Assembly: GCA_965206365.1 (NCBI GenBank)
Contig: CBDBJL010000004.1
Coordinates: 141,144 to 205,143 of the forward strand
Reading direction: 5' to 3'
Length of the DNA: 64,000 nt
Origin: Alphaproteobacteria bacterium
Lineage (GTDB): Bacteria; Pseudomonadota; Alphaproteobacteria; JABAAW01; JAHZMA01
This document shows, piece after piece, positions 1-64,000 of the stretch; within the stretch, counting starts at the first letter, position 1, and the number at the start of each line of letters is the position of its first letter. Made by a program: the position numbers and the translations under genes. Under the pieces are notes generated by a model. That model searched no databases, had not been told where the DNA came from, and worked only from the letters and a program-made list of their open reading frames with translations.

Positions 1-19
1 AAATCCAGCTTTTAATAAT

Positions 20-697
20 GTGATCAAGGCTGTGCCATCATGTGGTTATCGAACAGATGGTGCTAGTCCTACGGGCCATGGATTAGTCCTGCTAGACGAT
101 GGATCGATCTGGACAGCAGGTTATAACGGCTATGGACAGCTAGGTCATGGTGATACGACCAACCGCACCAGTTTTACCCAAATCACGAGCTCAGAGAGCT
201 TCACCGATATTTTTGCAGGTGATGGGCGCTACCCATCCTCTGGTGGAATCACCGATCAGGGCGAAGTTTATCTTTGGGGCAATAATGGTTACGGCCAGCT
301 GGGTACTGGAAACACGACCAACCAGCTTTCCCCATTCAAACCAAATGGCAGTTTTCAAGGCAATGTATCCCGCGTCCGAATAGGCGGTGGGGCAAGCTAC
401 GAAGGCGTCATCGTTCAATCTGGTGATGAGCTCTGGGCCGCTGGTTATTCCGGTAATGCCAATATCGGCATTAATTCCACCGCAGGCACAAACAACACAT
501 TTCAGCGGGTTCTTGGGCAATCCGGGATTATCGAAGATTGGGATTGCTTTGGGCAAGGCACATCTGCATGGGGGCTTGGCGTTTTGTATGACGATGGTCG
601 TGTTGATGCCTGTGGGGAGAATAATTCCTACGGTGAGACCGGCACGCAAAGCAGCAACCTGCACGATGTCAAAACTCTCAAAAACGTAATTTTCTAG
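20..697 (+). CDS. RCC1-repeat protein (phage tail fibre-like), probably 5'-truncated by the window edge
   Basis: Repeated GYNGYGQLG(H/T)G motifs typical of RCC1 beta-propeller blades; the reading frame stays open back to base 2, so the gene likely starts upstream of the window. Confidence 0.6.
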   Translation: MIKAVPSCGYRTDGASPTGHGLVLLDDGSIWTAGYNGYGQLGHGDTTNRTSFTQITSSESFTDIFAGDGRYPSSGGITDQGEVYLWGNNGYGQLGTGNTTNQLSPFKPNGSFQGNVSRVRIGGGASYEGVIVQSGDELWAAGYSGNANIGINSTAGTNNTFQRVLGQSGIIEDWDCFGQGTSAWGLGVLYDDGRVDACGENNSYGETGTQSSNLHDVKTLKNVIF

Positions 698-706
698 GAG
701 GCTTTT

Positions 707-1159
707 ATGAAACTCAAATCCTATTTGCATGATCGTGCGCCACACTTTGATGAAAGTGAAATCGCGCCCATTCATCTGGCTGATCTGAACGGACGGCATT
801 ATTACGCTTTTGCCGAAGATATCACCCCGCCATCCGGTGGCAAGACTGTCAGCGATGAGGAACTGGATGATGTTCTTTCAAACAGTCAGCTTATTCGCCA
901 GATCAAAGAAGAAGCTGGACGCCGCATCACCCAGATTGCGCCTGTGTGGAAGCAGCAAAATGCATTGGCTGATTTATATCTGCTCGGCGGACGCTCTGAT
1001 CTCACGGACGATGAACAAGCAACGCTGACAAAAGCGCAAGCGTTATTGACAGAGATCTCACGGCTGCGCTCACGATCTGATGCCATCGAAGCTTCTTTCT
1101 TGGAAGGCATGGCCGTCGATTACATCACAGATAAAGCGTGGGAGGATGAAGATGCCTGA
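707..1159 (+). CDS. hypothetical protein in tail module
   Basis: AGGAGG ribosome-binding site 8 nt upstream of the ATG; coiled C-terminus; sits between the fibre-like gene and tail-tip genes. Confidence 0.45.
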   Translation: MKLKSYLHDRAPHFDESEIAPIHLADLNGRHYYAFAEDITPPSGGKTVSDEELDDVLSNSQLIRQIKEEAGRRITQIAPVWKQQNALADLYLLGGRSDLTDDEQATLTKAQALLTEISRLRSRSDAIEASFLEGMAVDYITDKAWEDEDA

Positions 1160-1695
1160 TCCTACCTTGAATGCGGCGATTGCCGAAGCCTATGCTTCTG
1201 CACCCAGTGACATCGTGATTTTAAACACGCTGGAGCTTCGCCATCCTGATTTCACGGATGATGAAGGCCAGCCCATTGCTGTGCGATTGGTGCGGGATCA
1301 TCAAGACTTATCAGCCAAGCTGGAGGATACCGCGCCCTTAAACCCTGACGAATATGTCACCTTTATTGCCATGGGCTTTGATCTGGAGCTGCCGCCTGTC
1401 GATACATCACCAGTGCCGGAAATCACCGTCACTATTGATAATGTCAGTCGTGAGCTGATCAAGCATCTGGATGCCGCTGTTGAGAGCGCAGAAAAAATTG
1501 AGATCACGTATCGCCCGTATTTAAGCAATGATCTGTCCGGACCACAAAATGGACCCGCCGATCACGCTAATCTTGAGCGAAGTCGAAGCCGATGTCAGCC
1601 GCGTTGTTGGCCGCGCCCGCATGCTGGATATTGGCAATAAGAGCTTTCCGTCAGAAACCTACACCGCCACGCGCTTTCCGGGGCTAACCCGCTAA
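1152..1695 (+). CDS. tail-module protein with apparent +1 frameshift near 1555-1562
   Basis: ORF 1080..1640 (best start ATG 1152 after GGAGG) ends in Arg/Cys/Trp-rich junk; the +1 frame (1528..1695) continues with protein-like sequence (...DVSRVVGRARMLDIGNKSFPSETYTATRFPGLTR). Confidence 0.4.
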
Positions 1696-1714
1696 ATAAA
1701 ACAAAGGAAATACT

Positions 1715-2158
1715 ATGAATGAATTGACCCAGCAGCCAGATGGGCTGCACTGGGCGTGTCGCTATATTGGCTTGCCATGGCAGGCTGGTGCGAAAGGCCC
1801 AGATGTTTTTGATTGCTGGAGCCTCGTGGTTTGGGTGCAAAAGCATCATTTTGGCCGAAACCTGCCCGACATTCCTGTCGCTGAGGGGAATTTAAAGCGG
1901 TTGGCTTTGACCTTTCGAGACCACCCTGAGCGCAAACGCTGGCAGCTCACTGATACGCCAGAACAAGGTGATGCGGTGTTGATGCGCCAATCCCGCCATC
2001 CCATCCATGTGGGCATATGGATCATCATCAACCCCAGCGAACAAGGCGTTCTGCACTGTGTGAAGGGCAATGGTGTGGTGTTTCAAAATATGGTCAGCCT
2101 CAAACTCGCAGGCTGGCAAATTGAAGGGTTCTATCGGTTTCAGGGGGATGCCCGCTAA
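1715..2158 (+). CDS. NlpC/P60-family phage cell-wall peptidase (lambda gpK / GTA g13-like)
   Basis: Catalytic Cys in FDCWSLVVW and His in HVGIWI; approx. 147 aa as in the phage NlpC/P60 family; sits immediately upstream of the I/J gene. Confidence 0.65.
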   Translation: MNELTQQPDGLHWACRYIGLPWQAGAKGPDVFDCWSLVVWVQKHHFGRNLPDIPVAEGNLKRLALTFRDHPERKRWQLTDTPEQGDAVLMRQSRHPIHVGIWIIINPSEQGVLHCVKGNGVVFQNMVSLKLAGWQIEGFYRFQGDAR

Positions 2159-2185
2159 ACCAGTTTAATAAATGACGAGGTTCTC

Positions 2186-4456
2186 ATGTTTGCTTGCGTC
2201 CACATGCTTCACAATCCATTTATGCCAGCACGCGGACGCGATATTTTTGCGGTCGATCATCCCATCACCATTCGTGAATGGCTGGATGAAGCGGGCATCA
2301 CAGAATTTGAACGTCCTACCATTTGCCTATTCAATGGCGAAGCGGTGCTTCGAGATCAATGGAACAAGATCACCATTGGTCTGTCTGACATCGTCACCTT
2401 TATCACGCTCCCCCAAGGTGGCGGCGGTGGGGGTGGCAAGATTTTACGATCCGTCCTGACCATTGCTGTCATGGTTGCGGCCCCTTATGCCGGAGCTGCG
2501 CTTGCGGGGGCGATTGGTGTCACCAGCACTGTTGGAGTGGCCTTGGTTACCGCTGGTGTAGCACTGGCCGGAAGTGCGCTGTTGAATGTCTTGGTACCGC
2601 CACCTGTGCCATCAACGAGTTTGAATAGTGGCTTTGGTAATACACCAGCAGCTAGTCCGACATATTCATTGCAGGCACAGGGAAATCAGGCACGCTTAAG
2701 TCAACCCATCCCAGTGGTTTACGGTCGGCACATTGTCTATCCCGACTTGGCCGCAACGCCATATTCGCTCTATCAGAATAACGAGCAATATTTGCATCAG
2801 CTGCACTGCATTGGTCAGGGCGAATACGATCTGGAGCAGATCCGCATTGAGGATACGCCGATCAGCTCCTTTGAAGAGATTGACTATGAAATCGTGCAAC
2901 CCGGAGATGCCGTCACGCTATTTGATACGGATGTCGTCACTGCACCCGAGGTGGCAGGACAGGAATTACTCAGCACAGGTGATGGCGGTGATTGGGTTGG
3001 GCCTTTTGTGGCCAATCCTGCACAAACCAACTGCCACCAGATCAGTGTCGATATTGTCATGCCGCGCGGGGTCTATTACGCCAATGACAGTGGCAGCCTG
3101 AACAACCGAACGATCACATGGAAATTTGAAGCGCGTCAGATCAATGATGACGGCACAGCCATTGGCGCATGGCAAACATTGGGAAGTGAAACCCTAACGG
3201 CAGCCACCAATACGCCACAACGCATGACGTTTGATTATGCGATGGCGACCGGACGCTATGAAGTGCGGGCTCTGAGAACCGATGCCAAAGACACATCTGC
3301 CAGAGCTGGGCATGAGCTTCGCTGGGGCGGCTTGAAAGCTGTCTTGGATCAAACACCCGATTTCGGGGATGTCACGCTCATCGCCATGAAAATGCGAGCA
3401 ACAGATAATTTGTCTCAACGCTCATCACGGATGGTGAACTGCCTTGTCACGCGCAAATTGCCTATATGGGATGAAGCCACCGGATGGTCAGCCCCACAAG
3501 TCACGCGATCTATCGCATGGGCTCTCGCTGATATTGCTCGCAGTCAATATGGCGGCAAACTGGATGATAGCCGGATTGATCTGATGCAGCTCAAGGCGCT
3601 GGATGCCAATTGGCAATCTCGCGGCGATTATTTCGATGCGGTGTTTGATCAAACAGTCACGGTCTGGGAAGCATTGAGCCGAACGGCACGTTGTGGCCGC
3701 GCCGTGAGCTTCATGCAAAGCGGCACTGTTCGCTTTGTCAGAGATGAGCAACGCTTCATCCCTGTGGCCTTGTTCAGTCCTCGTAATATCGTGAAGAACA
3801 GTCTCAAAATCCAGTATTTGCTGGCCAGTGATGACACAGCGGATAGCGTCACAGTGGAGTATTTCTCAAAAGAGACATGGCAAACGGCAGAAGAAACCGT
3901 CAGCCTGCCTGATAGCACCAGCGATCAACCTGCCCGGGTGCGATTGTTTGGCTGCACTGAAAAAGCCCAAGCCATCCGCGAAGGCAAATATATGGCCGCC
4001 GCCAATCGTTATCGCAGGCGCTTGGTGACCTTTCAAACAGAGCTGGAAGGTTTGATCCCTACTTACGGTGATCTGATCGCCATTGCCCATGATATGCCAA
4101 GCTGGGGCCAAGGTGCCGAGGTTATTGAGGTTGATGACAATGTTCTGAGCTTATCTGAGCCATTGGAATGGTCCGAGGAGCTTGGGGATCACTTTATCAG
4201 CCTGCGTAAAGCTGATGGCAGTGTTTCTGGTCCATGGTTTGTTCTACCCGGTGAGACGCCCAATCAGGTGGTTTTACAAGATGAGCTGGATTTTACGCCC
4301 TACACCGGAGAGCTGCAGGAGCGCACGCACATTGCCTTTGGCGCTGGTGAGAAATGGAGCACGCTGGCCCGCGTAACGGCTGTTAGGCCTCGGGGCGAGC
4401 TGGTTGAAATCAGCGCCGTTGCAGAAAACCCGGTTGTACATACCGCCGACCAATAA
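2186..4456 (+). CDS. fused tail assembly protein I (ubiquitin-like, Gly-rich tail) and host-specificity J-like protein
   Basis: N-terminal beta-grasp-like region ending in LPQGGGGGGGK, then a hydrophobic Ala/Gly segment as in lambda gpI; the rest is a long tail-tip J-like body. Confidence 0.55.
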   Translation: MFACVHMLHNPFMPARGRDIFAVDHPITIREWLDEAGITEFERPTICLFNGEAVLRDQWNKITIGLSDIVTFITLPQGGGGGGGKILRSVLTIAVMVAAPYAGAALAGAIGVTSTVGVALVTAGVALAGSALLNVLVPPPVPSTSLNSGFGNTPAASPTYSLQAQGNQARLSQPIPVVYGRHIVYPDLAATPYSLYQNNEQYLHQLHCIGQGEYDLEQIRIEDTPISSFEEIDYEIVQPGDAVTLFDTDVVTAPEVAGQELLSTGDGGDWVGPFVANPAQTNCHQISVDIVMPRGVYYANDSGSLNNRTITWKFEARQINDDGTAIGAWQTLGSETLTAATNTPQRMTFDYAMATGRYEVRALRTDAKDTSARAGHELRWGGLKAVLDQTPDFGDVTLIAMKMRATDNLSQRSSRMVNCLVTRKLPIWDEATGWSAPQVTRSIAWALADIARSQYGGKLDDSRIDLMQLKALDANWQSRGDYFDAVFDQTVTVWEALSRTARCGRAVSFMQSGTVRFVRDEQRFIPVALFSPRNIVKNSLKIQYLLASDDTADSVTVEYFSKETWQTAEETVSLPDSTSDQPARVRLFGCTEKAQAIREGKYMAAANRYRRRLVTFQTELEGLIPTYGDLIAIAHDMPSWGQGAEVIEVDDNVLSLSEPLEWSEELGDHFISLRKADGSVSGPWFVLPGETPNQVVLQDELDFTPYTGELQERTHIAFGAGEKWSTLARVTAVRPRGELVEISAVAENPVVHTADQ

Positions 4457-4480
4457 CCTTTAAAAACAGGAAGAATAATC

Positions 4481-4774
4481 ATGACCGCTGATAGCCATCA
4501 GCGGCAGGACGATATGGTGTGCCTGCCGCGTACAGAATTTGAGTCTCTGCTGGAGCAAGCTGCCTGCCGAGGGGCCAGAAAAGCCCTGAAGGAAGTTGGC
4601 TTGGCAGATGAAGAAGCCGCTCACGACATCCGTGATTTACGTGATCTGGCAGGCTCAATCAAAACCATGCAACGCACCTTTCTGCAAACCATCGTGCGCT
4701 GGATCACCATTGGTCTTCTGGCGCTCTTGGTCGCAGGTGTGGCTGCAAAAATTGGACCCTTCACCCCCAAATAA
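4481..4774 (+). CDS. small protein with C-terminal transmembrane helix
   Basis: GGA SD-like motif upstream; C-terminal hydrophobic helix (ITIGLLALLVAGVAA). Confidence 0.35.
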   Translation: MTADSHQRQDDMVCLPRTEFESLLEQAACRGARKALKEVGLADEEAAHDIRDLRDLAGSIKTMQRTFLQTIVRWITIGLLALLVAGVAAKIGPFTPK

Positions 4775-4788
4775 ATAGGAGAAAAACT

Positions 4789-5247
4789 ATGCTGACATTA
4801 CTTGGAAGCCTGCTGGGCTTTTTATCATCCGCATTCCCGGATTTTTTGAAACTCTGGCGCGATCATGCCGACCGCAAACATGAGCTGGCCATTCTGGATC
4901 GACAAATGGAGGCGCAACGCCAAGGCCACACACAACGCCTTGAAGAAATACATGTGCAGGCCGATGTGGCTGAAAGCAAGGCGCTCTATGCCCATGCCAG
5001 CCAGCCCAGCGGCGTAAAATGGGTGGAAGCGTTGCGGGCATCGGTACGTCCGATTATCACCTATGCATTCTTCATTCTGTTCGCCACCGTCAAAACCGCA
5101 GCGCTGTTCAAGCTACTGGATCAGGGTGTCGGTATTACCGACGGACTGATTGCCGTGTGGGATGGCGAAACGCAGGCATTATTTGCAGCGGTTATGTCCT
5201 TCTGGTTTGGGCAGCGCGCCTTAGCCAAATTCCGCTCAAACCCTTGA
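4789..5247 (+). CDS. membrane protein, holin-like candidate
   Basis: N-terminal transmembrane helix, coiled segment, then two C-terminal transmembrane helices; lies between the tail-tip genes and the endolysin. Confidence 0.35.
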   Translation: MLTLLGSLLGFLSSAFPDFLKLWRDHADRKHELAILDRQMEAQRQGHTQRLEEIHVQADVAESKALYAHASQPSGVKWVEALRASVRPIITYAFFILFATVKTAALFKLLDQGVGITDGLIAVWDGETQALFAAVMSFWFGQRALAKFRSNP

Positions 5248-5334
5248 AAAACATGATCTTATTCACTTGATAAGCGCTCGGAATGAAGCGTTACTGTAAG
5301 TGTAAAAAGCAATTGAAAACAAGGAGATAACACT

Positions 5335-5631
5335 ATGAGCAAACTATTTTACAAGGCCATGATTGAAGACATCCAAAACGAAAAATGCACCGACGCAGAG
5401 CTGGAAGCGCTGCTAAATGCCTTTGAGTACACAGTCAAGAAAATGGCCACCACGCTGGCCCGTAAAGCTTGGTACACGCTGGAAGATTACGCCACTGCCA
5501 AACAATACGGCATCGACCGCTTTACGCTGATGATTGAGCGCAAAGAAGTCCTTGGGCAAGAGCAATGGCATGGTGTTTTTGAATATGGCAGCAAGAACCT
5601 CAAAGTTATAGGAACACTGGAAAAGGATTAA
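5335..5631 (+). CDS. hypothetical protein
   Basis: AGGAGA RBS at 5321-5326; no recognised domain. Confidence 0.4.
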   Translation: MSKLFYKAMIEDIQNEKCTDAELEALLNAFEYTVKKMATTLARKAWYTLEDYATAKQYGIDRFTLMIERKEVLGQEQWHGVFEYGSKNLKVIGTLEKD

Positions 5632-6581
5632 TCCTGCTCTGTATTCATGTCCCAGTCAGACTGACGTATCTCGCCTGTTTGATAAAACTGACGGATTAAC
5701 TTGATATATTGCAAGAAGTCTTTGTTTTCTTCCGTCAACCTGTTCGCCGTATCCCAATCAATTTCGGTGCGTTCCTTGGCAGGAATCATGATTTGGCTTT
5801 CAGATGGGTTTTCAGCGTCCAGTCGAATAAAGCCAATGCCATGAAGGCTGGCAAGCATCCTAAGCTCTTTCAAGGTATCAGCACCTTCGATTTCGCTGGC
5901 AACTAAATAGCCGAAGTTTGCCCATGAAGAGTTGCTTACGGCTTGGAAAAAGACTTCGCGTACGTTTGAGCGATTGATTAATATCTTAACCTCAAACGAC
6001 CATAGTTTAGTTTTCTTATCAGCATATTGCTGCACGCAGTCTTTTATTTCACGGTGCCAATCGCAACTGAGGTCTTCCATGCCGACAAGATCAGGGTAAA
6101 GCCACTTATTACCACCTGCGCCTCTGGAATTGCGGGATCGCTTTTCATCAATTCTTTTGCTGTAAAGCTCAAGCTCTGACCAGAGAAACTCTGACAGGAT
6201 GGGGTAAAGGTCATGTTCTTTTACTACAGATCCGTTCGCTTTTGTGGCGGGTGAAGGCTCATGACTCTCAGCATGGTCAATCTCAGCACTGTCAGTTGAT
6301 TCAGTGAAATAGTACTTTCGAGGGCGGCCTTCTGTGGTTTTAACTTCGGGATGGCGCTTCTGCAGTCGTGGACGTTGTGAACCAATTTCAGCAACGATTT
6401 GCTGCAGCAATGCTGTTTCATTGTCGAGCGGATTAACGGTAGCTGTTGAGCGCTTTTGTTTTTGGCGGCATTCATCTGGATAGGTTTCAAATATCCAATT
6501 GGCAATTTCCCGAGCGGTAAATTTTTGCTCTGGGTTCTGCTGTAAAAATTCAGCGACAGTGTTCGCCAAGTTTAGCGCCAT
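5628..6581 (-). CDS. winged-HTH plus PD-(D/E)xK-like nuclease-fold protein (restriction-endonuclease-like cargo gene)
   Basis: N-terminal wHTH-like segment (FTAREIANWIFETYPDE); central YPDLVG...SFEVKI resembling a PD-(D/E)xK core; antisense to the flanking phage genes. Confidence 0.45.
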   Translation of the reverse strand: MALNLANTVAEFLQQNPEQKFTAREIANWIFETYPDECRQKQKRSTATVNPLDNETALLQQIVAEIGSQRPRLQKRHPEVKTTEGRPRKYYFTESTDSAEIDHAESHEPSPATKANGSVVKEHDLYPILSEFLWSELELYSKRIDEKRSRNSRGAGGNKWLYPDLVGMEDLSCDWHREIKDCVQQYADKKTKLWSFEVKILINRSNVREVFFQAVSNSSWANFGYLVASEIEGADTLKELRMLASLHGIGFIRLDAENPSESQIMIPAKERTEIDWDTANRLTEENKDFLQYIKLIRQFYQTGEIRQSDWDMNTEQD

Positions 6582-6655
6582 TATTCATTCTCTTTCATTT
6601 TCGTACTCACAGATATTACCAAGATTTACCAATTTCACAAGAAAAGAGGAGAAAA

Positions 6656-7102
6656 ATGAGACACATCACACAAAACGGATTGGACCTGATCAAACGGTTC
6701 GAGGGCTTCTCTCGGACCGTTTATTTTTGTCCGGCTGGTTATCCCACCATTGGCTATGGTCACGTTGTCAAAGATGATGAGGACTTTTCATCGGGTATTG
6801 ATGAAGCACAGGCTGAGGAGCTTTTGCGGCAAGATGCTCAGATTGCAGAGCGTGCCGTCCTGCGCCTGATTAACGTCCCGCTGACAGACGGTCAGTTCGA
6901 TGCACTGGTGTCTTTTACCTATAATCTGGGCGGTGGTGCGCTCCAGCGTTCCACACTGCGCCGTAAAATCAACCGCGAGGAACACGCCGAAGTGCCAGAA
7001 CAATTCATGCGCTGGGTCTGGGCTGGTGGCCGTAAGCTCAAAGGGCTGGTTCGACGACGGGCTGCTGAAAGCGATTTATATCAGTATTCCCAGTTTTCAT
7101 GA
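6656..7102 (+). CDS. GH24 lysozyme (phage endolysin)
   Basis: FEGF...TIGYGH signature of T4/P22-type lysozymes; AGGAG RBS. Confidence 0.8.
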   Translation: MRHITQNGLDLIKRFEGFSRTVYFCPAGYPTIGYGHVVKDDEDFSSGIDEAQAEELLRQDAQIAERAVLRLINVPLTDGQFDALVSFTYNLGGGALQRSTLRRKINREEHAEVPEQFMRWVWAGGRKLKGLVRRRAAESDLYQYSQFS

Positions 7103-7809
7103 GCTAAAGGAGATCTGTTCAAATCATCTCTGAAAGTTCTCCATTGGGGCATAATGCGATCCATATGAGCTATAAAGTTATCATTGTGTGTGCGCTCTAG
7201 AAAATGGACCATTTCATAAACGACAATATACTCAAGGCAGTTAATTGGTTTTTTGATAAGCTCCAAGTTAAGCCATATTCTTTTATGGCTGGGGTTACAG
7301 CTACCCCATTTTGTTTTCATCCTTTTAATGCCGAATGAATCCACCTGTAAACCAGACTTAATTTCCCATTTTCGAACAATGCCGGGGAGTATTCTTTTCA
7401 TTTCCTTACGGTACCAATCCGTAAGCAATTTTTCTCGATCCTCGAGTTCGGTGTCTCTATTGATATTTAACACCAGCGTTTTTTTATTTCGGATTTCAAT
7501 AAAGGGACGTTTTTCAGTCTCAGCAATATCTAATAAGTATCTACGGCCAAGATAGTAATGACTTTCCCCAGTAATGAGCTCTCTGGCACTCTGGCGGGGT
7601 TGATCTTCAAAAGATTTTATTTGGCGCTTAATCCACCCGAATTTCGATATGACGGCTAATCTAACAGCCTCATCGTCAACAATTTCTGGAACAGCAATTC
7701 TGACCCATCCATTAGGTGGGTAAACAGCCAAGTGAAGGTTTTTTATTTTCTTTCGGATAACCTTCACAGGCAGTTCATTTACAGTAATTGTGCTTTCATT
7801 AGTACTCAC
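7081..7809 (-). CDS. M48/DUF45-family zinc metallopeptidase (YgjP-like, type I R-M associated)
   Basis: HExxH motif in YEMVHFLERTHN; 242 aa; immediately downstream of hsdR. Confidence 0.75.
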   Translation of the reverse strand: MSTNESTITVNELPVKVIRKKIKNLHLAVYPPNGWVRIAVPEIVDDEAVRLAVISKFGWIKRQIKSFEDQPRQSARELITGESHYYLGRRYLLDIAETEKRPFIEIRNKKTLVLNINRDTELEDREKLLTDWYRKEMKRILPGIVRKWEIKSGLQVDSFGIKRMKTKWGSCNPSHKRIWLNLELIKKPINCLEYIVVYEMVHFLERTHNDNFIAHMDRIMPQWRTFRDDLNRSPLAHENWEY

Positions 7810-10800
7810 TTTGATTTTTCACCAGTTCAAGTATTTGTTTCGCGTCATAGTCAGTAACGCTCAGAACAGAACGAATAGCCAGTTCTATTTCGCGTTCTTT
7901 GAACCTATTTCCACGAAAGCCGTCCTTCTTGGTAGCTCTAACAATTTTATCCACTTCAATGGCAAGATTCTCATCCTTTCCTAAATTGTCGTAGAGTGCT
8001 CTTTTGGCCGCAGAGTTCAAGGATTTTGGATAAGAGCTGTTTGTTTCTGGTCTTGAAACCTTTCCAGACAAATCAATAATCTTTTTCAGATAATCCTTAT
8101 ATTTAAGTGCCTGATCTTTACGCTCTTGAATGAGTGCATCAAGAAGCTCGGACATCTTTTCGTAGTATTTTGGGTTAACAGGCTGTTCATCAATGATGAC
8201 TTTTCGAATGTTATTTTCGATGGTTTCGGCAATAGCTTCCTCGTTGTTACGAATTCCTTCGGGTAGTTCTTTGATTGCATCTTCTCCGCGCTCAACAATA
8301 AGCTGGATAAGGCTGAGATCATCGAAAGCTGATATCTTTTGGCTTTCTTCTGCTCGGATATATGAATCAATCAAATGACGCATTGAAGGCTCGTAGACCT
8401 TCATGTCGATATAATCACCACTGGCCATTTTGACTTCAGTTCGAACAGATTCATAATGCTGCACTTCCGCCTTAATCTCTTCAATTTCTTCAGGCGAGTA
8501 GCCAGCATCAGCCATTTCATTTGCCAGAGCGGCATATGCGCGAATGAATGAACCACTTTCCTTGTACAATGCTAATCTACGCGGTTCGTTGTCCTTCAAA
8601 GCATCTTTGTCAGATGTATCCAGTGCACAGAAATATTGAATATACGCAGCAGTGTCTTTTGGTGTGCCAACATTTTCACAAAGAGCTTTTACGGTTTCGC
8701 GTGTTTCATCCAAGCGTTCTCTGGCTTTGATAAGACGATCTTCAAGTAGGCCAGCAACGTCCTCTTTGTCGTATTTATCAAATGCACCGCAAGTATAGTC
8801 TTGAATAGAGCTTTCCAAGCTGTTGAACAAATCCTTGTAGTCAATAATGTATCCGTATTCTTTATCCTCACCATCCAAGCGGTTTACGCGACAAATAGCT
8901 TGGAAAAGGCCATGATCTTGCATCTTTTTATCGATATAGAGATAGGTGGCAGATGGCGCATCAAATCCCGTTAGCAATTTATCGACTACAATCAGCAGAC
9001 GCATTTGTCCGGGTTCATCTACGAATTTTTCTTTAACTTTCTTCTCGAACTCATCAGCACGATTTACGGCCTGATCAGCAGGCTCGTCAAAGAAGTTAGC
9101 CAGCATTTTACGGTAGATATCATACTGGTGCAGTCTTTCGGTATACCCTGCGCCACTTTCTTCATTTTTAATATCTTGTGGTGATGGTTTGTAGGAGGTC
9201 ACAATCGCGCATTTGCCAGAAAGGTCTGTCTTATCAAAAAGCTCAAAGAATTTGCATGCTTGATAAATACTGCCAGAAACCAGAATTGCGTTACCACGGC
9301 CATCTGCAAGCCGATCCCGCGTTTCCATATCCAGCAAAATATCCGCAACAATATTTTCCAGACGTGATTGAGAGCTGAGAACCTTTTGCATGGTTCCCCA
9401 TTTCTTTTTCAATTGTGCCCGGGCGAAATCATTGAGACCTTTTGTCTTTGCCTCAAACCACAGATCAATTTTGTCCTGAGAGGTAATGTTCTGGTCAATG
9501 TCACGCGCCTCATAGCGCAAGTCGAGTACAACGCCGTCCTTAACGGCCTCATCAAATTTGTATGTATGAATGTAAGGCCCGAAAACTTCGAGGCTGGTTT
9601 GCTTATCATCCTTGAGCAAAGGTGTACCTGTAAAACCGATAAATAAGGCATTCGGCAAGATCTTCTTCATGGCCGTATGTAGCTTGCCGGACTGCGTACG
9701 GTGACATTCATCTACAAACACATAGATGTCACCCTTTGCCTCAAAGTTGGACATCATATTCTTCTGAATTTCAGCCAAGAACTTGTCGACATCTTCATCA
9801 GACAATTCATCATTATCTGAGCCGCCAAATTTATGGACAAGCGAACACATCAGCCACTGATCGGTTCCATTCAGCGTATGAACAAGATCAGAGCCACTGG
9901 TGGTGCGATAAATATCCTCATCGACACCGCGATAAACTTTCTCTATTTGTTCGTCCAGTTCGGTACGATCGGTGATAATTAGAACGCGAGAGTCCTTCAC
10001 GTTCTCACGTATCCATTTTGTGAGCCACACCATGGTCAGGCTTTTGCCCGAACCTTGCGTATGCCAGATGATCCCGCCCTGGCGACGGCGAATATGATCC
10101 TGCGCTTCCTTGATCCCAAAATATTGGTTCTGGCGGCAAGTCTTTTTTACACCTGCATCAAAAACGATGAAGTCATGTATTAGCTCAAGTAAACGATGTT
10201 TCTCGCACATAATTGAGAGGTGCCGATCCAGTTTATAGTCACCAATGCCACCGTCTTCTTTCCATTCCAGATAATACTTCTCGCTGGTCTCAATGGTGCC
10301 GTACCGCAAGCCTTGCGTATCATTTCCAGCCATCACTAATTGCATGGTGGTGAAGAATGGACGGATGAAGTCTTTTCGCTGATTAAGCAGATTCTGGCGA
10401 ATGCCTTCAGTAAGGCCAATGATGGAGCGTTTTAGCTCAACCACACCAATGGCTATACCGTTAAGATACAGCACTACATCCGGACGTTTGGTGTTGTTAC
10501 CTTTGACGGTGACTTCCTCAGCAATTGCAAAATCATTCTTTTCTGGTTCAGTCCAGTTGATAAGCCAAACAGTTTGATTTTGCTCGCCAGCGCCTTCCTT
10601 AACCTTGATGCCATAACGCAGCAGACGGTAAACGTCTTTGTTGGCGTCATAGAGGCTACGCCCATCGCCCAGTGCTGCAGCCTGATCTAACTCATGTAAA
10701 GCACGTTCAATGAGTTTGTCGCTGTAGCCTTGCTTTTGCAGAAATGCCTTTAACAGGCTTGGCTCTATGTTCTTATTCTCGCGGTCCTTCCGATCCCCAA

Positions 10801-10885
10801 GATAATCATACCCAAGTTGATCTTTGAACAACTTAACGATGCGGTTTTGCGTAACGCGCTCTATGGCTCCAACTTTACTCATCAT
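7799..10885 (-). CDS. hsdR: type I restriction enzyme R subunit
   Basis: SF2 helicase motifs (GSGKSLTMVWL, DECHRTQSG) and HsdR N-terminal region; ORF is open to 11002 but the likely start is MMSKVG at about 10885, overlapping the dinD stop. Confidence 0.9.
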   Translation of the reverse strand: MMSKVGAIERVTQNRIVKLFKDQLGYDYLGDRKDRENKNIEPSLLKAFLQKQGYSDKLIERALHELDQAAALGDGRSLYDANKDVYRLLRYGIKVKEGAGEQNQTVWLINWTEPEKNDFAIAEEVTVKGNNTKRPDVVLYLNGIAIGVVELKRSIIGLTEGIRQNLLNQRKDFIRPFFTTMQLVMAGNDTQGLRYGTIETSEKYYLEWKEDGGIGDYKLDRHLSIMCEKHRLLELIHDFIVFDAGVKKTCRQNQYFGIKEAQDHIRRRQGGIIWHTQGSGKSLTMVWLTKWIRENVKDSRVLIITDRTELDEQIEKVYRGVDEDIYRTTSGSDLVHTLNGTDQWLMCSLVHKFGGSDNDELSDEDVDKFLAEIQKNMMSNFEAKGDIYVFVDECHRTQSGKLHTAMKKILPNALFIGFTGTPLLKDDKQTSLEVFGPYIHTYKFDEAVKDGVVLDLRYEARDIDQNITSQDKIDLWFEAKTKGLNDFARAQLKKKWGTMQKVLSSQSRLENIVADILLDMETRDRLADGRGNAILVSGSIYQACKFFELFDKTDLSGKCAIVTSYKPSPQDIKNEESGAGYTERLHQYDIYRKMLANFFDEPADQAVNRADEFEKKVKEKFVDEPGQMRLLIVVDKLLTGFDAPSATYLYIDKKMQDHGLFQAICRVNRLDGEDKEYGYIIDYKDLFNSLESSIQDYTCGAFDKYDKEDVAGLLEDRLIKARERLDETRETVKALCENVGTPKDTAAYIQYFCALDTSDKDALKDNEPRRLALYKESGSFIRAYAALANEMADAGYSPEEIEEIKAEVQHYESVRTEVKMASGDYIDMKVYEPSMRHLIDSYIRAEESQKISAFDDLSLIQLIVERGEDAIKELPEGIRNNEEAIAETIENNIRKVIIDEQPVNPKYYEKMSELLDALIQERKDQALKYKDYLKKIIDLSGKVSRPETNSSYPKSLNSAAKRALYDNLGKDENLAIEVDKIVRATKKDGFRGNRFKEREIELAIRSVLSVTDYDAKQILELVKNQSEY

Positions 10886-11726
10886 TACTGTCCAAACTGT
10901 CTGGTGATTTAAGTGCTTTCTTCTCCTGCGAGGCAATACGACGCTCAAGCTTCTTGATATCTTCTGCAGGTGGTAAGGATTCTGGCCGGATACCACGTTC
11001 AATCAAAGTCTTACGAACAGCCTGATTATTGGTGACATGCTCACCGGATATCTGTGCTTCGGTACTCATATTATTTTCACGGGCGTTATGGATGGTAATT
11101 TCCGTCGCAAAGTCTTTCGCTTTTAGGATAATGGTTGACGCAAAATCGGCCAGTGGGCGACTATTAGGCACTTTCCACTGCGCCTTCATCTGCTGGGTGC
11201 TTTTGCCACACAACGCTTGGTCCCCCTTGCTGCGAATAATACCGAAATTGCGATCTTGACCTGTTTGCTCGTATATCACCTCTGATAGCTCTTTTTCTGT
11301 TTGGGTCAGCTTTTTGCGCGCAGAAAGACGCTCTTGTTCCAGAATGCGCTGCTCAATCAGCTCAGCCCTGCGGGTTTGCATGGCAAAATAGGTCTGAGCA
11401 AAGGCTATCTGTTCTTTTCTTGGGTCGCCGTTCTGAGCAATGAGATAGCAAGCGTAACGGGTAAGCATAACATCATCTATCTCTCGCTTACCGCCGGAAC
11501 CAAGATCGACCATTTTGCCGACGTCAGCAAAATGGTCAGAGACCTCATGCCCGCTGACCTCACAGGCCACTTTGGCCTTCGAGATCACCTGAGCAAAGTT
11601 TCGCCACTGGTCATATCCCAGAAGATGCTGCAAATCACGGGCAAGCCAGTATTCCACTTCACCCTCAGTTTGCTGGGCATGAAGCTCAAAATTATCTGTT
11701 AGTGTGGTAATGAGCTCTTTTTTCAT
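10875..11726 (-). CDS. dinD: DNA-damage-inducible protein D-like (Bro-N domain)
   Basis: Matches DinD from recalled sequence (EYWLARDL..L.Y..WRNF..V..A...C..SGH..SDHF....KMV.LGSG..RE..DV.L.RYACYL..QNGDP); inserted between hsdS and hsdR. Confidence 0.7.
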   Translation of the reverse strand: MKKELITTLTDNFELHAQQTEGEVEYWLARDLQHLLGYDQWRNFAQVISKAKVACEVSGHEVSDHFADVGKMVDLGSGGKREIDDVMLTRYACYLIAQNGDPRKEQIAFAQTYFAMQTRRAELIEQRILEQERLSARKKLTQTEKELSEVIYEQTGQDRNFGIIRSKGDQALCGKSTQQMKAQWKVPNSRPLADFASTIILKAKDFATEITIHNARENNMSTEAQISGEHVTNNQAVRKTLIERGIRPESLPPAEDIKKLERRIASQEKKALKSPDSLDSNDE

Positions 11727-13034
11727 GCCGCCTCCTGCTTTTTGTCGGTTTTGGTTAATCGTGTTTTGCCTGTCAAAAGCTCCTGCATCATGCCTGTCTT
11801 GAGGCTGAGGGCCTTGGCAAGGCGCTGCTCAAGCGCGTCAATTTCAGCATCCATGTCAGACAAGATATTAGAAATCGCGGTTTGCTCATCTTTATCAGGA
11901 AACTTGAATTCCATTGATTCAACTGATTTTGGTGTCAAATTATTAATGCTGGAACCAGCTAAAAGGACATCAATTTGTTTTCTGCAATAATCTGAATTGA
12001 GAAGATAAAAAATAAATTTTGGAATGGATTTTTTAAGGTCGGTGCGAAAGCACCCCATAAAAGCGCCAAATGTAAATTTATTGCTCTTGTTGTCAGAAAA
12101 AATAGCGGATTTTCCAATTAATTTTTTACTTCCATTTGCCATACATATGACAATGTCATTTTCATTTAAATATTGCTCGGTTGATACACATCCCCTCTTT
12201 ACAAACTGAACATCTGAAAAGTTTACTCTTGCAAATTTAATATTGTTAGACCGCAATAAGTATGGCTGCGTCATTATTGTCAGATGCAAATAGATCTGTC
12301 GCTCCACTGTAACTCACACCGCGCAAACAACTGCCAAATTCACCTAATTGAAACTCTTTCCATTCTTCATCAAACCCCGGAAGGCGTTTTTTGCCTGTAA
12401 GGAGCTCTTGCATGGCGGCGGTTTTCATGTCGTGTTTTTTGACGATCAGCTTCTCAAGGCTTTTAATCAGTCCATCCACATCTGACAGTGCTGCCGCAAT
12501 CTGCTTTTGCTCTTCAGGCTTGGGAAGAGGCAATACTATGGATGAAAGCAGCCGTCCATTTGTTAACGCCCTAGTTGTATAGGTACTTTTGGAAGTTATC
12601 TGTTTTCTTACTTCATCAGAGGAAAAACAGTATTTGCAATAATCCTCTTCAATTGACTTGGATTTGGGGCGACCACGCAATACAAAGCCACTAAATACTG
12701 TTTCATTGCAATCGTCCAACATCACAGATGCAACACCAATATCTTCAACAGTTTCAGATGTCCGTGTAAAAAAAACATCTCCTTTTTTGACCGAAAAGTT
12801 TTGCTTTTCTTGAAACGTTACATCAACTTTTCCCTGAAGATTATTGAGCCTCAAGCCTGAAAAATTAAAAACGTCCATATAGTTAACAATAGGCGTTCCG
12901 TAACCAAAGAATTCTTTGGCTTTATTTAAACCATTCTTAAACTCAAAAAGATCACCAATTAGAGCTTCATCCCAATCCTCTGGGATAACGCCGATGTCTG
13001 TTTGTTTATATCCTGCCTTCATATCTGCCATCAC
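11723..13034 (-). pseudogene. hsdS: type I R-M specificity subunit, disrupted by a frameshift between 12246 and about 12330
   Basis: ORF 12246..13034 holds TRD1, the central conserved repeat and the start of TRD2; ORF 11723..12307 in another frame holds the rest of TRD2 and the C-terminal conserved region (LKTGMMQELLTGKTRL). Confidence 0.7.
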
Positions 13035-15514
13035 CAGCTTAACCCCATCTTTTTCAAATGCTCTTCCACGCGGTCGGAGTAATCTGAAACCTGCTTGGTC
13101 AGTTCCGGCATGGGGTGGGCATAGCGTTCTTCAAGCTCTTTCACGCGGTTCGCCAAAACTTGCGTTACACGTTCCACCTCTGCCGCTACATCTGCACTAA
13201 GGCGGTCAAACCATTTGTCGATGACAACCAATTCCTTAATCTCGTCAACATCAAGTTTGGCGTAATGCGATACGGTTTTCTTATCGAGTTCGAGCTGCTG
13301 CACCTTTATCTTCGAGGCCAGCGCACTTTCTTGATCCAGCAGTTTCTGCGCTTGTTTCAGGACGACCATTTCATCCTCAAGGTCTTCATCGCCTTTAATT
13401 TCTTTCATACGATCCTTGAGGCTGGTTTTCGTAAGCTTGCCTTTATCATTTTTCGCATCTTCCAGCAGACCTTCTTCGCCACTGTGCTCTTCGGTCAGCT
13501 CTTCAATTTCCCCTGCAACGGTCTCACGCTGTGCTTCAAGCCCATCAATGGCCTGCTTCTCATCCGCAAAATAGCGCTGCACAATTAAGGCAGGTGGGAT
13601 CAGCTCAGCTTTGAATTTTTGAGCCTTTTTGCCTGTGCCGACAACGATGTCTGGTGTTTCTTTGACTTTTTTGTCCTTGTCTTTTTCATCAATGATCAAG
13701 CGTATTTGCGCTGCGTCTTTCCAACCTTCACCGGAGATTTGATAAACATCATCCTGCATGACCTCAGACCAGTAATTCATTAAATGCTGGTACACATCGT
13801 ATTTATCGATCAGTGGAATATTTGAGAAAGTGGAAAGCAAGTCCTCTGAAATTTCCCAGATCACATCCTTTGGCTTGCAGTCTTGTTCGAGTGATTTTAG
13901 ATATGGCTCGTACTTATCTTTCCAACCTGTCAGGGTTTCTTCGGCCTTTTTGGCATATGCCTGATATTCAGCTGAATCCAGTATGGTGGATTTGACTTGA
14001 TCGCTTGGCACGCGGGCAATGAGATAATCTGGGCTGCCATTTTGTTTGAAGAGTGCTTCGCGGGTTGCTGTAAATACATTCCAGTAACGCTGGAGTTCAT
14101 CAACATCACGTTTTGGAATGCCACCCTTTAAATGCGCTGTTAGATCATGGATGTCCGCTTCATCACCGCTATCAATATAGCGCGGCAGATTAAGGTTATA
14201 GTCATTTTTCGGATCTGATATTTCGGAGACAGGTACCAAGCGGGAGAAGCCTTCGATTTCTAACCCCTTATTGAAAACATCAACAATTTTGTGAATGTCT
14301 TGGGAGCGAAGGCGGTTCTTATTACCATCTTTGATAAAGCCCTTACTCGCATCAATCATAAAGATGCCTTTGCGGGACGCGGCATGTTCTTTGTCTAGCA
14401 CAATAATACAGGCTGGAATGCCTGTGCCGTAAAACAAGTTTGCGGGCAGGCCTATCACACCTTTGATATAACCACGCTTCACCACTTCTTTACGGATGGT
14501 GGCTTCCGCGTTCCCACGGAACAATACGCCGTGTGGAAGAATGACAGCGCCTTTACCAGTGCTTTTCAACGAACGGACAATGTGCAGCAAAAAGGCATAA
14601 TCGCCATTCTTCGATGGGGGCACGCCATAATCAAAACGGCCATATAAGTCGGTGATGGTCTTTTTCTTCTCGTCCTTGGCAAAACCGTTTTGCCATGATT
14701 TGGTTGAGAATGGAGGGTTGGCGACCACAAAATCAAATGTTTTCAGCTCAGATGCAGATGGTGCAAATGCTGGGGCAGATAGAGTGCTGCTCCCACCCGC
14801 TTCAATTTCAGCGGTCGGGTTGTCATGCAAGATCATGTTCATTTTTGCCAGCGCGGTAGTGGCAACATCTTTTTCCTGACCGTAAATAGACATACCACTT
14901 GGCGATTCATCAGCTGCTTTCAACAACAATGAGCCAGAGCCACATGTGGGGTCGTAAACTGTTTGGTCTTGGCGCGTTTCTTTACCGATGCCGATGACTT
15001 TGGCCATGATACGGGAAACTTCGGCAGGCGTATAAAACTGCCCTTTGCTTTTACCGCTTTCCGTTGCGAAGTGGCGCATCAGATATTCATAGGCATCCCC
15101 GAGGAGGTCGTCGCCTTCTGCGCGATTGCTACGGAAATCCAGATCATTAAAAATCGATACCAGCTTTGACAGCCGGTCCTGCATTTCCTTACCTTTGCCA
15201 AGTTTGTCTTCGTCATTGAAATCGGCAACATCAATCACACCCTTGAGACCATTGGCTTCGGCAAGTTTGCCGATGGCTTTGTTAATTTTATCACCGATCT
15301 CTTTATCGCCTTTGAGGGCAACCAAATCAGCGAAGCCACCGCCTTCTGGAATTTCAATCAATGAGTTTGGCTTGCCTGCGTATTTGTCAGACACATATTT
15401 TACGAAGAGCAATGTCAGTACATAGTCTTTGTACTGTGAGGCATCCATCCCGCCACGCAGTTCGTCGCAACTTTTCCAGAGTGAGCTGTATAACGCTGAT
15501 TTTTTAATTGCCAT
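13031..15514 (-). CDS. hsdM: type I R-M N6-adenine methyltransferase subunit, long form with coiled-coil C-terminal extension
   Basis: HsdM N-terminal region, NPPF catalytic motif (VVANPPFS) and an approx. 300-aa charged coiled-coil C-terminus; probable start is the internal Met (ORF open to 15547); ATGA overlap with hsdS. Confidence 0.9.
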   Translation of the reverse strand: MAIKKSALYSSLWKSCDELRGGMDASQYKDYVLTLLFVKYVSDKYAGKPNSLIEIPEGGGFADLVALKGDKEIGDKINKAIGKLAEANGLKGVIDVADFNDEDKLGKGKEMQDRLSKLVSIFNDLDFRSNRAEGDDLLGDAYEYLMRHFATESGKSKGQFYTPAEVSRIMAKVIGIGKETRQDQTVYDPTCGSGSLLLKAADESPSGMSIYGQEKDVATTALAKMNMILHDNPTAEIEAGGSSTLSAPAFAPSASELKTFDFVVANPPFSTKSWQNGFAKDEKKKTITDLYGRFDYGVPPSKNGDYAFLLHIVRSLKSTGKGAVILPHGVLFRGNAEATIRKEVVKRGYIKGVIGLPANLFYGTGIPACIIVLDKEHAASRKGIFMIDASKGFIKDGNKNRLRSQDIHKIVDVFNKGLEIEGFSRLVPVSEISDPKNDYNLNLPRYIDSGDEADIHDLTAHLKGGIPKRDVDELQRYWNVFTATREALFKQNGSPDYLIARVPSDQVKSTILDSAEYQAYAKKAEETLTGWKDKYEPYLKSLEQDCKPKDVIWEISEDLLSTFSNIPLIDKYDVYQHLMNYWSEVMQDDVYQISGEGWKDAAQIRLIIDEKDKDKKVKETPDIVVGTGKKAQKFKAELIPPALIVQRYFADEKQAIDGLEAQRETVAGEIEELTEEHSGEEGLLEDAKNDKGKLTKTSLKDRMKEIKGDEDLEDEMVVLKQAQKLLDQESALASKIKVQQLELDKKTVSHYAKLDVDEIKELVVIDKWFDRLSADVAAEVERVTQVLANRVKELEERYAHPMPELTKQVSDYSDRVEEHLKKMGLSW

Positions 15515-15704
15515 CGTTTTTGTCCTCGCCTTTTTGTTCTTGCTCACTGATCCAGCGGTCTACCTCGCTTTTGCGAAACCGCCACGCGCTTCCCACTTTG
15601 AAGCCCGGAACCTTGCCCTCAGATGCAAATCGATAGGCCGTCTTCTCAGCAATCTTGAGGTAATCGGCGAGTTCCTTCACGGTCATAATGTCATCATTAG
15701 TCAT
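15504..15704 (-). CDS. AlpA/excisionase-family HTH DNA-binding protein
   Basis: 66 aa with MerR/AlpA-like HTH (TVKELADYLKIAEKTAYRFASEGKVPGFKVGSAWRF); heads the hsdM operon. Confidence 0.65.
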   Translation of the reverse strand: MTNDDIMTVKELADYLKIAEKTAYRFASEGKVPGFKVGSAWRFRKSEVDRWISEQEQKGEDKNDGN

Positions 15705-15802
15705 ATTTTTTTGTCCCTTGAGGTATCATAGGATTGAAAATAGTGGAAATTGAGTGAACAATCAAGTAAGTTATCGAGGAAATCAAATTATAAGACAGGG
15801 TT

Positions 15803-16834
15803 ATGCAGCAATACGGTAACGATAAGATTCTCTACTCACCATCGGACTTGGTCACCTTTTTAGGGTGTCACCATGCGAGCTTCCTTGATGTGAAGGCGCT
15901 GAGTGAGAGCATGGATAAGGCCGAGGCCAGCACCACAGGCCAACTATTGCAGCAAAAAGGCTTGGAGCATGAGGCGGCGTATCTCCAACAACTCAAAGAC
16001 GAAGGTAAGTCCGTCGTTGAAATCCCCAAAGACCGCAATTTGCAAGACCGCGCCCAGCTCACATTAGAGGCCATGCAGTCCGGTGCGGATGTCATTTATC
16101 AGGCCGTATTCTTTGCCCCGCCATGGCGAGGAGATGCCGATTTTCTGATTAAGTGCACTACGCCGTCCGACTTGGGTGATTTCAGCTATGAGGTGCTGGA
16201 TACCAAACTGGCACAAACAGCTGAGCCCAAGCATATCATGCAGCTTTGTGTCTATTCTGAGCTGCTGACTTACCTTCAGGGATTGCGCCCAGCTGATATG
16301 CATTTGTTTCTGGGCGATCATGAAAAACACAGCTTCCGCGTGGCAGACTTTTTCTATTACTACACCCGCGCTAAAGGCCGCTTTGAAACCTATCTGAAAA
16401 GCATGCCAGCAGACTCATATCCTGAGCCTTGCGGTCATTGTAATTTCTGTCCATGGCGCGAGGGCTGCAAAGCGCAGTGGGAACAAGATGATCATTTAAG
16501 CCTTGTGGCCAACATCCAACGCTCACAGATGGATAAGCTGCGGAAAGCTGGCATCTGCACCGTTGCGGAGCTTGCTGCCACAGCGCCTGACACCAAAATT
16601 CCTGATTTGAGCCGTGATGTGTTTTTACGCCTGCGTTCACAAGCCGTCCTGCAACATCACAAAGCCACCACGGGTGAAAATAAATGCGAGATCATTCCGT
16701 TCCCGCCGGGCAAAGGCTTTACCCGTATGCCAGTGCCTGATGATGGTGATCTGTTCTTTGATATGGAGGGCGATCCGCTTTACCCAAATGGTTTGGAATA
16801 TTTGTTTGGGGTCTATTATCGGAACGCGCCGTAA
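15803..16834 (+). pseudogene. N-terminal fragment of a RecB/Cas4-like (TM0106-family) nuclease-helicase gene, interrupted by an IS
   Basis: PD-(D/E)xK RecB-like region with Cys cluster (CGHCNFCPWREGC); reading frame terminated by IS605-family end sequence. Confidence 0.7.
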
Positions 16835-16874
16835 AACCTCGTCCTTCAGGGCGGGGATATAAGGCGCAACCGCG

Positions 16875-17297
16875 CTAGCGCGGTTTTTTGTTGGCTCGCT
16901 GCGTTTCGACATATTTGCGGATAATATCGAGCGGCGCACCACCACATGAAGCGGCAAAATAAGACGGCGACCAAAGGACACCTTTGCGATACCTACCCGT
17001 AATTTCAGGGCGAAAGCTTCGCAAACGGCGACTGGATACACCCTTGAGACTGTTGACCAGCTTAGAGAGGGATATTTTGGGCGGATAATTGATAAGCAGA
17101 TGCACATGGTCGTCTTCCCCGTCACACTCGACGAGTTGCGCCTCAAAGTCGTTGCAGACCTTGGCAAAGATGTGCCGCAAGTCCTGTATAGCCAGTTCTG
17201 ACAGCACATCTCTGCGGTATTTGGTAATAAATACCAAGTGTACGTGTAGCGCAAAAACACAATGTCTGCCTGTGCGATATTCATTTGAGTTGTCCAT
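16875..17297 (-). CDS. tnpA: IS200/IS605 Y1 (HuH) transposase
   Basis: HVHLLI (HuH) and catalytic Tyr region; track ORF extends to 17354 but the family-typical start is MDNSNEYRTGRH. Confidence 0.8.
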   Translation of the reverse strand: MDNSNEYRTGRHCVFALHVHLVFITKYRRDVLSELAIQDLRHIFAKVCNDFEAQLVECDGEDDHVHLLINYPPKISLSKLVNSLKGVSSRRLRSFRPEITGRYRKGVLWSPSYFAASCGGAPLDIIRKYVETQRANKKPR

Positions 17298-17319
17298 AGA
17301 CCAATGGTAGAGTCGAGAT

Positions 17320-18489
17320 ATGCTAAAGGCAACCAAAGTCCGATTGTATCCCACTGTTGACCAGAGGAAGGCGTTTGCCTTTCAATTTGGCGCGATGCGG
17401 TGGGCGTATAATTTTACTTTGGGCTGGCGTAGCTCCGCTTGGAAAGAGCGCGGCGAAAGCATCAGCAAGCGCCAGACCTTGGACAAGCTCGTTGAACTGA
17501 AAGCCACGGAAGAAACAGGCTGGCTAAAGGAAGCCGATAGCCAAGCCTTGCAACAATCGGTGATGCATTTGGATGATGCCTTTAAGCGATTTTTTAGAAA
17601 ACAGGGCCGCTATCCCCGCTTTAAGAGCAAACACGGCAAACAAGCCATGTCCTACCCGCAACGGGTCAAAATTGTAAATGGTGTCAGTCTGTACTTGCCC
17701 AAAGTCGGCACGGTCAAAGCAGTTCTGCACCGTGAGATTGTAGGTAAGATTAAGACCGTCACCATCTCGCGCACTCAAACAGGTAAGTACTATGCGTCAA
17801 TCTTGTGTGATGATGGGCTGGAGGTTCCAGCCCTCTTAAAAACGATTGAAGCGGACGCGGTGACGGGTATTGATTTGGGCATAACGCATTTAGCGATTGC
17901 CAGCACGGGTGAAAAACAAAAGAACCCCCGTATTTTGAAACGTGCGGCGGCCAATTTGCGCCGCAAGCAAAAAACACTGTCACGAAAGAAGAAAGGGTCG
18001 GCAAACCGCAACAAGGCGCGTGTACTTGTTGCCAAGGCTCACGAAAGAACTGCCAACACGCGCAATGACTTTCAACATAAATTGTCAAAACGACTGGTTG
18101 ACGAAAATCAAGCAATCTGCGTGGAGACGTTGAAAGTCAAAAACATGCTCAAGAATAGGAAGCTTGCCAAACATATCGCTGACGCGGCATGGGGCGAATT
18201 GCTCCGAAAGCTGACCTACAAAACAGCTTGGTCAGGTAAGCACCTCGTGCAAATTGACCAGTGGTTTGCATCCAGTAAGACCTGTTCTGATTGCGGCACT
18301 AAGGTTGATGCTATGCCGCTGTCGGTGCGGCAATGGACGTGCCAGACCTGCGACCAAGAGCATGACCGCGATATTAACGCTGCCATCAATATTCGGCAAC
18401 AAGGTATCCTGAAACTAAAGGCGGAAGGGCTATCCGTCTCTGCTTGTGGAGGCTCGCGTAATTCTGGCACACTGCCAGTTGCAGCCTGA
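17320..18489 (+). CDS. tnpB: IS605 OrfB/TnpB RuvC-like RNA-guided endonuclease
   Basis: RuvC-like motifs and C-terminal zinc finger CSDCG...CQTCD; 389 aa. Confidence 0.85.
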   Translation: MLKATKVRLYPTVDQRKAFAFQFGAMRWAYNFTLGWRSSAWKERGESISKRQTLDKLVELKATEETGWLKEADSQALQQSVMHLDDAFKRFFRKQGRYPRFKSKHGKQAMSYPQRVKIVNGVSLYLPKVGTVKAVLHREIVGKIKTVTISRTQTGKYYASILCDDGLEVPALLKTIEADAVTGIDLGITHLAIASTGEKQKNPRILKRAAANLRRKQKTLSRKKKGSANRNKARVLVAKAHERTANTRNDFQHKLSKRLVDENQAICVETLKVKNMLKNRKLAKHIADAAWGELLRKLTYKTAWSGKHLVQIDQWFASSKTCSDCGTKVDAMPLSVRQWTCQTCDQEHDRDINAAINIRQQGILKLKAEGLSVSACGGSRNSGTLPVAA

Positions 18490-20854
18490 GAAACAAGAAG
18501 CCTCGTCCTTTAGGGCGAGGAGTAGTCACTTCAAAGATGGTAAGGAGCTATTCCTTCCGTTCTGGGCGCATGATCATGAAGAAGAGAAAGAAACCTTTAA
18601 GCGCTTCATGGGTTTTTTAACCGATCATCTGGCTGAACACCCGCATGCCCATATCTATCATTACAACCATTATGAAACCACAGCCCTGAAACGCTTGGCC
18701 TGCCGTTATGCTGTGTGTGAGGAGCAGCTGGATAATCTGCTCCGCAATCAAAAATTCATTGATCTGTATCTGGTGGTACGTGAAAGCATCCGCACCTCTG
18801 AGCCCGGCTATTCCATCAAGAACATGGAAACATTCTATATGGATAAGCGAGCCAACGCTGTGGCGACTGCTGCTGATAGCATCATCGTCTATAACGAATG
18901 GCGCGAAACGGGCGCGGATGAATTGCTACAGGAAATTTCTGATTATAACGAGGTGGACTGCGTTTCCACGCATTTGCTGCGCGATTGGCTTCTCACGCTT
19001 AAGCCGGAAGATGCCCCTTGGTTTAAGGGCTTGCCTGAATATGCTGAGGAAGAAGAGCTACAACGCAAGGACTGGGAAATCGAATATGAGGATTACCAAA
19101 CCCGTCTTGGTGTGACCGAGGATAATCCACCGCCGATCAATGAGCGGCTATCCCATCTGCTGGAGTTTCATAACCGTGAAGCCAAACCACAATGGTGGAG
19201 CAGCTTTGAACGGCAGAACAAGTTTGAAGATGAACTAATTGACGATACGGAGTGCCTCGGAGGCTTGCAGCAGGTGGGCAGCCCAGAACCTGAAAAACGC
19301 TCCCTGATTTACAGCTACCGCTTCCCATCGCAGGAATACAAGCTGAAGGTTGGCGCACAGGCCGTTGATATTGCCGTCATGGAAAATGTAGGCACGATTG
19401 TCGAGATTGATGAAGATGCCTGCATCGTCAAAATCAAGCGCGGGGCCAACAAAGAGCCATTGCCGGAAAGCCTCTCCATTGGCCCACCGGGGCCGATTGA
19501 CAGCAAGATCATCCGCTCAGCCATTTACCGCTATGCCGATCATGTGTTGGAAGTGCCGGAAGGTACTCACGCCGCGACCGAATTGCTGGCACGCAATGTT
19601 CCGCGCATACAGGGCAAACAATCAGGTGAAGCGGTCATCACCTCTGATGATCTGCAAAGCGATGCGCTGGAAGCCATTGCTGCGTTAGATAACAGCTATC
19701 TCTTCATCCAAGGCCCGCCGGGCGCGGGTAAAACCTACACCAGCAGTCATATCATTGTGGACTTGATCAAGCGGGGCAAGAAAATCGGTGTAACCTCCAA
19801 CTCGCACAAAGCCATTCATAACTTGCTCGAAAAAGTGGAAAGCGTTGCCGCTGAAAAAGGCGTGAACTTCCATGGCATTAAAAAAGCCAGTGGCGGGAAT
19901 GATGAAACCATCTTCGATGGGCGATTCATCCGCTCAGAAACCAAGACCGACAATATGAGCCTTGGCGCTGATCTGTTTGCGGGTACCGCATGGACATTTG
20001 CCAGCCCACACTTTGATGGTCAGCTTGATTATCTGTTCATTGATGAGGCCGGACAAGTCGCCACGGCCAATGTGGTGGCGATGGCCACGGCAACCAAGAA
20101 CCTTATTCTGGTCGCTGACCAGATGCAATTGGGCCAGCCCATACAAGGCACTCACCCGGGTGAAGCCGGATTATCAGTGCTGGAATTCTTGCTGGGCGAT
20201 CATTCCACCATCCCGGCTGAGCGGGGTATTTTCCTTGGCCAGACACGCCGCATGCGCCCAACTATCTGCCAGTTTATCTCGGATGCCTTTTATGATGGCC
20301 GCCTGACAGCCCATGAGAGCACTGCTGAGCGCAGCTTGAACCTGCAAGGTGTTGATCTGCCCAATGAGGGGATTGTCATGATCCCGGCAGAGCATGAAGG
20401 CTGCTCACAAAAAAGCATCGAGGAAGGCGAAATCATCAAAGCTAAATATGATGCCTTGCTTGGCCAAGAATTTATCGACCGTGATGGAACCACACGCTCG
20501 ATCACCGAAGATGATATTCTGGTGGTCACCCCATACAATGTGCAGGTCAATTACCTACGTTCCATCCTGCCGGACAATGCTAAGGTCGGAACCGTTGATA
20601 AGTTTCAAGGCCAAGAAGCGCCCATTGTGCTGATTTCCATGGTGACATCCAGTGCCGAAGACCTGCCGCGCAATATTGAGTTCCTCTACAGCAAAAACCG
20701 TCTGAATGTTGCCGTTTCACGCGCACAATGTTTGGCCTTAGTGGTCGCCAATCCCAAACTGCTGGAAATCCCATGCGGCACTGTGGAGCAGATGAGATTG
20801 GTCAACACATTCTGCTGGCTGGATGAGTATGCTGAATCTGTTACAAGTAAATAA
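18446..20854 (+). pseudogene. C-terminal fragment of the same nuclease-helicase gene (RNase-H-like exonuclease domain plus SF1 Upf1-like helicase)
   Basis: First approx. 30 codons are IS right-end sequence; the genuine gene resumes near 18530 (DGKELFLPFWAHDHEEE); Walker A GPPGAGKTYT and AAA_11/AAA_12-type helicase motifs. Confidence 0.7.
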
Positions 20855-20859
20855 GAACT

Positions 20860-21350
20860 GAACAACTACCGACTTTCGTCGGTAGGTTCACGTTTTGAAT
20901 GTAATTCAAGATACTGACGAATAACGTCATCCGTCACATTTCCACTCGTCGTTGAAAAATAGCCTCTAGCCCAGAACCGTTGCCCCCAATAGCGTTTGCG
21001 TAATTCGGGGTACTCCCGCTGTATCTTGTATGAGGACCTCCCTTTTACGCGTTGCATCACCTTTGAAATTGGGACGTGCGGCGGGACTGACACAAACATA
21101 TGCACATGGTCGGTAGACAATACGCCTTTTTCAATGTGTACGCCCAATTCATTGCACGTTTGTCGTATCAATGTCCGAATACGCTCACGCATTTCACCAC
21201 GCAGCACCTTGTAACGATATTTTGTTACCCAAACGATATGGTATCTGTGATAATATCTGCTATGACTTCCAGTAGAATAGATCATAAGGTTTCCTTCCAT
21301 TTTAAGACCTTACCGCAACGCTGGGTCTTAAAATGGAAGGAAACCTTATG
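20860..21350 (-). mobile_element. solo IS200-like element
   Basis: tnpA flanked by a 26-bp perfect hairpin (21284-21309 / 21324-21349) on one side and a ctaccgac...gtcggtag hairpin (20868-20887) on the other. Confidence 0.7.
20866..21300 (-). CDS. tnpA: IS200 Y1 transposase
   Basis: HVHMFV HuH motif; typical IS200 TnpA length and sequence (YHIVWVTKYRYKVL). Confidence 0.85.
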   Translation of the reverse strand: MEGNLMIYSTGSHSRYYHRYHIVWVTKYRYKVLRGEMRERIRTLIRQTCNELGVHIEKGVLSTDHVHMFVSVPPHVPISKVMQRVKGRSSYKIQREYPELRKRYWGQRFWARGYFSTTSGNVTDDVIRQYLELHSKREPTDESR

Positions 21351-21400
21351 TAAATAACGCTAAAGCTGACCAGCTAAAAGCTGGTGGTTTTAACCAATTA

Positions 21401-23224
21401 TTGGAAAATAAATTTACGATAGATGAAGCATTCAGGGAGTGCTTTTATGTCGTGCCGGACTATCAACGCGAATATGTCTGGACAGAAAAGCAGATTACGC
21501 AGCTGCTTGAAGATATAAACGAGCAGATGGATAGCAGTTCGTCTGAATATTTTATCGGTACCATTCTCGTGTCCCCGCGAGATGGAGAAAAAGGCCATTA
21601 TGATGTTATAGACGGGCAGCAACGCCTAACTACAACCTTTTTGATTTTATGTGCCTTGAGAGTTCTTTTCAGTGGAATGCCGCAGGGGCAAATGATCAAT
21701 GGATTAACCGCCACCAGCTATACAGATGCACAAGGTGACATTAAAACCAATCTCAAACTTGAACCCAGATACGAAAATGCTGGGGAGGTTATAGAGAAGA
21801 TCGTTCAGGCCAACGGTGATCCGCAAGCCGTTCGTGCCAATATCCAAAGTTCCGGCATTCAGATTTATGGGTCTGTTGAGAATATATTGAACGCCTATGA
21901 TGTTATTTATCGCTTTTTGACCAATAACTATGACGACGAAGCCACGCTGAAAAAATATTGGGGCCATCTGGCCAATAACGTGGTTTTCATTCAAATCTCT
22001 ACGGACGTCAGCAGCGCATTAAAAATATTTGAAACAATTAATGAGCGCGGCGTTGGTCTGAATCCCATGGACCTTCTAAAGAATCTGTTGTTCACTCAGG
22101 TGTCACCAGAACGGTTCTCCCAGCTCAAAGATGAATGGAAAAAGATCACCAGCCCGCTCGAAAAAAACAAAGAAAAGCCACTTCGTTTCTTGCGTTACTT
22201 CCTCATGGCTAATTATGACATCAGGAACGAACGTAACGATGCGATTGTTCGCGAAGATGAGATTTATGATTGGTTCTCTAAGAAGGAAAATGCAGCCCTT
22301 ACAGGCTATCAGGAAAACCCCTTTGAATTTGTTCGGCAGATCACACGTAATGTAAATCGCTACATAGATTTCAGTAATGGGCTTGGCAATGACGGCAAAC
22401 CCAGTTTGGCGATGGACTCTCTTAAAAAACTAACAGGCGGCGCATTCAGTCTGCACTACGTCTTGCTGCTAGCGGCAGCGAATTTGCCAAAGCCACTATT
22501 TGATCAATTTGTGGCACAGCTCGAAAACTTCTTGTTCTTCTACATTTTCACCAAGACCCCAACCAAAGACCTTGAACGCAGCTTCTCGCTTTGGGCTGAT
22601 GAGGTCCGAGATATTGCTCAACTCGAAAATCCTGAAGAGCAGAGACAAAAACTCAATGATTTTGTGTCTGAACGTTTTGCTCAGAACATGGTCAAAAAGA
22701 CGCCAGAGCTTAAAGATGCATTGAAACGTTTGACGTTACACTCCATGCAGCAATACCGCACACGTTATTTGCTGGCACGCTTAACGCAGCATGTGGATAT
22801 GGCATTCAGTGGACAAAAGGTACGAGGAAGTCTTGACCCATATTTTAAATTAGAGATAGAGCACATCCTGCCTAACAACCCTGAAAATGATCTGCGAAAC
22901 ACATGGCAGGAAAAGCATCCAGAGCTGATTTATGATGAACACAAAAACCGCCTTGGCAATCTGACTCTGCTGGAGAAGCCCATCAATATTGTTGCTGGCA
23001 ATGACTTCTATGCAGGTAAAGTTTCTGAATATGCGAAGAGCGGCAATTACCTAACAAGAAGCCTTTCTGCTCTTGCTGAAGTTGGCCAAAACACATCTAT
23101 TTCCCGTATAAACGAAAAACTGTCCGTGTTTAAAAAATGGGATGCGGAGGACGTCGAAAGTCGGCAATTGCTACTGATCGCCTTAGCTCAAGAGATTTGG
23201 AAGACCACAGAAATTACAGCTTAA
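21401..23224 (+). CDS. GmrSD-like type IV restriction enzyme (DUF262 ParB-like N-domain plus DUF1524 His-Me C-domain)
   Basis: DGQQRLTT motif of DUF262; C-terminal EIEHILPNNP...HKNRLGNLTLLEK typical of DUF1524. Confidence 0.8.
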   Translation: MENKFTIDEAFRECFYVVPDYQREYVWTEKQITQLLEDINEQMDSSSSEYFIGTILVSPRDGEKGHYDVIDGQQRLTTTFLILCALRVLFSGMPQGQMINGLTATSYTDAQGDIKTNLKLEPRYENAGEVIEKIVQANGDPQAVRANIQSSGIQIYGSVENILNAYDVIYRFLTNNYDDEATLKKYWGHLANNVVFIQISTDVSSALKIFETINERGVGLNPMDLLKNLLFTQVSPERFSQLKDEWKKITSPLEKNKEKPLRFLRYFLMANYDIRNERNDAIVREDEIYDWFSKKENAALTGYQENPFEFVRQITRNVNRYIDFSNGLGNDGKPSLAMDSLKKLTGGAFSLHYVLLLAAANLPKPLFDQFVAQLENFLFFYIFTKTPTKDLERSFSLWADEVRDIAQLENPEEQRQKLNDFVSERFAQNMVKKTPELKDALKRLTLHSMQQYRTRYLLARLTQHVDMAFSGQKVRGSLDPYFKLEIEHILPNNPENDLRNTWQEKHPELIYDEHKNRLGNLTLLEKPINIVAGNDFYAGKVSEYAKSGNYLTRSLSALAEVGQNTSISRINEKLSVFKKWDAEDVESRQLLLIALAQEIWKTTEITA

Positions 23225-23430
23225 TGCGTTTCCTATGAATCCCAAACAGGGATTCGAACCCACGTTTGGTACGGTACTTTTGCCACGATGATTGAAGTCA
23301 TGCCAAGAGCAGAAATCAAAGCAGCATAAGGTGTTGCAACATAAAACTTGCTTTTCGTTGTTTTCAGGGCAATTATTTGTTGCAACACTATGGTAGGTGT
23401 AGAGGATTCGAACTCAAAGGGGTTCAATAC

Positions 23431-23480
23431 ACCGCCATTAGTTCTAATATATGCTCGCACTGAACCCAATGTGTATTTGA
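23431..23480. repeat. direct repeat copy 1 (approx. 46 bp, tRNA-like fragment context)
   Basis: ccgccattagttctaatatatgctcgcactgaacccaatgtgta is approx. 85% identical to 24187-24233; adjacent to T-arm-like ggattcgaac motifs at 23247-23260 and 23404-23415. Confidence 0.5.
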
Positions 23481-23545
23481 AATTTTTAACGGCTTATTTT
23501 AATTTTTCTTGCACACAATATTAAATTAGAAATAATTGCCCAAAA

Positions 23546-23800
23546 TTGCAAGGTGGCACGCGTGAATTACAAAAGATATTTTTTAAAAATATCCCTATTC
23601 CTAACATCACTGTAGATAATCAAAATATGGTTACCCAACTTGAAGATTTAACCAATCAAGCCTCAATCATCGACCCCGCAGATAAAATCCGCGATGACAC
23701 ACTTGGGCAAATTCAAATCCAAATCGACCAGCTGGTTTATCAGCTTTATGGGCTGAATGATGACGAAATTATCATCATCGAACAAAGCTTAAATATATAA
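23546..23800 (+). pseudogene. remnant resembling the C-terminus of a type IIG/BREX-type N6 methyltransferase or specificity protein
   Basis: C-terminal ...QIDQLVYQLYGLNDDEIIIIEQ matches the conserved LYGLT.EEI.IIE terminus of MmeI/PglX-like enzymes; no upstream catalytic domain present. Confidence 0.3.
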
Positions 23801-24186
23801 CCGTGCTGAATAAATCTATAAGCTTGTTATTAAAACCTTGTATGGCAAAGGAAATATAAAACATTGCTTATATTTCCCTGCATTAAATCTAAGCTATTCG
23901 CTTAAAACAATCCCTATTGGCCTTTTGGGGGATTATTGCCTCTACCACCACCAGAAGGTTTTCCAGTTGTAGAAGGACCATTAGGGGGAGGGGGGGTGCT
24001 CATAGTTTATATCCTTTTAAATGTTAAAATATATCGATAGCAATGCTATCAATGTTAGTATAACGCTAAATTTTATTTTTTTAAAATTATAAAAATCGTG
24101 GGTCCGATTCCCGTGCCAATCAACAAAGCTTGGGGGCTATTTGCTTATAATCGAATATCAACTATCAATGTGATAGTCGCTCTCTC

Positions 24187-24237
24187 CGCCATTAGCTCTT
24201 AATATCTGTTCGCACTGAACCCAGTATGTAGCATGCC
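24187..24237. repeat. direct repeat copy 2
   Basis: See copy 1. Confidence 0.5.
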
Positions 24238-24454
24238 ATACTTAAATTTTACAGATATTTATGAACTGGTCCGACAATTTTCTTGGCGCAATTTGTCTCA
24301 TCTCTCACAAATAATATTCTCGATCCTAGTACCCGACCTTGCAATATCGGAAACCTATCCACTGAAAGAGCAAAATCATACATAGCCTATCAGAAAATCT
24401 TTGCAAAACCGTAATTTTTTGATAAATTACCACTTATGCTTTAAGGCTTTGGAA

Positions 24455-24528
24455 GGTCTCGTAGCTCATCAGGATAGAGCGCCAGATTCCTAATCTGGAG
24501 GTAACAGGTTCGAGTCCTGTCGAGATCG
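24455..24528 (+). tRNA. tRNA-Arg (anticodon CCT)
   Basis: Hand-folded cloverleaf: acceptor ggtctcg/cgagatc, D-arm gctc/gagc, anticodon stem ccaga/tctgg with loop ttCCTaa, T-arm acagg-ttcgagt-cctgt, discriminator G; CCA not encoded. Confidence 0.85.
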
Positions 24529-24584
24529 CCCCTTTTATCTCATTCCCAAGAAAAACCCGCTTTTATGCCTAACGAATATTGCTC

Positions 24585-26990
24585 TTAAATATTTTCGCTA
24601 TAATTGCCACGTACCCTCTGTTTCGTCGGGTCAAAATGTGGAAATGGACAAATCGTTGCCGCAAGTTTTTTTTGCTTGCCATCTAACTGACCAACATCAA
24701 TTTCCGTACCGTGATTGGCATATGTAACATCCACCCGCGCCAAAGCAATGACCTTATCTAAGATTGGAGATCGGGTAGCTGACGTAATCTCTCCAACCTG
24801 AGCTTTCCCAACCCGTAAACAACTGCCTGCATCGGGTACCAAATTACCTGCAATATTCAACCCAACCAATTTTTTCTGCGGAGAAGCTTTACGCTTTGTT
24901 AACGCCTCACGGGAAATAAAATCACTCTTTTTAGATTTAAGTGGCACAGTAAAACCAATACCAGCTTCAAATGGATCCGTCTGATCACTAAATTCAGAGC
25001 CAGCAAAAATTAATCCCGCCTCAATTCGCAACATATCTAACGCTTCCAACCCTGCAGGCAACATCCCCAAAGGCTCGCCTTTAGCCCAAATCGCATCAAA
25101 AATTTGAACCGCATCACGCGGATGACAAAATACCTCATAGCCCAATTCGCCCGAATAACCCGTACGACTAACAATACATGCAACCCCTTGTTCATTACCC
25201 AATCGGGCAATAGAAAACCGAAACCAATCCAATTCACTCACATTCGATTGCGTAGATGCGCTCCAAAATAACTCTTGTAAAATATCCCGAGATCTCGGTC
25301 CTTGTACTGCAATATTACATAATTGTTCAGTAGAACATTTTACCCAAACATTCAAATTATGCTTGCTAGCTTGTTGTTGCAACCATAAACCACTATCATC
25401 TGTACCACCAACCCAACGAAAATTATTATCTCCCAACCGAAACACCGTACCATCATCAATCATACCACCATGTTCGTAACAGATCGCACTATAAACTACC
25501 TCGCCCACTGATATTTTCTGCACATCACGCGTGAGACAAAGTTGCATTAATTGCAATGCATCAGGACCTGTAATTTCATATTTACGCAAAGGTGATAAAT
25601 CCATCACGACAGCCTTTTCACGACAAGCCCAATATTCAGCAATTGCACCATGATTTGACATATTATTGGCAAGCCAATAACCATTATATTCACCAAAATT
25701 TTTCGTAAAGCGTGCAAAGCAACTATGAAAAGCACTTTCCTTAGTTTCAATCATTTCTTTCTCCACTGATTTCCGCCAACCAATAGACCGGCTAATCGGG
25801 TTATCTTTACGATAGGTTCGCACCTGAATATCGGTTGGATCCCAACCATTGGCTGGATCAATATCACACGGACAAGCAGTAGAAACACAAACCACATCAC
25901 TCATCGCTTGCAATAACACATAATCTCCGGCTCGTGACCAAGGATCATCCATACCAATCGCCTGACTACTATCCAATAAAGTATTAAAAAAAAAATTAAT
26001 ACTTACCCAGCCTTTGCGAGGTTTAATATCGTAGCGAGCCAATTTTAAATTTATATTATCGGTACAATTAACATGCCCCGGATAACCCATATCTTCATAA
26101 TAACGAGCAGTACAAGCCAAACCAAACGTATCATGTCGCCCACAAGTATCTTGAATAATCTCAATTAATGGTACCTGATGATACGAATAATATTTCGAAT
26201 AGATCCCAGGAGTTGGATACAAAGCTCCCATCAAGCTTCGCGTTGTGGTGGGATCAATTTCACAAACCTCTCCCCGATCCAAACCCGCTTTCGAAAAAGC
26301 CTGAAAATCAGAACATTCGCGCCCTTGCACATCCAAAATTTGAATATAATCACCTGCTGCAACTTCATAAGTCACGGCATTGCCAGGCTGAATATTAACA
26401 TCTATTATTGGATCATAAAGCGGTTCGGGTGGTAGTAACCGATCAGCCTTTTCGCCGGGAGCACTACGTGTAATATAAAGAATAATTTCACTGGCCACAT
26501 TCTGCTGATCAACCGCCATATCATAGGCTGGCACAACAACAATCAGCCAGCATGTCGCCTGAGCATAATATTCTTCCTGAGCTTCAGCGACACTCTGCAT
26601 ATCGAACGCAATCGAGGCACTTAATCCATTCACATCGATTCCGCATTGTTGCAAAACTGTTTTTAATCGCATCGATGCCATATCATTTTTTTGTGCCAAA
26701 ATTTGTTTCAAGCCAATGGCATCCCGACTGTTCTTAGCCCCGATCAACCCAGAATCAACGGTACCATCTTCACCAAAAGCAAGTAATTCGGCAATCTGCG
26801 CCCCATCAGAATTAATCAAAGTTACCTGATCTCCCGCTTCTAATTTTACAGTACGTGAGCAACCCGGCGCAACAACATAACGTTCTACCCCATGGGGTAA
26901 AATCGGCATAGCAGGTGTGAATATTCCATTTTTCACATTATTGTAATATCGAACATCAAACCCATTCATAGTCTCAATCCTTTCACTCAA
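24585..26990 (-). CDS. tdm: trimethylamine N-oxide demethylase-like (DUF1989 N-domain fused to GcvT aminomethyltransferase domain)
   Basis: 801 aa; C-terminal half has the glycine-cleavage T fold (SRTGYSGELGYEV); this domain pair matches Tdm. Confidence 0.75.
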   Translation of the reverse strand: MSERIETMNGFDVRYYNNVKNGIFTPAMPILPHGVERYVVAPGCSRTVKLEAGDQVTLINSDGAQIAELLAFGEDGTVDSGLIGAKNSRDAIGLKQILAQKNDMASMRLKTVLQQCGIDVNGLSASIAFDMQSVAEAQEEYYAQATCWLIVVVPAYDMAVDQQNVASEIILYITRSAPGEKADRLLPPEPLYDPIIDVNIQPGNAVTYEVAAGDYIQILDVQGRECSDFQAFSKAGLDRGEVCEIDPTTTRSLMGALYPTPGIYSKYYSYHQVPLIEIIQDTCGRHDTFGLACTARYYEDMGYPGHVNCTDNINLKLARYDIKPRKGWVSINFFFNTLLDSSQAIGMDDPWSRAGDYVLLQAMSDVVCVSTACPCDIDPANGWDPTDIQVRTYRKDNPISRSIGWRKSVEKEMIETKESAFHSCFARFTKNFGEYNGYWLANNMSNHGAIAEYWACREKAVVMDLSPLRKYEITGPDALQLMQLCLTRDVQKISVGEVVYSAICYEHGGMIDDGTVFRLGDNNFRWVGGTDDSGLWLQQQASKHNLNVWVKCSTEQLCNIAVQGPRSRDILQELFWSASTQSNVSELDWFRFSIARLGNEQGVACIVSRTGYSGELGYEVFCHPRDAVQIFDAIWAKGEPLGMLPAGLEALDMLRIEAGLIFAGSEFSDQTDPFEAGIGFTVPLKSKKSDFISREALTKRKASPQKKLVGLNIAGNLVPDAGSCLRVGKAQVGEITSATRSPILDKVIALARVDVTYANHGTEIDVGQLDGKQKKLAATICPFPHFDPTKQRVRGNYSENI

Positions 26991-28935
26991 TCCCCAATAA
27001 TCGTTTCCGTTTTTCCGACCAAAGCAAAATTAAATGATCCGCCATCAGCCCCATAAAGGCTACACATAATCCCAATACCATCCCTTTTCCGACATCGGTA
27101 GAGGATAGCGCACGTTGCATTTCTTGTCCTAAATCTTGCGTACCAATAAAAGCAGCAATAATCACCATAAAAAGCGAAAATAAAATACATTGATTCAACC
27201 CGACCATAATCGTGGGAATGGCAATTGGCATTTGTACCAATTTTAATTTCTGCCAACCGCTTGCCCCCGACATATCCGCCACTTCTACCATAGTGGTAGG
27301 AACAGTACGCAACCCTTCAATCGTATAGCGCGTCATTGGTGCCATGCCAAACGCCACCACTGCGCCAATGGCTGCAACATCATTAACACCAAATAGCATA
27401 ATAACAGGAATCAAATAAATAAAACTAGGGAAGGTTTGCGCAGTATCGCAAATCAATAAAACAATTTTTGCCCGTTTTTCTTTCCGCGCCGCCCATATTC
27501 CCAAAGGCAAACCCATAATCATCGCCAAAAACACTGCGATACTCACCATATAAGCCGTAATCATTGCCCGATCCCACCAACCAGAGGCGGCAATCGCTGC
27601 GAAAAATAAAAAACAAATAATGGCTGAACGCCTACCTCCAATTAACCAACCAATCCCGCCCAGAAAAAGCAATACTGTCGTGAAAGGTAACCAAAGATAG
27701 AAATTTCGATAAGGTATCAGGACAAATTTGATTAAAAATCCCCGAAGAGCATAAGTGAACGGACCCAGCTGAGTAACAATATAATCCACCACCAGGTCTA
27801 GATCTTTTGAAATCGTGAAACCACTAGTCCGTTTAATTTCATAAGCATAATCCCAAAATTGTGCCAGTATAAATAATATCGCAACACTCAAAACCCAAAT
27901 TACCCAATAAAAATTTCGTTGATGCCATGGCGTACCACGTGCAAAATGAATCGGTTGTTTGTAAGCCCAAGCCTTTGAGCACCGATCCAATACAATCGCA
28001 AGCAACACAATCGTGATCCCAATTTCAATCGAACGCCCAATTTTTAAACTTTGCAACAATTGTAACAATTTATATCCCAAACCTGGCATTCCAATGAAAC
28101 TTGCCAACACCACCATCGCCAAACATTGCATAATCACCTGATTAACACCAATAATCAGTTCAGTTCTTGCACTTGGGATCCAAACATGGCGTAACAACTG
28201 CCATTTATTGGTTCCACACATCCGACCATTTTCAACCAACTCTGCTGGAACTTTTTTCAAACCCAAAATAACCATTCGGATCATGGGTGGGGTGGCAAAA
28301 ATGATCGTAACAATTGCACCGGCTTTCGGCCCCACTCCAATAAATACTACTACCGGAATCATATAAGCAAAATGGGGTAGTGATTGCGCAATATTCAAAA
28401 TTGGATTGAGAATACGTTCAAATTTGTGATTTCTCCAAGCCAAAATACCAACAATCAACCCTAAAAATACACCAAATGGAACCACAACTACAAGCACCGA
28501 TAAGGTTTCCATTGCCAATTTCCATTGCCCTAAAAGAGCAATCCACACAAAAGTACCACCCGATAAAAGCGACAAACGCCAGCCCCTTAATGCGTGACCA
28601 AGGATAAAAAGCGAAGCAGCAACCACTGTCCAGGGAATCTGATCGAACCTTGGCCAGCGATTTTTACCATAAAGCAAATTCGAAACCACATCGATCAACC
28701 ATTCAATCACTGCAGCAAAGTCACGTGTGATATAGACAAGACCCAAATCATCCTTAATAAAGAAAAATAATCCGTTAATCCAATCGGCAAAAGGTAACAC
28801 CATCCAATCTAAAGGGCGTATTAAAAAGTCGGGGAGTATAATCTTAAATATAGCCAACACAACAGCCAAACCAATAACCCCATAAGCAACATTTTGCTGA
28901 TGAGTATTGGATTTTATATCAAATGGTACCTTCAT
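26983..28935 (-). CDS. tmoW: ABC transporter permease with duplicated permease domains (betaine/TMAO type)
   Basis: Two BPD-type permease modules each with an EAA-like loop; 650 aa; overlaps the tdm start. Confidence 0.75.
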   Translation of the reverse strand: MKVPFDIKSNTHQQNVAYGVIGLAVVLAIFKIILPDFLIRPLDWMVLPFADWINGLFFFIKDDLGLVYITRDFAAVIEWLIDVVSNLLYGKNRWPRFDQIPWTVVAASLFILGHALRGWRLSLLSGGTFVWIALLGQWKLAMETLSVLVVVVPFGVFLGLIVGILAWRNHKFERILNPILNIAQSLPHFAYMIPVVVFIGVGPKAGAIVTIIFATPPMIRMVILGLKKVPAELVENGRMCGTNKWQLLRHVWIPSARTELIIGVNQVIMQCLAMVVLASFIGMPGLGYKLLQLLQSLKIGRSIEIGITIVLLAIVLDRCSKAWAYKQPIHFARGTPWHQRNFYWVIWVLSVAILFILAQFWDYAYEIKRTSGFTISKDLDLVVDYIVTQLGPFTYALRGFLIKFVLIPYRNFYLWLPFTTVLLFLGGIGWLIGGRRSAIICFLFFAAIAASGWWDRAMITAYMVSIAVFLAMIMGLPLGIWAARKEKRAKIVLLICDTAQTFPSFIYLIPVIMLFGVNDVAAIGAVVAFGMAPMTRYTIEGLRTVPTTMVEVADMSGASGWQKLKLVQMPIAIPTIMVGLNQCILFSLFMVIIAAFIGTQDLGQEMQRALSSTDVGKGMVLGLCVAFMGLMADHLILLWSEKRKRLLGIE

Positions 28936-28940
28936 AATCT

Positions 28941-29987
28941 TTAACCTAATAAAATATCTAACATTTTTTCCCGCGAAACCGCACCAATAATTTTCTTCTT
29001 ATGATCACAAACTGGGATAATTTCACGGATATCATTCATAAGATCATGAGAAACATTATGAATAGGATCTGTCGCCTTAAATGGAGCTTCCTTATCCGTA
29101 CATTGTAATTTTTTATCTATAAGAGCACCAACAGTTACGATTCGTGCTTGATAAACTTCCTCAGTAAAACGCTTAACATAATCGTTGATCGGGTTCAGTA
29201 ATAGATTGGCTGGCAGGTCAATTTGTTGAATCGCACCATCTTTCATAATCGCAATCCGATCCGCTAGACGCAGTGCCTCATCAAAATCATGCGTAATAAA
29301 AACAATCGTTTTTTTAAGCATCTGTTGCAACCGGATAAATTCATCTTGCATATCACGCCGAATTAAAGGGTCTAAGGCGGAAAAAGGCTCATCTAAAAAC
29401 CAAATATCAGGTTCGATAGCCAATGAACGAGCAATCCCTACCCGCTGTTGTTGTCCACCCGACAACTCCCGCGGAAAATAATTTTCTCTACCCTCAAGCC
29501 CAACCAACTTAACCATCTCAATGGCACGGGCATAGCAATCATGTTTGTCTTGGCCACGCATCTCAAGTGGAAAGGAAACGTTTTCAAGCACATTACGATG
29601 CGGTAACAAAGCAAAATTCTGAAACACCATCCCCATTTTGCTACGCCGCAACTCAATCAGATCCTGTTCACTCAAAGCTCCTAAATCCTGCCCTTCTACC
29701 ATAATCGTACCTGAAGTAATATCAATCAATCGCGATAAACAACGCACCAAAGTTGATTTCCCTGAGCCCGACAAACCCATAATGACTAGAATTTCACCCT
29801 CAAAAATATCTAATGACACATCATGCACTGCAGCAATATAGCCATCATCTTGAATGCTCTGAAAATCAGTATTCGCATCGCATGACTGCATGTATCGGTC
29901 TGGATTTTCACCATAAAGCTTCCAGATACCCCGGCAGTTAATAACTGCTGTTGAGGATTCAGATGATGTTTTAACCATAGCGAGCAC
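28941..29987 (-). CDS. tmoV: ABC transporter ATP-binding protein with C-terminal CBS domains (ProV/OpuAA-like)
   Basis: Walker A GLSGSGKST, signature LSGGQQQRV, Walker B IWFLDEP; CBS pair at the C-terminus. Confidence 0.85.
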   Translation of the reverse strand: MLAMVKTSSESSTAVINCRGIWKLYGENPDRYMQSCDANTDFQSIQDDGYIAAVHDVSLDIFEGEILVIMGLSGSGKSTLVRCLSRLIDITSGTIMVEGQDLGALSEQDLIELRRSKMGMVFQNFALLPHRNVLENVSFPLEMRGQDKHDCYARAIEMVKLVGLEGRENYFPRELSGGQQQRVGIARSLAIEPDIWFLDEPFSALDPLIRRDMQDEFIRLQQMLKKTIVFITHDFDEALRLADRIAIMKDGAIQQIDLPANLLLNPINDYVKRFTEEVYQARIVTVGALIDKKLQCTDKEAPFKATDPIHNVSHDLMNDIREIIPVCDHKKKIIGAVSREKMLDILLG

Positions 29988-30047
29988 CCCTTCATTCTTA
30001 TTTTTCGATGATTAAGGTAATTTTTACTACCAAAATATTATTTTTAT

Positions 30048-30086
30048 ATTAATGCCACCCCACCTTAAAAATGAGGTGGCATTAAT
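30048..30086 (-). terminator. intercistronic stem-loop between tmoX and tmoV (attenuator or partial terminator)
   Basis: 12-bp stem attaatgccacc/ggtggcattaat with 15-nt loop, followed on the minus strand by an A/T-rich run. Confidence 0.35.
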
Positions 30087-30101
30087 GATTAGGTTAAGTT
30101 T

Positions 30102-31079
<978 letters not shown>

Positions 31080-31245
31080 TTAAGGAAACTATATATTTAA
31101 CACCTTAAGTTCCAATGATCCAGTGAATTCAAATTAAAACCACCATACAACAAAACCGTAATACTTAATATATATTCTCCAAGTTAATAATCAGGGTATA
31201 AAACCTTTGATGGTTTATTACCCCATTTCCACAAAACTTGCAATC

Positions 31246-31261
31246 GCAATATTTTGTAAAA
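31246..31261. promoter_or_regulatory. perfect CRP/FNR-type box TGTGA-N6-TCACA upstream of tmoX
   Basis: tgtgaccattgtcaca lies approx. 190 bp upstream of the tmoX start codon. Confidence 0.4.
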
Positions 31262-31286
31262 ATTCTTTAAAAATTTGTGACCATTG

Positions 31287-31886
31287 TCACACATTTTCCA
31301 GATCCTGCATAATTGGCTGATTCGTTGTTGAAGTAACCCAATCAGGACAAAAACTAATTATGACAACATCTTTGGATAAATTCGGATTAAACATATGATT
31401 ATGCCACCAGCTCGCCTGATAAAAAAAACTATCTGTCTGCAACTGCTTTGCCTGACAGCAAAGCGAATATTCCTGAGTATAGGCACTGAAATGAAGCCGA
31501 CAAGCTTGACTCGCCAAAATTTGCCTAGCCCCTACTGATTCAGGCGCGAAAACTGCCGTCAGCTGATCAGAAAATTCATCTATATGCTGATAATAATATT
31601 CACTAAAAAATTTCAAGGCCTTATCGCGTCGTTGCATCAAATCATGTGTATGCCTAACAATATGCCTGAGCTCAGGTAATTTGGAAAAATCATCTGTTTT
31701 ATTTAAAATCGTTATAATATGACCGAGCGATCTGCCTTGAGAAGCCTTATTAGGGTCTAAAGTCACAATTGGCATCATCCCATCGCTCGGTCGTCCATCT
31801 TTTTCACGCACAGATATTTGGCGCACTCGACATTGCCAACGTAAAAACGACTCTTTAAGCCTTTCACCATACACAACATCTTTCAT
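31287..31886 (-). CDS. hypothetical protein within the methylamine operon
   Basis: 199 aa; co-directional and tightly spaced with the mgs genes; no recognised domain. Confidence 0.4.
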   Translation of the reverse strand: MKDVVYGERLKESFLRWQCRVRQISVREKDGRPSDGMMPIVTLDPNKASQGRSLGHIITILNKTDDFSKLPELRHIVRHTHDLMQRRDKALKFFSEYYYQHIDEFSDQLTAVFAPESVGARQILASQACRLHFSAYTQEYSLCCQAKQLQTDSFFYQASWWHNHMFNPNLSKDVVIISFCPDWVTSTTNQPIMQDLENV

Positions 31887-31920
31887 ACATTAAACTCCGT
31901 AACCATGATATCGTAACTGC

Positions 31921-32334
31921 TCAACGCTTAATATAAGCATGACGCAATTTTACCAAAGGATGTTTCTTCGACATCTGAAATTTCACCAACAATTCCCGCG
32001 CAATCATATCACGATCTTGCTGATTATCCGGCAATGAAATTGTATCGGGCACACGCACCCAACCATTAATATTACGGTCAAAAACTGCGGCATTGCCATC
32101 CTCATACCCCATATGAATATCTTCTAGCCAATTTAGATCTACCCAACCCATCACTTCCAAATATTTTTTTAAGAAAGGGGTAAGACAATCATAATCTGGT
32201 ACCAAATTTACATCATAACGATAGCCAATATGTTGGCCAATTTCTTTTTCACGTTCGCTCTCCAAGCCTTCCTTATCTTCCAGGAATTGATCCACACCTT
32301 TCAACTCAGAGCCACGATATTCTTTTCCAGCCAT
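31921..32334 (-). CDS. hypothetical protein within the methylamine operon
   Basis: 137 aa; 16 bp downstream of mgsC. Confidence 0.4.
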   Translation of the reverse strand: MAGKEYRGSELKGVDQFLEDKEGLESEREKEIGQHIGYRYDVNLVPDYDCLTPFLKKYLEVMGWVDLNWLEDIHMGYEDGNAAVFDRNINGWVRVPDTISLPDNQQDRDMIARELLVKFQMSKKHPLVKLRHAYIKR

Positions 32335-32350
32335 TTGTTAATCTCCTCTT

Positions 32351-33718
32351 CTACAGATGATGATAATCTTCGATCCCGACCGTGTGATTTGTTCCTGCCA
32401 AAGGAACTCCTGCAATTGCCGAAGCTTCCATTGTCAGAGCTGCCAAATCTTCTGGTTCTAAGGAATGTAAATTAGTTTTTCCACAAGCACGGGCAAATAG
32501 TTGCGCCTCAATGGTAAGGGTATGCAAGAAATTATAAACCCGTTCGGCCGCTTCATCAGGATTAAGCCGTTTACGAAGTACTGGATCTTGCGTTGCCACA
32601 CCCACCGGACAACGTCCAGTATGGCAATGGTAACAATAGCCCGGTTCTACACCCATTTCTTCTTGAAAATTCGCTTCATCAATATCCTTATTGCAATTAA
32701 GTGCCATCATCATAGAATGCCCAAGTGCAATCGCATCGGCTCCCAACGCAATGGCCTTCGCCACATCGGCACCATTACGAATTCCACCAGCATAGACCAA
32801 ACTAACTTGGCCTCTTTTTCCAAGATCATCAATGGCTTTACGTGCCTGCCTAATTGCAGCCATCCCCGGAACACCCGTATCCTCTGTTGCCAAATGTGGC
32901 CCAGCACCAGTACTGCCTTCCATGCCATCAATATAGATACTATCTGGATCGCATTTCACTGCCATACGAACATCATCGTAAACGCGCGCCGCACCTAATT
33001 TAAGCTGAATAGGAATTTGCCAATCTGTAACTTCGCGAATTTCTTGAATTTTCAATGCTAGATCATCCGGACCCAACCAATCAGGATGCCGAGCCGGAGA
33101 ACGCTGATCGATACCAGCTGGCAAACTCCGCATCTCAGCTACCTGATCCGTAACCTTTTGCCCCATCAAATGGCCACCCAAACCTACTTTGCAACCTTGA
33201 CCGATGAAAAATTCACACCCATCTGCCAACATTAAATGATGTGGGTTAAAACCATACCGCGATTGAATACATTGGTAAAACCATTTTGAACTATACCGTC
33301 TCTCATCAGGAATCATCCCACCTTCACCCGAACAAGTAGCCGTACCAGCCATCGTGGCTCCACGCGCCAAAGCTGTTTTTGCCTCATAGGAAAGTGCCCC
33401 GAAACTCATTCCAGTTACATAAACTGGAATATCTAACTTCAAAGGGTGCTTGGCCCGAGGACCAATAACCGTTTTCGTTTCGCATTTTTCCCGATACCCC
33501 TCAATTACAAACCGAGTAAGTGTGCCGGGTAAAAAGGTTAAATCATCCCAATGCGGTATTTTCTTAAACAACGAAAAGCCCCGCATCCGATAGCGACCCA
33601 ATTCCGCTTTAATATGAATATCATCAATCACATGAGGTGGAAAAACAAAAGAATTTCCCAATCGATTGACATCTCTATTCAAGGTTTTTTTAACTTTGCT
33701 CATATCGTTTCCATCCAT
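32351..33718 (-). CDS. mgsC: N-methylglutamate synthase subunit C (glutamate-synthase FMN-binding domain)
   Basis: GltS FMN-binding TIM-barrel signature (GGTGA, Cys cluster CYHCHTGRCP). Confidence 0.7.
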   Translation of the reverse strand: MDGNDMSKVKKTLNRDVNRLGNSFVFPPHVIDDIHIKAELGRYRMRGFSLFKKIPHWDDLTFLPGTLTRFVIEGYREKCETKTVIGPRAKHPLKLDIPVYVTGMSFGALSYEAKTALARGATMAGTATCSGEGGMIPDERRYSSKWFYQCIQSRYGFNPHHLMLADGCEFFIGQGCKVGLGGHLMGQKVTDQVAEMRSLPAGIDQRSPARHPDWLGPDDLALKIQEIREVTDWQIPIQLKLGAARVYDDVRMAVKCDPDSIYIDGMEGSTGAGPHLATEDTGVPGMAAIRQARKAIDDLGKRGQVSLVYAGGIRNGADVAKAIALGADAIALGHSMMMALNCNKDIDEANFQEEMGVEPGYCYHCHTGRCPVGVATQDPVLRKRLNPDEAAERVYNFLHTLTIEAQLFARACGKTNLHSLEPEDLAALTMEASAIAGVPLAGTNHTVGIEDYHHL

Positions 33719-33719
33719 T

Positions 33720-34589
33720 CTACAAAATTATTTTCTTTTCACTAGGCTCAAGATTATCGTAATTCCACAATTGCCTACCGGCAACAATTTTTGTGAAATG
33801 CTTAACACCCTTACTCGGCAACAAATCATATTGCGTTAATTTACGCTCCAGCCACGCTTGATCCGAACTAGTCAATTCTTCTGGCACTGCATCAACCCCA
33901 CAAGATTTAATTTCACCGCCAACATAAATTGTTCCATCATACATGGAATCACCAAGATTCTTACCCGCATTCCCACATACAACCATTCTACCACGTTGCA
34001 TCATAAAACCCGAAAGTGCCCCAGTATCACCGCCAACGATAATCGTACCACCCTTCATGTCAATACCGGTACGCGAACCAACCGAACCTCTACACACCAG
34101 ATCACCACCACGAATGGCTGCACCAAAAGTAGAACCAGCATTTTTTTCGACCAAAATCGTACCAGACATCATATTTTCACCGCACGACCAACCAACACGA
34201 CCCTTAATGCGCACATTAGGACCATCAATAAGTCCAACACCAAAATAACCTAGCGAACCTTCAAAAGTAAGGTTAAGTCGACTAAGAATCCCCACACCCA
34301 AAGAATGCTTACCACGTGGATTTTTAATGACAATACTTCCATAACCTTGCGACATTAATTCGCGAATTTTGCCATTAACCTTTATGGTTGATAGATCCGT
34401 TGTATCCAATTCAGTGCGTTTATTGTAATCAACATCTGCCGCCCAAGGATAAAGATAATTCTCTTCCTCATCTGGATTAAATTCAATAAACAGCGAGCGA
34501 CCCGTTAATTGTTCGCTCATCATTCCCAACGCTTGAACCCGTTCTTCCTGGCTCATTGCATCAAGTTTAGCATCATTTACGCTTGCCAT
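33720..34589 (-). CDS. mgsB: N-methylglutamate synthase subunit B (GXGXG-motif domain of glutamate synthase)
   Basis: Repeated GxGxG beta-helix motifs (VCRGSVGSRTGIDMKGGTIIVGGDTGA). Confidence 0.7.
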   Translation of the reverse strand: MASVNDAKLDAMSQEERVQALGMMSEQLTGRSLFIEFNPDEEENYLYPWAADVDYNKRTELDTTDLSTIKVNGKIRELMSQGYGSIVIKNPRGKHSLGVGILSRLNLTFEGSLGYFGVGLIDGPNVRIKGRVGWSCGENMMSGTILVEKNAGSTFGAAIRGGDLVCRGSVGSRTGIDMKGGTIIVGGDTGALSGFMMQRGRMVVCGNAGKNLGDSMYDGTIYVGGEIKSCGVDAVPEELTSSDQAWLERKLTQYDLLPSKGVKHFTKIVAGRQLWNYDNLEPSEKKIIL

Positions 34590-35515
34590 ACACGTATCTC
34601 CTCATCATAAGGGTCACAAGTATCAATTTCTTCTGGTAAAATAGCACGAATTGCAACTTCTTCTGATGCCATCGCAACCAAATCGTCACTCTCATATAAC
34701 ACCAAAGGTTTCGCTGCCATACTATCTTTTGCCATGCCTAGCTGATTATGAGTTGCCACCAAATAAGTAAACACCCCATCAATTTCTTCTATCGAGCGAC
34801 GCAAACTATCTTCCAAAGTTTCACCCTGAGACAAGTTGCGGGCCGTATAAACCGCCAATAATTCAGAATCACAATTCGACATAAAACGATGTCCCTCGCG
34901 CTCTAATTCACGACGCTTCAACCAATAATTGGTGACTTGTCCATTGTGAACAATCGCAATATCATTATAAGGAAATGCCCAATAAGGATGCGCCGAACGA
35001 ATATCTACATCCGACTCTGTCGCCATTCTGGTATGACCAATCGCATGAGTCCCTTGGAAATCTTCCAAGCCATAAAGCCCACTTACCACAGCTGCATCAC
35101 CCAAATCTTTAATTAATTCAAGTGCGTTACCAAAAGAAAGAATTTCCACCCCTTCAATTTCCTCAACATGTTTTGCCATCGCATAATTATCACCCTTAAA
35201 GGTTAATAAATAGCGAAGCGCGCAAGAGGTGACGCGTTGCTTAGACTTTACAACCACCTTATGAGTTTTTAGCCGCTCTTCAATTTCTATAATGCGGGCA
35301 TCAATAATATCTTCGATCCCACGCCCTTTCGCAATATCTTCATTTTCTGCAACCTTAATTCGCATGATATATTGGTCGTTAGAACCATCACTACCATAAA
35401 CCGCAAAACCAGTAGAATCTGGCCCGCGATGCTTAAGAGATTGCAACATCGAAGTCATCTGATTCCCAACACCAGAAGCCTTACCGCGATGAATCAACCC
35501 AGCAATTCCACACAT
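34577..35515 (-). CDS. mgsA: N-methylglutamate synthase subunit A (class II glutamine amidotransferase)
   Basis: N-terminal MCGIAG with catalytic Cys at position 2. Confidence 0.7.
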   Translation of the reverse strand: MCGIAGLIHRGKASGVGNQMTSMLQSLKHRGPDSTGFAVYGSDGSNDQYIMRIKVAENEDIAKGRGIEDIIDARIIEIEERLKTHKVVVKSKQRVTSCALRYLLTFKGDNYAMAKHVEEIEGVEILSFGNALELIKDLGDAAVVSGLYGLEDFQGTHAIGHTRMATESDVDIRSAHPYWAFPYNDIAIVHNGQVTNYWLKRRELEREGHRFMSNCDSELLAVYTARNLSQGETLEDSLRRSIEEIDGVFTYLVATHNQLGMAKDSMAAKPLVLYESDDLVAMASEEVAIRAILPEEIDTCDPYDEEIRVWQA

Positions 35516-35567
35516 CCCCCATTACTCCTTTTCCAATTCATTGTTCAAAATTAATTACTCTAAAATC

Positions 35568-37040
35568 TTACGGAAGGCAATTAAGATAAGTATCCACATC
35601 CCATTCAGTAACGGTATGGTTAAATCTTTCCCACTCGTCTGTTTTATATTCATGGAATAAACGATACATATCTCCAGGCATACCCGATTGCACCACCTTA
35701 TCTTTCGCAAGGGCTTCTAATGCTGCCCCTAAAGTCATAGGTAATTTTTGAACTTCCTTACCGGATTCCATCGCCGCATAAATATTACGCTCTTCTGGTT
35801 TACCGCAATCAATCTTATTATCCAATCCATCATCCACCGCCACAAGTATGGTTGTGCCCATCAAATAAGGATTTACCATTGAATCCACCGAACGAAACTC
35901 AAAACGACCCGGTGCAGAAATACGCAGACCTGTCGTTCTATTTTGAAAACCCCAATCTTTAAAGATTGGTGCCCAAAATCCAGTATCCCACAACCGACGA
36001 TAACTATTGACCGTAGAACAACCAATCGCAGTTAAAGCGTCCAAATGCTTTACAATGCCACCAATAGCGTGCTGACCAATAATTCCCGGCATTTGCGGAT
36101 CATCACCCGATGGCATGAAAGTATTTTCACCACCAGAAGAATAAGTGAAAACAGCTTCGTTAGCTGGAAGACCCCCTGATTTATGACCGAGCATTTTAAT
36201 TTTATCTTCACCACCCTTCCATAAGGAAATATTATGGTGACAACCATTAGCGGAAACACCCATAAAGGGTTTCGTCATAAAGCAAGCAATTAAACCAAAT
36301 TCACGCGCAACCTGTGCACAAATTTGCCGATAAGTCGATAATCTATCCGCATTACGCAAACAATCATCATAAGTCCAATTTAATTCTAATTGACCCGGTG
36401 CATCCTCATGATCTCCTTGAATAATATCCAAGCCCATCGCACGAGAATATTTAATTACCTGCATATAAACTTCACGCAAACTTTCAAATTGATCAATATG
36501 GTAGCAATATGGTCGCGAAAATCCACCATTGGGATTGCCATTTTCATCTTGTTTCAGCCACATCATTTCTGGTTCAGTGCCACAGCGTAGATGCATGCCA
36601 TGCTTATCTTGAAACTGCTGATGCAACCGTCGCAAATTACCACGTCCGTCTGATGTTAAAAAAGCGCCAGGATCCTGGCGCTCTTCGCGATTTCTAAATA
36701 AAGTACACCATACACGTGCAACTCGCTTATCCCATGGTAGTTGGCAAAAACTATCTGCCTCTGGAATTCCAACCAGCTCAGCTGCCTCAGGGCCATAACC
36801 AATATATTCATCATGGCGATTTTGAAACAAATTCACCGTAGCCCCATACACTAGTTGAAAACCTTTTTGTGCAATCGATTCCCAATGATCAGCGGGAATA
36901 CCCTTCCCACAAATCCGACCCGTTATCGAAACAAACTGTAAATATAAATATTCAACACCAAGAGAATCAATCTGTTTTCGCACCTGCTTAATCATATCGG
37001 CACGCCCGGGTGCCTCCACAAAACTTTCAATATCCGTCAT
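35568..37040 (-). CDS. gmaS: gamma-glutamylmethylamide synthetase (glutamine-synthetase type III-like)
   Basis: Glutamine-synthetase catalytic-domain signatures; heads the gmaS-mgsABC arrangement. Confidence 0.65.
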   Translation of the reverse strand: MTDIESFVEAPGRADMIKQVRKQIDSLGVEYLYLQFVSITGRICGKGIPADHWESIAQKGFQLVYGATVNLFQNRHDEYIGYGPEAAELVGIPEADSFCQLPWDKRVARVWCTLFRNREERQDPGAFLTSDGRGNLRRLHQQFQDKHGMHLRCGTEPEMMWLKQDENGNPNGGFSRPYCYHIDQFESLREVYMQVIKYSRAMGLDIIQGDHEDAPGQLELNWTYDDCLRNADRLSTYRQICAQVAREFGLIACFMTKPFMGVSANGCHHNISLWKGGEDKIKMLGHKSGGLPANEAVFTYSSGGENTFMPSGDDPQMPGIIGQHAIGGIVKHLDALTAIGCSTVNSYRRLWDTGFWAPIFKDWGFQNRTTGLRISAPGRFEFRSVDSMVNPYLMGTTILVAVDDGLDNKIDCGKPEERNIYAAMESGKEVQKLPMTLGAALEALAKDKVVQSGMPGDMYRLFHEYKTDEWERFNHTVTEWDVDTYLNCLP

Positions 37041-37896
37041 ATTTACTCCTAATTTCCAAATAAAACAGCGATAAATAAGATACTACTGTAACCAAAATGC
37101 CCACCGCCAATCACAATCAGTACTAAGGCGAATCACACTTTAAAGGACACCCTAATGAAGAAAGTAGGATATGTCAATTAACTTATGAGAAAAATGTTTG
37201 GATCAATAAAATTTATAACCCAAAATTATATCCATCACCCCATGTGAGTCGCATGATAACTACGCTAATCTCCAACTGAAAAACGATACCCAGCTGGGTA
37301 AAATTTATAATCACTACAAAATAAACTCTATCATTTCCCCTACACATAACAGAATCTCCCTGCTAAAACCCCTCAGTTTATTTTCAAATAACCGTTTTTC
37401 AAAAAAATCAAACGCACTAAATTTTTTAATCGCTTCTGTGATTTCAAATAAAATCTCGCAAACATGATATCTTGCGAAAAAAATTTTATACAGCTTCTAT
37501 ATTTCACTTTTTTTAAAAATCTATCCAATTTTTACACTTACTAGTTGTAATTATAGTCCTAATATTGTTAATTTCTTGTCAAATCAAAATCTTACTATTT
37601 ATGCAGTATTTTGGTGTTTCATCTCCCAAAAAACCTATACATACCGCTTAATGTAACTTTCATATCAAATGAAATACCAACATGCTCGTATATTCTGGAT
37701 ATCACCCAATAATAACGAGCCAACTGTTCATTTTGATACCTTCCGTAGCAATGCTTGAAAAAAATCAAACTACTTAAGCAAACCATATTACTTTTGGGAA
37801 AATGATCAACAACAGCTTGTGGTAGCGGAGCGGTTTTGATTTGTGGTATTCTACAAAATGATGTTGCTCTTAGTTTTGAATCTGTTGAGATTACCA

Positions 37897-37963
37897 TCCC
37901 CCCCTTGAATAATAATATGCGGGGGGATTTTAAGGGGGGTGGCCATCGGCTGGGCCACCCTTG
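37897..37963. repeat. G6/C6-armed nested palindromic element (family copy outside the prophage)
   Basis: tcccccccttgaataataatatgcgggggga followed by aaggggggtggccatcggctgggccaccctt. Confidence 0.6.
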
Positions 37964-38064
37964 ATTATAAAAAAATAGCGTTTAACGAGCGGGATTTACC
38001 CCTTGATCATAGAGATATTGAGCGATTTCTTTGCAGAAATCAAAATTCTGCTTTTCGGTATTTT

Positions 38065-39400
38065 CTAGCTATTAAAGTAAAGAGCAAGAAAATCAGAACT
38101 ATTGCGCTCTAACCCATCTTTGGCATGATCATAATCGCGTGTAATTTTTTCGGGTAAATTATAAACATCCGCGCCATATTGCACCATAAGCTTAAAAGAA
38201 TTCAAAATATCACCGCTAGAATCCTCTTTATACTGGTAATGCCAAGCCAACAGTGAGGCAGAAGTATATTAATAAAAATCGTAATAATTGGCAGATAATC
38301 TGGTAGGGTAAAGATTAGGATCTGCACCATATTCCAGCAATATTTTGGTAGTGGCTAAATTTTCTGGAGTTGGCTCTTCGATCATCCGATGCAGTAAACT
38401 ATAGTTATCATAATCATCATTATTAATATCTTGCCCACGGTTAATAAAAATTCTATTACCGGAAAATTATGGGCTTGAAGAGCACGACGAAACGAAGCAG
38501 CTGCAGAATATTTCGTATGTTTTACTAGGAAATCAAAAATTTCCGGATTAGAATTATGGGCGGCAAAATATAACGGGGTATCGGGTGTCATTAAGCTCTA
38601 ACCCTTCTGCAACTGCCTGTTTCACTTGTGCTAAAGTTACGGTTGCCAAAAATTGATAATCACTCTCTTTTGTAAGAATGCCAATATTATACAGATATTT
38701 CGCAATTTTCTTACAAGCATCATAATGATAACCATTTTCGTTATTAGGATACAATTCAGCATTAATAAAATATCTTTTCAATAAAGAAGACCGCATCATT
38801 TTTATAATTTCTTTCACCATAAATTTGGCTTCCACCGCCACCATAACCTCCATAAAGATATTCATTAAATAACATTATCCAACCTGCCCCCATAGGCTAA
38901 TAATAATTCAAATAGGGCTAATAATCTTATTCGTTGCTACAATATGTTCATCTGGAGCATCATAACGGGTAGCAATGATTTGTGAGTAAAGTGGTAGGTG
39001 TTGCAACAATGTCAAAATTCTCGCCATAAGAGAATAAATACGTATAGAAATTAGGATCTGCACCATATTCCAGCAATAATTTAACTTTGTCTAAATCACG
39101 ATTCTCTACGGCTCGATGCAAAGTGGTGTAGTCTTCATCATCAATAATATTAATATCTGCGCCAGCTTCCAGCAATAATTCAATTACCGGGATATTTTTT
39201 CCATTGATGGCGATGGCCAAAAGATCGGGAGTGAGGTATCGTTTTGCATAAACATCATAATAGCTATTTGTACTGGGAGTTTGTTAGAGTAAAAATTTGG
39301 CAATTTCAGGGTTAGGATTTTCAGCAGCATAATGTAGCGGTAAGAAATGCCCCTTCATAAGATCTGTTCTTATATTCATACCCTTAGGCAAGGGCATCCT
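38065..39400 (-). pseudogene. decayed ankyrin-repeat gene(s)
   Basis: At least four short minus-strand ORFs in different frames each encode ankyrin-repeat fragments (e.g. LLLEAGADINIID...TLHRAV). Confidence 0.5.
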
Positions 39401-39825
39401 TGACCTGTTTTAGCGTGGCAGTTTTCAGAAAATGATAATCTGATTGCTGTTGATTGGCATGGGCAACTACCATGATAAGGGCAGAGATACCGAATATAAT
39501 TTTCAACCATCTATATTCCATCTTTGCCCTGTATCTTCATAAAAATTGTAATCCCTATTTAAAATTACCAACAATCTTAATCAAAATTAATGTTTGACCC
39601 TTTATGTTGTGCATTTAAGTCTTTTTTAATTTTTTTAAGTGTTTCTTCGGTATGATTAAGGACATTATTTAAAAGTCTGATGCTACTTTCTTCTTTAAGT
39701 TTTATCGAGATTTCTTTGCCAAAAATTAAAATCCCTTTAATTACCTTTAACTTTGCCATAAAGCATGGTCCTTTCTAAAAAAAATGCTAGCTTTGTATGA
39801 GGGAAAATTCGCATCATCAAGAACT

Positions 39826-40611
39826 TTAGTAGTTAGAGAGAACGCCGATTTTGATCAGATAATTATCAAAGAAATCAAAATTGGCAAAATTGCCTTTCTT
39901 ATTTTTTGCTTTCACATCAGCGCCGTATTCGATTAAAATATCAATCATAGCAATCGTTTCTTCATAAGTGACATTACTAGTGGGCTCATATTGTTCATCT
40001 TCACTACATCCGCCACCTTCACTACACTCAATATAATGTTTTTCCCTATCGTATATTTGGTGTACGTATTTTCCATGAACAGCCTTAAAAAATGGGGTTT
40101 CACCATCATCATCACGGGCATTTACATCCGCCCCGGCATCTAGCAAAAGCTTGGTGATTTCAGCATTTTCAGTGTTATGCAAAGGCGTTTCTCCGTTAAT
40201 ACGATTACGGGCATTCGCATCTGCCCCTGCACTTAGTAACAGCTTAACAATTTCAGCATCGCGAGCCCAATGCAAAGGCGTATATTCCCAATAACTTTTG
40301 ATATTCACATCTGCCCCCTCTTCAATTAAGAAAATCGCAATCTCACTCCTTCCAGCAAGAAGAGCCCCAGGTAATAAAGTTTCACCATTTTCATCTCTGC
40401 TATTAATATCAATGCCCATTGCCAGTAATTCTTGAATATCAGCAAGGGTAGCGGTTTTCACATCAAAATAATATCTTATAGGATCTTCAATATCTACAAT
40501 TTCTTCCGCTTGCGCTATAACAAAAAAAAAGATTCCACCCATAAGAACACCCGTTATGAGTATGTTTATTAGCAAATTTGCGTGTTTGCTTTTTACCTTT
40601 AATTTTGCCAT
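39826..40611 (-). CDS. ankyrin-repeat protein with N-terminal signal/anchor helix
   Basis: Hydrophobic N-terminal helix followed by at least four ankyrin repeats (TPLHWA..., ETPLHNT..., ETPFFKA...). Confidence 0.8.
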   Translation of the reverse strand: MAKLKVKSKHANLLINILITGVLMGGIFFFVIAQAEEIVDIEDPIRYYFDVKTATLADIQELLAMGIDINSRDENGETLLPGALLAGRSEIAIFLIEEGADVNIKSYWEYTPLHWARDAEIVKLLLSAGADANARNRINGETPLHNTENAEITKLLLDAGADVNARDDDGETPFFKAVHGKYVHQIYDREKHYIECSEGGGCSEDEQYEPTSNVTYEETIAMIDILIEYGADVKAKNKKGNFANFDFFDNYLIKIGVLSNY

Positions 40612-40633
40612 AAATTATTCTCGTTTTCTAAAA

Positions 40634-40668
40634 AGATGCTAGCTTTGTTCATACAAAACTAGCATAAG
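40634..40668. promoter_or_regulatory. near-perfect inverted repeat upstream of the ankyrin gene; part of a 5' region duplicated at 39760-39795
   Basis: atgctagctttgt-N-acaaaactagcat; a similar ctaaaaa..atgctagctttgt leader also precedes the MAKLKV start of ORF 39577..39759. Confidence 0.35.
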
Positions 40669-40702
40669 TTTGCTTACATAACAAATAATATTTATGAAAT
40701 AT

Positions 40703-40930
40703 TTACTTACTTAAAATGCTGTTAGTTGTTTCTAAGATTTTTTTATATTCTGCTTTATCTTTTTCTGCTATTTCTGCTTTTTCACTCGCAGTTTTATAAA
40801 ATGTAGAAATTGAACTTATTGCCTCGTTAATTTTTATCATTGCCTTATTCACATCAGCAATGTTTTTTACGCATGGATTATCATTATTCCGATTTTTTGC
40901 TTCTAAAATTGCCGAGCGCATCGCCACCAA
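40703..40930 (-). CDS. hypothetical small coiled-coil protein
   Basis: 75-aa ORF, Lys/Glu-rich. Confidence 0.3.
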   Translation of the reverse strand: MVAMRSAILEAKNRNNDNPCVKNIADVNKAMIKINEAISSISTFYKTASEKAEIAEKDKAEYKKILETTNSILSK

Positions 40931-41028
40931 GGCGGCAATATCGCGTACCTTATCAATATTATAAATATTAGGATATTTAGAATCTTCAGATTTCTTTTTT
41001 ACTGCATTGTTAAATGAAAGATGGTATG

Positions 41029-41340
41029 CTTTAAGGTGGCAGTGATGTGCGACTATCTGCGAAGTGCTACGATATGGTGCGATGAGGTTGATTCCTGAAT
41101 AGATATTAAACTGCTATAATTACCTATAAATGCTTATAAACAAGGCTTCTAAGCTGTAAGGCTTGGTTTAAGATTATTCATAAACTGCCATAAAACGTGC
41201 TTCAAGTGGCTTATTTTTTTGCTTTTGCAACATGGCAGTCTCGAAATTTAGAAAACTAAAAAAAAACTTTTAAACCCTATATTTTAGGGTTTTGATTTCT
41301 AACATGGCAGTCGAAATCATCTTAAGGTGGCAGTTTAATT
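41029..41340. repeat. cluster of short direct repeats with a CGAAA core (candidate Mu-type transposase-binding sites at the prophage terminus)
   Basis: Exact 13-mer ttaaggtggcagt at 41029 and 41321; exact 12-mer aacatggcagtc at 41229 and 41301, both followed by (t)cgaaat; inverted copy aactgccat at 41183. Confidence 0.4.
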
Positions 41341-41350
41341 CTGATTAATC

Positions 41351-42100
41351 CTAAACATTTTCGGGATATTCATCCCAAGTTTTTCCGCGCCATTTACGAC
41401 CTGTTTTTTTCTTATTAACACCGCCCCATTGCTTAAAGAAGAAGGCTGTGCCAGTTTTTCGGCATAATGCTTCAATTTCAGCTATCCATTCATCATCCAT
41501 ATTTCGTGCCGAAGGGCCGCTCTCGCCACCTATAATTGCCCAATCAATCGCCGTTAAATTAGCCTTAGATACCGAAGCTAATAAGGGCTCAAACGATACA
41601 AAGCGGATGGTTGCCGGCATAAGTCGTAATTCATCAAGCCTGTCAATATAAGCGTTGCTCTCAACACTTACGCCGATCCAGATATGCGCAGGCAATTGAT
41701 AATTATATTTCATCAAAAATTCTCTAGCGCGTTCCGGGCGTTTAGTTAAAATTTGAAATTCATGCCAATCGGCTTTCAGCATCGTATTAAATGCTTGTTT
41801 AATAAATTTATCGGGGACGGCTTCATAAAATAAATCCGACATAGAATTAACAAATATTTTCGCGGGTTTACGCCATTTTAGGGGTTGTGATAACAAATTT
41901 TCATCAAAACTGGCTTTTCCGGTCCAATTGGCTTTACCTTCACGTTTAACAGTGCCAATATAAAGTGGGTGTTGCATGGCTTGCAGGCGTTCTGCCATTC
42001 GAATTGCATAGCAATTTTTGCAACCTGGCGAAACCTTAAAGCAACCTTTCACTGGGTTCCATGTGCGGTCAGTCCATTCAATTTTGCTAATTTCACCCAT
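41351..42100 (-). CDS. phage Gp37/Gp68-family protein (DUF5131)
   Basis: N-terminal IEWTDRTWNPVKGC..SPGCKNCYA signature. Confidence 0.65.
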   Translation of the reverse strand: MGEISKIEWTDRTWNPVKGCFKVSPGCKNCYAIRMAERLQAMQHPLYIGTVKREGKANWTGKASFDENLLSQPLKWRKPAKIFVNSMSDLFYEAVPDKFIKQAFNTMLKADWHEFQILTKRPERAREFLMKYNYQLPAHIWIGVSVESNAYIDRLDELRLMPATIRFVSFEPLLASVSKANLTAIDWAIIGGESGPSARNMDDEWIAEIEALCRKTGTAFFFKQWGGVNKKKTGRKWRGKTWDEYPENV

Positions 42101-42103
42101 TTA

Positions 42104-42466
42104 TTACCTCTTATAATTATTTTTTAATTGATTAATTAACACTTTAATCGTTTGTTGATCATTATCAGAAAGTTTTTTTAAATCACGATACATTGCAACT
42201 AATCCAGAATCCTCATCAGAAGCATCAGGATTTTCACCAACCAAATCAGCTATTCCTACTTGAAAAAAGTCTGCCAATCTTTTGAGAAGGTCAAGTGACG
42301 GATTTTTTGCTTTGCCAGTCTCTAAATCCCAAATATGAGTTTTGGATGCACCTACCCTAGTCGCAACATCTTGAAGAGAAATAGATTTTTTAAGTCTTAA
42401 TTGTTTTAATCGCAATGCTAATGACACTTCTTTTAATTCGTAATCGGTATATTGTTCTCTATTCAT
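42104..42466 (-). CDS. XRE-family HTH transcriptional regulator
   Basis: LSLQDVATRVGASKTHIWDLETGK...PSLDLLKRLADFF, a classic HTH_3 pattern. Confidence 0.7.
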   Translation of the reverse strand: MNREQYTDYELKEVSLALRLKQLRLKKSISLQDVATRVGASKTHIWDLETGKAKNPSLDLLKRLADFFQVGIADLVGENPDASDEDSGLVAMYRDLKKLSDNDQQTIKVLINQLKNNYKR

Positions 42467-43076
42467 AATCGCTATCCTTTTCTAGCAATTTTCTACAAGG
42501 GGGAATCCATACAAGACTGGTATTTTTTTGTGGATTTTTCTCCCAAACAAACCACGCATAAGCTGTTGCGCTTTTAATTTTGCTATCAAGTCGCCCTTTT
42601 ACTAAAGGTACGCGTTCGGCAAATGGGGCAAAGATTGTGGGGGGTGTTTGAGAAAATAAACGGTTATATCGCCCTATAGATTCTGTAAAATTACCGCGAC
42701 AAAACATGGCAACGCCATCGGTGGCAAGCCCTAACGATTTTGAAATAAAACCCTCAGCTTTGTTAAAAGGGGGATTTGTAATTACCCATTGGGGCGGATG
42801 GCAATAAAAATCATCGCTTAAAAAATCTTTTACATTAGCTTTTTCATAGCCGTAATCGTGAATGTCGGCGGCATAGACATTTTCAAAATAATCCGCTAAG
42901 GTCTCCGCCATATACCCCCTGCCGCCAAGCACGCTTTTATTTGATAAAGTGCTATTTAATACATATTTAATCAGGGCGCGCGTTGCCCAGGGCGGGGTAG
43001 GAAAATCATCTAAGCCATCGCCAATTTCATGCCGTTGCGCCATTATTGCGTAGGATCCTTTGGGTATCATTTTCAA
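42459..43076 (-). CDS. phage Dam-type DNA N6-adenine methyltransferase (putative)
   Basis: NPPF motif (WVITNPPFNK) and N-terminal FPTPPWATRAL, resembling the phage Dam MTase family; adjacent to the C5 MTase gene. Confidence 0.5.
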   Translation of the reverse strand: MKMIPKGSYAIMAQRHEIGDGLDDFPTPPWATRALIKYVLNSTLSNKSVLGGRGYMAETLADYFENVYAADIHDYGYEKANVKDFLSDDFYCHPPQWVITNPPFNKAEGFISKSLGLATDGVAMFCRGNFTESIGRYNRLFSQTPPTIFAPFAERVPLVKGRLDSKIKSATAYAWFVWEKNPQKNTSLVWIPPCRKLLEKDSDYE

Positions 43077-43080
43077 ATCC

Positions 43081-43935
43081 TTAAATTAAAATTAATTGGT
43101 TGTTATTTTCGGTTTCATACTCAAGATTCTTGCAATGAATTTTCAAGAGTAAGCCACGCATATGCGCTTGCCAATGGCATAACGGAATTTCCGCAACTTC
43201 TAATTCTGTCCACCCTGTTGGCAAACCCATCATCCATTCGGTGAATTGAGGGTTTAAAATCATCTCTAACTTTTTGCCATTTTGGGGAGTCGAGTCTTGG
43301 CGCGAAAGGGGGCATCCATTCCACATGTGTGCGACTTGATCCCGCAAGGAGGCAGGCATTTTTCTTTCTAATCTCTTCTTGAAAGTTTCCTCGCTTAGCA
43401 CCCCCCCATCGCCTCTGTAGCTTTTATGGTGCGCCATAATAAATAATCGCTCTCTTTTGTGAGGCGCACCAAGCTCCTCCGCGCTGAACAAGCCAGCCGC
43501 AACTTTGTAACCCAAACATTGAAGATCTTTTGCGACATCGTAAAATCCATTAGATAAATGTTGGCGGACATTTTCAAAGAAGCAGATTTTTGGCTGAATT
43601 TCCCTGATAATTCTTGCGATTGCGTTCCACAAATAGGCGGGGTCGTTTTTGCCAAGTCGTCTACCTGCTGCGCTGAATGGCTGGCAGGGGTATCCGCCAG
43701 CAATGCAATCCACGATTCCACGCCATGGCTGGCAATCAAAGGTGGCAATATCCGCTCAAATAGGCGCGCAATCCAAGTTTCCTGCTTGCATTTGTTTTGC
43801 CAAAATTTCGCAGGCATATGTTTCCCTCTCCACGTAACATATAACGCGGCTGTTTGGCTTTGCCAATTTAATTCCGAGTTCGAGTCCGCCGATCCCGGAA
43901 CATATTGATAAAATTTTTGGGGAACAAAAATCCAC
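43081..43935 (-). pseudogene. DNA cytosine-5 methyltransferase with an in-frame TGA (complement 43756-43758) and a C7 tract (43391-43397)
   Basis: One frame carries motif I ICSGIGGLELG, motif III/IV DIATFDCQPW...GGYPCQPFSAAG, motif VI FFENV, motif VIII HKRERLF and a motif-IX-like EWMMGLPTGWT; the only interruption is a single TGA between motifs II and III; probable GTG start near 43935. Confidence 0.7.
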
Positions 43936-43938
43936 AAT

Positions 43939-44580
43939 TTAAATATCCTTTCGCAACCACTTTCCAAACCTGACGATTAATTTATCGAGGGTTTCATTAT
44001 CTAAATATCTATGGTTCATGCCGTAACCATTGCGGTCACACCAATTATCGAGTGCAAACCGGCTGGCATTGCTCTTCACTTTATCTTGCCAAAACAATTT
44101 TTCCCATTGCGCCCGCACGATGTAAATTCGTGGATTTTCATCGTCAATGAATTGCACTTTACCCTCGCGCGCCAGCATTGCTTTTAAGGCCTCAATGGCT
44201 TTATACGCCACTTGTGGGGTCATCCAATTTTCATGGTCAACCTTAATTTGCCTCTTTACAAAGGCGCGAATGGCATGATCGCTACGGTTTTCAACCACCC
44301 CTAACCAATATGCAGAAATCCAAAGCGCGCGCAATTTTTTCACAACCTCATTGTTTGGTAGGGTCGAGGTTGTTCCCCCCTTGCCAATAATCTCATCGAT
44401 AACCTTGTAAATTTGCCCTATTTGCATTTTGCCGGCAGAACTTGTATTTGTAATTCGTTTGTACAGTGCGCGCTTGCTGGCATCATCAATGCCATTATTG
44501 TTAATTTCGATGTGCAATTTAGCCAGGGCTTTGCGCTTTTCTGGGGAAGCTGGAGATTTTGCGGGTGTTTTAGCCATCAT
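43939..44580 (-). CDS. gemA: Mu gp16/GemA-like protein (DUF1018)
   Basis: LWISAYWLGVVENRSDHAIRAFVKRQ...IEALKAM aligns with the recalled Mu GemA pattern. Confidence 0.55.
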   Translation of the reverse strand: MMAKTPAKSPASPEKRKALAKLHIEINNNGIDDASKRALYKRITNTSSAGKMQIGQIYKVIDEIIGKGGTTSTLPNNEVVKKLRALWISAYWLGVVENRSDHAIRAFVKRQIKVDHENWMTPQVAYKAIEALKAMLAREGKVQFIDDENPRIYIVRAQWEKLFWQDKVKSNASRFALDNWCDRNGYGMNHRYLDNETLDKLIVRFGKWLRKDI

Positions 44581-45034
44581 TATTTCCTTTCAATATTGCG
44601 CCGATAGCAGAATAGCCGGCTTTATCGAGCCAGCTATCGCTGTGCGCGGGGTTGTTCATTAAACGCGCTGTTTTTAGCGCATCCAAACATAAAGCCACTT
44701 GTTGTGGCTTAATTTTTGCGCGTAAAATCACGCTCCACAGCTTGGCAATTTCGGCAAAATGCTGGTTAGGGTCGCCATAAATCGCCCGCGATTTCAGAGT
44801 TTCTGCTAAATCTTGGCAAAAATCCTTATCTAAGGGTTGCTTGGCGGGGGGCACAGAATGCTCCCTGCCTGTATTTAGTTGCTGGATTCTGGCTTTCGCC
44901 CATTTCGGGCAATCAATATTAACACCCGTATCATCAAGGGCATGTTGCCATTTATCATCTTCTTCCCGCTCATTAATAATTCGCGAGATTGCACGCGCCA
45001 AAAGATATTTTTTCAAATGAAATTCAGCTATCAT
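44570..45034 (-). CDS. hypothetical protein (possible helicase-associated)
   Basis: 154 aa, immediately downstream of dnaB in the same operon. Confidence 0.35.
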   Translation of the reverse strand: MIAEFHLKKYLLARAISRIINEREEDDKWQHALDDTGVNIDCPKWAKARIQQLNTGREHSVPPAKQPLDKDFCQDLAETLKSRAIYGDPNQHFAEIAKLWSVILRAKIKPQQVALCLDALKTARLMNNPAHSDSWLDKAGYSAIGAILKGNNDG

Positions 45035-46479
45035 TTTTTCTCTAAATTTTCAAAAAGGGTGTATTTTGGCTCAAAATATAACGCCACTTCGCCAATTGCG
45101 CCGTGGCGTTGTTTTTGCACCGATAGAACGGCTTTATTTTTTGAATTTATTAATAATTCATTATGTTTTTCCTGCCTAAGCGCAAATTTTGCATCACTTT
45201 CAACATCGCGTTGTTCGGGTGTTTTGCGTTCAAGATAATATTCAGCACGATACAAAAACATCACCACATCGGCATCTTGTTCAATTGCGCCAGAATCTCG
45301 CAAATCAGAAAGTTGGGGGATCGGCGGGTCGCGTTGCTCTACCGCGCGCGATAATTGCGATAATACCAAAACCGGAATATCTAATTCTTTAGCAAGGGCT
45401 TTTAAGCCTTGCGATATCGATGTAATTTCATTTACTCGTCCATCATATTTGCCGCCCGCTTTCATTAATTGCAAATAATCGATAACGATTAAATCTAAAC
45501 TTTGGCGGCGCATTAATCGCCTAGCCCGCTGCCTAATAATCGCCACATTTATGGCGGGTGTTTGGTCAATAAAAATGGGCATTTGGTCGATAATGGCGGC
45601 GGTTCTGGCCAGGGTAGAAAATCCACGCGCAGAGATATTGCCGCGGCGCATATCATCGCTGGCAATTTTACACGCGCCAGATAAAATTCGTGCCGTTAAT
45701 TGTTCGGCACTCATTTCCAGTGAAAACACGGCTACGCGTCCGCCTTCGATTTCTTCATTATCAATATTTTTAAATTTGCTAGCAACATTATAGGCAATAT
45801 TTAACGCTAGTGCGGTTTTGCCCATGCTGGGGCGGGCAGCTAAAATAATCAAATCGCTTTTATGCAGCCCGCCCAAAATTTTATCAATATCATAAAATCC
45901 GGTGCTAATGCCGCTAATACCACCTCCGCGTTTAATTGCTGCGCTAATATTTTGAATTGCTGAATGTAAATGGGTTTTAATATTAATTAATTTCGCGCCA
46001 TCTTCGCCTTTTTCCGCCAATTCGAACAGAGCAGTTTCTTGTTCCTCAAGAATTTCATTGCCGGTTTTAGTAACATCGCCAGATTGTGCAATTTCAACAT
46101 ATTGTTGATTTATTAAAATTAATTCGCGTTTTAAGGCAAGGCTGGCAAGCGTTTTGGCATATTGTCCAACAGAGATCATTGAAAATACATTATTCGCCAA
46201 AGTCTGCAAATAATTATCCCAATCAGCATCAAGATGTGGAATTTCTTTTAGCAAATAAGCCAATGTATCTTCGTTTGCAGTTAGCCCTTCAGTCACTAAT
46301 TTGGATATTTCCGTGAAAATAATACGATGAACGTCATGATAAAAATGGCTTGGCTGACTGATATCAACAATTTTTTCAAAAACCTTATTATTGCGCAAAA
46401 GCGCGCCTAGCAAAGCGGCTTCAATTTCGATGGAATAAGGCATGGCAGCAGGCGCAGGTTTTTTAAGATAATCAGCCAT
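45031..46479 (-). CDS. dnaB: DnaB-family replicative DNA helicase
   Basis: N-terminal DnaB domain and RecA-like core with Walker A ARPSMGKTALAL; 482 aa. Confidence 0.9.
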   Translation of the reverse strand: MADYLKKPAPAAMPYSIEIEAALLGALLRNNKVFEKIVDISQPSHFYHDVHRIIFTEISKLVTEGLTANEDTLAYLLKEIPHLDADWDNYLQTLANNVFSMISVGQYAKTLASLALKRELILINQQYVEIAQSGDVTKTGNEILEEQETALFELAEKGEDGAKLINIKTHLHSAIQNISAAIKRGGGISGISTGFYDIDKILGGLHKSDLIILAARPSMGKTALALNIAYNVASKFKNIDNEEIEGGRVAVFSLEMSAEQLTARILSGACKIASDDMRRGNISARGFSTLARTAAIIDQMPIFIDQTPAINVAIIRQRARRLMRRQSLDLIVIDYLQLMKAGGKYDGRVNEITSISQGLKALAKELDIPVLVLSQLSRAVEQRDPPIPQLSDLRDSGAIEQDADVVMFLYRAEYYLERKTPEQRDVESDAKFALRQEKHNELLINSKNKAVLSVQKQRHGAIGEVALYFEPKYTLFENLEKK

Positions 46480-46993
46480 TAATCAACGCATCTTCTTTTA
46501 CTTCGATGGCGAAAGTCTCACCAACTGATTTAATCGTAACCCCTGTAATTTCGCGGGCGCGTTCAGGGTTCGCCAGCATGGCATCTTTATCTATTTCTTG
46601 CTTGCTACGGATAAAATCTATATAGCCTGCACCCCTTAAAGCGGCGATAACTTTGGCAGCATTAGTTACCCTAACGCTTGGCGGTGCGGTCCGCCAGTAA
46701 ACCATGCCGGCAATCAAATCGGCATGTTTAACTTTGCCGCCACCGGTTAAATCATGGCGGTTGGTTTCGCACCAAGCCTGAATGGCTGACTCTAATTGCG
46801 CCATGCGTTCGCGGGCGTGGGTAGTTTTCTCGGCACTCTCTTCGCGCGCAGCGGCGATTAAATCATTCATGTGAGTTTCTTCACGTGTAACTTCGCGTTG
46901 GCAATTGCCAAGTTCAGTGATCATCGCAATGCACTCATCTTTTGATTGCGGCGCGGGAATCGCCAATGCTTTGGTTTTTTTAGGTTTAGCCAT
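46472..46993 (-). CDS. gam: Mu Gam-like DNA-end-binding protein
   Basis: Strong match to recalled Mu Gam (MAKP.K..., EMND, WCE.NR..LT.GGKVK, PPSV, FIR.KQEI.K.A.L, GVTIKSG.E.F.I). Confidence 0.85.
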   Translation of the reverse strand: MAKPKKTKALAIPAPQSKDECIAMITELGNCQREVTREETHMNDLIAAAREESAEKTTHARERMAQLESAIQAWCETNRHDLTGGGKVKHADLIAGMVYWRTAPPSVRVTNAAKVIAALRGAGYIDFIRSKQEIDKDAMLANPERAREITGVTIKSVGETFAIEVKEDALING

Positions 46994-47028
46994 TATTTTT
47001 CACTTTCTAAATAGTAGGTTATTTGGGG

Positions 47029-47232
47029 TTATTTTGCAGTATCCTGCATTTTGTTTAAAATTTGCATGAAGGTTTCTTCCTGCACCTTGGCAACCAAGGC
47101 TAAATTTCGTAAATCCATGGCAATATCTAAAGTTTCTTGTTTTGAAACAAAGCCATTTTCATGTGCAAGCTGGTCCATCAAATCGGCATATTTTGTTAAG
47201 GTTTTAAATAAAAGTTGCGGATCAGCCATCAC
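47029..47232 (-). CDS. small hypothetical protein
   Basis: 67-aa ORF in the early operon. Confidence 0.3.
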   Translation of the reverse strand: MMADPQLLFKTLTKYADLMDQLAHENGFVSKQETLDIAMDLRNLALVAKVQEETFMQILNKMQDTAK

Positions 47233-47537
47233 GCGTCCTCCCTATTTGGGCAGATTTTGCAAGCATTAAAAAGCTGAACGCGTTGCGGCGAGGCAACGCT
47301 AAAACGTAGCTTTTGATTTTTGTTACAAGCCTCTATGCCGATTTTTCCCAAAACGGGGCAATAATTTTCACCATCCATTAAAATTTCTTGAACGCGATTT
47401 TTAACAGCATTTAGGTCGCCCTTATAATGACCCCCAAGCACCAGTGATATAGTTGCGCTAGAATAGCCAAGTTTTTTTGCCACTTTATTTTGGCTACTCC
47501 CCTTACACGCAGAGCGCAATATTTCAAGCCAATTCAT
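47229..47537 (-). CDS. HTH DNA-binding protein with C-terminal Cys-rich segment
   Basis: HTH (QNKVAKKLGYSSATISLVL) plus CPVLG...CNKNQ...CKICP. Confidence 0.45.
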   Translation of the reverse strand: MNWLEILRSACKGSSQNKVAKKLGYSSATISLVLGGHYKGDLNAVKNRVQEILMDGENYCPVLGKIGIEACNKNQKLRFSVASPQRVQLFNACKICPNREDA

Positions 47538-48099
47538 TAGCTTTGCCTTTCGTTCGCACCGCGATCATGTCGTTATTGTTGGGGTCAAATAACATGCCAT
47601 CGCTTCTAATCTCGGGGGGGTCGCCCCCCGTATTTTTAATTAATTGAATATTTTTATCAGGGCAATTTAAATATTCGCCCGTTTTTAGATCACGCAAATA
47701 ACGCATCATTGTGGTGCGGGGAATCTTCTTTTTTCGCCCAATATTAATAAGGCTAAAAAGCTTATCAACAGTGCAATTATTTAACATGCGCAAGCTCCGC
47801 CAAATTACCGCTTGCGCGCTCTCTTCAATGGGCGTGCCGTTTTGATCAAGATGCGGTGCTTTCGCACTGGGCGCAGTTAATTTCCAAATCACCATCCCTT
47901 TATGGGGGTGGTTCGGTAATTTGCCCAAGCGTTTAACTTTGCGATTTTTAGCAAATATTTGCAAATGTTCGTCAATGCTACGCTTGCGAATGGGGGTGAT
48001 GGCACTGAGATCGGGGATGGTAAATAATAATTTACCACCCTGCGTTACCTCTTGTATTGCTTGCCAGATAGCTTGATAGCCTTTTTCGGTGATAGCCAT
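47524..48099 (-). CDS. hypothetical early-region protein
   Basis: 191 aa; contains an in-frame cgggggggtcgccccccg palindrome (47608-47627). Confidence 0.4.
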   Translation of the reverse strand: MAITEKGYQAIWQAIQEVTQGGKLLFTIPDLSAITPIRKRSIDEHLQIFAKNRKVKRLGKLPNHPHKGMVIWKLTAPSAKAPHLDQNGTPIEESAQAVIWRSLRMLNNCTVDKLFSLINIGRKKKIPRTTMMRYLRDLKTGEYLNCPDKNIQLIKNTGGDPPEIRSDGMLFDPNNNDMIAVRTKGKANELA

Positions 48100-48104
48100 T
48101 TTAA

Positions 48105-48947
48105 TTACCCTTTTAAACGCGCTTTTTCAAGCGCAACAGTGGTGGCAGATGGTTTTTTTACATTGCCATTTATATCAAGTTCTATTTTTTTACGCGCTAA
48201 GGGGGTGGTTACTTGTAAATCGATGGGTGATTTGCCATCAGCTGTTAAAGTAACTTTATTTAAGCCATTATTTTTGGCATGATTCCGCAAAAGTTCAATC
48301 GATGTTACTACGCGGCGTACTTGCCCGGTGGATTTTTCGTGGACGCGTTTCATTAATTCTGGGCAAATTGCAATATCTTTCGAGTATAATTTGGCTAATT
48401 CCTGGCAATCTTTTACAGTTACCCCTTGGGCAGGTTGAAATTTTAAAATCCTATTATGGAAACGCTCGCTTTCTTTTAGATTTTTTGGCAGATTTTCTTC
48501 ACCAATCAAAATAATCGGTGTTTTTGCGCCATCATGGATCTCACGAATGAGATCGCACATCTTTCTATTCACCAAATAATCAGCTTCATCAATTATTAAA
48601 ATTCGCTTTTCATAGCTTAAAGCCTTGATAATTTTTTTCACCAATTCGTGCAAAGTATCATTTTTTGGAAAATCGATATTTATGGCATCTAAAATTTGCT
48701 TGCACAAAACTTTAGGCGTCCAGCTCCAACCCACATGGATGTTGGCGGCACCATATTGATTTGCCCCGCAAGTTGCACTAAAGGTTTTGCCATAACCGCT
48801 AAAGCCGTGGAAAGTGGCAATTCCTGGCAGATGCGATGGGCGCGTTTTCAGCGTTTCAATCAATTGATTAAAGATTGTAATATTCCCCAAGGGTGCCATT
48901 CGCACCTCCTCGGGTGTTGTTAAAAATGTGGGGTTAATTTCAGTCAT
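48105..48947 (-). CDS. MuB-like AAA+ transposition ATPase
   Basis: Walker A GFSGYGKTFS, Walker B LIIDEAD; directly downstream of the MuA-like gene. Confidence 0.7.
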   Translation of the reverse strand: MTEINPTFLTTPEEVRMAPLGNITIFNQLIETLKTRPSHLPGIATFHGFSGYGKTFSATCGANQYGAANIHVGWSWTPKVLCKQILDAINIDFPKNDTLHELVKKIIKALSYEKRILIIDEADYLVNRKMCDLIREIHDGAKTPIILIGEENLPKNLKESERFHNRILKFQPAQGVTVKDCQELAKLYSKDIAICPELMKRVHEKSTGQVRRVVTSIELLRNHAKNNGLNKVTLTADGKSPIDLQVTTPLARKKIELDINGNVKKPSATTVALEKARLKG

Positions 48948-49026
48948 AATACGCCTTCTAATAATTTGGGTACTAGGTGCAAGCTTGGTACCCTGTTTTT
49001 TTTAAGTATATTTCTTGCCAAATATT

Positions 49027-51210
49027 TTATCCATGAGTCTCCAACAAATACTCCTGACCAAAAGTCTCTTCCATCATTTTGAAAGATCTATAGTTTGGCG
49101 ATTGCTGATAAATTTTTAACCATTGCGCATCCTCAATATTGATAAGCTCGCCATTTGCGATGGTTTTTTCCAAAGCTTTAGATCGTTGAAACAAAGTGGC
49201 AGGGGTTGGCGCAATTTGCACCACATTAGCGGTTGAATTTTCAGCTGATTTTTGTTCAGATGCTAGTTCTGGCGCAATTGTCCGGTTGCTGATTTTTTGT
49301 GATTTTCTAGGCAAAACATGCAAATTATTCGGCGGAATTTCGCCTTCAATAAAGCCATGCTTAATCGCATGTTCACGCCGTTGGGCATGTTTAAAATTTT
49401 CTAAAATTTTGTAAAAATCGTCATTATCAATCTGTTTTGCGGCATGGGCGATTTCGCGCTTGATCTCTTTGTTATGCGCGCGCTTGGTGGCTTTGGCAAT
49501 ATGTGCCACCGCCATGCGGTTAATACCTTCAAGCTCGGCATTATAAGCGGTGAATAAATATTCGCCATTTTCAACCCCAGATACGTAGATTTGCCCCATA
49601 TCTTCTAAATCCATCGCCACTTGTACAGTGTGTCCCATATAAAGATCTATCTCATGGGCTATAAAATAATGCCGATCCGCGCGAATACCTTTTTTGCCAA
49701 TAACGCGGGTGCCATCACCACCGGCTAATTTTGCAAACAAATAATGCATAATCGTGGGATCTTCCAAAGTTTTAATCTCACCGGTATAATTGGCTAATCT
49801 TTCAGCGGGCGAGCAACCAATCCCTTTGTGGAATCCCTGATAATAATCCTCTGCCACCCAATTGCTGGCGCGCCGCGCCAATTCATCGCGGGTTAATTTT
49901 ACTTTGCTAAACCGATCAATTTTTTCACCATTCGCCCGGGCGTTGCGATAGGCAAAGCTCTGCCTGTTTTCAATTTCAGTTTTTTCGGTAACATTATGCC
50001 CGGCATAACCGGGGTTCAGGCGCATAAAAGTGTCGTTAATAGTGCCGATAGCGCGTTCGATTCCGCCCTTTTCATGGGGTGAATAGGGGTTGGTTAAATC
50101 AATATTAATCCCGGTTTTAAACATAGCGTGCTTAAACCATTTGCTGGTGAAATCGCTACCATTATCGGTGCGCAAGCGTTCGGGCATGCCCCATTCGTTA
50201 ATTGCCCGCCGAATTAACCGTAAGGATCCGTGGGTGCTGGGTGAATCTGTAATTTCTACCAATAATCGCCGTGCATACATATCGGCGATCACATAAATAT
50301 TATATCTGCCATCATCGCAGATCACATCGGCGGGGCTAGCATCGATTTCCCATAATTCATTCGGGCGGGTAAGGTGGGCATACATTTCGCCCAAAGACAG
50401 CGCATATTTGCTGCGGGCTTTATCGGGGTTGCGTAATTTTAGCGCATCTGCGGGGTTTTTACGTGCCCAAGCATTAAACCAGTTGGCAATTTGGCGCGTT
50501 GAGGGAATTTCTTGAAACCCCTTTGCCAATAATAATTGATGGATTGTTTTGCCTGCCAAGCGAGTGCGCGTAAAATGCGCGATAATCTGGGTTTGTAGGT
50601 CGCGATTTGCATCAATAATGCTAGTGCCTTTGCGGTTGCCAAACTTGCCGGCAAGGCTTTTGAAATCGCCAATATTAACGGCTTTGCGCCACCGTAAAAC
50701 ACTGGCACGCGAAATATTAGTAAAGGCAAAATCGCCTGTAATTTTTCCCGAATTAAAATCATCTACAAAAGCGTCAATTCCTGCCATAACACCAATTTTA
50801 TGCGCTAATAAATAAGCGTTAAAAGCGTTGGCAATATCGGCGCGCGCGATACCGCGATCAATAGATTTAGGCAAGGTAGCAATGGTGGGCGAGGGGTTGC
50901 CCATATTGCTACCTCTATCAGCTGGTGGTAAGGCTTTGCCGGAACCACCCTCCTGATTCTGCACTCTTCCCTTTAGATGATAATTGGCGGGGGGGTTAAG
51001 GGGGGTGTCGCTCGGCGCGACATCGCACCCCCCTTTATAAATTGCAGGGATTTTATATTCGGCACCCCCGCCCTGATCGCGGCGAATTTGGCTTTGCCAG
51101 CCATCACGCTTGGCTTTATCGACAATAGCCCGCCGGGTTTTGGGCAGAGTGGCGATTTGCAATTTTGCAATTTCACCGGCAGATAGCCATATTTTGGCAC
51201 TATCTGGCAT
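49027..51210 (-). CDS. MuA-like DDE transposase
   Basis: N-terminal HTH and rve-type DDE core (WEIDASPADV, YVIADMYARRLL); carries an in-frame palindromic element at 50985-51034. Confidence 0.8.
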   Translation of the reverse strand: MPDSAKIWLSAGEIAKLQIATLPKTRRAIVDKAKRDGWQSQIRRDQGGGAEYKIPAIYKGGCDVAPSDTPLNPPANYHLKGRVQNQEGGSGKALPPADRGSNMGNPSPTIATLPKSIDRGIARADIANAFNAYLLAHKIGVMAGIDAFVDDFNSGKITGDFAFTNISRASVLRWRKAVNIGDFKSLAGKFGNRKGTSIIDANRDLQTQIIAHFTRTRLAGKTIHQLLLAKGFQEIPSTRQIANWFNAWARKNPADALKLRNPDKARSKYALSLGEMYAHLTRPNELWEIDASPADVICDDGRYNIYVIADMYARRLLVEITDSPSTHGSLRLIRRAINEWGMPERLRTDNGSDFTSKWFKHAMFKTGINIDLTNPYSPHEKGGIERAIGTINDTFMRLNPGYAGHNVTEKTEIENRQSFAYRNARANGEKIDRFSKVKLTRDELARRASNWVAEDYYQGFHKGIGCSPAERLANYTGEIKTLEDPTIMHYLFAKLAGGDGTRVIGKKGIRADRHYFIAHEIDLYMGHTVQVAMDLEDMGQIYVSGVENGEYLFTAYNAELEGINRMAVAHIAKATKRAHNKEIKREIAHAAKQIDNDDFYKILENFKHAQRREHAIKHGFIEGEIPPNNLHVLPRKSQKISNRTIAPELASEQKSAENSTANVVQIAPTPATLFQRSKALEKTIANGELINIEDAQWLKIYQQSPNYRSFKMMEETFGQEYLLETHG
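50985..51034. repeat. G6/C6 palindromic element inserted in frame in the transposase gene
   Basis: gggggggttaaggggggtgtcgctcggcgcgacatcgcaccccccttt encodes KGGCDVAPSDTPLNPP within MuA. Confidence 0.6.
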
Positions 51211-51505
51211 TTAACTTTGCCTGTAATTTAGCTTGTTTTTTAGCTTGCATTTCAAAATTATGTAATTGAGCTTTTACATATTGATCTAAAATTTTGCGAA
51301 TATCTCGGGCTTTAACCTCGGCAGAGGGTGAATTTTTAAGGGCATAAATCTCAAATAAAGGTATACGATTGCCAAATTTGTAGACACGCCCAAGCCAATA
51401 ATTGCCCTTATCTTCTATTTTTTGGCAGAAATTCATGAGGTTATGGCTTCCACAAAAATTAAAAGTCCCCAGAAAATACCCCACACTACGATGCTGAATA
51501 AGCAA
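51200..51505 (-). CDS. hypothetical protein
   Basis: 101-aa ORF; 5' end overlaps the next ORF in another frame. Confidence 0.3.
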   Translation of the reverse strand: MLIQHRSVGYFLGTFNFCGSHNLMNFCQKIEDKGNYWLGRVYKFGNRIPLFEIYALKNSPSAEVKARDIRKILDQYVKAQLHNFEMQAKKQAKLQAKLNAR

Positions 51506-51696
51506 TATATGAGAAGAAATGTAGCGATAATATCGCGTAGGCAGATCTCGCCAGCAACAATTTTTAGTCTGAAATATTTCTCTAAAAATTTTAAGGGTAT
51601 TTTTTGTGGTGTAAGGATATGAAACAAAAGCAATATGCCAAGATTAATCACGATAGTTGGTAGCATCACCGATATAAATGTATGGATTAGGTTCAT
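51433..51696 (-). CDS. small membrane protein (kil-like candidate)
   Basis: 87 aa with three predicted transmembrane helices. Confidence 0.4.
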   Translation of the reverse strand: MNLIHTFISVMLPTIVINLGILLLFHILTPQKIPLKFLEKYFRLKIVAGEICLRDIIATFLLIYCLFSIVVWGIFWGLLIFVEAITS

Positions 51697-51697
51697 T

Positions 51698-51916
51698 TCA
51701 ACCCCCTGCCAAGATGGTTAGCCACAGGGCTGAATTAAGTAACAAGGTGGCGGTGATGTAAAAAAATATAATAAGGTCAGCTAAATGATCTCGGCTGGTG
51801 GGCATAAAAAAAGCACAAATAATATTTGTTAAAATGCCAGAATGCAGCAGATAATAAAAAATGCAGGCAAACGCACCATTTAACGCAAGGGTGGCGATGA
51901 TGGTAATCGGCATCAT
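51698..51916 (-). CDS. small membrane protein
   Basis: 72 aa with two transmembrane helices. Confidence 0.4.
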   Translation of the reverse strand: MMPITIIATLALNGAFACIFYYLLHSGILTNIICAFFMPTSRDHLADLIIFFYITATLLLNSALWLTILAGG

Positions 51917-52863
51917 CTTTCACCCAACTCGATGCGCAAGCCAGCCCATTGCATAAATTCATTTCGTGATTTTTGGTTGGCGGGACTCCACGCTTTTCGT
52001 AAAGCTGTTAATTGCACTTCTACCGTTTTCTGCTGATGCCCCAATTGGGCGTTTCGTAGCCGATTTGCTTCAAACCCTTCCGGGTCGGCAACACACATCT
52101 CGGCAATGTAGGGTTGCGAAAATTCTTTCGGGTCATCAACCATCAGCCGCACAATCTCGGCTTGTTTGGTATAATCGCCACAATAATTAGCAATTTTGCG
52201 CAACGCGCCATTGCTAAAGGGTGTTTTGGCTTTTTGCAAAGCTGCTTTAGTTTCCGCACCCAAATTATTATACATCGCGATGTCGCGGTTGATTGTAGAG
52301 GGGGAAAGCCCAGTTAATTGTTGAGTGGTTTTGCTAAATTCGGCAAACATATCTAGCGTTTCGGAGCGTTTACCCCCCGTATGTTGATTACCTCTATCTC
52401 CGCCATGTGGCTTTCCGTTAATTTCAACCCAAATTTCTTTGCGCTCAGTTAAAAACGTTGCCCGATCAAGCGCATTTAATTCATGCCGAATTAAATTGGC
52501 GTCGATCTCGGCAAGTTTGGCTTGTTCAGGGGTAAATTCAACAATCTCGGCTTTAATTTCGGTAAAATCCAATAATTTGCAGGCTGCTAGCCGATGCGCC
52601 CCATCAATTAAAATATATTCAGGATTATGATGCGGGGGGTTAAGGGGGGTTATCGCAAGGTGCTCTATACCCTCTTCGAGGGGCGGGGCTCCGTCTTCAG
52701 CACCGAGAAGCGATACCGCACCCCCCTTATTATAATGCACCAAAACAGGCTGTAACACGCCGTTTAGCTTAATATTTTCAGCCAAAATTTCCACATACGG
52801 TTGGCTAGTTTCGCGCAACCGCGGCGGAATTTCAATATTGACAATTTTTATGGAATCAGACAT
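51913..52863 (-). CDS. ParB-like nuclease-domain protein
   Basis: ParB/Srx motif ILIDGAHRLAAC; carries an in-frame palindromic element at 52648-52750. Confidence 0.65.
   Translation of the reverse strand: MSDSIKIVNIEIPPRLRETSQPYVEILAENIKLNGVLQPVLVHYNKGGAVSLLGAEDGAPPLEEGIEHLAITPLNPPHHNPEYILIDGAHRLAACKLLDFTEIKAEIVEFTPEQAKLAEIDANLIRHELNALDRATFLTERKEIWVEINGKPHGGDRGNQHTGGKRSETLDMFAEFSKTTQQLTGLSPSTINRDIAMYNNLGAETKAALQKAKTPFSNGALRKIANYCGDYTKQAEIVRLMVDDPKEFSQPYIAEMCVADPEGFEANRLRNAQLGHQQKTVEVQLTALRKAWSPANQKSRNEFMQWAGLRIELGER
52648..52750. repeat. G6/C6 palindromic element inserted in frame in the ParB-like gene
   Basis: atgatgcggggggttaaggggggttatcgcaagg...gagaagcgataccgcacccccctt; same family as 62606-62715 and 62945-63165. 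Confidence 0.65.
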
Positions 52864-52871
52864 ATTTATTC

Positions 52872-53297
52872 CTATGGACGATGAATCATTTCAACTTTTA
52901 GAACGCGTGGAGATGTTGCGCGATCTTGAGGATAAAGAGAAAAACAGATAGGGTTTTTAGTCGGCTCTTTTTTAATTTTTAATCTCTCTTGCCGTTCCTC
53001 AAAGCTTACCTCGTAAGGGGCATAAGGTTTATTTCCCATCACATTTCGCCTTTTTTCATTACGAATTTTGATTTTCAAGAAGGGGTAGCTACGGTAAAAG
53101 TAACAGTGAAATTGAAACTTTAAGCCAGATTGTTTTTTTAGTTTTTTCTGGGCTTGCCGCTCAGCCTCCAAATCCTCTAGGCTTGATTTGCAAGGGTTAC
53201 GCAGCATGGTTTCAGATATTTTTTTTCGCTCTTGCCGTTCTTCGAAGCTTACCTCATGTGGGGCGTAGGGTTTATTTTTCATTAGATTTCCTTTCAA
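52872..53297 (-). CDS. hypothetical protein with internal tandem duplication
   Basis: MKNKPYAPHEVSFEERQERKKI and MGNKPYAPYEVSFEERQERLKI repeated about 250 bp apart (DNA repeats at 52975-53040 and 53222-53285). Confidence 0.3.
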   Translation of the reverse strand: MKGNLMKNKPYAPHEVSFEERQERKKISETMLRNPCKSSLEDLEAERQAQKKLKKQSGLKFQFHCYFYRSYPFLKIKIRNEKRRNVMGNKPYAPYEVSFEERQERLKIKKEPTKNPICFSLYPQDRATSPRVLKVEMIHRP

Positions 53298-53487
53298 AAT
53301 ATTCGTTTAAAGCCTCAACCACCAAATCACCAAATGCGTCTTGCAAGGTTTTGCTATTTTCTAAATATTGAATTCGTCCCCAGCCGCGAATATTTAAAGC
53401 CAAATTACCATCAGCATCATAAATATAATTGCCAATTGCGCGATAAAATGGCGGTTTATATAGCGATAATGCGGGGTTTTTCATCAC
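53272..53487 (-). CDS. hypothetical protein
   Basis: 71-aa ORF in the early operon. Confidence 0.3.
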   Translation of the reverse strand: MMKNPALSLYKPPFYRAIGNYIYDADGNLALNIRGWGRIQYLENSKTLQDAFGDLVVEALNEYFERKSNEK

Positions 53488-53864
53488 ACATTCTCTTTTT
53501 TATTACGGGGGAGTGCGCTGGCACCCCCCACAAGTTTTTGGGTGTTACCTGCCAGCGCAGGTTTTCGGGGAAGAAAATTATCAGAATTTTGTATGGTGGC
53601 AGGGCTAGAGGGTACGGAAAAACCAACCCCGCCAGAAACTTTTGGACGCTCAATATCTTTTGGCCATGCTAAATTTTCGGGCCAATTATCCGAAAACCAT
53701 TGAATGATTTTGTTGTAAGAATTTAACGTGATTCCTCGACCTGCTTTTAACCGAATAAAAAAACTTCTATCATTCATGACAATCGCGGCAACACTAGTTT
53801 TACCTATATTGCGGTGCAAACAAAAGAGATTTGCTAAAGTTGTAATATTTTTTGAAGTAATCAT
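53484..53864 (-). CDS. first gene of the leftward early operon (hypothetical)
   Basis: 126 aa; divergent from the repressor gene across a 130-bp control region. Confidence 0.4.
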   Translation of the reverse strand: MITSKNITTLANLFCLHRNIGKTSVAAIVMNDRSFFIRLKAGRGITLNSYNKIIQWFSDNWPENLAWPKDIERPKVSGGVGFSVPSSPATIQNSDNFLPRKPALAGNTQKLVGGASALPRNKKENV

Positions 53865-53952
53865 TCTCTTAATTTATAGGAAAAATCATACGCAGTCAAT
53901 ATGAAATATCCTATATTTTAATTTTTACTTTGTCTTTTTGTAGGATTTACCC

Positions 53953-53985
53953 TATAATGCCAAAAACGCACAATGCGTTTTTGGC
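53953..53985 (+). promoter_or_regulatory. TATAAT -10 element followed directly by a 12-bp-arm perfect palindrome (candidate autoregulatory operator)
   Basis: tataat 53953-53958; gccaaaaacgca-caa-tgcgtttttggc 53959-53985; the ATG of the S24 repressor is at 53995. Confidence 0.5.
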
Positions 53986-53994
53986 AAGAATAAG

Positions 53995-54663
53995 ATGCTA
54001 AAGAATATTTCAGAATTTATTGAAAATAGAATTAAAATTAATGGAACTAATCCGAGAGCACTTTCGCTTGCGGCAGGATTAACGCATTGCGCGGTTCATG
54101 AATTGATAAGTGGCAAAACTAAATCTCCATCATTTAAAAATATGAATTTAATACTAGAAGCTCTTAATTGCCGGTTAGAAATTATCACCCCCGAAAATGA
54201 TAGCATTGCACTTTCTGCGCCGAAAAAACAGATAACACCTTCACGCAATGTTGAATTACGGGGTTTAACCCCCTGCGGCGGTGGCGAATGGTTTGAATTT
54301 GATCATGGTAGAATTCAAGCCAAATGCCCACCAGATTTAGAAGATCCAGATGCTTTTGCCGTTATCACCAAAGGCGAATCATTGCAACCTTTTGGCATTT
54401 GGCCAGGGTTTCTATGTTTTTGTTCGCCAAACACAAAGCCAAATCCTGGCGATATTTGCATGATTGAACGAATCGATGGCTTAACTACGTTAAAAAAATT
54501 TGCTTCCGATGATGGGCTGGTTCAAATTTTTGTGGAATATTCGAATTCAACAGAAAATTACGCAGGTATCACCCAAAAGCTTTTTGAACTAAAAATGGAT
54601 AAAAACATGATTCACCGCCTATCAGTAGTAATGCACATTATTACCCGCCCCGTTTTCAGATAA
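53995..54663 (+). CDS. CI/LexA-like repressor (HTH plus S24 peptidase)
   Basis: N-terminal HTH; S24 catalytic Ser in GESLQP and Lys in TLKKF. Confidence 0.8.
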   Translation: MLKNISEFIENRIKINGTNPRALSLAAGLTHCAVHELISGKTKSPSFKNMNLILEALNCRLEIITPENDSIALSAPKKQITPSRNVELRGLTPCGGGEWFEFDHGRIQAKCPPDLEDPDAFAVITKGESLQPFGIWPGFLCFCSPNTKPNPGDICMIERIDGLTTLKKFASDDGLVQIFVEYSNSTENYAGITQKLFELKMDKNMIHRLSVVMHIITRPVFR

Positions 54664-54756
54664 TGCACTATTTTTTAGGAATCATCTTTCTTGCTTTTAG
54701 GGCTAAAAACCACTATTATTTCAAAAAATTAATTACAATTATAAAGGGAAAAAACT

Positions 54757-54987
54757 ATGCGTATCTTACTAATCATCATATCATTTTTAACGTTAGCAAA
54801 TTTTGCTAATGCGGTAATGTCGTTACCGTTTTCTAATCCATCCAAATTTCTACCAAAAGATGCTTTTGTGTGTTATACACTGGAAAATGCAAAAATTATT
54901 TATGCTGCATCTTCTGGGGGAAAAGAAGATTTAGAAAAATTTGCCGCGCTGTATGTGTCCCCAGAAGATTTTGATTTTTTTGATTAA
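54757..54987 (+). CDS. small secreted protein (moron candidate)
   Basis: Signal peptide MRILLIIISFLTLANFANA. Confidence 0.4.
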   Translation: MRILLIIISFLTLANFANAVMSLPFSNPSKFLPKDAFVCYTLENAKIIYAASSGGKEDLEKFAALYVSPEDFDFFD

Positions 54988-55047
54988 GATGCACCTGCGG
55001 AGATCATTTCCGCAGGAAGGTGAGCATGGAACTTATAGAGATTCAAA

Positions 55048-55575
55048 TTAATCATCTATATCTATATCTTTAAGTTCGCGGGCAAAAATGGCAGCATCTA
55101 TGTCATCAATATAAATTTGGCAAGCGATTGCCATTTTATCAAAAGCTATTTTTTGGGCAACATCACTGGCGATATCAAAACAATTAATAAATATTAAATA
55201 AATATCATCATTTATAAATTGCAAATTTTTCATATTCAAATGCAATTTTTCTAGCATTCCATCCGCCGCCACCAAATCGCTATCCACCATAATTGCCACG
55301 CAATGTGGGTAATAATTATGATACACACAGCTTATCATCATGGCAACATTTGGGTCATCGCCCATATTATACGGTTCGCTAATGGCTACTTCGGATAATA
55401 TAGGAAAAAGCGAGTTATTTTTGCCCTGCACGTTTATCTTTTTTAGCTTTTCTAACCCCAGCAAGCTGTTTTCAATTTTTTGATAAATCAACCTAACAGG
55501 GCCAGATGGTGCGACTTCGCCCCCCTCCCACCGCCGCACGATGCGATCATCTTTTAAACCTAAAAAATCAGCCAT
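55048..55575 (-). CDS. hypothetical protein with N-terminal partial HTH-like segment
   Basis: ADFLGLKDDRIVRRWEGGEVAPSGPVRLIY resembles the recognition-helix half of an XRE HTH; acidic C-terminus. Confidence 0.45.
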   Translation of the reverse strand: MADFLGLKDDRIVRRWEGGEVAPSGPVRLIYQKIENSLLGLEKLKKINVQGKNNSLFPILSEVAISEPYNMGDDPNVAMMISCVYHNYYPHCVAIMVDSDLVAADGMLEKLHLNMKNLQFINDDIYLIFINCFDIASDVAQKIAFDKMAIACQIYIDDIDAAIFARELKDIDIDD

Positions 55576-55654
55576 TTCACGTTGGCTAAACCCTAATGTT
55601 TTGCGTATTTTTTGATAATTTATTTTATTTTTCCTATGGTATCGTTAAAAATAA

Positions 55655-55690
55655 TATCCACTAAAAATAAAGGGGGATGCTACTACCCCC
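55655..55690. terminator. GC hairpin flanked by T/A runs (bidirectional terminator-like)
   Basis: aaagggggatgctactacccccctttttt between the two minus-strand hub genes. Confidence 0.4.
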
Positions 55691-55710
55691 CTTTTTTCGG
55701 ATGATGTAAA

Positions 55711-56640
55711 TTATTCGCGCGCTTCTTCAATAGCTTCTTGCAATTCGGCGTGAATAACGCGCAAAACATGGTTATTTGCCATTAGCGTGTGGATTTCGTC
55801 AAAATCAACGTTTTCGTTGCCAACCTCGCTTTCTTGCACCTCAATCGTAAAAGCATCGGTAATTATTCCGCGTTCAGATAAATCAAAACTTTGATATTTG
55901 CGATGGCTGTTTTCAAGCACAAAATCAATCGGATCAATAATTTGATCTTCTTCTTCTAAATCTTCTTCAATATCTAAATAACCATTTTCTTTATCAATTT
56001 CTACGATAGAATCAAACATCTCACCTACTTTTTGATTAATGAAAAAAACATGATTTTCTTGCAAAAACTTTAATGTTGAACGGGTGATTGATTCGCAATC
56101 AGCTGTAATCAACAGGCGATGCACCCACATGGCATTACCATTGGGAAAGCTGTATATTTTACCATGTTCAAAATTACTTTTGCCAAAGCTATCTTCCGCC
56201 GCTTCGGCTGTGGGGCATTTTTCCCAATCATTGTGCAAAATAACGCTAGATATTTCTATATTTAACTTTTCTGCAATTTCAAGTTTTAAAGCCGAAGCAT
56301 CTTTTTTGGCGAAATCATTGCGCGAACCGTTATAAATTTTACCATCTAAAATGCCTTGTAAAATTTCATTAGCGTCAGCTTTTGATAGTTGCACGCCCAT
56401 TTCAATGGGGAAATCATCATTTTCTTGAAATAGCGAAACCACCTCATCCACAGCGATTGCTTTTTCAGCCAATAATTTGGCTATAAACCAAATTTGTTTA
56501 CCGGTTGCTGGGCAACCCTCGGCAATATCGGAATAATTATTCAAGATATCTTGAATTTGTTTTTGCTCGGTGATGATAATATTTTTTAGAATTTTCATTT
56601 TAAATTTCCTTTTTATGTTAAAAGTGGGCAATTTGCCCAT
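55711..56640 (-). CDS. hypothetical 309-aa protein (hub accessory gene)
   Basis: No recognised domain; acidic; second in-frame Met at 56598; palindrome tgggcaatttgccca (56625-56639) overlaps the 5' end. Confidence 0.45.
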   Translation of the reverse strand: MGKLPTFNIKRKFKMKILKNIIITEQKQIQDILNNYSDIAEGCPATGKQIWFIAKLLAEKAIAVDEVVSLFQENDDFPIEMGVQLSKADANEILQGILDGKIYNGSRNDFAKKDASALKLEIAEKLNIEISSVILHNDWEKCPTAEAAEDSFGKSNFEHGKIYSFPNGNAMWVHRLLITADCESITRSTLKFLQENHVFFINQKVGEMFDSIVEIDKENGYLDIEEDLEEEDQIIDPIDFVLENSHRKYQSFDLSERGIITDAFTIEVQESEVGNENVDFDEIHTLMANNHVLRVIHAELQEAIEEARE

Positions 56641-56673
56641 CAGGTTCAGCTAGATGCCTTGCTGATGATTTTA

Positions 56674-56696
56674 ATATAGGGCATTATGCCCTATAT
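56674..56696. promoter_or_regulatory. 11-bp-arm perfect palindrome containing the ATATAGGG motif (candidate operator)
   Basis: atatagggcat-t-atgccctatat; related TATAGG motifs at 53875-53881, 53908-53916 and 41272-41291. Confidence 0.45.
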
Positions 56697-56755
56697 TGTC
56701 AACAGTAAAATTCAATAAAAATATCTTTTTTCAAAAAAAAGTGCTTTTAGATGAT

Positions 56756-56784
56756 TTGACAAGCCCGCAAGCCATTGCTAGAAT
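56756..56784 (+). promoter_or_regulatory. sigma-70-type promoter TTGACA-17-TAGAAT for the Mor/C-like gene
   Basis: ttgaca 56756-56761, 17-nt spacer, tagaat 56779-56784; predicted start site at or near the ATG (short or no leader). Confidence 0.5.
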
Positions 56785-56790
56785 CAAAAG

Positions 56791-57156
56791 ATGATTCCCC
56801 TATACACAGAAATGGCTAATTTGCTTGGCGAAAATGATGCGCGCCAGATTATTCAACGGTTGGGCGGGAATCGCTTTTATGTGCCGTTTCCAAAAAATCT
56901 AACGCGCAATCATAAATTATCGCAAAAGCTAGGGTTTCACCGTGCCAAGCGATTTTGCAAAGCCTTTGCTGGCGATATTTTAGATATTCCCAAAGCCCCC
57001 GGCATTAGAGCATCGCAATTAGTGGCGGTGTTGGATCGTGCAGGTTACGATTCTGCTGAAATCGCGTGGTTGGCAGGCATGGATCGCAAACATATCTGCC
57101 AAATCTTAGCGATGCCTCAGCGCAAATTTTCAAGTGATTTTTCCCCTAAAATTTGA
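56791..57156 (+). CDS. Mor/C-family late transcription activator
   Basis: IIQRLGGNRFYVPFP matches the Mor-family GG..YIP core. Confidence 0.6.
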   Translation: MIPLYTEMANLLGENDARQIIQRLGGNRFYVPFPKNLTRNHKLSQKLGFHRAKRFCKAFAGDILDIPKAPGIRASQLVAVLDRAGYDSAEIAWLAGMDRKHICQILAMPQRKFSSDFSPKI

Positions 57157-57207
57157 TTCAGATTTTTACCCATAAAATAGCCTAAGACACCCTGTATAAT
57201 TTAAGGC

Positions 57208-57729
57208 ATGATTCCACATGCTGACATCCTTAAAAAGAACCTGCCGGATGGGCAGATTTGGCAGGTCGAAACCGACCCTCTGCTAAGCCATATTATTGCC
57301 AATTTAGGTAGTACATTAGATGCTGCACAAACGCGAATTAATCAGCTAAAATTTGAAATGTCGCCCCTTACAGCGAACGATCTTTTAGCTGATTGGGAAG
57401 CCGATGCTGGCATACCCGATTATTGCTTTCCGCTAGCAAAAACAGATGATGAGCGCGGGTTTGTTTTACGGCGCAAAATTTTAGAACGGCAACCCACCAC
57501 CAAGGCTGGCATTGGGGCTGAACTTGCTAAAATCGATATTGCGCTAAGTGATGCGCGTGGGCAATGCACGGTTACTTTGCCTGCCACAAATAAAATCTAT
57601 GCGCGTTGCGCACGATCGCGTTGCGGCAATGATCGGTTGTTACAATATTCGTCAGGTGAGCATGTAAAATGTTGGTTAAAGCGCATATTACCAGCGCATA
57701 TTTTCATAAAATTTAAGGCAAAAATCTAA
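57208..57729 (+). CDS. hypothetical late protein
   Basis: 173 aa; first gene after the activator. Confidence 0.4.
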   Translation: MIPHADILKKNLPDGQIWQVETDPLLSHIIANLGSTLDAAQTRINQLKFEMSPLTANDLLADWEADAGIPDYCFPLAKTDDERGFVLRRKILERQPTTKAGIGAELAKIDIALSDARGQCTVTLPATNKIYARCARSRCGNDRLLQYSSGEHVKCWLKRILPAHIFIKFKAKI

Positions 57730-58181
57730 TGTATTTATCTGACCATTTTAATGTGTCTGAAGCTGAAAAAAGCCAAACAGCCATTCGCCAGGGCATCGAT
57801 AATTCTGTGCCTAAAGCATTGTATGAAAATTTGAAATTGGTGGCGAATAATATTTTAGAACCCATTCGCGATGAATATGGCGAGCCATTCTCACCACAAA
57901 GCTGGCATCGCTGCCTTGAATTAAATAATTTTATTGGCGGAGCAGAAAATAGTTTCCACCTGTTAGGGCTTGCCGTGGATATTGAGCTGTTAGGCTGGGA
58001 TAATGCTGATTTTGCCAAATGGGCAAGCGAAAATCTGTATTACGATAAAATAATTTTAGAATATTACCAAAAAAACCAACCAAAATCTGGCTGGGTGCAT
58101 ATTCAATTAATGCCCAATCTTGATGATAATCGGATGAAATTTTTAACCTTTAACGGAATAAATTACGAGAGGATAATGTGA
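57729..58181 (+). CDS. peptidase M15-family endolysin
   Basis: SFHLLGLAVDIE metal-binding His/Asp pattern. Confidence 0.65.
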   Translation: MYLSDHFNVSEAEKSQTAIRQGIDNSVPKALYENLKLVANNILEPIRDEYGEPFSPQSWHRCLELNNFIGGAENSFHLLGLAVDIELLGWDNADFAKWASENLYYDKIILEYYQKNQPKSGWVHIQLMPNLDDNRMKFLTFNGINYERIM

Positions 58182-58300
58182 TGATGCATAATTTAATATG
58201 TAAAGGGGGGCATTATAAACAAGGGGGCGCGGAATGCCTAATCGGCATAGCCCCCTTGACCCCCGCTCCTGTCTCTTACAACAAGGCGGCGCACCCCCCT
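58180..58300. repeat. G/C-armed palindromic element (intergenic copy)
   Basis: gtgatgatgcat...aaaggggggcattataaacaagggggcgcggaatgcctaatcggcatagccccctt...ggcggcgcaccccccttat. Confidence 0.5.
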
Positions 58301-58330
58301 TATAAATATAATCATGAAAGGATTATTTAA

Positions 58331-58702
58331 ATGTTTGCAAAAACCATTGCCAAAACTGCAGGTGAAATTGCAGGCAAATATTTTGATAGCAAAAGCAAGG
58401 GGGCTCAGCTTGCTAGCGAGATTGAAAACGCTTTAATTACGGCGCAAAGCCAGGTGATTATTGCCGAGGCTAAGGGGGGTTGGTTGCAACGCAGCTGGCG
58501 ACCATTATTAATGCTAACGGCAATAATCATCATCTTTAATAATTACGTTATCTTGCCTTATGCGCGCGCATTTGGGCTAGATTTACCGTTGCTAGAATTA
58601 CCGGCTGGGCTGTGGGCTTTGCTGACCACAGGGGTTGGTGGTTACGTAGTGGGGCGCAGTGCCGAGAAAATGCTGCCAAATATTCGTGGTGGTAATGAAT
58701 AA
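58331..58702 (+). CDS. membrane protein, holin-like
   Basis: Two hydrophobic helices after an amphipathic N-terminus; follows the endolysin. Confidence 0.4.
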   Translation: MFAKTIAKTAGEIAGKYFDSKSKGAQLASEIENALITAQSQVIIAEAKGGWLQRSWRPLLMLTAIIIIFNNYVILPYARAFGLDLPLLELPAGLWALLTTGVGGYVVGRSAEKMLPNIRGGNE

Positions 58703-59025
58703 TGGATAATTTTTTAGATTTGCTTCGCTATTTGTGGGCACCCTTGATGGCGTTTTTTGGGTGGGCTTTTTGGTCGTTCAAAAAAGCCACAATTTCGCGC
58801 GATGAGGTAAATGAAATGATGCGCGGCATGACAGAGCGCGATCGCCGCATCGCAAAGCTTGAAGCACAAGTTGCCACAAAAGAAGATGTTGCCGAACTTC
58901 GCAACGAAATTCATCAAAATCAATTAAAAATCACCGCATCCGATGTGCGCCAAGATACGCAATTAACAAGTATCGTTCACGCGCTTGCGCGTGTAGAAAA
59001 TTATCTATTGGAAAAAACAAAATGA
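58702..59025 (+). CDS. N-terminal transmembrane plus coiled-coil protein (spanin/DUF2730-like)
   Basis: TM helix LWAPLMAFFGWAFWSF then coiled-coil; ATGA overlap with the upstream gene. Confidence 0.4.
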   Translation: MDNFLDLLRYLWAPLMAFFGWAFWSFKKATISRDEVNEMMRGMTERDRRIAKLEAQVATKEDVAELRNEIHQNQLKITASDVRQDTQLTSIVHALARVENYLLEKTK

Positions 59026-59315
59026 ATTATCATGATTTTATCACCGAAGATTTGCGATTATGTTTTTTAAAAATGTTACAGCTCGCCCCCACCCAAACGC
59101 TAAATAATCAGGTGATGGCAACGGCTTTATTCAGGATGGGCTTTAATTTGCCCACGCCCAAAATCCATTCGGTGGCAAGCTGGCTTGCCGATGCCGATTG
59201 CATTCGCATCGAAACTTTATCGCCCTTATTTATCTATCACCTTACCGCGCAAGGGGGTGATATTGCCGATGGCAAAAGCCATATGCCCGGCATTGCCAAA
59301 ATCGTAAATTTTTAA
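59022..59315 (+). CDS. hypothetical protein (Mu gp26-like position)
   Basis: 97 aa, translationally coupled to neighbours. Confidence 0.35.
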   Translation: MNYHDFITEDLRLCFLKMLQLAPTQTLNNQVMATALFRMGFNLPTPKIHSVASWLADADCIRIETLSPLFIYHLTAQGGDIADGKSHMPGIAKIVNF

Positions 59316-59324
59316 AGTAAAATA

Positions 59325-59849
59325 ATGCCGAAATCTAGCATCGAAAAATTACCTGAAGAGATCCGCCAAGCCGGATTTGCGCTGTTAAGCCAAGGCAAAT
59401 CAATTAATGAGATAACCGCGCATCTTAACAAATTAGGCAGTGAAATCGGCACTGAAATTAGCAGATCTGCGGTTGGGCGGTGGACAAAATCTGCCCGCAA
59501 ATTAACTGAGGATTTGCGCAGATCGCGCGATATGGCGATTGGCATTGCCAATCAATTAGGCGAACAATCGGCAAATGATGCCACAACGCGCTTAATTAGT
59601 GAACAATTGCAAGATATAATGATGTGCATTTTATCTGATGCCGATGGCAATATGCCAACCAAAGATATCGAACGAATTGCCAAAGCCCAGCACAATATTA
59701 ATCTTGCGCTACGCGGTTCGCAGCAATTAATTACCGAAATCGAGGCACGATTAAAGAAAAAACAAGCTGATGCTTTAACCAAAGCCGAGAAATCTGGCGA
59801 TATGCAAGCCGATGCCACTATAATGGCAATGCAGATATTGGGAATTTAA
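59325..59849 (+). CDS. Mu gp27-like small terminase subunit (DUF3486)
   Basis: LPEEIRQAGFALLSQGKSINEI...SRSAVGRW pattern. Confidence 0.55.
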   Translation: MPKSSIEKLPEEIRQAGFALLSQGKSINEITAHLNKLGSEIGTEISRSAVGRWTKSARKLTEDLRRSRDMAIGIANQLGEQSANDATTRLISEQLQDIMMCILSDADGNMPTKDIERIAKAQHNINLALRGSQQLITEIEARLKKKQADALTKAEKSGDMQADATIMAMQILGI

Positions 59850-59850
59850 A

Positions 59851-61206
59851 ATGCCATCACCATTAATAAAATTTTTACCCTATCAACAAAAATGGCTAGA
59901 TGATGATTCTCGCTTCAAGATTGGTATGTTTGCCCGGCAAACCGGCAAAACATTCACAAATTCAGCGGCAATTGTTAAGGATTGTTTGCAACAGGAAACT
60001 GATGGTAAAACCGCGCGATGGGTGATTTTATCACGCGGTGAACGCCAAGCAAAAGAGATGATGGATACCGGAATTAAACCGATGGTGAAGGCGTTTTACG
60101 AACTTAAAAATGCCCAAATGCCTAAAATTTTGGAAAATAATTATAAAACTGAAAATGCCAATTATCGGGCTTTAGAAGTCGAGTTGCCCGGTGGCAGTAA
60201 AATCACCGCCTTGCCAGCAAATCCTGATACCGCCCGCGGTTTTTCGGCAAATGTATTTTTAGATGAATTTGCATTTCATCAAAATTCGCTGGCAATTTGG
60301 CAAGCGTTGTTTCCGGTAATTCCAAAGCCGGGGTTAAAAATTCGTATTGCTTCCACACCAAATGGCAAGGCAAATAAATTTTATGAATTAATGACTTCTA
60401 AAGATGATGAATGGTCGCGGCATATTGTTGATATTTATCAGGCGGTAAATATGGGATTAGATCGTGATTTAACCACGCTTAAAAAAGCTATTGGCGATGA
60501 AGATGCATGGGCGCAAGAATTTGAACTTGAATGGATGGATGAGGCGCATAGCTGGATTTCATTCGATTTAATCATGAGTTGCGAAACCAACACAATGCCT
60601 GCCATTACGCAAAAGCCATCGATATTTATGGGCATAGATGTTGCCATTCGTAAAGATTTATGGGTATTGGTTATTTTAGAAAAGCAAGGCGATGTTTTAT
60701 ATATGCGCGATATTATTGCAAAAAAAGGCATTAAATTTGCCCAGCAAGAACATATTTTAGCAACTGCCGTACAACAATATAAACCCACACACATTGCTAT
60801 TGATCAAACCGGCATGGGCGAACAAATCACCGAGCGCGCCAAGCAAGCTTACGGCGAAACCCGCGTTGAGGGCGTTTTATTTTCGGCACCCAAAAAATTA
60901 GATATGGCAAGCCTGATGAAGCAAAAATTTCAGGATCGGCGCATTCGCATTCCGGCGGGTGATCAAAAATTACGCGCAGATTTACATGCAATTAAAATGC
61001 AGCCTTCAATATCTGGCGCGCCGCGATTAGTGGCAGATGGCAAAACCGATGGGCATGCTGATCGGTTTTGGGCTATAGCCTTGGCAATCTCGGCAGCCGA
61101 AACCGCGCCATTTAACCCATATGGCTATCAAGGGGTGCGTGGAGCGGCATCTGATATTACCGGCAATACAGAATCCGTATGGCAACAAATGCAAGGATTT
61201 TGGTGA
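59851..61206 (+). CDS. Mu-type terminase large subunit
   Basis: N-terminal ATPase ARQTGKTF, 451 aa; position in the Mu-like head-gene order. Confidence 0.75.
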   Translation: MPSPLIKFLPYQQKWLDDDSRFKIGMFARQTGKTFTNSAAIVKDCLQQETDGKTARWVILSRGERQAKEMMDTGIKPMVKAFYELKNAQMPKILENNYKTENANYRALEVELPGGSKITALPANPDTARGFSANVFLDEFAFHQNSLAIWQALFPVIPKPGLKIRIASTPNGKANKFYELMTSKDDEWSRHIVDIYQAVNMGLDRDLTTLKKAIGDEDAWAQEFELEWMDEAHSWISFDLIMSCETNTMPAITQKPSIFMGIDVAIRKDLWVLVILEKQGDVLYMRDIIAKKGIKFAQQEHILATAVQQYKPTHIAIDQTGMGEQITERAKQAYGETRVEGVLFSAPKKLDMASLMKQKFQDRRIRIPAGDQKLRADLHAIKMQPSISGAPRLVADGKTDGHADRFWAIALAISAAETAPFNPYGYQGVRGAASDITGNTESVWQQMQGFW

Positions 61207-61348
61207 TGATGGCATCATTATTAGCATATTTTGCAAAACGCATTTTAAGCGGTTCTGGTAGCGATGGGCTATTTCTAGTTAAAATGCCAGCTTGCTTAAA
61301 AATACCCCGTTTAATTTTTTGCCTTTACCCGTTTAATGAAGGGCATGT

Positions 61349-62959
61349 TTGATGAAGAAACAAATCCAAAAACCCGAAATGCAAGAAATCGCCACCGCTG
61401 GCGGTTTAGACGATATTAGCCGGTATTATAGCGGTGCCCCGCACGATGCTGATTATCGGCAATCTGCGCTTGCCAACCAAGTTGGCAACGATGAGGCTTG
61501 GCACAAGGCTGCAGAATTTGCCCGTGCCGATGGGCAAGTAGCCGCCTGTATGGGGCAACGGCATCTTGCAGTTACCTCGTTCGCTTGGGAGGTGATACCG
61601 GGCGATGATAGTAAAATAGCGCAAGATGTGGCTGATTTTATTACCCAGCAATTTGAACGGATTCGCTTCAATGATATTTCAGAAAAATTATTATGGGCGC
61701 GTTTTTACGGGGCTTCAGTTGCCGAGGCATTATGGGGCATGGAAGGTAATAAAATAATTTTGCAAGATTTGCGGGTACGGAATCTAAAAAGATTTCATTT
61801 TACCCCCGGTGGCGATGCGCTTTTGCGCACCCATACAAACCCTAATGGGCAAATTGTGCCAGAAAATAAATTTATAATTTTGCGATCAGGCTCGCCTCAT
61901 TCTGATAATCCATTTGGCGAGGGGTTAGCAGATCACCTTTATTGGCCCGTGCGGTTGAAAAAGCTAGGGGTGGCAGAATGGACTTTGTTTTTAGAAAAAT
62001 TTGCCAGCCCCACCATCACCGGCAAATATCCGGCGAATGCCAGCCAAGATGAACGCGATATCTTGTTAAATATTGCCAAATCGGTACGCCGCGATACCGC
62101 TGCGGTGATGCCAGATTCTATGATGCTAGAGATTTTAGAAATCAGCAGGCGTGGCGATGGCGGCTATGTAACGTTTGCAGATTATATGGATAAAACTATC
62201 AGCAAAATTATTATTGGGCAAACAATGACCACCGACGATGGCGCATCGTTAAGCCAAGCCCAAGTGCATAAAGTGGTTGCGGATCGGATTATAAAAGCTG
62301 ATGCCGAATTAATTTGCGAAGGCTTAAATGATACCATTGTTAAATGGTTATGCGGGTGGAATTTTGCAAACGCGCCCCAGCCCACTTTGCGCCGCATTAT
62401 GCCCGAGCCATTTGATGAAAAGGCGCGCGCTGAAACTTTGGCAACGCTTTATAATATCGGCTTTAAGCCCGATTTAAACCGCATTCAAGAAGATTTTGGC
62501 GAAGGCTTTGCAGAGAGAGATTTAAGTGCAGGAGATTTTGGTAATAAAAACCCCCCGCCCACGCAATCTACAAAAAATAATTTTGCTGAAGCTAAAGAAA
62601 ATCCTGACCCCCCCTTAAAAGATAATGAGCGGGGGGATCTTAAGGGGGGGCATCGCAAGGGGTTGAGCTCGTCTTCAATCCCGAGAAGCGATGTCGCACC
62701 CCCCTTAATAAATAAGGATAATATCGATAATATTGTGGATTTGCTAGAAGAGGGGGATCGGCTAGCTTTTGCCGAAATGCTGAATCCCATGCGCAAAGCC
62801 TTAGCAAAAGCCAAAAGCTTTGATGATTTAAACCGGCGTTTAACGCGCCTTGAAGGCAAGGGCAAAATCAACAAATTAGGCAAATTGTTGCAAGCCGCCA
62901 CTGGCTTTGCCCATATTAAAGCCAGTGATGACATAAAGGATGATCCCCTTGAAAAGTAA
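61349..62959 (+). CDS. Mu gp29-like portal protein (DUF935), with an in-frame palindromic insertion near the C-terminus
   Basis: DUF935-like N-terminus; element 62606-62715 translates in frame (DPPLKDNERGDLKGGHRKGLSSSSIPRSDVAPPL). Confidence 0.75.
   Translation: MMKKQIQKPEMQEIATAGGLDDISRYYSGAPHDADYRQSALANQVGNDEAWHKAAEFARADGQVAACMGQRHLAVTSFAWEVIPGDDSKIAQDVADFITQQFERIRFNDISEKLLWARFYGASVAEALWGMEGNKIILQDLRVRNLKRFHFTPGGDALLRTHTNPNGQIVPENKFIILRSGSPHSDNPFGEGLADHLYWPVRLKKLGVAEWTLFLEKFASPTITGKYPANASQDERDILLNIAKSVRRDTAAVMPDSMMLEILEISRRGDGGYVTFADYMDKTISKIIIGQTMTTDDGASLSQAQVHKVVADRIIKADAELICEGLNDTIVKWLCGWNFANAPQPTLRRIMPEPFDEKARAETLATLYNIGFKPDLNRIQEDFGEGFAERDLSAGDFGNKNPPPTQSTKNNFAEAKENPDPPLKDNERGDLKGGHRKGLSSSSIPRSDVAPPLINKDNIDNIVDLLEEGDRLAFAEMLNPMRKALAKAKSFDDLNRRLTRLEGKGKINKLGKLLQAATGFAHIKASDDIKDDPLEK
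62606..62715. repeat. G6/C6 palindromic element inserted in frame in the portal gene
   Basis: ccccccccttaaaagataatgagcggggggatcttaagggggggcatcgcaagg...gagaagcgatgtcgcaccccccttaat. Confidence 0.65.
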
Positions 62960-63195
62960 TGATGCGGGGGGATCACAAGGGGGGATATCGCAAAGCATTG
63001 GGCGTACCGCCTCAATGTTGAGAAGCGATACCGCTCCCCCCTTGAAAAGTAATGATGCGGGGGGATCACAAGGGGGGATATCGCAAAGCATTGGGCGTAC
63101 CGCCTCAATGTTGAGAAGCGATACCGCTCCCCCCTTGAAAAGTAATGATGCGGGGGTCAAGGGGGTTATGCCGATTAGGCATTCCGCACCCCCTT
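62945..63195. repeat. tandem array (2 exact 93-bp units plus partial) of the same palindromic element between portal and F genes
   Basis: Unit gaaaagtaatgatgcggggggatcacaaggggggatatcgcaaagcattgggcgtaccgcctcaatgttgagaagcgataccgctccccccttg at 62951, 63044 and partially at 63137. Confidence 0.8.
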
Positions 63196-63202
63196 GTTAG
63201 AT

Positions 63203-64000
63203 ATGATGCGCACTTTCACCGATGCGGCTAACTTTCTAGCCCAAAAGCATAATATACCCTCGGGCGAATGGAGTGAAATTTGGCAACAACAGCACGATAC
63301 CGCCTTCACCGTTGCCGGGGTGATGAATGATGATCTGCTGGGTGATTTAAAAAATGCGGTAATTAAAGCCCAAGCAGCTGGCAAAACCTTAGAAGATTTC
63401 CGCGGCGAATTTGATGATATTATCGCCAAGCGGGGTTGGTTCACCGATAAATTAAAATCAGCGGGCTATAAAAGATGGCGGACTCGGGTTATCTACGATA
63501 CTAATTTGCGCCAAAGCTATAGCGCAGGCAAGCTTGCCCAAGCCAAAAGGCTAGATCGCAAATATGCGCGCTATGTGGCTATTCAAGATGATCGGGGGCG
63601 CAAAACCCACCAAGCTTGGCACGGCACAATTCTACCCATCGATGATCCGTGGTGGGATACCCACACCCCTATGAATGGTTGGGGGTGCCGCTGCTATGTA
63701 TCGTACCTTACCAAAGCGCAAGCGCAATTCTATTTGGGCGATCAGGATCCTGATGCCCAAATTGCCCCGCCGATCCAAATGCACAGCCAAAGCATCCGCC
63801 TGAAATCTGGCGAAGTAAAAATTGTTACAACCCCCAAAGGCATCTCGCCCGGTTTTAATTACAACCCCGGCGCATCCATTTATAATGCCAAAACTGGTGC
63901 GGTAACCAAGCTTGCCCCAAAAGTTGCCCCTGTAAAATCTACAGCCAATGTTGCGCAAAAAATTAAGCCGAAACCTAGTACAGCCTTACCGGCAGATAAG
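63203..64000 (+). CDS. Mu F-like head morphogenesis protein (3'-truncated by the window end)
   Basis: ORF open from ATG 63203 to the window end; sequence typical of the Phage_Mu_F family (NGWGCRCY); not in the ORF track because it has no stop codon in the window. Confidence 0.7.
   Translation, partial: MMRTFTDAANFLAQKHNIPSGEWSEIWQQQHDTAFTVAGVMNDDLLGDLKNAVIKAQAAGKTLEDFRGEFDDIIAKRGWFTDKLKSAGYKRWRTRVIYDTNLRQSYSAGKLAQAKRLDRKYARYVAIQDDRGRKTHQAWHGTILPIDDPWWDTHTPMNGWGCRCYVSYLTKAQAQFYLGDQDPDAQIAPPIQMHSQSIRLKSGEVKIVTTPKGISPGFNYNPGASIYNAKTGAVTKLAPKVAPVKSTANVAQKIKPKPSTALPADK

Follow-up and report, generated by a model that had tools for sequence, protein, structure and literature searches.

The window analysed here is a stretch of 64,000 nucleotides from the alphaproteobacterial contig CBDBJL010000004.1, and its positions 24585-37040 carry ten open reading frames which, according to the ORF listing, form a co-directional minus-strand unit with short gaps or overlaps between neighbours. 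The coordinates and the minus strand that the first-pass annotation had given for these ten frames were all borne out, and domain scans agreed with its description of their content (DUF1989+GCV_T+GCV_T_C, OpuAC, ABC ATPase, fused permease, Gln-synt_C, GATase_6, GXGXG and Glu_synthase). The features of the locus are the following:

24585..26990, minus strand: tdm, TMAO demethylase (DUF1989+GCV_T+GCV_T_C)
26983..28935, minus strand: tmoW, 650-aa permease with two fused ProW/ChoW-type domains
28941..29987, minus strand: tmoV, ProV-family ABC ATPase (ABC_tran domain)
30102..31052, minus strand: tmoX, periplasmic TMAO-binding protein (OpuAC domain)
31276..31291, no strand: palindrome TGTGACCATTGTCACA, a perfect TGTGA-N6-TCACA overlapping the stop codon of uB199
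31287..31886, minus strand: uB199, 199-aa protein specific to the module, with the fold of a PNPOx-like FMN-binding split barrel
31921..32334, minus strand: uA137, 137-aa module-specific orphan
32351..33718, minus strand: C', 455-aa FMN glutamate-synthase-domain subunit
33720..34589, minus strand: B', 289-aa GXGXG beta-helix subunit, MgsB/GlxC-like
34577..35515, minus strand: A', 312-aa Ntn (class II) amidotransferase subunit, MgsA/GltB-N-like (GATase_6 and GATase_7)
35568..37040, minus strand: GS', 490-aa glutamine-synthetase-fold gamma-glutamyl-amine ligase (Gln-synt_C), a GmaS paralogue and not an orthologue
37041..37620, minus strand: AT-rich non-coding leader upstream of GS', without an ORF of at least 80 aa

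Judged from its sequence, the block appears to be one unit with two functional parts: TmoXVW-Tdm, which is secure, and the six upstream genes, to which a role can be ascribed tentatively. The leader is presumed to be the promoter region of all ten genes; the promoter-like matches in it were at consensus level only and did not exceed those in shuffled sequences, and no Rfam family was matched there.

TMAO uptake and demethylation

The assignments of Tdm and TmoXVW are solid, and 24585-37040 is a real TMAO uptake and demethylation operon. Tdm exceeded the cutoff of the NCBIfam equivalog NF053776 (1143.2 bits against 1100) and scored 888 bits with the solved TMAO demethylase 9q59/9q5a, while dimethylglycine- and sarcosine-type enzymes, with which it does not group, reached at most 131 bits. 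Its start is more likely ATG 26969 (794 aa) than TTG 26990, since both the reading of the sequence and the lengths of the homologues (792-795 aa) favour the former.

The proposed betaine-type transporter with a fused double permease was likewise confirmed. TmoX matched PDB 4xz6, which we take to be the Ruegeria pomeroyi TmoX structure, over its full length with 507.6 bits, and TmoV passed the proV model TIGR01186 (330.2 bits, cutoff 326.6). The ATPase had also been described as CBS-containing; this part was reduced to a single C-terminal match below threshold (E 0.0016; 19.2 bits, where the cutoff is 24). In TmoW the BPD_transp_1 domain was found in two stretches, TIGR03416 and ProW were also matched twice, and the homologues in related loci have 657-687 aa.

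In the window neither dmm, mgd, tmm and DAO nor canonical gmaS/mgs genes were found by domain scans (10 neighbour ORFs of at least 84 aa and 20 ORFs of at least 200 aa) and tblastn with 18 reference proteins. For dmm and mgd this agrees with the first-pass annotation, the absence of mgd being based on the domain scans of these ORFs.

A perfect TGTGA-N6-TCACA site does precede tmoX, though at 31276-31291, 224 nt upstream of its ATG, and not at 31246-31261 as first given. It is the sole match in the window, at least one match occurred in 5 of 100 shuffles, and it also scores as a weak hairpin with a run of T behind it. Conservation lends no support to the interpretation as a CRP-type box: none of 97 related loci carries the palindrome.

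A sister system of GmaS-MgsABC

The four genes GS', A', B' and C' had been read as gmaS-mgsABC. They do share with the canonical system, known for example from R. pomeroyi (SPO1573 ff.), from Rhodovulum (GmaS, PDB 7cql) and from the plasmid cluster of R. conchae, an architecture that combines a ligase of the GS fold with an Ntn amidotransferase, a GXGXG protein and an FMN synthase domain, as well as the catalytic and amine-pocket residues and the setting among methylated-amine genes. The proteins are nevertheless not the canonical ones: GS' reached 302 bits with TIGR03105 against a cutoff of 469.6, and identities to GmaS, MgsA, MgsB and MgsC of Ruegeria conchae are 30, 34, 39 and 52%, whereas within their own family, which spans Rhodobacterales, Rhizobiales, SAR116 and Granulosicoccaceae, the module proteins share 67-95% (GS' 71-85%, A' 67-77%, C' 87-95%). 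No plasmid homologue of C' exceeded 60% identity. The module proteins are also longer (490/312/289/455 against 442/309/227/442 aa), the ligase gene comes first instead of last as in the canonical operons seen, and two obligatory genes are added. GS'-A'-B'-C'-uA137-uB199 is thus a distinct, widespread sister system of the gamma-glutamylmethylamide/N-methylglutamate genes, and SAR11 and other marine bacteria possess it alongside the true methylamine genes. In a Marinosulfonomonas MAG the module and canonical mgsABC-gmaS flank tmoXVW-tdm on one 44-kb contig, and in a complete 1.35-Mb Ca. Pelagibacter (SAR11) genome the two sets stand in tandem, in agreement with the HTCC1062 annotations SAR11_1303-1316.

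At the residue level GS' seems to keep an amine-ligase character with a GmaS-type pocket. Y147, Q175, D177, E179, E186, N188 and K30' of RhGmaS and the flap Trp, which replaces the Glu of ammonia-using GS, are all retained; relative to GmaS there are four insertions, and the flap loop is 5 aa shorter. Among PDB entries GS' scored 192 bits with GlnA and 183 and 175 bits with solved GmaS structures. A' starts with MCGIAGL (Cys1 nucleophile), a start shared by 47 of the 56 family members, the remaining 9 retaining MCG, and B' has at its N-terminus about 60 extra residues that the family conserves and canonical MgsB lacks. C' (Glu_synthase, 302 bits) contains the motif LNC...CxxCHxxxCPVGVATQDP, which aligns with C-x5-C-x4-C-P (C1146/C1152/C1157) of a plasmid-borne S. 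meliloti GltB, residues which we take to be the ligands of the GOGAT 3Fe-4S cluster. All 50 C' sequences show the cysteine pattern, 49 of them with the LNC cysteine, and it is missing in both canonical MgsC proteins whose region was read. A cluster in C' is predicted from cysteine conservation, which by itself is no proof of one.

The three subunits A', C' and B' mirror GltB domain by domain (amidotransferase, FMN/Fe-S synthase and GXGXG, respectively) and have in common with it Cys1 as nucleophile and, beside VGVATQDP, the motif C...C-x4-C-P. They differ from GltB in being three polypeptides (136.8 bits with the GltB model, cutoff 1047), in the fourth cysteine and the 17-aa insertion within the cluster motif of C', in the lack of a detected GltD partner, and in being paired with a ligase that is not of the ammonia type.

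The two ORFs between C' and tmoX had been suspected to be conserved, and both were found in all 52 full module loci together with the mgs-like genes; they are core parts of the module. No Pfam or NCBIfam domain was matched in either of them; the PNPOx-like split barrel of uB199 makes it a candidate flavin binder. The fold likeness goes with about 9% identity and is no proof of binding, and uB199 differs from the PNPOx-like superfamily by an extra long N-terminal helix with an invariant WQCRxRQ motif. The predicted structure of uA137 has low confidence; the protein is apparently orthologous to SAR11_1309, annotated as a hypothetical protein.

Genomic company of the module

Among the 52 full loci Tdm was found in 33, TmoXVW in 30 (with tmoX adjoining tmoVW-tdm), Tmm in 26 and a Nit-type amidase in 46, and a DAO gene lies directly upstream of GS' in 24; tdm is missing within 10 kb in 19. 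No dmmABC was detected near the module in the 52 full loci, nor in the window or any of 96 related loci. The module thus keeps company with tdm, tmoXVW and tmm and is not syntenic with dmm in the loci examined, while canonical gmaS-mgsABC adjoins dmmDABC in R. conchae and amt in SAR11 and Marinosulfonomonas. Relatives carry further an N-methyl-oxidase-like (SoxB/MTOX-like) DAO, a Nit2-like amidase, a GntR regulator and a class-I amidotransferase-like protein; the DAO, the amidase and the regulator are absent from this window, being lost or kept elsewhere. Genes resembling mgdA and TmaR surround the module in about 15 loci, an amino-acid permease lies inside the cluster in some Roseovarius loci, and an aldehyde dehydrogenase was not consistently present.

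The HTCC1062 locus SAR11_1303-1310 (annotated AMT/tdm, 'monomeric sarcosine oxidase', glnT, gltB2, hypothetical protein and amt) agrees in gene set and order with the SAR11 genome examined and with the core of the window. The SAR11 proteins share 58-77% identity with GS', A', B', C' and uA137; unlike in the window, DAO is directly upstream and the canonical operon adjacent, and in the complete SAR11 genome no uB199 lies next to uA.

Possible function of the module

DmmDABC is the sole enzyme described for the aerobic step that links Tdm to GmaS in these bacteria. Our tentative proposal, which we consider possible and hold with some doubt, is that the module might fill the same position independently of Dmm, to which it has no homology (DmmD was matched only by the GcvT domain of Tdm, 31%), and would process the amine released by Tdm through a GOGAT-like synthesis of N-methylated glutamate. 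In the secure part, TmoXVW takes up TMAO, and Tdm demethylates it to dimethylamine (DMA) and a C1 unit. With ATP, GS' would gamma-glutamylate a small methylated amine formed downstream of Tdm, most likely DMA, monomethylamine (MMA) being nearly as likely. A', through its Cys1, would hydrolyse the gamma-glutamyl amide and hand the amine to C', with B' as scaffold, and C' would probably catalyse an electron-consuming condensation with 2-oxoglutarate, because, in contrast to canonical NMG synthase, it has kept FMN and the Fe-S ligands of glutamate synthase. As module subunits, uB199 and uA137 may serve as redox partner or adaptor in place of GltD. In relatives the upstream DAO would be responsible for oxidative demethylation, and the Nit2-like amidase would salvage a 2-oxo-amide side product.

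The paralogy, the retention of both sets together, the amine-ligase residues, the Fe-S pattern, the uB199 fold and the synteny with TMAO genes are consistent with this proposal, as is a physiological gap: SAR11 has no dmm, and HTCC1062 can nonetheless use TMAO as its only source of nitrogen for growth; SAR11_1304, its DAO orthologue, shows strong induction under nitrogen limitation. Against it, the GS' amine pocket matches the MMA-specific enzyme, so that MMA fits at least equally, the DAO required by the DMA scheme is missing from the window, and 19 of the 52 loci are without nearby tdm. Moreover, Roseovarius nubinhibens ISM contains the module and is listed with dmmDABC, therefore the module is not simply a Dmm substitute.

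The first-pass reading, put in functional terms, would make the module a second GmaS/NMG synthase: isozymes of other affinity, regulation or electron economy converting MMA to gamma-glutamylmethylamide and N-methylglutamate, with DMA handled elsewhere by DmmDABC. The identical subunit architecture, the conserved MMA pocket and catalytic residues and the methylated-amine setting with its mgdA-like and TmaR-like genes argue for such isozymes, and so do R. nubinhibens ISM with both the module and dmm and SAR11 contigs of one subclade (7.5-11 kb), where canonical gmaS adjoins A'B'C' and canonical mgsABC is not seen. The latter hints that A'B'C' can process gamma-glutamylmethylamide at the level of MMA chemistry, which also counts against the DMA proposal. 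We regard the isozyme explanation as rather unlikely, though to be taken seriously: a streamlined SAR11 genome and the Marinosulfonomonas MAG keep both complete sets, the Fe-S ligands of C' are missing in the canonical MgsC examined, two extra obligatory proteins are present, and the synteny is with tdm, tmoXVW and tmm, never with dmm.

Action on another amine or gamma-glutamyl compound, in a detoxification or catabolism of PuuA/PuuB/PuuD type sharing only its regulation with the TMAO genes, is clearly improbable. GS' does match gamma-glutamylputrescine synthetase models (206 bits), the DAO-family oxidase, class-I amidotransferase-like protein and amidase of relatives recall PuuB and PuuD, and the loci without tdm and the Roseovarius permease would fit; but the small polar GmaS-like pocket is conserved, TMAO genes are the dominant neighbours, and the aldehyde dehydrogenase is inconsistent. 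Most improbable is a specialised GS/GOGAT pair re-assimilating ammonia from methylated-amine breakdown, with GS' as a glutamine synthetase and A'B'C' as a split glutamate synthase, even though the latter subunits between them cover all three domains of GltB, Fe-S cysteines included, GlnA scores as high as GmaS, and the HTCC1062 genes are annotated glnT and gltB2. The flap Trp stands in place of the catalytic Glu, Asp50' of GS apparently aligns with Gln in a loosely aligned stretch, Asp177 and Asn188 follow GmaS where GS has His and Asp, and neither the window nor the annotated relatives yielded a GltD-like subunit. Furthermore, SAR11 already possesses glnA and gltBD; these genes respond to nitrogen limitation, whereas SAR11_1305 and SAR11_1308 do not.

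Composition of the island

Ten open reading frames occupy 24585-37040. They form one co-directional block, as the first-pass annotation had described; all are read from the minus strand, are separated by short gaps or overlap slightly, and encode proteins of 490, 312, 289, 455, 137, 199, 316, 348, 650 and 801 aa in the order of transcription. Its domain calls were reproduced by Pfam and NCBIfam scans of these ten frames (Gln-synt_C, GATase_6/7, GXGXG, Glu_synthase, OpuAC, ProV-type ABC ATPase, double BPD_transp_1, DUF1989+GCV_T+GCV_T_C), and the 137- and 199-aa proteins gave zero Pfam or NCBIfam matches. The first four products are designated GS' (GmaS-like ligase), A' (amidotransferase), B' (GXGXG) and C' (FMN subunit), the two proteins without family match uA137 and uB199, and the six genes together the module. 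The genes called gmaS-mgsABC in the first pass are, to judge from their sequences, a paralogous system and not the canonical set of methylamine genes.

Tdm and TmoXVW are already known systems. The 801-aa protein carries DUF1989 (residues 200-367), GCV_T (430-680) and GCV_T_C (706-787), passed the cutoff of the TMAO (trimethylamine-N-oxide) demethylase equivalog NF053776 (1143.2 bits against 1100) and aligned from end to end with the TMAO demethylase structure 9q59 at 888 bits, against at most 131 bits for dimethylglycine and sarcosine oxidases and at most 179 bits for all next relatives including GcvT. Therefore the grouping with dimethylglycine or sarcosine-type enzymes, which had been considered as a possible objection, was not found, and the tdm product can be securely predicted to be a TMAO demethylase releasing dimethylamine (DMA) and formaldehyde. 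With the start codon chosen by the gene finder, a TTG at 26990, tdm and tmoW would share 8 nt; a start 21 nt further downstream, at the in-frame ATG at 26969, gives a protein of 794 aa, matching homologues of 792-795 aa.

TmoX aligned over its full length (507.6 bits) with PDB 4xz6, which we take to be the Ruegeria pomeroyi TmoX structure, the next binding protein reaching at most 36 bits. TmoV passed the cutoff of TIGR01186 (proV; 330.2 against 326.6 bits), which bears out the ProV-type ATPase proposed for it, while the CBS domain that was also proposed gave a single weak match. TmoW, with two permease stretches, is the fused double permease as described and adjoins tdm; the order X-V-W-Tdm recurs in 30 of 52 related loci.

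Absence of dmm (DMA monooxygenase) and mgd genes from the window was likewise sustained, since tblastn with Dmm, SoxB/MTOX-like oxidase (DAO), Tmm, GntR, Nit-amidase, Amt and canonical Mgs/GmaS queries matched only the island's own paralogues, and the domain scans, which alone covered mgd, showed no such gene. The earlier observations were largely correct and their interpretation half so: what makes the finding valuable is the portion that had been taken as routine, together with the two "unknown ORFs", which define the module.

The ligase and the glutamate synthase-like subunits

The designation gmaS held for the amine-ligase residues of GS' and failed for orthology. GS' scored 302.1 bits against the GlnT/GmaS family TIGR03105, below its cutoff of 469.6, and its closest solved relatives were GlnA (192 bits) and the GmaS structures 9qur (183 bits) and 7cql (175 bits), that is, it is no nearer to solved GmaS than to ordinary glutamine synthetases (GS). 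In RhGmaS the catalytic Asp177, Glu186 and Arg312, the pocket for monomethylamine (MMA) and a Trp in place of the flap Glu of GS have been defined (PMC7948447). At the key positions the alignment gave QGDHEDAPGQLELNW, GFWAP, QNRTTGLRI, CY and CGK in GS', so that Tyr147, Gln175, Asp177, Glu179, Glu186, Asn188, Lys30' and Arg312 are kept, and the Glu that true GS has in its glutamate flap is replaced by a Trp. Asp50' of the ammonia-using GS is apparently missing, with Gln aligned there in a loosely aligned stretch. From the GmaS-type residues, the flap Trp and the apparent loss of Asp50', GS' is predicted to work like a gamma-glutamyl-alkylamide synthetase. The family has features of its own, namely four insertions and a gate loop shorter by 5 aa. 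BLAST surveys for gmaS at e-50 also catch GS', which matches canonical GmaS at 1e-63.

The designation mgsABC fared similarly. The three-subunit architecture is there (Ntn amidotransferase, GXGXG and FMN domains by Pfam in three consecutive genes), but orthology is not supported by the identities of A', B' and C' to MgsA, MgsB and MgsC of Ruegeria conchae (34, 39 and 52%; 30% for GS' and GmaS). The annotated canonical cluster on the R. conchae plasmid comprises dmmDABC, amt, mgsA (309 aa), GlxC/mgsB (227 aa), mgsC (442 aa) and glnT/gmaS (442 aa), and all four window proteins are longer than their counterparts there. In PLSDB no plasmid-borne C-subunit exceeded 60% identity to C'. A'B'C' are thus NMG (N-methylglutamate) synthase-like in architecture, and formation of NMG from gamma-glutamylmethylamide or methylamine would be a candidate activity.

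Together A'B'C' hold the elements of a glutamate synthase (GOGAT) alpha subunit: the Cys1 amidotransferase, with the Ntn nucleophile in the A' N-terminus MCGIAGL, the FMN and GXGXG domains and a cysteine triad. In C' the cluster motif reads LNC...CYHCHTGRCPVGVATQDP, a fourth cysteine also being present, and its pattern LNC...C-x2-C-x4-C-P aligns with C-x5-C-x4-C-P (C1146/C1152/C1157) of a plasmid-borne S. meliloti GltB. 
In glutamate synthase this GltB motif supplies the ligands of the 3Fe-4S cluster. The Fe-S cysteine pattern was found in all 50 of 50 C' family members, against Gly-Asp, Trp and Asp at these positions in the two canonical MgsC sequences read there. Since the cysteines are retained, the module probably works as an Fe-S flavoprotein with a partner for electron exchange, and they point to a GOGAT-like net-redox reaction and not to the redox-neutral cycle of NMG synthase. 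The score against the GltB family NF008730 stayed far below its cutoff (136.8 bits against 1047), and neither the scanned ORFs of the window nor the relatives with annotation showed a GltD-like gene. The extreme conservation of C' was at first regarded as a mark of something special; this was toned down, because canonical MgsC is likewise 84% identical between SAR11 and Ruegeria.

Occurrence and partners of the module

With the 137-aa frame as anchor 80 species-representative loci were fetched, which come from Rhodobacterales, Rhizobiales, SAR116, Methyloligella and the gammaproteobacterial Granulosicoccaceae. The order GS'-A'-B'-C' was constant in all of them, and identity to the window was 71-85% for GS', 67-77% for A', 74-83% for B' and 87-95% for C'. 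The module occurs in at least 570 species-level genomes, and metagenomic protein clusters with it number in the thousands. The suspicion that the two small frames are conserved was confirmed: both occurred in every one of the 52 loci whose flanks were complete, and neither occurred in any of the three canonical operons examined, thus uA137 and uB199 are core parts of the module.

Neighbours of the module in the 52 loci with full flanks
GntR regulator, divergent upstream: 51/52
Nit1/Nit2-type amidase, immediately after uA137: 46/52
Tdm: 33/52
TmoXVW: 30/52
Class-I amidotransferase-like protein: 28/52
Tmm: 26/52
SoxB/MTOX-like DAO, always immediately upstream of GS': 24/52
dmmABC: 0/52
Canonical mgs: 0/52

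In its most compact form the system is a single run of 12 genes, DAO-GS'-A'-B'-C'-uA-Nit-uB-tmoX-V-W-tdm. The window holds the minimal core; tblastn revealed neither genes nor remnants of the DAO, the Nit amidase or GntR in it. In its closest relative, an alphaproteobacterial MAG (GS' 85%, Tdm 68% identical), genes for Tmm, two DAOs and GntR precede the module. In locus L085 (250-3036) and related loci, tmm and GntR are separated by a second DAO-family gene (474 aa) that weakly matches L-pipecolate oxidase and aminophosphonate oxidoreductase; it is probably the "gene of unknown function" reported between tmm and tmoR (PMC13390433). The class-I glutamine amidotransferase-like protein of about 240 aa (loci L086, 11770-12480, and L087, 557-1279) accompanies both the canonical gmaS of R. 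conchae and the module, the two copies being 37% identical. R. pomeroyi SPO1554-1561 was considered as a further instance of the module and dismissed, because SPO1557 is fhs-1.

Clustered at 90% identity, uA137 makes up more than 7998 clusters, and it is 79-85% identical across classes. No remote relatives were detected among 1.84 billion representatives, nor informative fusions; its AF2 model is poor, and no fold match was obtained. For uB199 the PNPOx-like FMN-binding split-barrel fold was recognized, and Pfam and NCBIfam gave no match even at E 10; flavin or heme binding by this protein is putative. The annotation "mgsABC" conceals one probable Fe-S subunit and two partner proteins.

Module and canonical set can occur side by side. 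In a Marinosulfonomonas MAG a 44-kb contig carries amt, a 72-aa frame, an XRE regulator, mgsA (300 aa), mgsB (234 aa), mgsC (445 aa) and gmaS (435 aa), then tdm-tmoWVX convergent with these canonical genes, a LysR gene and the module with its 137-aa, Nit-amidase and 196-aa genes; the second GS-like gene, adjoining tdm, matched Rhodovulum GmaS 7cql at 411 bits over 282 aa. In a complete 1.35-Mb Candidatus Pelagibacter genome the genes run tmoX, tdm, DAO, GS', A', B', C', 133-aa protein, amt, mgsA, mgsB, mgsC, gmaS, its MgsC being 84% identical to that of Ruegeria. That a streamlined genome keeps both sets argues against simple redundancy. The same succession can be followed in the published HTCC1062 annotations: SAR11_1303 AMT (tdm), SAR11_1304 "monomeric sarcosine oxidase", SAR11_1305 glnT, SAR11_1308 gltB2, SAR11_1309 hypothetical protein, SAR11_1310 amt, SAR11_1313-1315 glxBCD and SAR11_1316 glnT.

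SAR11 homologues were found by representative search and cluster look-ups, and were assigned by the source names inside 90% clusters, in agreement with those annotations; an AT-biased DNA pattern caught only five contigs (35-39% GC), because SAR11 has NLLPDY where the pattern had NLVPDY. In an abundant SAR11 subclade (contigs L104-L108; e.g. L104, 6918-9259) a uB199 homologue of 181 aa and a canonical-type gmaS of 452 aa, both inverted, follow directly after uA, and no canonical mgsABC is visible on these contigs. The complete genome L109 has canonical mgsABC-gmaS after amt and no adjacent uB, thus SAR11 lineages differ in the parts they keep.

A possible route for dimethylamine nitrogen

The canonical set accompanies dmm or amt, which fits imported or Dmm-derived monomethylamine; the module accompanies the TMAO importer, Tdm and Tmm, often in one operon. 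Since the immediate product of such an operon is DMA, we propose that GS' may act on the amine released by Tdm. GS' would gamma-glutamylate this amine and A'B'C' would transfer it onto 2-oxoglutarate; the DAO, where present, would strip the methyl groups, the Nit-type amidase would salvage 2-oxo-amide by-products, and uB199 with uA137 could serve as redox partner or adaptor. With the SoxB-like DAO, as in most lineages, the module would then form a Dmm-independent route for DMA nitrogen via gamma-glutamyl-dimethylamide, demethylated on the glutamyl scaffold. We regard this complete route as tentative and on balance unlikely.

The scheme would fill a gap that published work has pointed out. DMA monooxygenase is lacking in SAR11 and in several roseobacters that have tmm, tdm and gmaS (PMC5520151), yet HTCC1062 grows with TMAO as the only nitrogen source, for which an unknown "isoenzyme of DmmDABC" was invoked (PMC8918994). 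SAR11 is also reported to oxidise TMAO methyl groups, and SAR11_1304 is among the proteins most induced by nitrogen limitation in HTCC1062. If the scheme is true, the use of TMAO and TMA as nitrogen by SAR11 and other bacteria without dmm would be explained, and many "gmaS/mgs" counts in ocean metagenomes would mix two different enzyme systems.

That DMA is the substrate of GS' is on balance doubtful, because the pocket is MMA-like, Roseovarius nubinhibens has Dmm besides the module, the window is without a DAO, and the SAR11 subclade has gmaS beside A'B'C'. The last arrangement, with no canonical mgsABC seen, suggests that A'B'C' may also use gamma-glutamylmethylamide. A strict replacement of Dmm by the module is weakened by R. 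nubinhibens ISM, which carries both.

The module differs from the known GmaS/NMG synthase-like systems in its kept Fe-S ligands, two new subunits and other partners. Its genes had been noted in SAR11 as paralogues ("glnT", "gltB2", "sox", "hyp. protein"), and in the searchable literature, covering open-access papers and bioRxiv preprints, no functional study of it was found. In the sea, methylated amines make up a major pool of organic nitrogen and give rise to aerosols, and since 2017 a step has been acknowledged as missing from the accepted pathway; the conserved six-gene module is placed exactly where it separates the TMAO genes from the canonical methylamine genes, and orthologues of SAR11_1304-1309 are cloneable candidates.

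Palindrome and surroundings of the island

The perfect TGTGA-N6-TCACA palindrome reported in the first pass exists, 30 nt away from where it had been placed: it lies at 31276-31291, is the sole such site in the 64-kb window and overlaps the stop codon of the 199-aa frame. Its reading as a CRP-type box was not accepted, because of these wrong coordinates, because no match was found in 97 homologous loci, and because the site is within chance, 5% of window shuffles giving at least one; a weak hairpin following the uB199 stop is an equally good reading. A search of the island for riboswitches or RNA elements found none.

The remaining window is mobile or defence DNA, and the window is a compositional mosaic.

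Features around the island
2186-4456: phage-tail (GpJ-like) remnants
7799-15547 (minus strand) and 17320-23224: defence/mobile cluster abutting the island, with type I restriction-modification (HsdR 1067 aa, HsdS, HsdM 838 aa), IS605 TnpB (389 aa), SF1 helicase with RNase-H-like domain (802 aa), IS200 TnpA (144 aa) and GmrSD endonuclease (607 aa)
24455-24530, plus strand: tRNA-Arg(CCT), 55 nt past the tdm stop, convergent with the island
37619-40611, minus strand: string of stop-interrupted ankyrin-repeat frames, 86-261 aa each, 34-38% GC, directly upstream of the island
41351-64000: Mu-like prophage (DUF5131, C5 methylase fragment, GemA, DnaB-type helicase, TniB/MuB-like ATPase, Mu transposase, terminase, Mu portal)

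The short ankyrin frames have the look of genes in decay and suggest that the genome is that of a host-associated bacterium or symbiont. On one side the island borders on the tRNA-Arg, GmrSD and IS200/IS605 genes and on the other on the broken ankyrin frames, and its surroundings look like an insertion-prone region. The GC content of the island is about 41%, within a range of 34-52% for the window, and the GC skew across it is strongly negative (-0.22 to -0.31 per 2 kb), being much weaker in the flanks.

Follow-up and report, generated by a model that had tools for sequence, protein, structure and literature searches.

G6/C6-clamped palindromic repeats lie in frame within genes of a Mu-like prophage in an alphaproteobacterial lineage

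How can a stable hairpin repeat sit inside several phage genes and leave each of them open? The window analysed here, a 64,000-nucleotide stretch of an alphaproteobacterial contig, raises this question. It contains a Mu-like prophage with Pfam-supported genes for MuA (rve + Mu-transpos_C), a MuB-like ATPase, Portal_Mu, Mu F and terminase. An earlier note, made from the letters alone, had listed six loci with G6/C6-armed palindromes, some of them inside the transposase, ParB-like and portal genes. A covariance model trained on 64 copies and run with filters off identified eight units at these six loci, between 37.9 and 63.2 kb (Table 1), and together with a pattern scan it confirmed that all six belong to one family. 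The note had also described the first 37 kb as free of the family, and no unit was detected in the first 37.9 kb, where the best match had an E-value of 1.7. The oriented pattern GCGGGGGGN{2,8}AAGGGGGGN{22,52}CCCCCCTT matched four times in the window against 0.00 expected, and 39 of its 41 G6 runs fall within 37.9–63.2 kb. Six units of the window are oriented on the + strand and one on the – strand; orientations are mixed in the related CBDETR prophages.

Table 1. Repeat units and host genes in the window
Feature	Position	Strand	Covariance-model match	Further evidence
Truncated unit, intergenic	37897..37975	+	37919-37962, 23 bits, E=2e-4	sequence; two-hairpin fold
Minimal hairpin GGGGGGGTCGCCCCCC	47611..47629	.	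none	inside ORF 47524-48099 (-)
MuA-type transposase gene, 727 aa	49027..51210	-		Pfam rve, Mu-transpos_C, HTH_Tnp_Mu_1
Short-subtype unit in MuA gene	50975..51046	+ (gene on -)	50987-51035, 40 bits, E=6e-9	
ParB_N-domain gene, 316 aa	51913..52863	-		host of 52.7-kb unit
Long-subtype unit in ParB-like gene	52620..52740	+ (gene on -)	52632-52728, 61 bits	
Composite unit, intergenic	58204..58301	.	58221-58266, 21 bits; matches on both strands (21 and 19 bits)	
Mu-type portal gene, 536 aa	61349..62959	+		Pfam Portal_Mu, 300 bits
Full double-hairpin unit, in frame in portal gene	62604..62717	+	62629-62706, 79 bits	fold z-score -4.0
Three-unit array between portal and Mu F genes	62945..63199	+	62964-63043 and 63057-63136, 74 bits each; 63150-63195, 23 bits	fold z-score -6.6

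Consensus and invariant columns were derived from an alignment of 64 distinct copies. The unit follows the skeleton GCGGGGGG-N2-5-AAGGGGGG-[variable nested hairpin]-CGCACCCCCCTT, with a core of ~80 nt and AT-rich arms of 14 nt and 11 nt, about 105 nt in total. Its terminal inverted repeats pair 5' GCGGGGGG-N-AAGGGGGG with 3' CCCCCCTT-N-CCCCCC(GC), extended by the AT-rich arms. The 8-bp stem is bordered by TATC, TGTT or TTAA at its 5' foot and by GATA or AATA at its 3' foot. The shared 'tatcgcaagg...gagaagcgata' core proposed in the note is present in four units (52.6, 62.6, 62.96 and 63.06 kb). It is missing from the shorter subtypes at 37.9, 51.0, 58.2 and 63.15 kb; the G/C clamps and the architecture are common to all. 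Locus boundaries shifted by a few bases, and the ParB unit had been placed at 52648-52750.

The intergenic units differ in composition. The truncated unit adjoins, upstream, the start of ORF 37619-37897 (-) and reads C8TT, AT-rich loop, GCGGGGGG, ATTTT, AAGGGGGG, short hairpin, CCCTT. The composite unit has ORFs 57729-58181 and 58331-58702 on either side; its hairpin AAGGGGGcgcggaatgcctaatcggcatagCCCCCTT (58221-58257) is the reverse complement of 63159-63195 and is enclosed by an outer G6...C6TT clamp. The array begins with a perfect 2 x 93-nt tandem (62945-63037 and 63038-63130, 100% identical) followed by a third unit with a short hairpin, and the portal gene ends within the arm of the first unit, from which it takes its four final codons (PLEK) and its stop (62957-62959). 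As to the short G/C palindromes whose kinship the note had left undecided, the minimal hairpin is possibly a relative of the family, and a mini-hairpin of the same form, AAGGGGGGTCG(T)CCCCCCTT, is a repeat unit in other MAGs. The hairpin at 55670-55693 is flanked by T runs left and right; it resembles a bidirectional intrinsic terminator and is unrelated to the family.

The inner stems vary in sequence yet are held complementary by compensatory changes. Across the 64 copies, 94.5% of cells are paired, and 180 cells show changes on both sides, where shuffling gives 47.6+/-6.9. The covariation score was 0.461, compared with 0.12 in shuffles (0/500 reached 0.461), and dropped to 0.04–0.08 when the partners were slid; such covariation is compatible with DNA and RNA hairpins alike. 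Where repeats cluster, the units form arrays and double hairpins that build larger folded structures, as inverted pairs or clusters.

Strong covariation and conserved unpaired nucleotides also speak for a regulatory role, in which the units would serve primarily as structured RNAs or DNA signals (stabilising mRNA, terminating transcription or binding proteins) and be kept for their effect on phage and host operons, with the genic copies as by-products. Copies do occur at gene ends or between genes (58.2 kb, 62.9-63.2 kb and, in relatives, downstream of ankyrin genes in arrays of variable composition), and REP-type repeats are thought to act in this way (PMC3733652). However, Rfam at gathering threshold returned only a tRNA for the whole window, and over 62500-63300, searched to E<=10, the best E-value was 0.72, far under gathering scores. 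No T run follows the clamp in family units, where CCCCCCTT gives way to a mixed AT-rich arm; the exception is the unrelated 55670-55693 hairpin. Moreover, units lie in both orientations relative to transcription, arrays vary in composition and near-identical prophages differ in presence or absence of a unit. We consider a regulatory role decidedly improbable.

The three genic copies of the window preserve the reading frame, as the note had claimed: the ORFs are continuous, with homologues aligning to the left and right of the inserts. The clearest case is the ParB-like gene, whose unit carries an extra inner hairpin and would read as YNKGGAVSLLGAEDGAPPLEEGIEHLAITPLNPPH, 35 residues at about aa 45-79 that split the ParB_N domain. 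This segment is missing from 16/16 ParB homologues, and the ParB-like gene of the CBDETR prophages is free of the element. Deleting the insert restores a contiguous Pfam match and raises the ParB_N score from 17.4 to 27.1 bits. AlphaFold modelling, which covered this one insert-bearing protein (n=1), predicts coil with pLDDT<50 for residues 49-78, flanked by two confidently modelled strands at 40-44 and 83-87. The ParB insert, absent from all homologues compared, is modelled as a disordered loop.

In MuA, the short subtype (GCGGGGGGGTTAAGGGGGG-tgtcgctcggcgcgaca-TCGCACCCCCCTT plus arms) would read as IYKGGCDVAPSDTPLNPPANYH, aa 57-78, right behind the N-terminal Mu HTH. The Pfam HTH_Tnp_Mu_1 match stops at aa 56, and alignment to phage MuA homologues is limited to aa 4-57, that is, up to the start of the insert. 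No element-free orthologue spanning this insertion site was found, and the Pfam scores of MuA were the same with and without the insert. The portal unit is ordered C7TT-loop-GCG6, then AAG7-nested stems-C6TT, and would read as PDPPLKDNERGDLKGGHRKGLSSSSIPRSDVAPPLINK in the C-terminal linker. The portals of phage B3 and Chromohalobacter phage YPCBV-1 lack the insert; the CBDETR portal carries the element in the same linker in opposite orientation. A metagenome scan with the portal yielded only one relative, at 31% identity, so the window's own insertions have no empty-site comparator.

Insert regions vary in length among homologues, both in the portal C-terminal linker and behind the MuA HTH, as might be seen if the Gly/Pro-rich segments were native linkers or low-complexity stretches of phage proteins with convergent DNA. 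Against this, the same ~80-nt DNA with its non-coding features recurs in intergenic arrays in both orientations, the segment interrupts a Pfam domain and is missing from the 16 ParB homologues, and orthologues bear it at other sites or inverted. A native origin is therefore barely credible, and the note's view of the peptides as insertions is upheld by the element-free ParB and portal homologues and by the orthologous prophage genes described next.

The window prophage is syntenic with the CBDETR and L116 prophages, and orthologous genes have received independent insertions at different sites and in different orientations. CBDETR MuA carries MIYSIKGGAVSLHGDEDEAHHLATAPLNNPP at a site that is empty in the window MuA, JAHZMA MuA has one copy close to its C-terminus, and the L116 orthologue holds a different hairpin subtype at the window's MuA site. 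In the protease/scaffold gene, the element is oriented oppositely in L059 and L093. Even near-identical prophage copies differ by gain or loss of units. The CBDETR copies c2 (contig_2) and c4 (contig_4) are 98-99% identical; a Gp36 homologue has a 33-codon insert in c4 and none in the paralogous c2, and a 45-nt (15-codon) hairpin is found in c2 only. The survey of filled and empty sites, mostly confounded by arrays, yielded these two nucleotide-level presence/absence cases and cassette swaps. No target-site duplication was seen at the two c2/c4 pairs, and the flanks of the Gp36 insertion have diverged.

All genic copies examined are stop-free and keep the downstream frame; three of them come from the window and about ten from relatives (in MuA, portal, protease/scaffold, Gp36 and type ISP enzyme genes). 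Genic copies use three of the six frames, and the same three are more often open across all copies (0.60-0.71 versus 0.44-0.51 in shuffles). This excess is only modest, so the core is not strongly pre-adapted. Stable GC hairpins in AT-rich coding sequence, as the genic units are, resemble bypass elements. By that analogy the copies might go untranslated, either because they are cut out of the mRNA or because the ribosome passes over them, as with mitochondrial 'byp' elements or T4 gene 60. Yet selection on translated inserts would be expected to leave just this stop-free, in-frame pattern, which would be needless if the inserts were removed, and orthologous type ISP enzymes keep the insert in different internal frames. 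We regard bypass or excision as very improbable.

The open frames suggest instead that genic inserts are translated through. Within genes, the survivors would be those stop-free insertions that add a multiple of three bases, and they would lie in loops or linkers: at a beta-hairpin turn of ParB_N, where the HTH of MuA ends, and in the C-terminal linker of the portal. The homopolymer clamps would encode Gly-Gly and Pro-Pro in whatever frame or orientation, and the peptide (KGG...PLNPP, RG..KGG...APPL or GG..KGG...PPL) would thus be bracketed by hinges and loop out.

The family extends well beyond this prophage. The window and three 'Alphaproteobacteria bacterium' MAGs together hold 97 copies; the family is multi-copy in each MAG, one of which, JAHZMA01, comes from a sponge and is placed near GTDB order JABSOH01. 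The host lineage is an uncultured, probably invertebrate-associated alphaproteobacterium. Copies of the repeat have built up both between genes and in the Mu-like prophage. The enrichment proposed in the note holds for the prophage: eight units lie in the prophage part of the window and none in the 37.9-kb flank, and in MAG CBDETR01 16 of 39 copies fall in two Mu-like prophage copies that make up ~3% of the assembly, an approximately 13-fold enrichment as estimated from 8-kb MAG pieces. It does not make the family phage-specific, since in the three MAGs the copies are scattered across many contigs and are mostly intergenic, as befits a host-lineage repeat.

What moves the units? A tblastn search with approximate Y1 transposase queries detected no Y1/HUH gene near copies in 113 loci. 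The two IS200/IS605 tnpA genes of the window (16875-17354, 20866-21300) have ends unrelated to the family, and the MAG loci examined yielded no parent insertion sequence that shares its termini. The multi-copy flanks in CBDETR, tried as a candidate insertion sequence, were rejected as paralogous ankyrin-gene arrays. The array had no blastn match among 72,556 plasmids and 50,697 phages, an IMG/VR pattern scan gave just two matches, both high-GC and unrelated, and a literature search did not find this repeat family described.

Spread without transposition has some evidence in its favour. Hairpin cassettes could be copied into sites already resembling the arms, when G6/C6 clamps and AT-rich arms recombine or undergo gene conversion, or when the template switches at a hairpin. 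In keeping with it are the replacement of one cassette by another between identical flanks, the occurrence of different subtypes at one MuA site, the Gp36 polymorphism with diverged flanks and no target duplication, and the perfect tandem duplication. First-time insertions, however, as in the ParB_N turn, the middle of MuA and Gp36, require more than clamp-to-clamp exchange, and no donor-like flanks were identified; we hold spread by recombination, including copying into arm-like sites, to be possible though unlikely. We judge it likely that the host lineage harbours a proliferating, non-autonomous family of palindromic repeats, of which these units are copies. Such units would be mobilised by an enzyme supplied in trans, whose target is most likely the folded hairpin in single-stranded form and not a duplex terminal repeat, given that the stems covary and the unpaired nucleotides are conserved. 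Recombination between clamps would then exchange hairpin cassettes, and Mu-like phages may ferry the family between hosts.

The repeats are a new family of a known kind, the intragenic RPE- and REP-type palindromes. The parallel with Rickettsia palindromic elements drawn in the note is supported by in-frame insertion, absence from homologues, and gain and loss. Like RPE-1 to RPE-8 (about 100-150 bp; Ogata et al. 2000, summarised in PMC3767692 and PMC3733652), the family is a multi-copy palindrome of a eukaryote-associated alphaproteobacterial lineage, with many copies in frame within ORFs left intact and with orthologues that carry different repeat groups at identical or neighbouring positions. 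The encoded peptide is solvent-exposed in RPEs and a loop in the modelled ParB, and no mobilisation mechanism is established for either. In contrast to RPEs, as judged from their descriptions rather than their sequences, the units have a G6/C6 double clamp, AT-rich arms and covarying nested stems. Their carriers are neither Rickettsia nor Wolbachia, most copies form intergenic arrays, and genic ones are concentrated in Mu-like prophage genes rather than housekeeping genes.

GTAG- and CGTC-tagged REPs and REPINs are mobilised by RAYT tyrosine transposases (PMC3733652). REPs share with our units GC-rich hairpins, often in inverted pairs or clusters and mostly downstream of genes, some copies inside ORFs that encode 20-30 residues, and an 8-bp stem with A/T at the first two positions (AAGGGGGG), the CGTC-REP geometry (PMC3733652). 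Whereas REPs carry a GTAG or CGTC tag by the stem, our 80-105 nt units have nested stems and no tag; the search of 113 loci with the approximate queries turned up no RAYT near a copy. Bacterial MITEs can likewise overlap or extend ORFs (Coxiella QMITE1, PMC5896051; reviewed in PMC10969869) and are small, non-autonomous and multi-copy with inverted termini. Unlike MITEs, the family conserves its structure and not its terminal sequence; no target-site duplication was seen at two sites, and no parent insertion sequence turned up in the loci examined. Yeast GC clusters and Allomyces double-hairpin elements are mitochondrial examples of GC hairpins. Mitochondrial GC clusters, double-hairpin elements and coding palindromes (for example PMC6649704) also invade AT-rich genomes, coding regions among them, and some take the form of double hairpins; being organellar and unrelated in sequence, they offer an analogy only.

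MAGs of Calditrichota, Chloroflexota (Roseiflexus), Acidobacteriota and Actinomycetota also contain multiple copies of the skeleton GCG6-N-AAG6-[cargo hairpin]-C6TT. This skeleton might mark a widespread, undescribed superfamily of enzyme-moved, structure-specific mobile hairpins, carried here by Mu-like phages, with the clamps as an adaptation (Gly-Gly/Pro-Pro hinges) for invading coding DNA in any frame, a conjecture that we regard as speculative and rather unlikely.

In-frame palindromic repeats such as RPEs and intragenic REPs are classic, mechanistically unsolved selfish DNA that makes new protein segments. The present family is a well-delimited example outside Rickettsiales, its structure clearly backed by covariation, with recent gain and loss between near-identical prophages and repeated independent insertions in the same phage proteins, including portal, transposase and a ParB-type domain. 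For annotation, such inserts can sink domain matches below threshold, as with ParB_N. Since the units travel on a compact Mu-like phage, the sites that tolerate them chart flexible loops of its proteins, and this small mobile platform could be rebuilt in a tractable host to study what moves such elements.

Read directly, the repeat loci of the window share a single architecture. The 5' part of each unit consists of an optional CCCCCC(C)TT, an AT-rich stretch of 12–14 nt, GCGGGGGG, a spacer of 2–5 nt and AAGGGGGG. The inner hairpin that comes next varies between units, and after it stand (T/C)CGC(A/T)CCCCCCTT and a tail rich in A and T. For an oriented 24-base pattern the window gives four matches, with 0.00 expected, and 39 of its 41 G6 runs fall within 37.9–63.2 kb. 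Run over the window with filters off, a covariance model derived from 64 copies recovered eight units at six loci (see table), so that the earlier note's grouping of these loci into one repeat family holds. Its statement that the family is missing from the first 37 kb is likewise borne out, as the model gave no match better than E = 1.7 in the first 37.9 kb. The proposed common core, tatcgcaagg...gagaagcgata, occurs in four units; the remaining ones are shorter subtypes that share the clamps.

Positions of repeat units and of other annotated features in the window
Feature	Position	Strand	Remark
Phage tail gene, GpJ-type	2186-4456		
hsdR	7799-11002		type I restriction-modification
hsdM	13031-15547		type I restriction-modification
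tnpA of IS605-type element	16875-17354	-	
tnpB of IS605-type element	17320-18489	+	
Solo IS200-type tnpA	20866-21300	-	
GmrSD	21401-23224		
tRNA	24455-24528		adjoins 1-23224 block
Repeat unit	37919-37962		covariance model
Repeat unit	50987-51035		covariance model; inside MuA
Repeat unit	52632-52728		covariance model; inside ParB-like gene
Repeat unit	58204-58301		covariance model
Repeat unit	62629-62706		covariance model; inside portal
Repeat unit	62964-63043		covariance model
Repeat unit	63057-63136		covariance model
Repeat unit	63150-63195		covariance model

Positions 62945-63130 consist of two identical 93-nt copies in tandem. The portal's final four codons (PLEK) and stop codon (62945-62959) are supplied by the arm of the array's first unit, and an 86-aa ORF in another frame (62940-63200) consists of repeat sequence throughout. 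A further palindrome at 55670-55693 (AAGGGGGatgctactaCCCCCCTT), with T/A runs on either side and located between two minus-strand ORFs, looks like a bidirectional intrinsic terminator and is probably not a family member (covariance model E = 0.64).

Pfam identifies the right-hand portion of the window as a Mu-like prophage with genes for DnaB helicase, MuB-like ATPase, MuA (rve, Mu-transpos_C, Mu HTH), terminase, Portal_Mu and Mu F. On the left, a phage tail gene is accompanied by a defence island in which type I restriction-modification genes and GmrSD occur together with a nuclease-helicase that an IS605-type element interrupts; next come a tRNA, a compact host operon of methylamine/glutamate-type metabolism and ankyrin genes. 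With a GC content of about 50%, positions 1-23224 look like a separate mobile or defence island beside the tRNA. Within 15803-20854, the IS605-type element divides the nuclease/SF1-helicase gene into 15803-16834 and 18446-20854. The solo IS200-type tnpA adjoins a perfect 27-nt inverted repeat (21283-21309/21324-21350), and its element ends are unrelated to the G6 family. The minus-strand operon at 24585-37040 (GCV_T/DUF1989, ABC permease, glutamate-synthase-like and glutamine-synthetase-like genes) resembles the N-methylglutamate (methylamine) pathway and is atypical of a strongly reduced endosymbiont. Diverged direct repeats of 73-83% identity (52975-53047/53218-53290, and 38309-39195 and 39741-40648) indicate tandem paralogous small early prophage genes and duplicated ankyrin-repeat genes just outside the prophage.

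Aligning 64 distinct copies yielded the consensus GCGGGGGGATTATCAAGGGGGG-TC-[5-6-bp stem]-CAAGG-[hairpin]-CCGAGAAG-[stem']-(T/C)CGCACCCCCCTT. Conservation continues into the flanks, for ~14 nt on the upstream side (..TATTgAGTAtg) and ~11 nt on the downstream side (gATAcTATAAa); beyond this, one MAG has an outer C-run that pairs with the first G-run. The G6/C6 clamp shows no variation. Double compensatory changes occur at all nine inner-stem pairs, and 94.5% of alignment cells are paired. Double-change cells number 180, compared with 47.6 ± 6.9 in shuffles, and the covariation score of 0.461 (0.12 in shuffles, with 0 of 500 reaching the observed value) falls to 0.04-0.08 when partners are slid. 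Folding of full units gives a pair of neighbouring hairpins (z-scores –4.0 and –6.6). No Rfam family matches the repeat units, and a primarily regulatory RNA fits the data less well than a mobile repeat.

As the earlier note had claimed, the copies in the transposase, ParB-like and portal genes preserve the reading frame. The ParB-like ORF is uninterrupted across its unit, and the 35 residues between 'LQPVLVH' and 'EYILIDGAHR' are missing in 16 of 16 database homologues and in both homologues from CBDETR01, a related alphaproteobacterial MAG. With the insert, the ParB_N match reaches 17.4 bits over profile positions 20-48 only, under threshold; without it, the match extends over positions 20-85 at 27.1 bits. 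AlphaFold predicts a confident fold for the ParB-like protein (mean pLDDT 82), in which strands 40-44 and 83-87 flank a coil of low confidence (residues 49-78). The portal ORF reads through its unit and continues as a C-terminal segment that is also conserved in the portals of CBDETR01, B3 and YPCBV-1; those of B3 and YPCBV-1 are without the insert. In MuA, the unit comes after the HTH at the N-terminus, where the Pfam match extends to aa 56, and alignments with phage MuA homologues stop at aa 57; as no element-free orthologue covers this site, the unit is assigned to the family on the strength of DNA homology (40 bits, E = 6e-9). Of the six possible frames, genic copies are read in three. Gly and Pro are what the homopolymer clamps code for, so each peptide starts with Gly-Gly or Arg-Gly and ends with Pro-Pro. 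That the inserts are native linkers, or that genic copies are removed from the mRNA, fits these observations less well than insertion of a tolerated repeat.

Comparison with relatives provides evidence for repeated, independent and recent insertions. The CBDETR01 MuA carries a unit at a site other than that in the window, the MuA of JAHZMA01 (a second related MAG) has one near its C-terminus, and in the MuA of metagenome contig L116 the site used in the window is occupied by another hairpin subtype. The linker that holds the window portal's unit also contains one in the CBDETR01 portal, but inverted (KGGAMSLQGDEDRAHRLATTPLNHPP versus ERGDLKGGHRKG...VAPPL in the window). In two genomes the Mu protease/scaffold gene contains one unit each, in opposite orientations. 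The two CBDETR01 prophage copies share 98-99% identity and are distinguished by a 33-codon unit in the Gp36 homologue and a 45-nt hairpin at the MuA end. Type ISP restriction enzymes, orthologous in two MAGs, have a common unit inside the methylase module; loci L094 (1-3021) and L102 (3381-7199) have it at one shared position, flanked by the N6_Mtase and Eco57I matches, and differ in the internal frame in which it is read, implying an old, retained insertion. Downstream of paralogous ankyrin genes, hairpin cassettes are interchanged between identical flanks. CBDETR01 holds arrays of such paralogues ending in ankyrin repeats (L009, L028, L029, L051, L087, L101), each followed by a variable stack of cassettes with swapped modules.

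Pattern matches from a scan of one genome per species came chiefly from three MAGs labelled 'Alphaproteobacteria bacterium' (CBDBHZ01, CBDETR01 and JAHZMA01), each with matches on many contigs; the window belongs to none of these assemblies. JAHZMA01 comes from a sponge and has been assigned a position near GTDB order JABSOH01 (PMC13393909). CBDETR01 contains two syntenic Mu-like prophage copies whose proteins are 30-66% identical to those of the window, and ENA contig L116 carries a further relative; the family was not found in IMG/VR, sequenced phages or plasmids. About 13 of 97 copies are genic, the remainder being intergenic and often in arrays. In CBDETR01, 16 of 39 copies lie inside the two prophage copies, which span 72 kb of at least 2.24 Mb, a roughly 13-fold enrichment calculated from genome fragments. 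The family is therefore a host-lineage repeat concentrated in Mu-like prophages, so that the distinction drawn earlier between a generic host repeat and a locally enriched one is answered partly each way.

The skeleton GCGGGGGG-N2-6-AAGGGGGG-[cargo]-CCCCCCTT is also multi-copy, often in tandem, in MAGs of four other phyla and in unclassified MAGs: Calditrichota VGIO01 (L005, L012, L027, L032, L043, L070, L092, L111), Roseiflexus CALGYB01 (L008, L014, L016, L035, L058, L084, L103, L104, L113), and Acidobacteriota, Actinomycetota and unclassified MAGs (L002, L007, L090, L006, L057, L068, L074, L078). Some of the other-phylum MAGs have a minimal AAGGGGGGTCG(T)CCCCCCTT hairpin. This likeness may be convergence, because the search pattern itself selected those matches.

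The family behaves like Rickettsia palindromic elements, the parallel originally proposed, and like intragenic REPs (PMC3767692, PMC3733652). It differs from both in sequence, double G6/C6 clamp, host lineage and concentration in phage genes. Neither the GTAG/CGTC tags of REPs, nor a RAYT partner near copies in 113 loci, nor target duplications at the two sites polymorphic between the CBDETR01 prophage copies were found for the family, no mobilising enzyme was identified, and the literature searched held no description of this G6/C6 family.

The best-supported reading is that of a selfish, non-autonomous palindromic repeat. Conserved unpaired bases and covarying stems argue that the folded single strand would be the recognised form of the unit. 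Recombination between clamps may contribute to spread, as the cassette swaps and the missing target duplications suggest; spread by recombination alone fits less well. As a selfish repeat, the family would persist within genes only at sites that can accommodate a flexible loop in frame.

Follow-up and report, generated by a model that had tools for sequence, protein, structure and literature searches.

From position ~41,000 to the end of the window (the whole 64-kb stretch of DNA that was analysed), genes are arranged in two divergent arms. An early arm on the minus strand extends from 53864 down to 41351, a late arm on the plus strand begins at 56791, and a regulatory hub lies between them. 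The preliminary description of this DNA had listed a set of Mu-like genes and the same leftward and rightward arms around a hub; Pfam and PHROGs profile matches recovered all of these genes in the places assigned to them, and the gene calls bore out the arrangement.

In the early arm (all genes on the minus strand), the first gene of the operon occupies the Ner/Cro position (53484–53864; phrog_7669, E = 3.5e-24), and its homologs are the first early gene in the related loci L001 and L003 and in phage RS1. Directly upstream of the transposase region lies a gene for a ParB-like protein (51913–52863; phrog_3264 ‘ParB-like partition protein’, E = 3e-33; the Pfam ParB_N match is only weak), whose N-terminal domain, when aligned with homologs from L001, L003, and RhkS_P1 (gp09), is interrupted by a 33-amino-acid in-frame element insertion. 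The MuA-type DDE transposase (727 amino acids, 49027–51210; rve, E = 1.2e-13; Mu-transpos_C, E = 1.2e-7; a weak HTH_Tnp_Mu_1 match, E = 6e-4) has 225 homologs at E ≤ 1e-20. It retains the invariant columns of the catalytic core and carries an in-frame palindromic-element insertion at residues 57–82. Next comes a MuB-like AAA+ transposition ATPase (48105–48947; AAA_22, E = 4.5e-14; TniB, E = 3.4e-9), homologs of which adjoin the transposase in 154 of 162 related loci. Three small genes for proteins of 67, 102, and 191 amino acids follow (47029–48099; phrog_2119, E = 1.5e-27; phrog_2030 ‘transcriptional regulator’, E = 3e-20); the 102- and 191-amino-acid proteins are widely conserved right after MuB in relatives, with homologs in 144 and 40 of the 162 loci, respectively.

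Further along the arm are genes for the double-strand-end protection protein Gam (46472–46993; Phage_Mu_Gam, E = 5.5e-33), a full-length replicative helicase of the DnaB family (45031–46479; DnaB_C, E = 3e-95; DnaB N-terminal domain, E = 3e-20), a DUF6378 protein (44570–45034; E = 1.3e-22), and a GemA homolog (43939–44580; Pfam GemA, E = 1.9e-24). The start of dnaB overlaps the stop of gam by 8 nt and its stop overlaps the start of the DUF6378 gene, as in a member of an operon. The DUF6378 protein is 55 per cent identical (BLASTP) to L003:14473-15222, its homology being to the C-terminal half of a DnaA_C–DUF6378 fusion in L003; neither a structure model nor a fold search yielded a lead for it. 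Two DNA methylases had been reported here, and both genes are present, but the C5-cytosine methyltransferase gene (43081–43935; DNA_methylase, E = 6e-27, profile positions 63–180 only) is interrupted by an in-frame TGA at 43756–43758. Its motif I (CSGIGG) is encoded farther upstream, ahead of the TGA and in the same frame, and the gene is either a pseudogene or needs read-through. The second is an N6-adenine-type methyltransferase with an NPPF motif (42459–43076; phrog_799 ‘DNA methyltransferase’, E = 1.7e-45). The distal cargo of the arm consists of a 120-amino-acid HTH regulator (42104–42466; HTH_31/HTH_3; PADLOC capH, E = 4e-23) and a DUF5131 protein (41351–42100; DUF5131, E = 4e-90; PADLOC candidate-defence models PDC-M41B/M30B, E = 2e-97), the latter with a homolog at the equivalent position in L003.

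The hub opens with a divergent early/repressor promoter region (53865–53994) that contains promoter-like sites on both strands (TTGTCT-17-TATAAT, plus strand, 53930–53958; TTGACT-17-TAAATT, minus strand, 53899–53871). Inverted TATAGGA/TCCTATA half-sites in this region are candidate operators, a role inferred only; the window shows no enrichment of the half-site. A CI/LexA-like repressor with HTH and S24 peptidase domains follows (53995–54663, plus strand; Peptidase_S24, E = 1.7e-5; HTH_26), with homologs at the equivalent position in L003 and in L079, a Rhodopseudomonas locus. Three cargo genes (54757–56640) encode a secreted-looking protein of 76 amino acids (plus strand) and proteins of 175 and 309 amino acids (minus strand), none of which has a match among the Pfam, PHROG, or PADLOC families; L003 has SLATT and ThsB-TIR genes at the corresponding place. 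A second divergent promoter region (56641–56790), dividing the 309-amino-acid gene from mor, contains a perfect palindrome, ATATAGGGCATTATGCCCTATAT, at 56674–56696 as well as the two top-scoring promoter-like sites of the region (each 11/12).

The late arm (plus strand) is headed by a Mor/C-family late transcription activator (56791–57156; phrog_836 ‘late transcriptional activator’, E = 6.6e-14; the Pfam Mor match is weak). Genes for a gp48-like protein, an M15 endolysin, a 3-TM holin, a DUF2730 protein, and a 97-amino-acid protein follow (57208–59315; Pfam Phage_Mu_Gp48, Peptidase_M15_3, GTA_holin_3TM, and DUF2730; PHROGs), and the order of this block is the same in L003. A 50-amino-acid open reading frame at 58178–58330 is probably a copy of a repeat element and not a gene. 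A gp27-like small terminase and the large terminase (TerL) come next (59325–61206; Phage_Mu_Gp27, E = 7.5e-21; Terminase_6N/6C), TerL being 51–53 per cent identical to those of Mu-like phages of Rhodovulum, Pelagibaca, Thiobacimonas, and Pasteurella. They are followed by a Mu-type portal (61349–62959; Portal_Mu, E = 2.8e-89, residues 58–384), whose homology to other portals stops near residue 384 and whose variable C-terminal tail carries an in-frame palindromic element at residues 419–454. The F-like head morphogenesis protein (63203–64000; Phage_Mu_F, E = 3e-18; phrog_220, E = 2e-70) is cut by the end of the window.

Judging by gene content, we consider it likely, with a probability of about 80 per cent, that this region is a temperate, Mu-type transposable prophage with B3-like organization, resident in a marine-type alphaproteobacterium, and we place its right end roughly 20 kb past the window, beyond which its tail module and any 5-bp target duplication would lie as well. 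A Pfam profile search detected no integrase among the genes of the visible 23 kb, an enzyme that the preliminary description had associated with an alternative, site-specific temperate phage. The prophage may be ageing, because the C5 methylase gene has an in-frame stop and palindromic elements sit within the genes for the transposase, the ParB-like protein, and the portal. The same stop would also fit an immobile, defective or domesticated Mu-like remnant, in which DnaB and the remaining cargo persist, or decay, as host genes, as would the seven or eight copies of the palindromic element over 23 kb (three of them in essential genes) and, between the genes for the portal and F, a perfect tandem duplication of 93 bp. 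We regard such a remnant as unlikely: more than 30 genes are intact and joined by tight, overlapping junctions, every element insertion within a gene preserves the reading frame, and the catalytic-core columns of the transposase and the invariant residues of DnaB are retained.

Within the Mu-type prophage, the one uncommon feature is the complete DnaB. Phage Mu depends wholly on the host DnaB, loaded via the PriA restart pathway, and encodes no helicase of its own. DnaB had been named as unusual cargo, and this view was upheld: none of the 162 related transposase loci has a DnaB in its early operon. The protein matches solved DnaB structures at E = 1e-79, and its best homologs are chromosomal replicative helicases of alphaproteobacteria (46–56 per cent identity), one of which, P0123, is encoded in the context rpsF-rpsR-rplI-dnaB-alr. 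It keeps every column that is invariant across nine cellular DnaBs and shares an extended C-terminal segment with the alphaproteobacterial DnaBs of the alignment consensus. Judged from its sequence, the helicase gene originated in an alphaproteobacterial chromosome, was captured by the phage, and appears to be functional; its most likely role is in the replication of the phage itself or in a takeover of host replication. DnaA domain-IV (DnaA_C) proteins adjoin gam in L001 and L003, and their presence in the same early-arm region of close relatives suggests that this region is a replication-manipulating module.

The other supposedly unusual cargo fared differently. A ParB-like gene directly precedes the transposase in 75 of the 162 related loci as well as in L001, L003, and Rhodovulum phage vB_RhkS_P1, and ParB has been noted in marine alphaproteobacterial Mu-like siphophages (PMC5488378); the gene is thus not exceptional. 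N6-methylase homologs, found in 25 of the loci, are not exceptional either, whereas the C5 methylase is indeed rare (three loci). In a further reading, a hybrid phage would use its transposase for integration only and would multiply as a free replicon by means of DnaB-based machinery of its own, the ParB-like and DnaA-related proteins serving an episomal stage. DnaB is typical of phages whose replication does not proceed by transposition, and none of the best 80 viral DnaB loci contains Mu genes; the ParB-like gene here and the DnaA domain-IV proteins of relatives would also suit such a phage. Yet searches of the early arm turned up no initiator, primase, helicase loader, or origin-like repeat array. 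The element also keeps MuB, Gam, GemA, Mor, and a packaging and head module of the Mu type, and co-linear Mu-like phages without DnaB equally have a ParB-like gene. We consider this reading very improbable.

For a transposable prophage, the life cycle would run as follows. During lysogeny, the S24 repressor would keep the leftward early promoter of the 130-bp divergent region silent. By analogy with the family, induction would lead to transcription of the early arm toward the left end, and the MuA-type transposase would bind the repeated end sites and, with the MuB-like ATPase, carry out replicative transposition, while Gam would protect DNA ends. For the forks made by strand transfer, DnaB could supply the replicative helicase or hijack it. 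The Mor/C-type activator would then turn on the lysis, terminase, portal, and head genes, and genomes would be packaged from integrated copies by a headful mechanism.

The orientation of early and late genes had been presented as a departure from that of Mu, and a synteny comparison with B3 and BcepMu had been proposed. When run, this comparison revealed an identical arrangement of arms: in the deposited genomes of both phages, Mor/GemA, B, and A point leftward, and repressor, lysis, terminase, portal, and F genes point rightward. The layout is therefore not unusual and has long been published for these phages (PMC8705779); phage KS10 is also partly inverted (PMC2628397). The same divergent architecture occurs in L003 and L079, and the early arm of L001 abuts host genes, which only a B3-type layout allows. 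Compared with the closest co-linear marine Mu-like phages, of which RhkS_P1, RS1, and HS6 have the ParB-MuA-MuB order, the layout is accounted for by one inversion of the repressor and early block. The inverted block would have comprised the repressor, the early operon, and the genes downstream of the repressor, and its inversion would have left Mor with the late arm and moved former left-end accessory genes into the central hub. An artifactual layout, due to two unrelated head-to-head elements or a mis-assembled hub, might be suspected from the lower G+C content of the orphan hub genes (36–37 per cent), but it is effectively refuted by the gene-for-gene identical arrangement in the independent metagenome contig L003, its recurrence in L079, and the genomes of the isolated phages B3 and BcepMu.

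Among known systems, B3 (Beetrevirus, Pseudomonas) and BcepMu (Bcepmuvirus, Burkholderia) share with the prophage a left arm with GemA, B ATPase, and transposase toward the left end, a central repressor region, and a right arm with holin/endolysin, gp27-like, TerL, Mu portal, and F genes. Their transposases, however, belong to a different rve lineage (that of BcepMu is annotated as Tn552/IS1604-like), and a tblastn search with the prophage transposase found neither phage at E ≤ 1e-5. Their TerLs are just 25–30 per cent identical to that of the prophage, and Mor, which here opens the late arm, is their last left-arm gene. Upstream of the transposase they have a gene (DUF3102/gp10) that bears no relation to the ParB-like protein, and both lack DnaB. 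By sequence, the closest isolates are the marine alphaproteobacterial Mu-like siphophages Rhodovulum vB_RhkS_P1 and RS1, Rhodobacter RC1, vB_ThpS-P1 (Thiobacimonas), and vB_PeaS-P1 (Pelagibaca), with transposase and TerL identities of 21–30 and 51–53 per cent, respectively. They match the prophage in the order of ParB-like, MuA, MuB, and the 191- and 102-amino-acid homologs, and in that of DUF2730, gp27, TerL, portal, and F; unlike it, they have a co-linear genome of the Mu kind, in which the repressor stands at the left end and a single strand encodes both early and late genes, and they lack DnaB, DUF6378, and DUF5131. Escherichia phage Mu has in common with the prophage a MuA-type transposase that bears the Mu C-terminal domain, a MuB-type ATPase, Gam, GemA, a Mor/C activator, gp27, TerL, portal, and F, but differs in its co-linear genome, Mu-specific repressor and Ner, myovirus tail, and gin and mom genes. 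The uncultured relatives L001/L002 and L003, from ENA metagenome contigs, fall into the same subclade (47 and 41 per cent transposase identity, respectively); all have a DnaA domain-IV protein by gam, fused to DUF6378 in L003, and lack DnaB. L003 also shares the late-arm order, and the distal part of its early arm encodes an N6-methylase and DUF5131; its hub cargo differs.

The probable left (early-arm) end is marked by a statistically unusual cluster of repeated sites at 41003–41340. RTGGCAGT occurs there at 41036(+), 41184(−), 41232(+), 41304(+), and 41327(+), so that five of its 12 matches in the window fall inside 300 bp, with 3.1 expected for the entire 64 kb. The exact 13-mer TTAAGGTGGCAGT is found twice, at 41031 and 41322. 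Our best guess for the left terminus is 40,985–41,035, with the TG at 41003 as a possible end. In sequence, the repeated sites differ from the Mu att consensus. The 9-mer GGTGGCAGT is common to the cluster and the end of L001, in equal orientation, and in L001 it sits 35 nt inside a Mu-consensus-like end. The position also agrees with those of B3 and BcepMu, whose own ends lie 124–365 bp beyond the last left-arm gene.

We mapped the open reading frames (ORFs) of the window and scanned them against Pfam and PHROGs, and every gene named in the preliminary description was recovered at its reported place. The early operon occupies the minus strand from 53864 down to 41351. It opens with a conserved first gene and two small ORFs, followed by a ParB-like protein (51913–52863), three small ORFs, a MuA-type DDE transposase with an rve core and a Mu transposase C-terminal domain (49027–51210; Pfam rve, Mu-transpos_C and a weak HTH_Tnp_Mu_1), an adjoining MuB-like AAA+ ATPase (48105–48947; Pfam AAA_22/TniB), three small conserved genes, Gam (Pfam Phage_Mu_Gam) and a full DnaB (45031–46479). 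Beyond DnaB, on the same strand, lie in order a DUF6378 protein, GemA (Pfam), a C5 methylase, an N6-type methylase, an HTH protein and a DUF5131 protein. In the hub, the central region between the two arms (53865–56790), a CI/LexA-like repressor gene (53995–54663) diverges from the early operon and is followed by three more genes. The late operon starts at 56791 on the plus strand and encodes a Mor/C-like activator, a gp48-like protein, an M15 endolysin, a holin with three transmembrane segments, a DUF2730 protein, a gp27-like protein, TerL, Portal_Mu and Mu F, the last of which is cut by the window end.

Judged by this gene content, the element is a Mu-type transposable prophage (proposed 'Saltoviridae'). 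Besides the transposase and ATPase pair, it has Gam, GemA and the Mor/C activator (Pfam; phrog_836, late transcriptional activator), and its Mu-type packaging and head module is complete for gp27-like, TerL, Portal_Mu and Mu F in the family scans. No site-specific integrase was found with Pfam or PHROGs among the approximately 40 ORFs at 37,600–64,000, the visible part of the element. Its second end and any 5-bp target-site duplication, which would prove transposition, lie past the window end. The gp48-like gene (57208–57729) encodes a homolog of the baseplate protein gp48 of Mu (E 4e-12 in Pfam; E 1e-26 for phrog_203). It sits between the Mor-like activator and the endolysin, distant from any tail genes, and the gp48-like gene of the related metagenome contig L003 (2262–2780) has the same position.

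Its host-derived DnaB is the one uncommon feature of the prophage. The preliminary description had called this gene unusual cargo, which is borne out by a sample of 162 related transposase loci drawn from genomes and IMG/VR: DnaB is in the early operon of none, and the sole match (locus L019) lies approximately 8 kb upstream on the other strand. In the best 80 IMG/VR DnaB loci, none of MuA, MuB, Gam and GemA occurs within 8 kb of DnaB, and the gene is absent from the six isolated Mu-like genomes inspected. No precedent for DnaB in Mu-like phages was found in the literature, where mentions of DnaB concern lambda-like phages, and, to our knowledge, none of the described Mu-like phages encodes a component of the replisome.

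By its sequence features (Walker A and B, the SQLSR motif, the arginine finger and both domains), the protein is a DnaB-family replicative helicase. It has the N-terminal DnaB domain and the C-terminal RecA-like domain (Pfam DnaB and DnaB_C), matches solved DnaB structures in the PDB at E 1e-79, agrees with nine cellular alphaproteobacterial DnaBs in each column where these are invariant, and shares the extended C-terminal segment of their consensus. The best homologs are alphaproteobacterial replicative helicases (46–56 per cent identity), among them one (P0123; 49 per cent identity) encoded in the canonical rpsF-rpsR-rplI-dnaB-alr context. In the ORF map, the 5' end of the prophage gene overlaps the end of gam, and its 3' end overlaps the beginning of the DUF6378 gene. 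We therefore regard it as a gene acquired from a cellular genome and integrated into the operon rather than as a helicase of phage lineage.

Mu serves as the textbook example of replication that relies wholly on the restart proteins of the host, which load host DnaB at the transposition forks. Given a captured replicative helicase of its own, a Mu-type phage might instead carry out replicative transposition that is independent of, or dominant over, host helicase loading, a reading that we hold tentatively (probability of roughly 0.3). The forks of the strand-transfer intermediate would receive the captured alphaproteobacterial DnaB, or this protein would titrate both the helicase of the host and its loader. 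Neighboring genes bear on this reading. In L003, a single protein joins an N-terminal DnaA domain-IV HTH to a C-terminal half that is 55 per cent identical to the DUF6378 protein of the window, and a second related metagenome contig, L001, encodes a separate DnaA domain-IV protein adjoining gam. The subclade of the window and these relatives thus carries modules derived from host replication in the DnaB/gam part of the early arm, and the DnaA domain-IV proteins of the sister phages may form, with DnaB, part of a shared module for takeover of host replication. On the most economical interpretation, such modules would either provide the transposition forks with a helicase, supplied or hijacked, or disturb initiation in the host. 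The DUF6378 protein itself has no sequence match in the PDB, and its AlphaFold model (pLDDT 61) retrieved nothing below E 0.9 in a Foldseek search against the PDB. A Mu-type phage that encodes a cellular-type DnaB and has sister phages with DnaA domain-IV proteins nearby would offer a way to ask how transposition forks recruit a helicase in bacteria without the DnaC/DnaT system of Escherichia coli. Its value is moderate and depends on experiment, and would be higher were DnaB to act at transposition forks.

The ParB-like protein and the two DNA methylases had likewise been singled out as unusual cargo. The ParB-like protein is ordinary for the lineage: a homolog lies directly upstream of the transposase in L001, in L003 and in Rhodovulum phage vB_RhkS_P1 (gp09), homologs occupy this position in 75 of the 162 loci, and ParB has been noted in related roseophages (PMC5488378). 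The possibility that it is a homolog of gp10 of Burkholderia phage BcepMu was dismissed, as no homology was found. The N6 methylase, present at 25 of 162 loci, is ordinary as well, and in the Rhodovulum phage RS1 the early region includes a gene annotated as DNA methyltransferase. The C5 methylase is uncommon (3 of 162 loci), and here it is interrupted. An in-frame TGA at 43756–43758 (minus strand) splits it between motif I and motif IV. This single nonsense codon, unaccompanied by a frameshift, could mean that the gene is a pseudogene, that the codon is read through or that the sequencing is in error. Beside the methylases, at the extreme end of the early arm (41351–42466), the DUF5131 protein matches the PADLOC candidate-defence models PDC-M41B/M30B (E 2e-97) and its HTH neighbor is matched by capH (E 4e-23). 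Both recur in L003 and are rare elsewhere.

The inverted early arm, initially taken for a departure from Mu, proved to be the organization already known from the deposited records of Pseudomonas phage B3 and BcepMu, in which a left arm with transposase, ATPase and gemA and a right arm with lysis, head and tail genes run in opposite directions from a central regulatory region. In the BcepMu record, genes 1–16 (among them those for Mor, GemA, the B ATPase and the transposase) are on the minus strand, and the plus strand carries the genes for repressor, lysis, terminase, portal and F; the arms of B3 are arranged as in BcepMu and the window. Opposed left and right arms of this type have been described (PMC8705779), and the first approximately 17 kb of KS10 are inverted relative to Mu (PMC2628397). 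Described since the publication of the B3 and BcepMu genomes, the opposed early and late arms need no new explanation. Membership in Beetrevirus or Bcepmuvirus by sequence was rejected: the window transposase gave no tblastn match with B3 or BcepMu at E ≤ 1e-5, and TerL is 25–30 per cent identical to theirs.

The closest isolates are the Rhodovulum vB_RhkS_P1, Pelagibaca and Thiobacimonas phages by TerL (51–53 per cent identity) and HS6, Rhodobacter phage RC1 and RS1 by transposase (26–31 per cent identity), and all of them are co-linear. A late gene is visible in 39 of the 162 loci, 37 of them co-linear and two divergent (L003 and the Rhodopseudomonas locus L079). The layout of L003 (41 per cent identity) matches the window gene for gene. 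In L001 (47 per cent identity) the distal early arm adjoins host DNA, and since the B3-type layout is the only one that permits this, we assign it to L001 as well. On these comparisons, the nearest relatives of the window form a B3-type subclade. With co-linear phages as its closest isolates, the lineage in which the B3-type layout appears is slightly less ordinary.

One inversion would account for this anatomy. The inverted block would consist of the repressor, the early operon and the genes downstream of the repressor, lying between Mor and the left-end sites. Such a single event would explain why Mor heads the late arm in the window and L003, whereas it ends the left arm in B3 and BcepMu, why the repressor is co-directional with the late genes, and why the hub cargo is variable (SLATT and ThsB-TIR genes in L003, three orphan genes in the window). 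The window does show that MuA-type phages related to co-linear marine Mu-like phages can also take the B3 layout, presumably through one inversion of this kind.

The three hub proteins of the window (76, 175 and 309 aa; 54757–56640) belong to no Pfam, PHROG or PADLOC family, and gave one meaningless weak match. The corresponding region of L003 (3312–4394), between repressor and late arm, holds the SLATT_1/DUF4231 and ThsB-like TIR genes, which suggest that defence cargo has a hot-spot at this position. A perfect palindrome, ATATAGGGCATTATGCCCTATAT (56674–56696), overlaps the promoter-like sites that separate the 309-aa gene from mor, and similar TATAGGA/TCCTATA half-sites flank the early promoter (53874–53916). 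Because the candidate operator half-site ATATAGGA is not enriched in the window, we infer only that the repressor could share palindrome and half-sites as operators.

Immediately past the last early gene, RTGGCAGT occurs five times within 41031–41340 (12 matches in the whole 64-kb window vs 3.1 expected by chance), and the cluster includes two copies of an exact 13-mer, at 41031 and 41322. These RTGGCAGT/GGTGGCAGT sites are candidates for the repeated transposase-binding sites of an element end. In L001, the early arm adjoins host genes at TGATTCACGCAAACAGCGGAAT, which matches the Mu att consensus at 14 of 19 positions, and GGTGGCAGTT, 35 nt further inside, is a 9-mer of the window's cluster in identical orientation. 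The window has no convincing match to the att consensus. By analogy with the L001 end, its terminus would lie near 41,000, an approximate position. An insertion at about 40,985–41,030 would fit the host-side ORF at 40703–41113, whose only matches are the gene itself and one 85-aa homolog; at the point where this homolog begins, the small gene (which ends at 40703) seems to have no start codon, and this weakly suggests the same. As for an empty insertion site, a host-side 22-mer has three matches in metagenome contigs, but their similarity to the window goes no further, and they are therefore chance matches.

More than 30 prophage genes are intact and tightly packed, and signs of age are the TGA of the C5 methylase, scattered palindromic elements and a 93-bp tandem duplication. 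The palindromic elements contain G-runs, measure approximately 50–110 bp and share the core GCGGGGGG-N2-5-AAGGGGGG..ATCGC ... GCGAT..CCCCCCTT. Copies lie at 37898–37975, 50965–51040, 52620–52728, 58170–58264 (minus strand), 62605–62710 and 62945–63200. Most are in the 23 kb of the prophage, and the remaining 41 kb of the window has one. A comparison with 253 fetched loci recovered similar elements only in L001 (9470–10060), in the host flank. Longer copies fold as long hairpins (z-scores of −3.2 to −4.8), and short copies score more weakly. Three copies are in frame inside genes, namely those for the transposase (aa 57–82), the ParB-like protein (aa 46–82, a clean 33-aa insertion relative to three homologs) and the portal (aa 419–454, in the variable tail). 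Rickettsia palindromic elements also insert in frame into genes, and the elements of the window are reminiscent of them. For comparison with MITEs, a review is available (PMC10969869). The 93-bp tandem repeat of the element (62945–63156; 2.3 copies, 100 per cent identical) fills part of the gap from the portal stop to the F start, is followed by a short variant copy (63152–63200) and gives rise to a spurious 86-aa ORF (62940–63200).

Beyond the left end, an AT-rich stretch (approximately 37,100–41,000; 34–35 per cent G+C) differs in composition from both the prophage and the host cluster next to it, and carries several fragment-like short ORFs with ankyrin repeats (38960–39220 and 39826–40611); two ORFs of the stretch begin with MAKLKV. 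The host cluster (24585–37040, minus strand) encodes trimethylamine N-oxide (TMAO) and methylamine use, with a TMAO demethylase, a betaine/choline-type ABC transporter, and GmaS-like and glutamate-synthase-like genes, and its GC skew, at −0.20 to −0.35 per kb, is negative to a degree unusual for the window. A tRNA-Arg gene (24455–24530), the sole Rfam find, is 16 kb from the prophage and does not adjoin it. Positions 1–7102 are the end of a different phage-like element of higher G+C content (50–53 per cent), with genes for an RCC1-repeat protein, an NlpC/P60 peptidase and a GpJ-like tail-tip protein (756 aa), and an ORF (6656–7102) whose translation looks lysozyme-like by eye. The tail genes at 1–5600 were considered as a second copy of the Mu-like prophage, which was rejected, as the end-motif cluster is absent there. 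Between this element and the tRNA-Arg gene lies a defence-type island (7081–20854) with a type I restriction-modification system (HsdR, 7799–11002; HsdM, 13031–15547) and a protein that combines a RecB-like nuclease with an SF1 helicase (18446–20854).

Follow-up and report, generated by a model that had tools for sequence, protein, structure and literature searches.

Between the early genes of a Mu-like prophage and a region of ankyrin genes, an alphaproteobacterial contig carries about 300 bp of non-coding DNA crowded with short repeats. What is this cluster: the end of the prophage, on which its transposase would act, a replication or partition site inside the phage, or a piece of host DNA that lies outside it? 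A sequence-only reading had proposed a candidate transposase-binding end, with iterons for the phage-encoded DnaB as the alternative. We examined the cluster in the stretch of 64,000 nucleotides that surrounds it (hereafter the window), together with related phages and phage-free relatives of the host.

The prophage and its left flank

The Mu-like prophage runs rightward from position 41351. Its early operon lies on the minus strand, from ~53.9 kb down to 41351, and encodes, in the order of transcription, a ParB-like protein, a MuA-like transposase, a MuB-like ATPase, Gam, DnaB, a DUF6378 protein, GemA, a split C5 methylase, an HTH protein and a DUF5131 protein. The plus strand carries the genes for an S24-type repressor, a Mor-like protein, lysis proteins, gp27, the terminase and a Mu-type portal; gp48 is also among the Mu-type genes present, and the late genes of this strand run past the window edge at 64000. 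The early genes to which we refer below are the following.

41351-42100, minus strand: DUF5131 (Gp37/Gp68 family) gene, the last gene of the leftward early operon (Pfam E = 4e-90)
42104-42466, early operon: XRE-type HTH protein
48105-48947, minus strand: MuB-like AAA+ ATPase (AAA_22/TniB)
49027-51210, minus strand: MuA-like DDE transposase (Pfam rve, Mu-transpos_C and a weak HTH_Tnp_Mu_1)
51913-52863, early operon, just upstream of the transposase gene: ParB-like protein

The element encodes both a cognate DDE transposase and an AAA+ target-capture ATPase. The transposase exhibits at most 31% identity to phage records (tblastn, 25 records listed of 27 matching), and its closer relatives are two metagenomic proteins only, P0002 (47% identity) and P0003 (41%). 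A protein scan of IMG/VR found no close relatives of this phage.

Several features of the early operon lie outside the classical Mu gene set. This transposable phage possesses its own DnaB-type helicase gene beside that of a DUF6378 protein (44570-46479), and the transposase gene is closely preceded by that of a ParB-like protein, in the window as well as in two related phage contigs, L001 and L003. L003 has the DUF6378 domain in fusion with a DnaA C-terminal-like domain. The C5 cytosine methyltransferase is encoded in two pieces, its N-terminal part by an ORF at 43081-43713 and its C-terminal part by one at 42459-43076. The split may be natural, or the gene may be a frameshifted pseudogene, which would point to an old prophage.

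To the left of the prophage, the segment from 24.5 to 37.0 kb consists of host methylamine-utilisation genes, the last of which encodes a gmaS-type glutamine synthetase (35568-37040, minus strand). The following segment (37.1-41.0 kb) contains small ORFs and ankyrin genes, of which one, of the secreted type, is intact (39826-40611) and the paralogues are frameshifted. At the far left of the window, positions 1-6000 exhibit a G+C content of ~51% compared with 38-44% elsewhere, and are possibly another acquired region.

Repeats, half-sites and hairpin in the cluster

The cluster is 324 bp long (41027-41350), extending from a 5'-TG at 41027 to the stop codon of the DUF5131 gene at 41351. With its immediate flank, it comprises the following features.

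40703-41026, minus strand: flanking, apparently non-phage DNA, the 3' remnant of a P0363-family gene (575 aa), called as a 72-aa ORF at 40703-40921
41027-41042, plus strand: putative left terminus (5'-TG, 41027-41028) and terminal 16-mer TGCTTTAAGGTGGCAG, placed by its likeness to the terminal 16-mer of L001 and by the limit of flank homology at ~41014
41031-41043, plus strand: repeat S1, the 13-mer TTAAGGTGGCAGT, overlapping the terminal 16-mer
41048-41082, plus strand: four half-sites (TGCGA, TGCGA, TACGA, TGCGA) making up two 20-bp units, candidate transposase end-binding sites
41110-41116, minus strand: weak inverted copy of the second motif, TAGCAGT in GCAGTTTAAT (inverted repeat, 10/10 with 41330-41339)
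41183-41191, minus strand: inverted copy of the second motif, ATGGCAGTT (repeat search and core count)
41229-41247, plus strand: S3, direct copy of the second motif, AACATGGCAGTCTCGAAAT (direct repeat)
41256-41292, minus strand: hairpin AAACCCTA-N5-TAGGGTTT (41272-41292) with a T-run (41256-41264 on the minus strand), from the terminator scan and folding
41301-41317, plus strand: S4, direct copy of the second motif, AACATGGCAGTCGAAAT (direct repeat)
41322-41334, plus strand: S5, direct copy of TTAAGGTGGCAGT, 16 bp from the DUF5131 stop codon

The array of half-sites, which was absent from the earlier list of repeats, reads TGCGA-N5-TGCGA-N5-TACGA-N5-TGCGA. The four half-sites follow each other in exact 10-bp phase, at +21 to +55 from the putative terminus. 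This phased TGCGA/TACGA pattern is unique in the window, where 0.01 occurrences are expected, and no comparable array was found in 200 shuffles. The phased TGCGA half-sites are the best candidates for the sites of the transposase.

The second motif has the core RTGGCAGT. The exact repeats reported by the sequence-only reading belong here; we recovered all of them at their positions, and comparison with shuffles indicates an enrichment far above chance. The 13-mer TTAAGGTGGCAGT has exactly two copies (S1 and S5), and its family, allowing up to two mismatches, counts six matches in the window against 1.2 expected. The repeat AACATGGCAGTC(TC)GAAAT is present as S3 and S4, which differ by a 2-nt insertion and both contain CGAAAT. 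The TGGCAGT core occurs 17 times in the 64-kb window compared with 6.95 +/- 2.7 times in shuffles, and five of these 17 copies fall within ~300 bp (41037-41334), at irregular spacings of 23, 72, 49 and 147 bp. Counting 5-6 copies, the second motif is found in both direct and inverted orientation in the cluster, the overall arrangement being mixed. A scan of IMG/VR for the AACATGGCAGTC..GAAAT motif returned single matches per stretch only, consistent with chance. Taking the two motifs together, several repeated putative sites (the four half-sites and the 5-6 second-motif copies) are found within ~50-300 bp of the presumed terminus.

The terminal 16-mer, in its outward reading, is CTGCCACCTTAAAGCA-3' and ends in CA. 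Terminal dinucleotides 5'-TG...CA-3' have been stated for BcepMu-type rve elements (PMC2628397). The TG at 41027 is where a terminus is predicted, and its offset equals that of the CA at 8325-8326 of L001; further TGs are close by at 41022, 41043 and 41046. With the terminus at 41027, the left flank (41022-41026) reads TGGTA.

The hairpin corresponds to the palindrome AAACCCTATATTTTAGGGTTT at 41272-41292. The terminator scan revealed four sites compared with 0.6 expected, and the palindrome is terminator-like on both strands: it exhibits an 8-bp stem with three GC pairs, T-runs on both strands and a folding energy of -9.1 kcal/mol. The minus-strand U-run begins 5 nt past the stem, so that the terminator is probably a weak one. 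The hairpin and its T-run are probably the end of the early transcript. The minus-strand transcript has a fold z-score of -3.4, for which the inverted TGGCAGT copies plausibly account, and a search of 36900-42200 with the covariance models of Rfam 15 (E <= 1) returned nothing relevant. The palindrome had also been connected, through the motif TATAGGG, with a "hub". This connection is weak, as CCCTATA has six copies against five expected, which is chance level, although all six lie in the phage part. The "hub" motif meant is probably a near-perfect palindrome (ATATAGGGCAT/TATGCCCTATAT) at 56672-56697, ~100 bp upstream of the Mor-like gene (56791), which looks like an operator or like the terminator of the preceding minus-strand genes.

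Ends of related phages and the border with the flanking DNA

The transposase relative P0002 is carried by the ENA contig L001, the MuA of which is 47% identical by BLAST and 51% identical by alignment to that of the window. The early operon of L001 ends with GemA at 7971, and beyond it we identified the following features.

7980-8066: four perfect 22-bp tandem repeats
between these and the fifth copy: an AT-rich hairpin with a T-run
8119-8139: fifth repeat copy, followed by a spacer of ~130 bp
8272-8308: four ATCCC half-sites in steps of exactly 10 bp
8311-8326: terminal 16-mer GTTCCAGCTTATATCA, the inferred terminus, from sequence alone

Read in the same direction, the window exhibits the stop codon, S5 and S4, the hairpin with its T-run, S3, ~145 bp with two inverted copies, four TCGCA half-sites and the 16-mer. 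The terminal 16-mers of the window and of L001 (GTTCCAGCTTATATCA-3' in outward reading) are identical at 11 of 16 positions and both end in CA; the probability of this likeness is roughly 0.001-0.003 by a binomial estimate uncorrected for the choice of offset, the computed value for at least 10 of 16 being 0.003. From the last half-site to the end there are 24 nt in L001 and 25 nt in the window, with the same phasing and orientation, and the terminal regions measure 355 bp and 324 bp, respectively. The second motifs are also alike, the minus strand of S4 (TCGACTGCCATGTTA) matching the core of the L001 repeat unit (TCGAGTTCCAAGTTG) at 11 of 15 positions (p about 0.03); both likenesses to L001 are of modest significance. 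On its inward strand the L001 half-site array reads GCGGGATAAGGTGGGAT, the same motif as in the ends of more distant relatives. Downstream of its inferred terminus, L001 exhibits a good sigma-70-like promoter (by eye), two small genes (one of them retropepsin-like), a REP-like cluster and the host acs gene.

The more distant relatives are the IMG/VR stretches L101, L108 and L116. They carry CGGGAT/TGGGAY arrays in ~10-bp phase just inside inferred TG termini, the end of L101 reading TGAACCGGGATATGATGGGATAA... and those of L108 and L116 reading TGTRRAGAGACC...CCGGGAT...TGGGAY. In L116 and L108, the terminal motif ATGGTTTGACGT recurs further inward in direct and inverted orientation. The ends of these uncultured relatives and of the IMG/VR contig L113 resemble that of the window in having 3-5 half-sites at ~10-bp spacing just inside a putative TG terminus, and, in L001, L108 and L116, a second motif at the terminus that is repeated inward in both orientations. 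The half-site itself differs, being TGCGA in the window and CGGGAT/TGGGAY or ATCCC in the relatives, although the TGCGAY of the window and the TGGGAY of the relatives differ at one position. Unlike the window, L101, L108 and L116 follow the standard Mu layout with the end beside the transposase, all of these being predicted ends. A scan of IMG/VR for the half-sites gave more than 120 matches, many of them within a few hundred bases of stretch ends and mostly pointing inward, which is an impression rather than a formal count.

The parallel with L001 bears on the iterons proposed as an alternative. In its broader form, this explanation takes the cluster for an iteron or centromere-like array, serving either as origin of the DnaB/DUF6378 module or for the loading of the ParB-like protein, unrelated to transposition. 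Iteron origins such as lambda ori and P1 oriR, as well as P1 parS with its box A and box B, consist of short asymmetric direct and inverted repeats around an AT-rich segment. The cluster is similar, its direct repeats lying on both sides of a stretch of 88% A+T (41250-41274), in a phage that encodes DnaB, a DUF6378 protein and a ParB-like protein. Furthermore, the four 22-bp tandem repeats of L001 are iteron-like and contain TTATCCTCA, by eye one mismatch from a DnaA box, and L001 encodes a protein with the DnaA C-terminal domain. However, L001 has no DnaB, DUF5131 or HTH gene and yet keeps the same architecture, and the DnaA_C protein encoded by L001 has no domain in common with the DUF6378 protein encoded in the window, so that the two phages offer no initiator in common. 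The TGGCAGT copies are irregularly spaced, unlike the repeats of iteron origins, the DnaA-box-like matches are only relaxed 9-mers in AT-rich DNA, and the array abuts the junction of phage and host DNA. We therefore consider an origin or centromere unrelated to transposition to be quite improbable. It is possible that the ParB-like protein acts at the second motif alongside an end function. The XRE-type HTH protein was also considered as the binder of the cluster and was rejected, as L001 lacks its gene.

A change in copy number falls at the cluster. Five ORFs at 38960-40921 were looked up by exact sequence, namely the intact ankyrin gene, two ankyrin fragments and the ORFs of 60 and 72 aa; each of their products was found on two contigs, one of 220,017 bp, which is that of the window, and one of 405,079 bp. 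A single contig each was found for DUF5131, the HTH protein, Gam, MuA and gmaS, as well as for the products encoded at 37213-38591. The 405,079-bp contig carries no phage gene among those tested. This identical ankyrin segment of at least 2 kb without the tested phage genes places its own right boundary within 40921-41351, that is, at the cluster. As no gmaS of more than 90% identity was found in another genome of the collection, the second ankyrin copy most likely resides in the same genome. On the near side, the flank is 100% identical to residues 495-575 of P0363, a 575-aa protein carried by a third contig, and degenerate homology can be followed back to ~41014 with none beyond. Judged by ORF products, the limit of the phage sequence thus appears to map to ~41014-41029, the left edge of the cluster.

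In the intact ankyrin protein, an N-terminal segment is hydrophobic and signal-like. The 405,079-bp contig and another of 108 kb (both NCBI/ENA and probably from one assembly) encode related ankyrins at 55-58% identity. Ankyrin genes thus seem both to multiply and to decay in this bacterium, which is perhaps host-associated.

If the boundary were displaced to the right, the cluster would be host regulatory DNA, or chance or duplicated sequence, upstream of the 72-aa ORF and outside the phage. The cluster does lie upstream of this ORF, and the frame of the ORF is open to 41113. The repeats are, however, far above chance, and a related phage, which sits in another host context, has the same arrangement behind its last early gene. 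A Mu-type phage moreover cannot do without terminal DNA that is non-coding, and the first repeat lies as little as 16 bp from the DUF5131 stop codon. We give this explanation a very slight chance. As to the 72-aa ORF itself, its open frame includes 61 codons upstream of the first possible start and 64 upstream of the called ATG; its sole outside homologue, P0242 (85 aa), matches the sequence ahead of the called ATG.

A displacement to the left has more in its favor. In the two closest phage-free relatives (L018 and L019, gmaS 85-86% identical), a DAO-family gene is located 45-55 bp upstream of gmaS, and this adjacency is found in 36 of the 80 genomes sampled. The similarity of the window to phage-free relatives ends within ~50 bp of the gmaS start (about 48 bp upstream), and no DAO remnant or neighbouring gene was found beside the gmaS of the window, which places the beginning of foreign DNA near 37087. 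This DNA opens with TGTAACCAAAATGCC..., that is TGTAACC, followed by the decamers GCCAATCACA and GCGAATCACA at a distance of 22 bp. The IMG/VR Mu-like contig L113 begins with the same TGTAACC. If the true left end of the phage were at ~37087, the 3.9 kb between 37087 and 41027, that is the ankyrin region (37.1-41.0 kb), would be phage cargo and the cluster would be internal, namely the junction of early operon and cargo with a terminator and sites for another phage protein. A single insertion would then explain the break between DAO and gmaS, synteny being lost at ~37087 rather than at 41027; the foreign DNA would start as L113 does; and ankyrin genes are known on a phage, the Wolbachia phage WO.

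We at first favored 37087 as the true end, for the synteny break and for a G-rich 42-bp element at 37898-37939 that is 86% identical to copies at 62608-63156 and is also present in L001. The same element is found in the phage-free relative L018 and in L003; it is accordingly a REP-like repeat of the host lineage and no evidence for cargo. This, together with the copy-number boundary at the cluster and the position of the L001 array, of the type seen in this clade, ~300-340 bp past its last early gene and before its small downstream genes, made us drop 37087. The decamers at 37087 are also unlike the half-site arrays of the relatives and number only two, the identical ankyrin segment exists on another contig without the tested phage genes, and the related ankyrins (55-58%) occur on two further contigs of similar provenance. 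An end at 37087 would require that both the L001 parallel and the boundary between single-copy and two-copy genes be called coincidence; we regard it as unlikely. The break at 37041-37140 could be a transposable-element relic or pseudo-end, or the edge of an ankyrin island. A likeness to GTGATTSGC at 37104-37137, matching L001 at 9576-9587, proved uninformative, lying inside the REP-like repeats of L001.

The 42-bp element belongs to a G/C-run palindromic family (CCCCCCTTGA..GCGGGGGGAT..AAGGGGGG..ATCGC) with members at 37898-37939, 62608-62649 and 62945-63156 of the window, 420-640 of L018, 9500-10050 of L001 and 8041-8082 of L003. It includes a perfect 93-bp tandem repeat of 2.3 copies that spans the portal gene end as well as the interval ahead of the Mu F-like gene. 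These elements, which lie between host genes in one relative and also within three related phages, look like REP- or MITE-type repeats common to hosts and their phages.

A probable left end and its possible workings

Our preferred reading makes 41027-41350 the left terminal region, of attL type, in a transposable prophage whose genes are laid out as in BcepMu. On the sequence evidence given above we hold this to be probable. The idea of a prophage end, as first put forward, is thereby supported in its main part, by the position of the cluster at the phage/non-phage boundary beside the last early gene, by the BcepMu layout and by the L001 parallel. Its other part, the comparison with the binding sites of Mu, found no support beyond the pentamer CGAAA, and the TGGCAGT/CGAAAT repeats are lesser candidates for transposase sites than the phased half-sites.

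The Burkholderia phage BcepMu (NC_005882) provides the nearest layout. Its early operon, which includes the rve-type transposase gene, is also transcribed toward the left end, and its last early gene lies 364 bp from the left terminus compared with 324 bp here. Both have a 5'-TG terminus (a putative one in the window) and repeated sites beside it, and in BcepMu a GC-rich inverted repeat (by eye) is found between the last gene (gene 1) and the terminal sites. The motifs are unrelated: BcepMu exhibits GATATTTCC twice in its first 46 bp, whereas the window exhibits four phased TGCGA. Unlike the window, BcepMu has no obvious second motif family. An inverted copy is visible at the right end of BcepMu, whereas the window covers the left end only. 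BcepMu is absent among the 25 listed of the 27 phage records that match the transposase (tblastn).

The attL of Mu comprises the sites L1-L3 with the consensus TGNTTCAYTNNAARYRCGAAAR. The cluster resembles it in having several transposase sites (candidates here) within a few hundred bp of a TG terminus, in their mixed orientation, in the spacer between terminal and inner sites, and in the CGAAA of two of its repeats. The 22-bp Mu consensus is unmatched here beyond the CGAAA(T) of S3 and S4 (aligned by eye). Mu attL lies beside the repressor and transposase genes, whereas the end in the window is distal to the early operon, and the architecture of the window comprises two motifs, unlike that of Mu attL.

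If the cluster is an attachment end, its working can be imagined as follows, with binding, cleavage and synapsis modeled on what is known of Mu and BcepMu (in part from PMC2628397). The early operon is transcribed leftward, toward this end. From the TG at 41027 inward, the order is the terminal 16-mer, the two 20-bp half-site units, the second-motif copies, and the hairpin with its T-runs. The MuA-like transposase would bind the four phased TGCGA half-sites, and the hairpin would stop the early transcript inside the prophage and block read-in from the flank. The bound transposase would then pair with matching inverted sites at the right end and nick at the terminal CA-3', and the transposase and the MuB-like ATPase would transfer the ends into target DNA. 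For the sites of the RTGGCAGT family, candidate binders are the transposase itself, for which they would be inner sites, its N-terminal domain (the weak HTH_Tnp_Mu_1) and the ParB-like protein.

We suggest, tentatively and as a rather doubtful proposition, that the end is bipartite, a second and lineage-specific motif family being built into the att end as a separate cis element. Its members, on the same tentative footing, would be RTGGCAGT in the window, the 22-bp tandem units in L001 and ATGGTTTGACGT in L116. The second motif could be a transposition enhancer for the N-terminal winged-helix domain of the transposase, or a loading array for the ParB-like protein. Less likely than such a bipartite end is an outer pseudo-end at 37087, formed by the TGTAACC site, with which the phage could take the ankyrin segment along.

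The cluster is, on our preferred reading, an ordinary feature, the att end of a transposable phage, in a previously undescribed phage lineage; what is mildly new is only the two-motif architecture common to uncultured relatives, and the current understanding of transposable phages is unchallenged. A terminus at ~41027 would define the boundary of the prophage, making the ankyrin genes flanking host DNA and not phage cargo, and predicts the sequence of the right end along with a 5-bp target duplication TGGTA. It also provides concrete candidate sites for a transposase that is so distant from those in phage records. The parallels in L001 and IMG/VR point to a search rule for the ends of uncultured Mu-like phages, namely phased 10-bp half-sites together with a second repeated terminal motif. 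If the bipartite reading is true, a whole clade of Mu-like phages would organise the synapsis of its ends otherwise than Mu.
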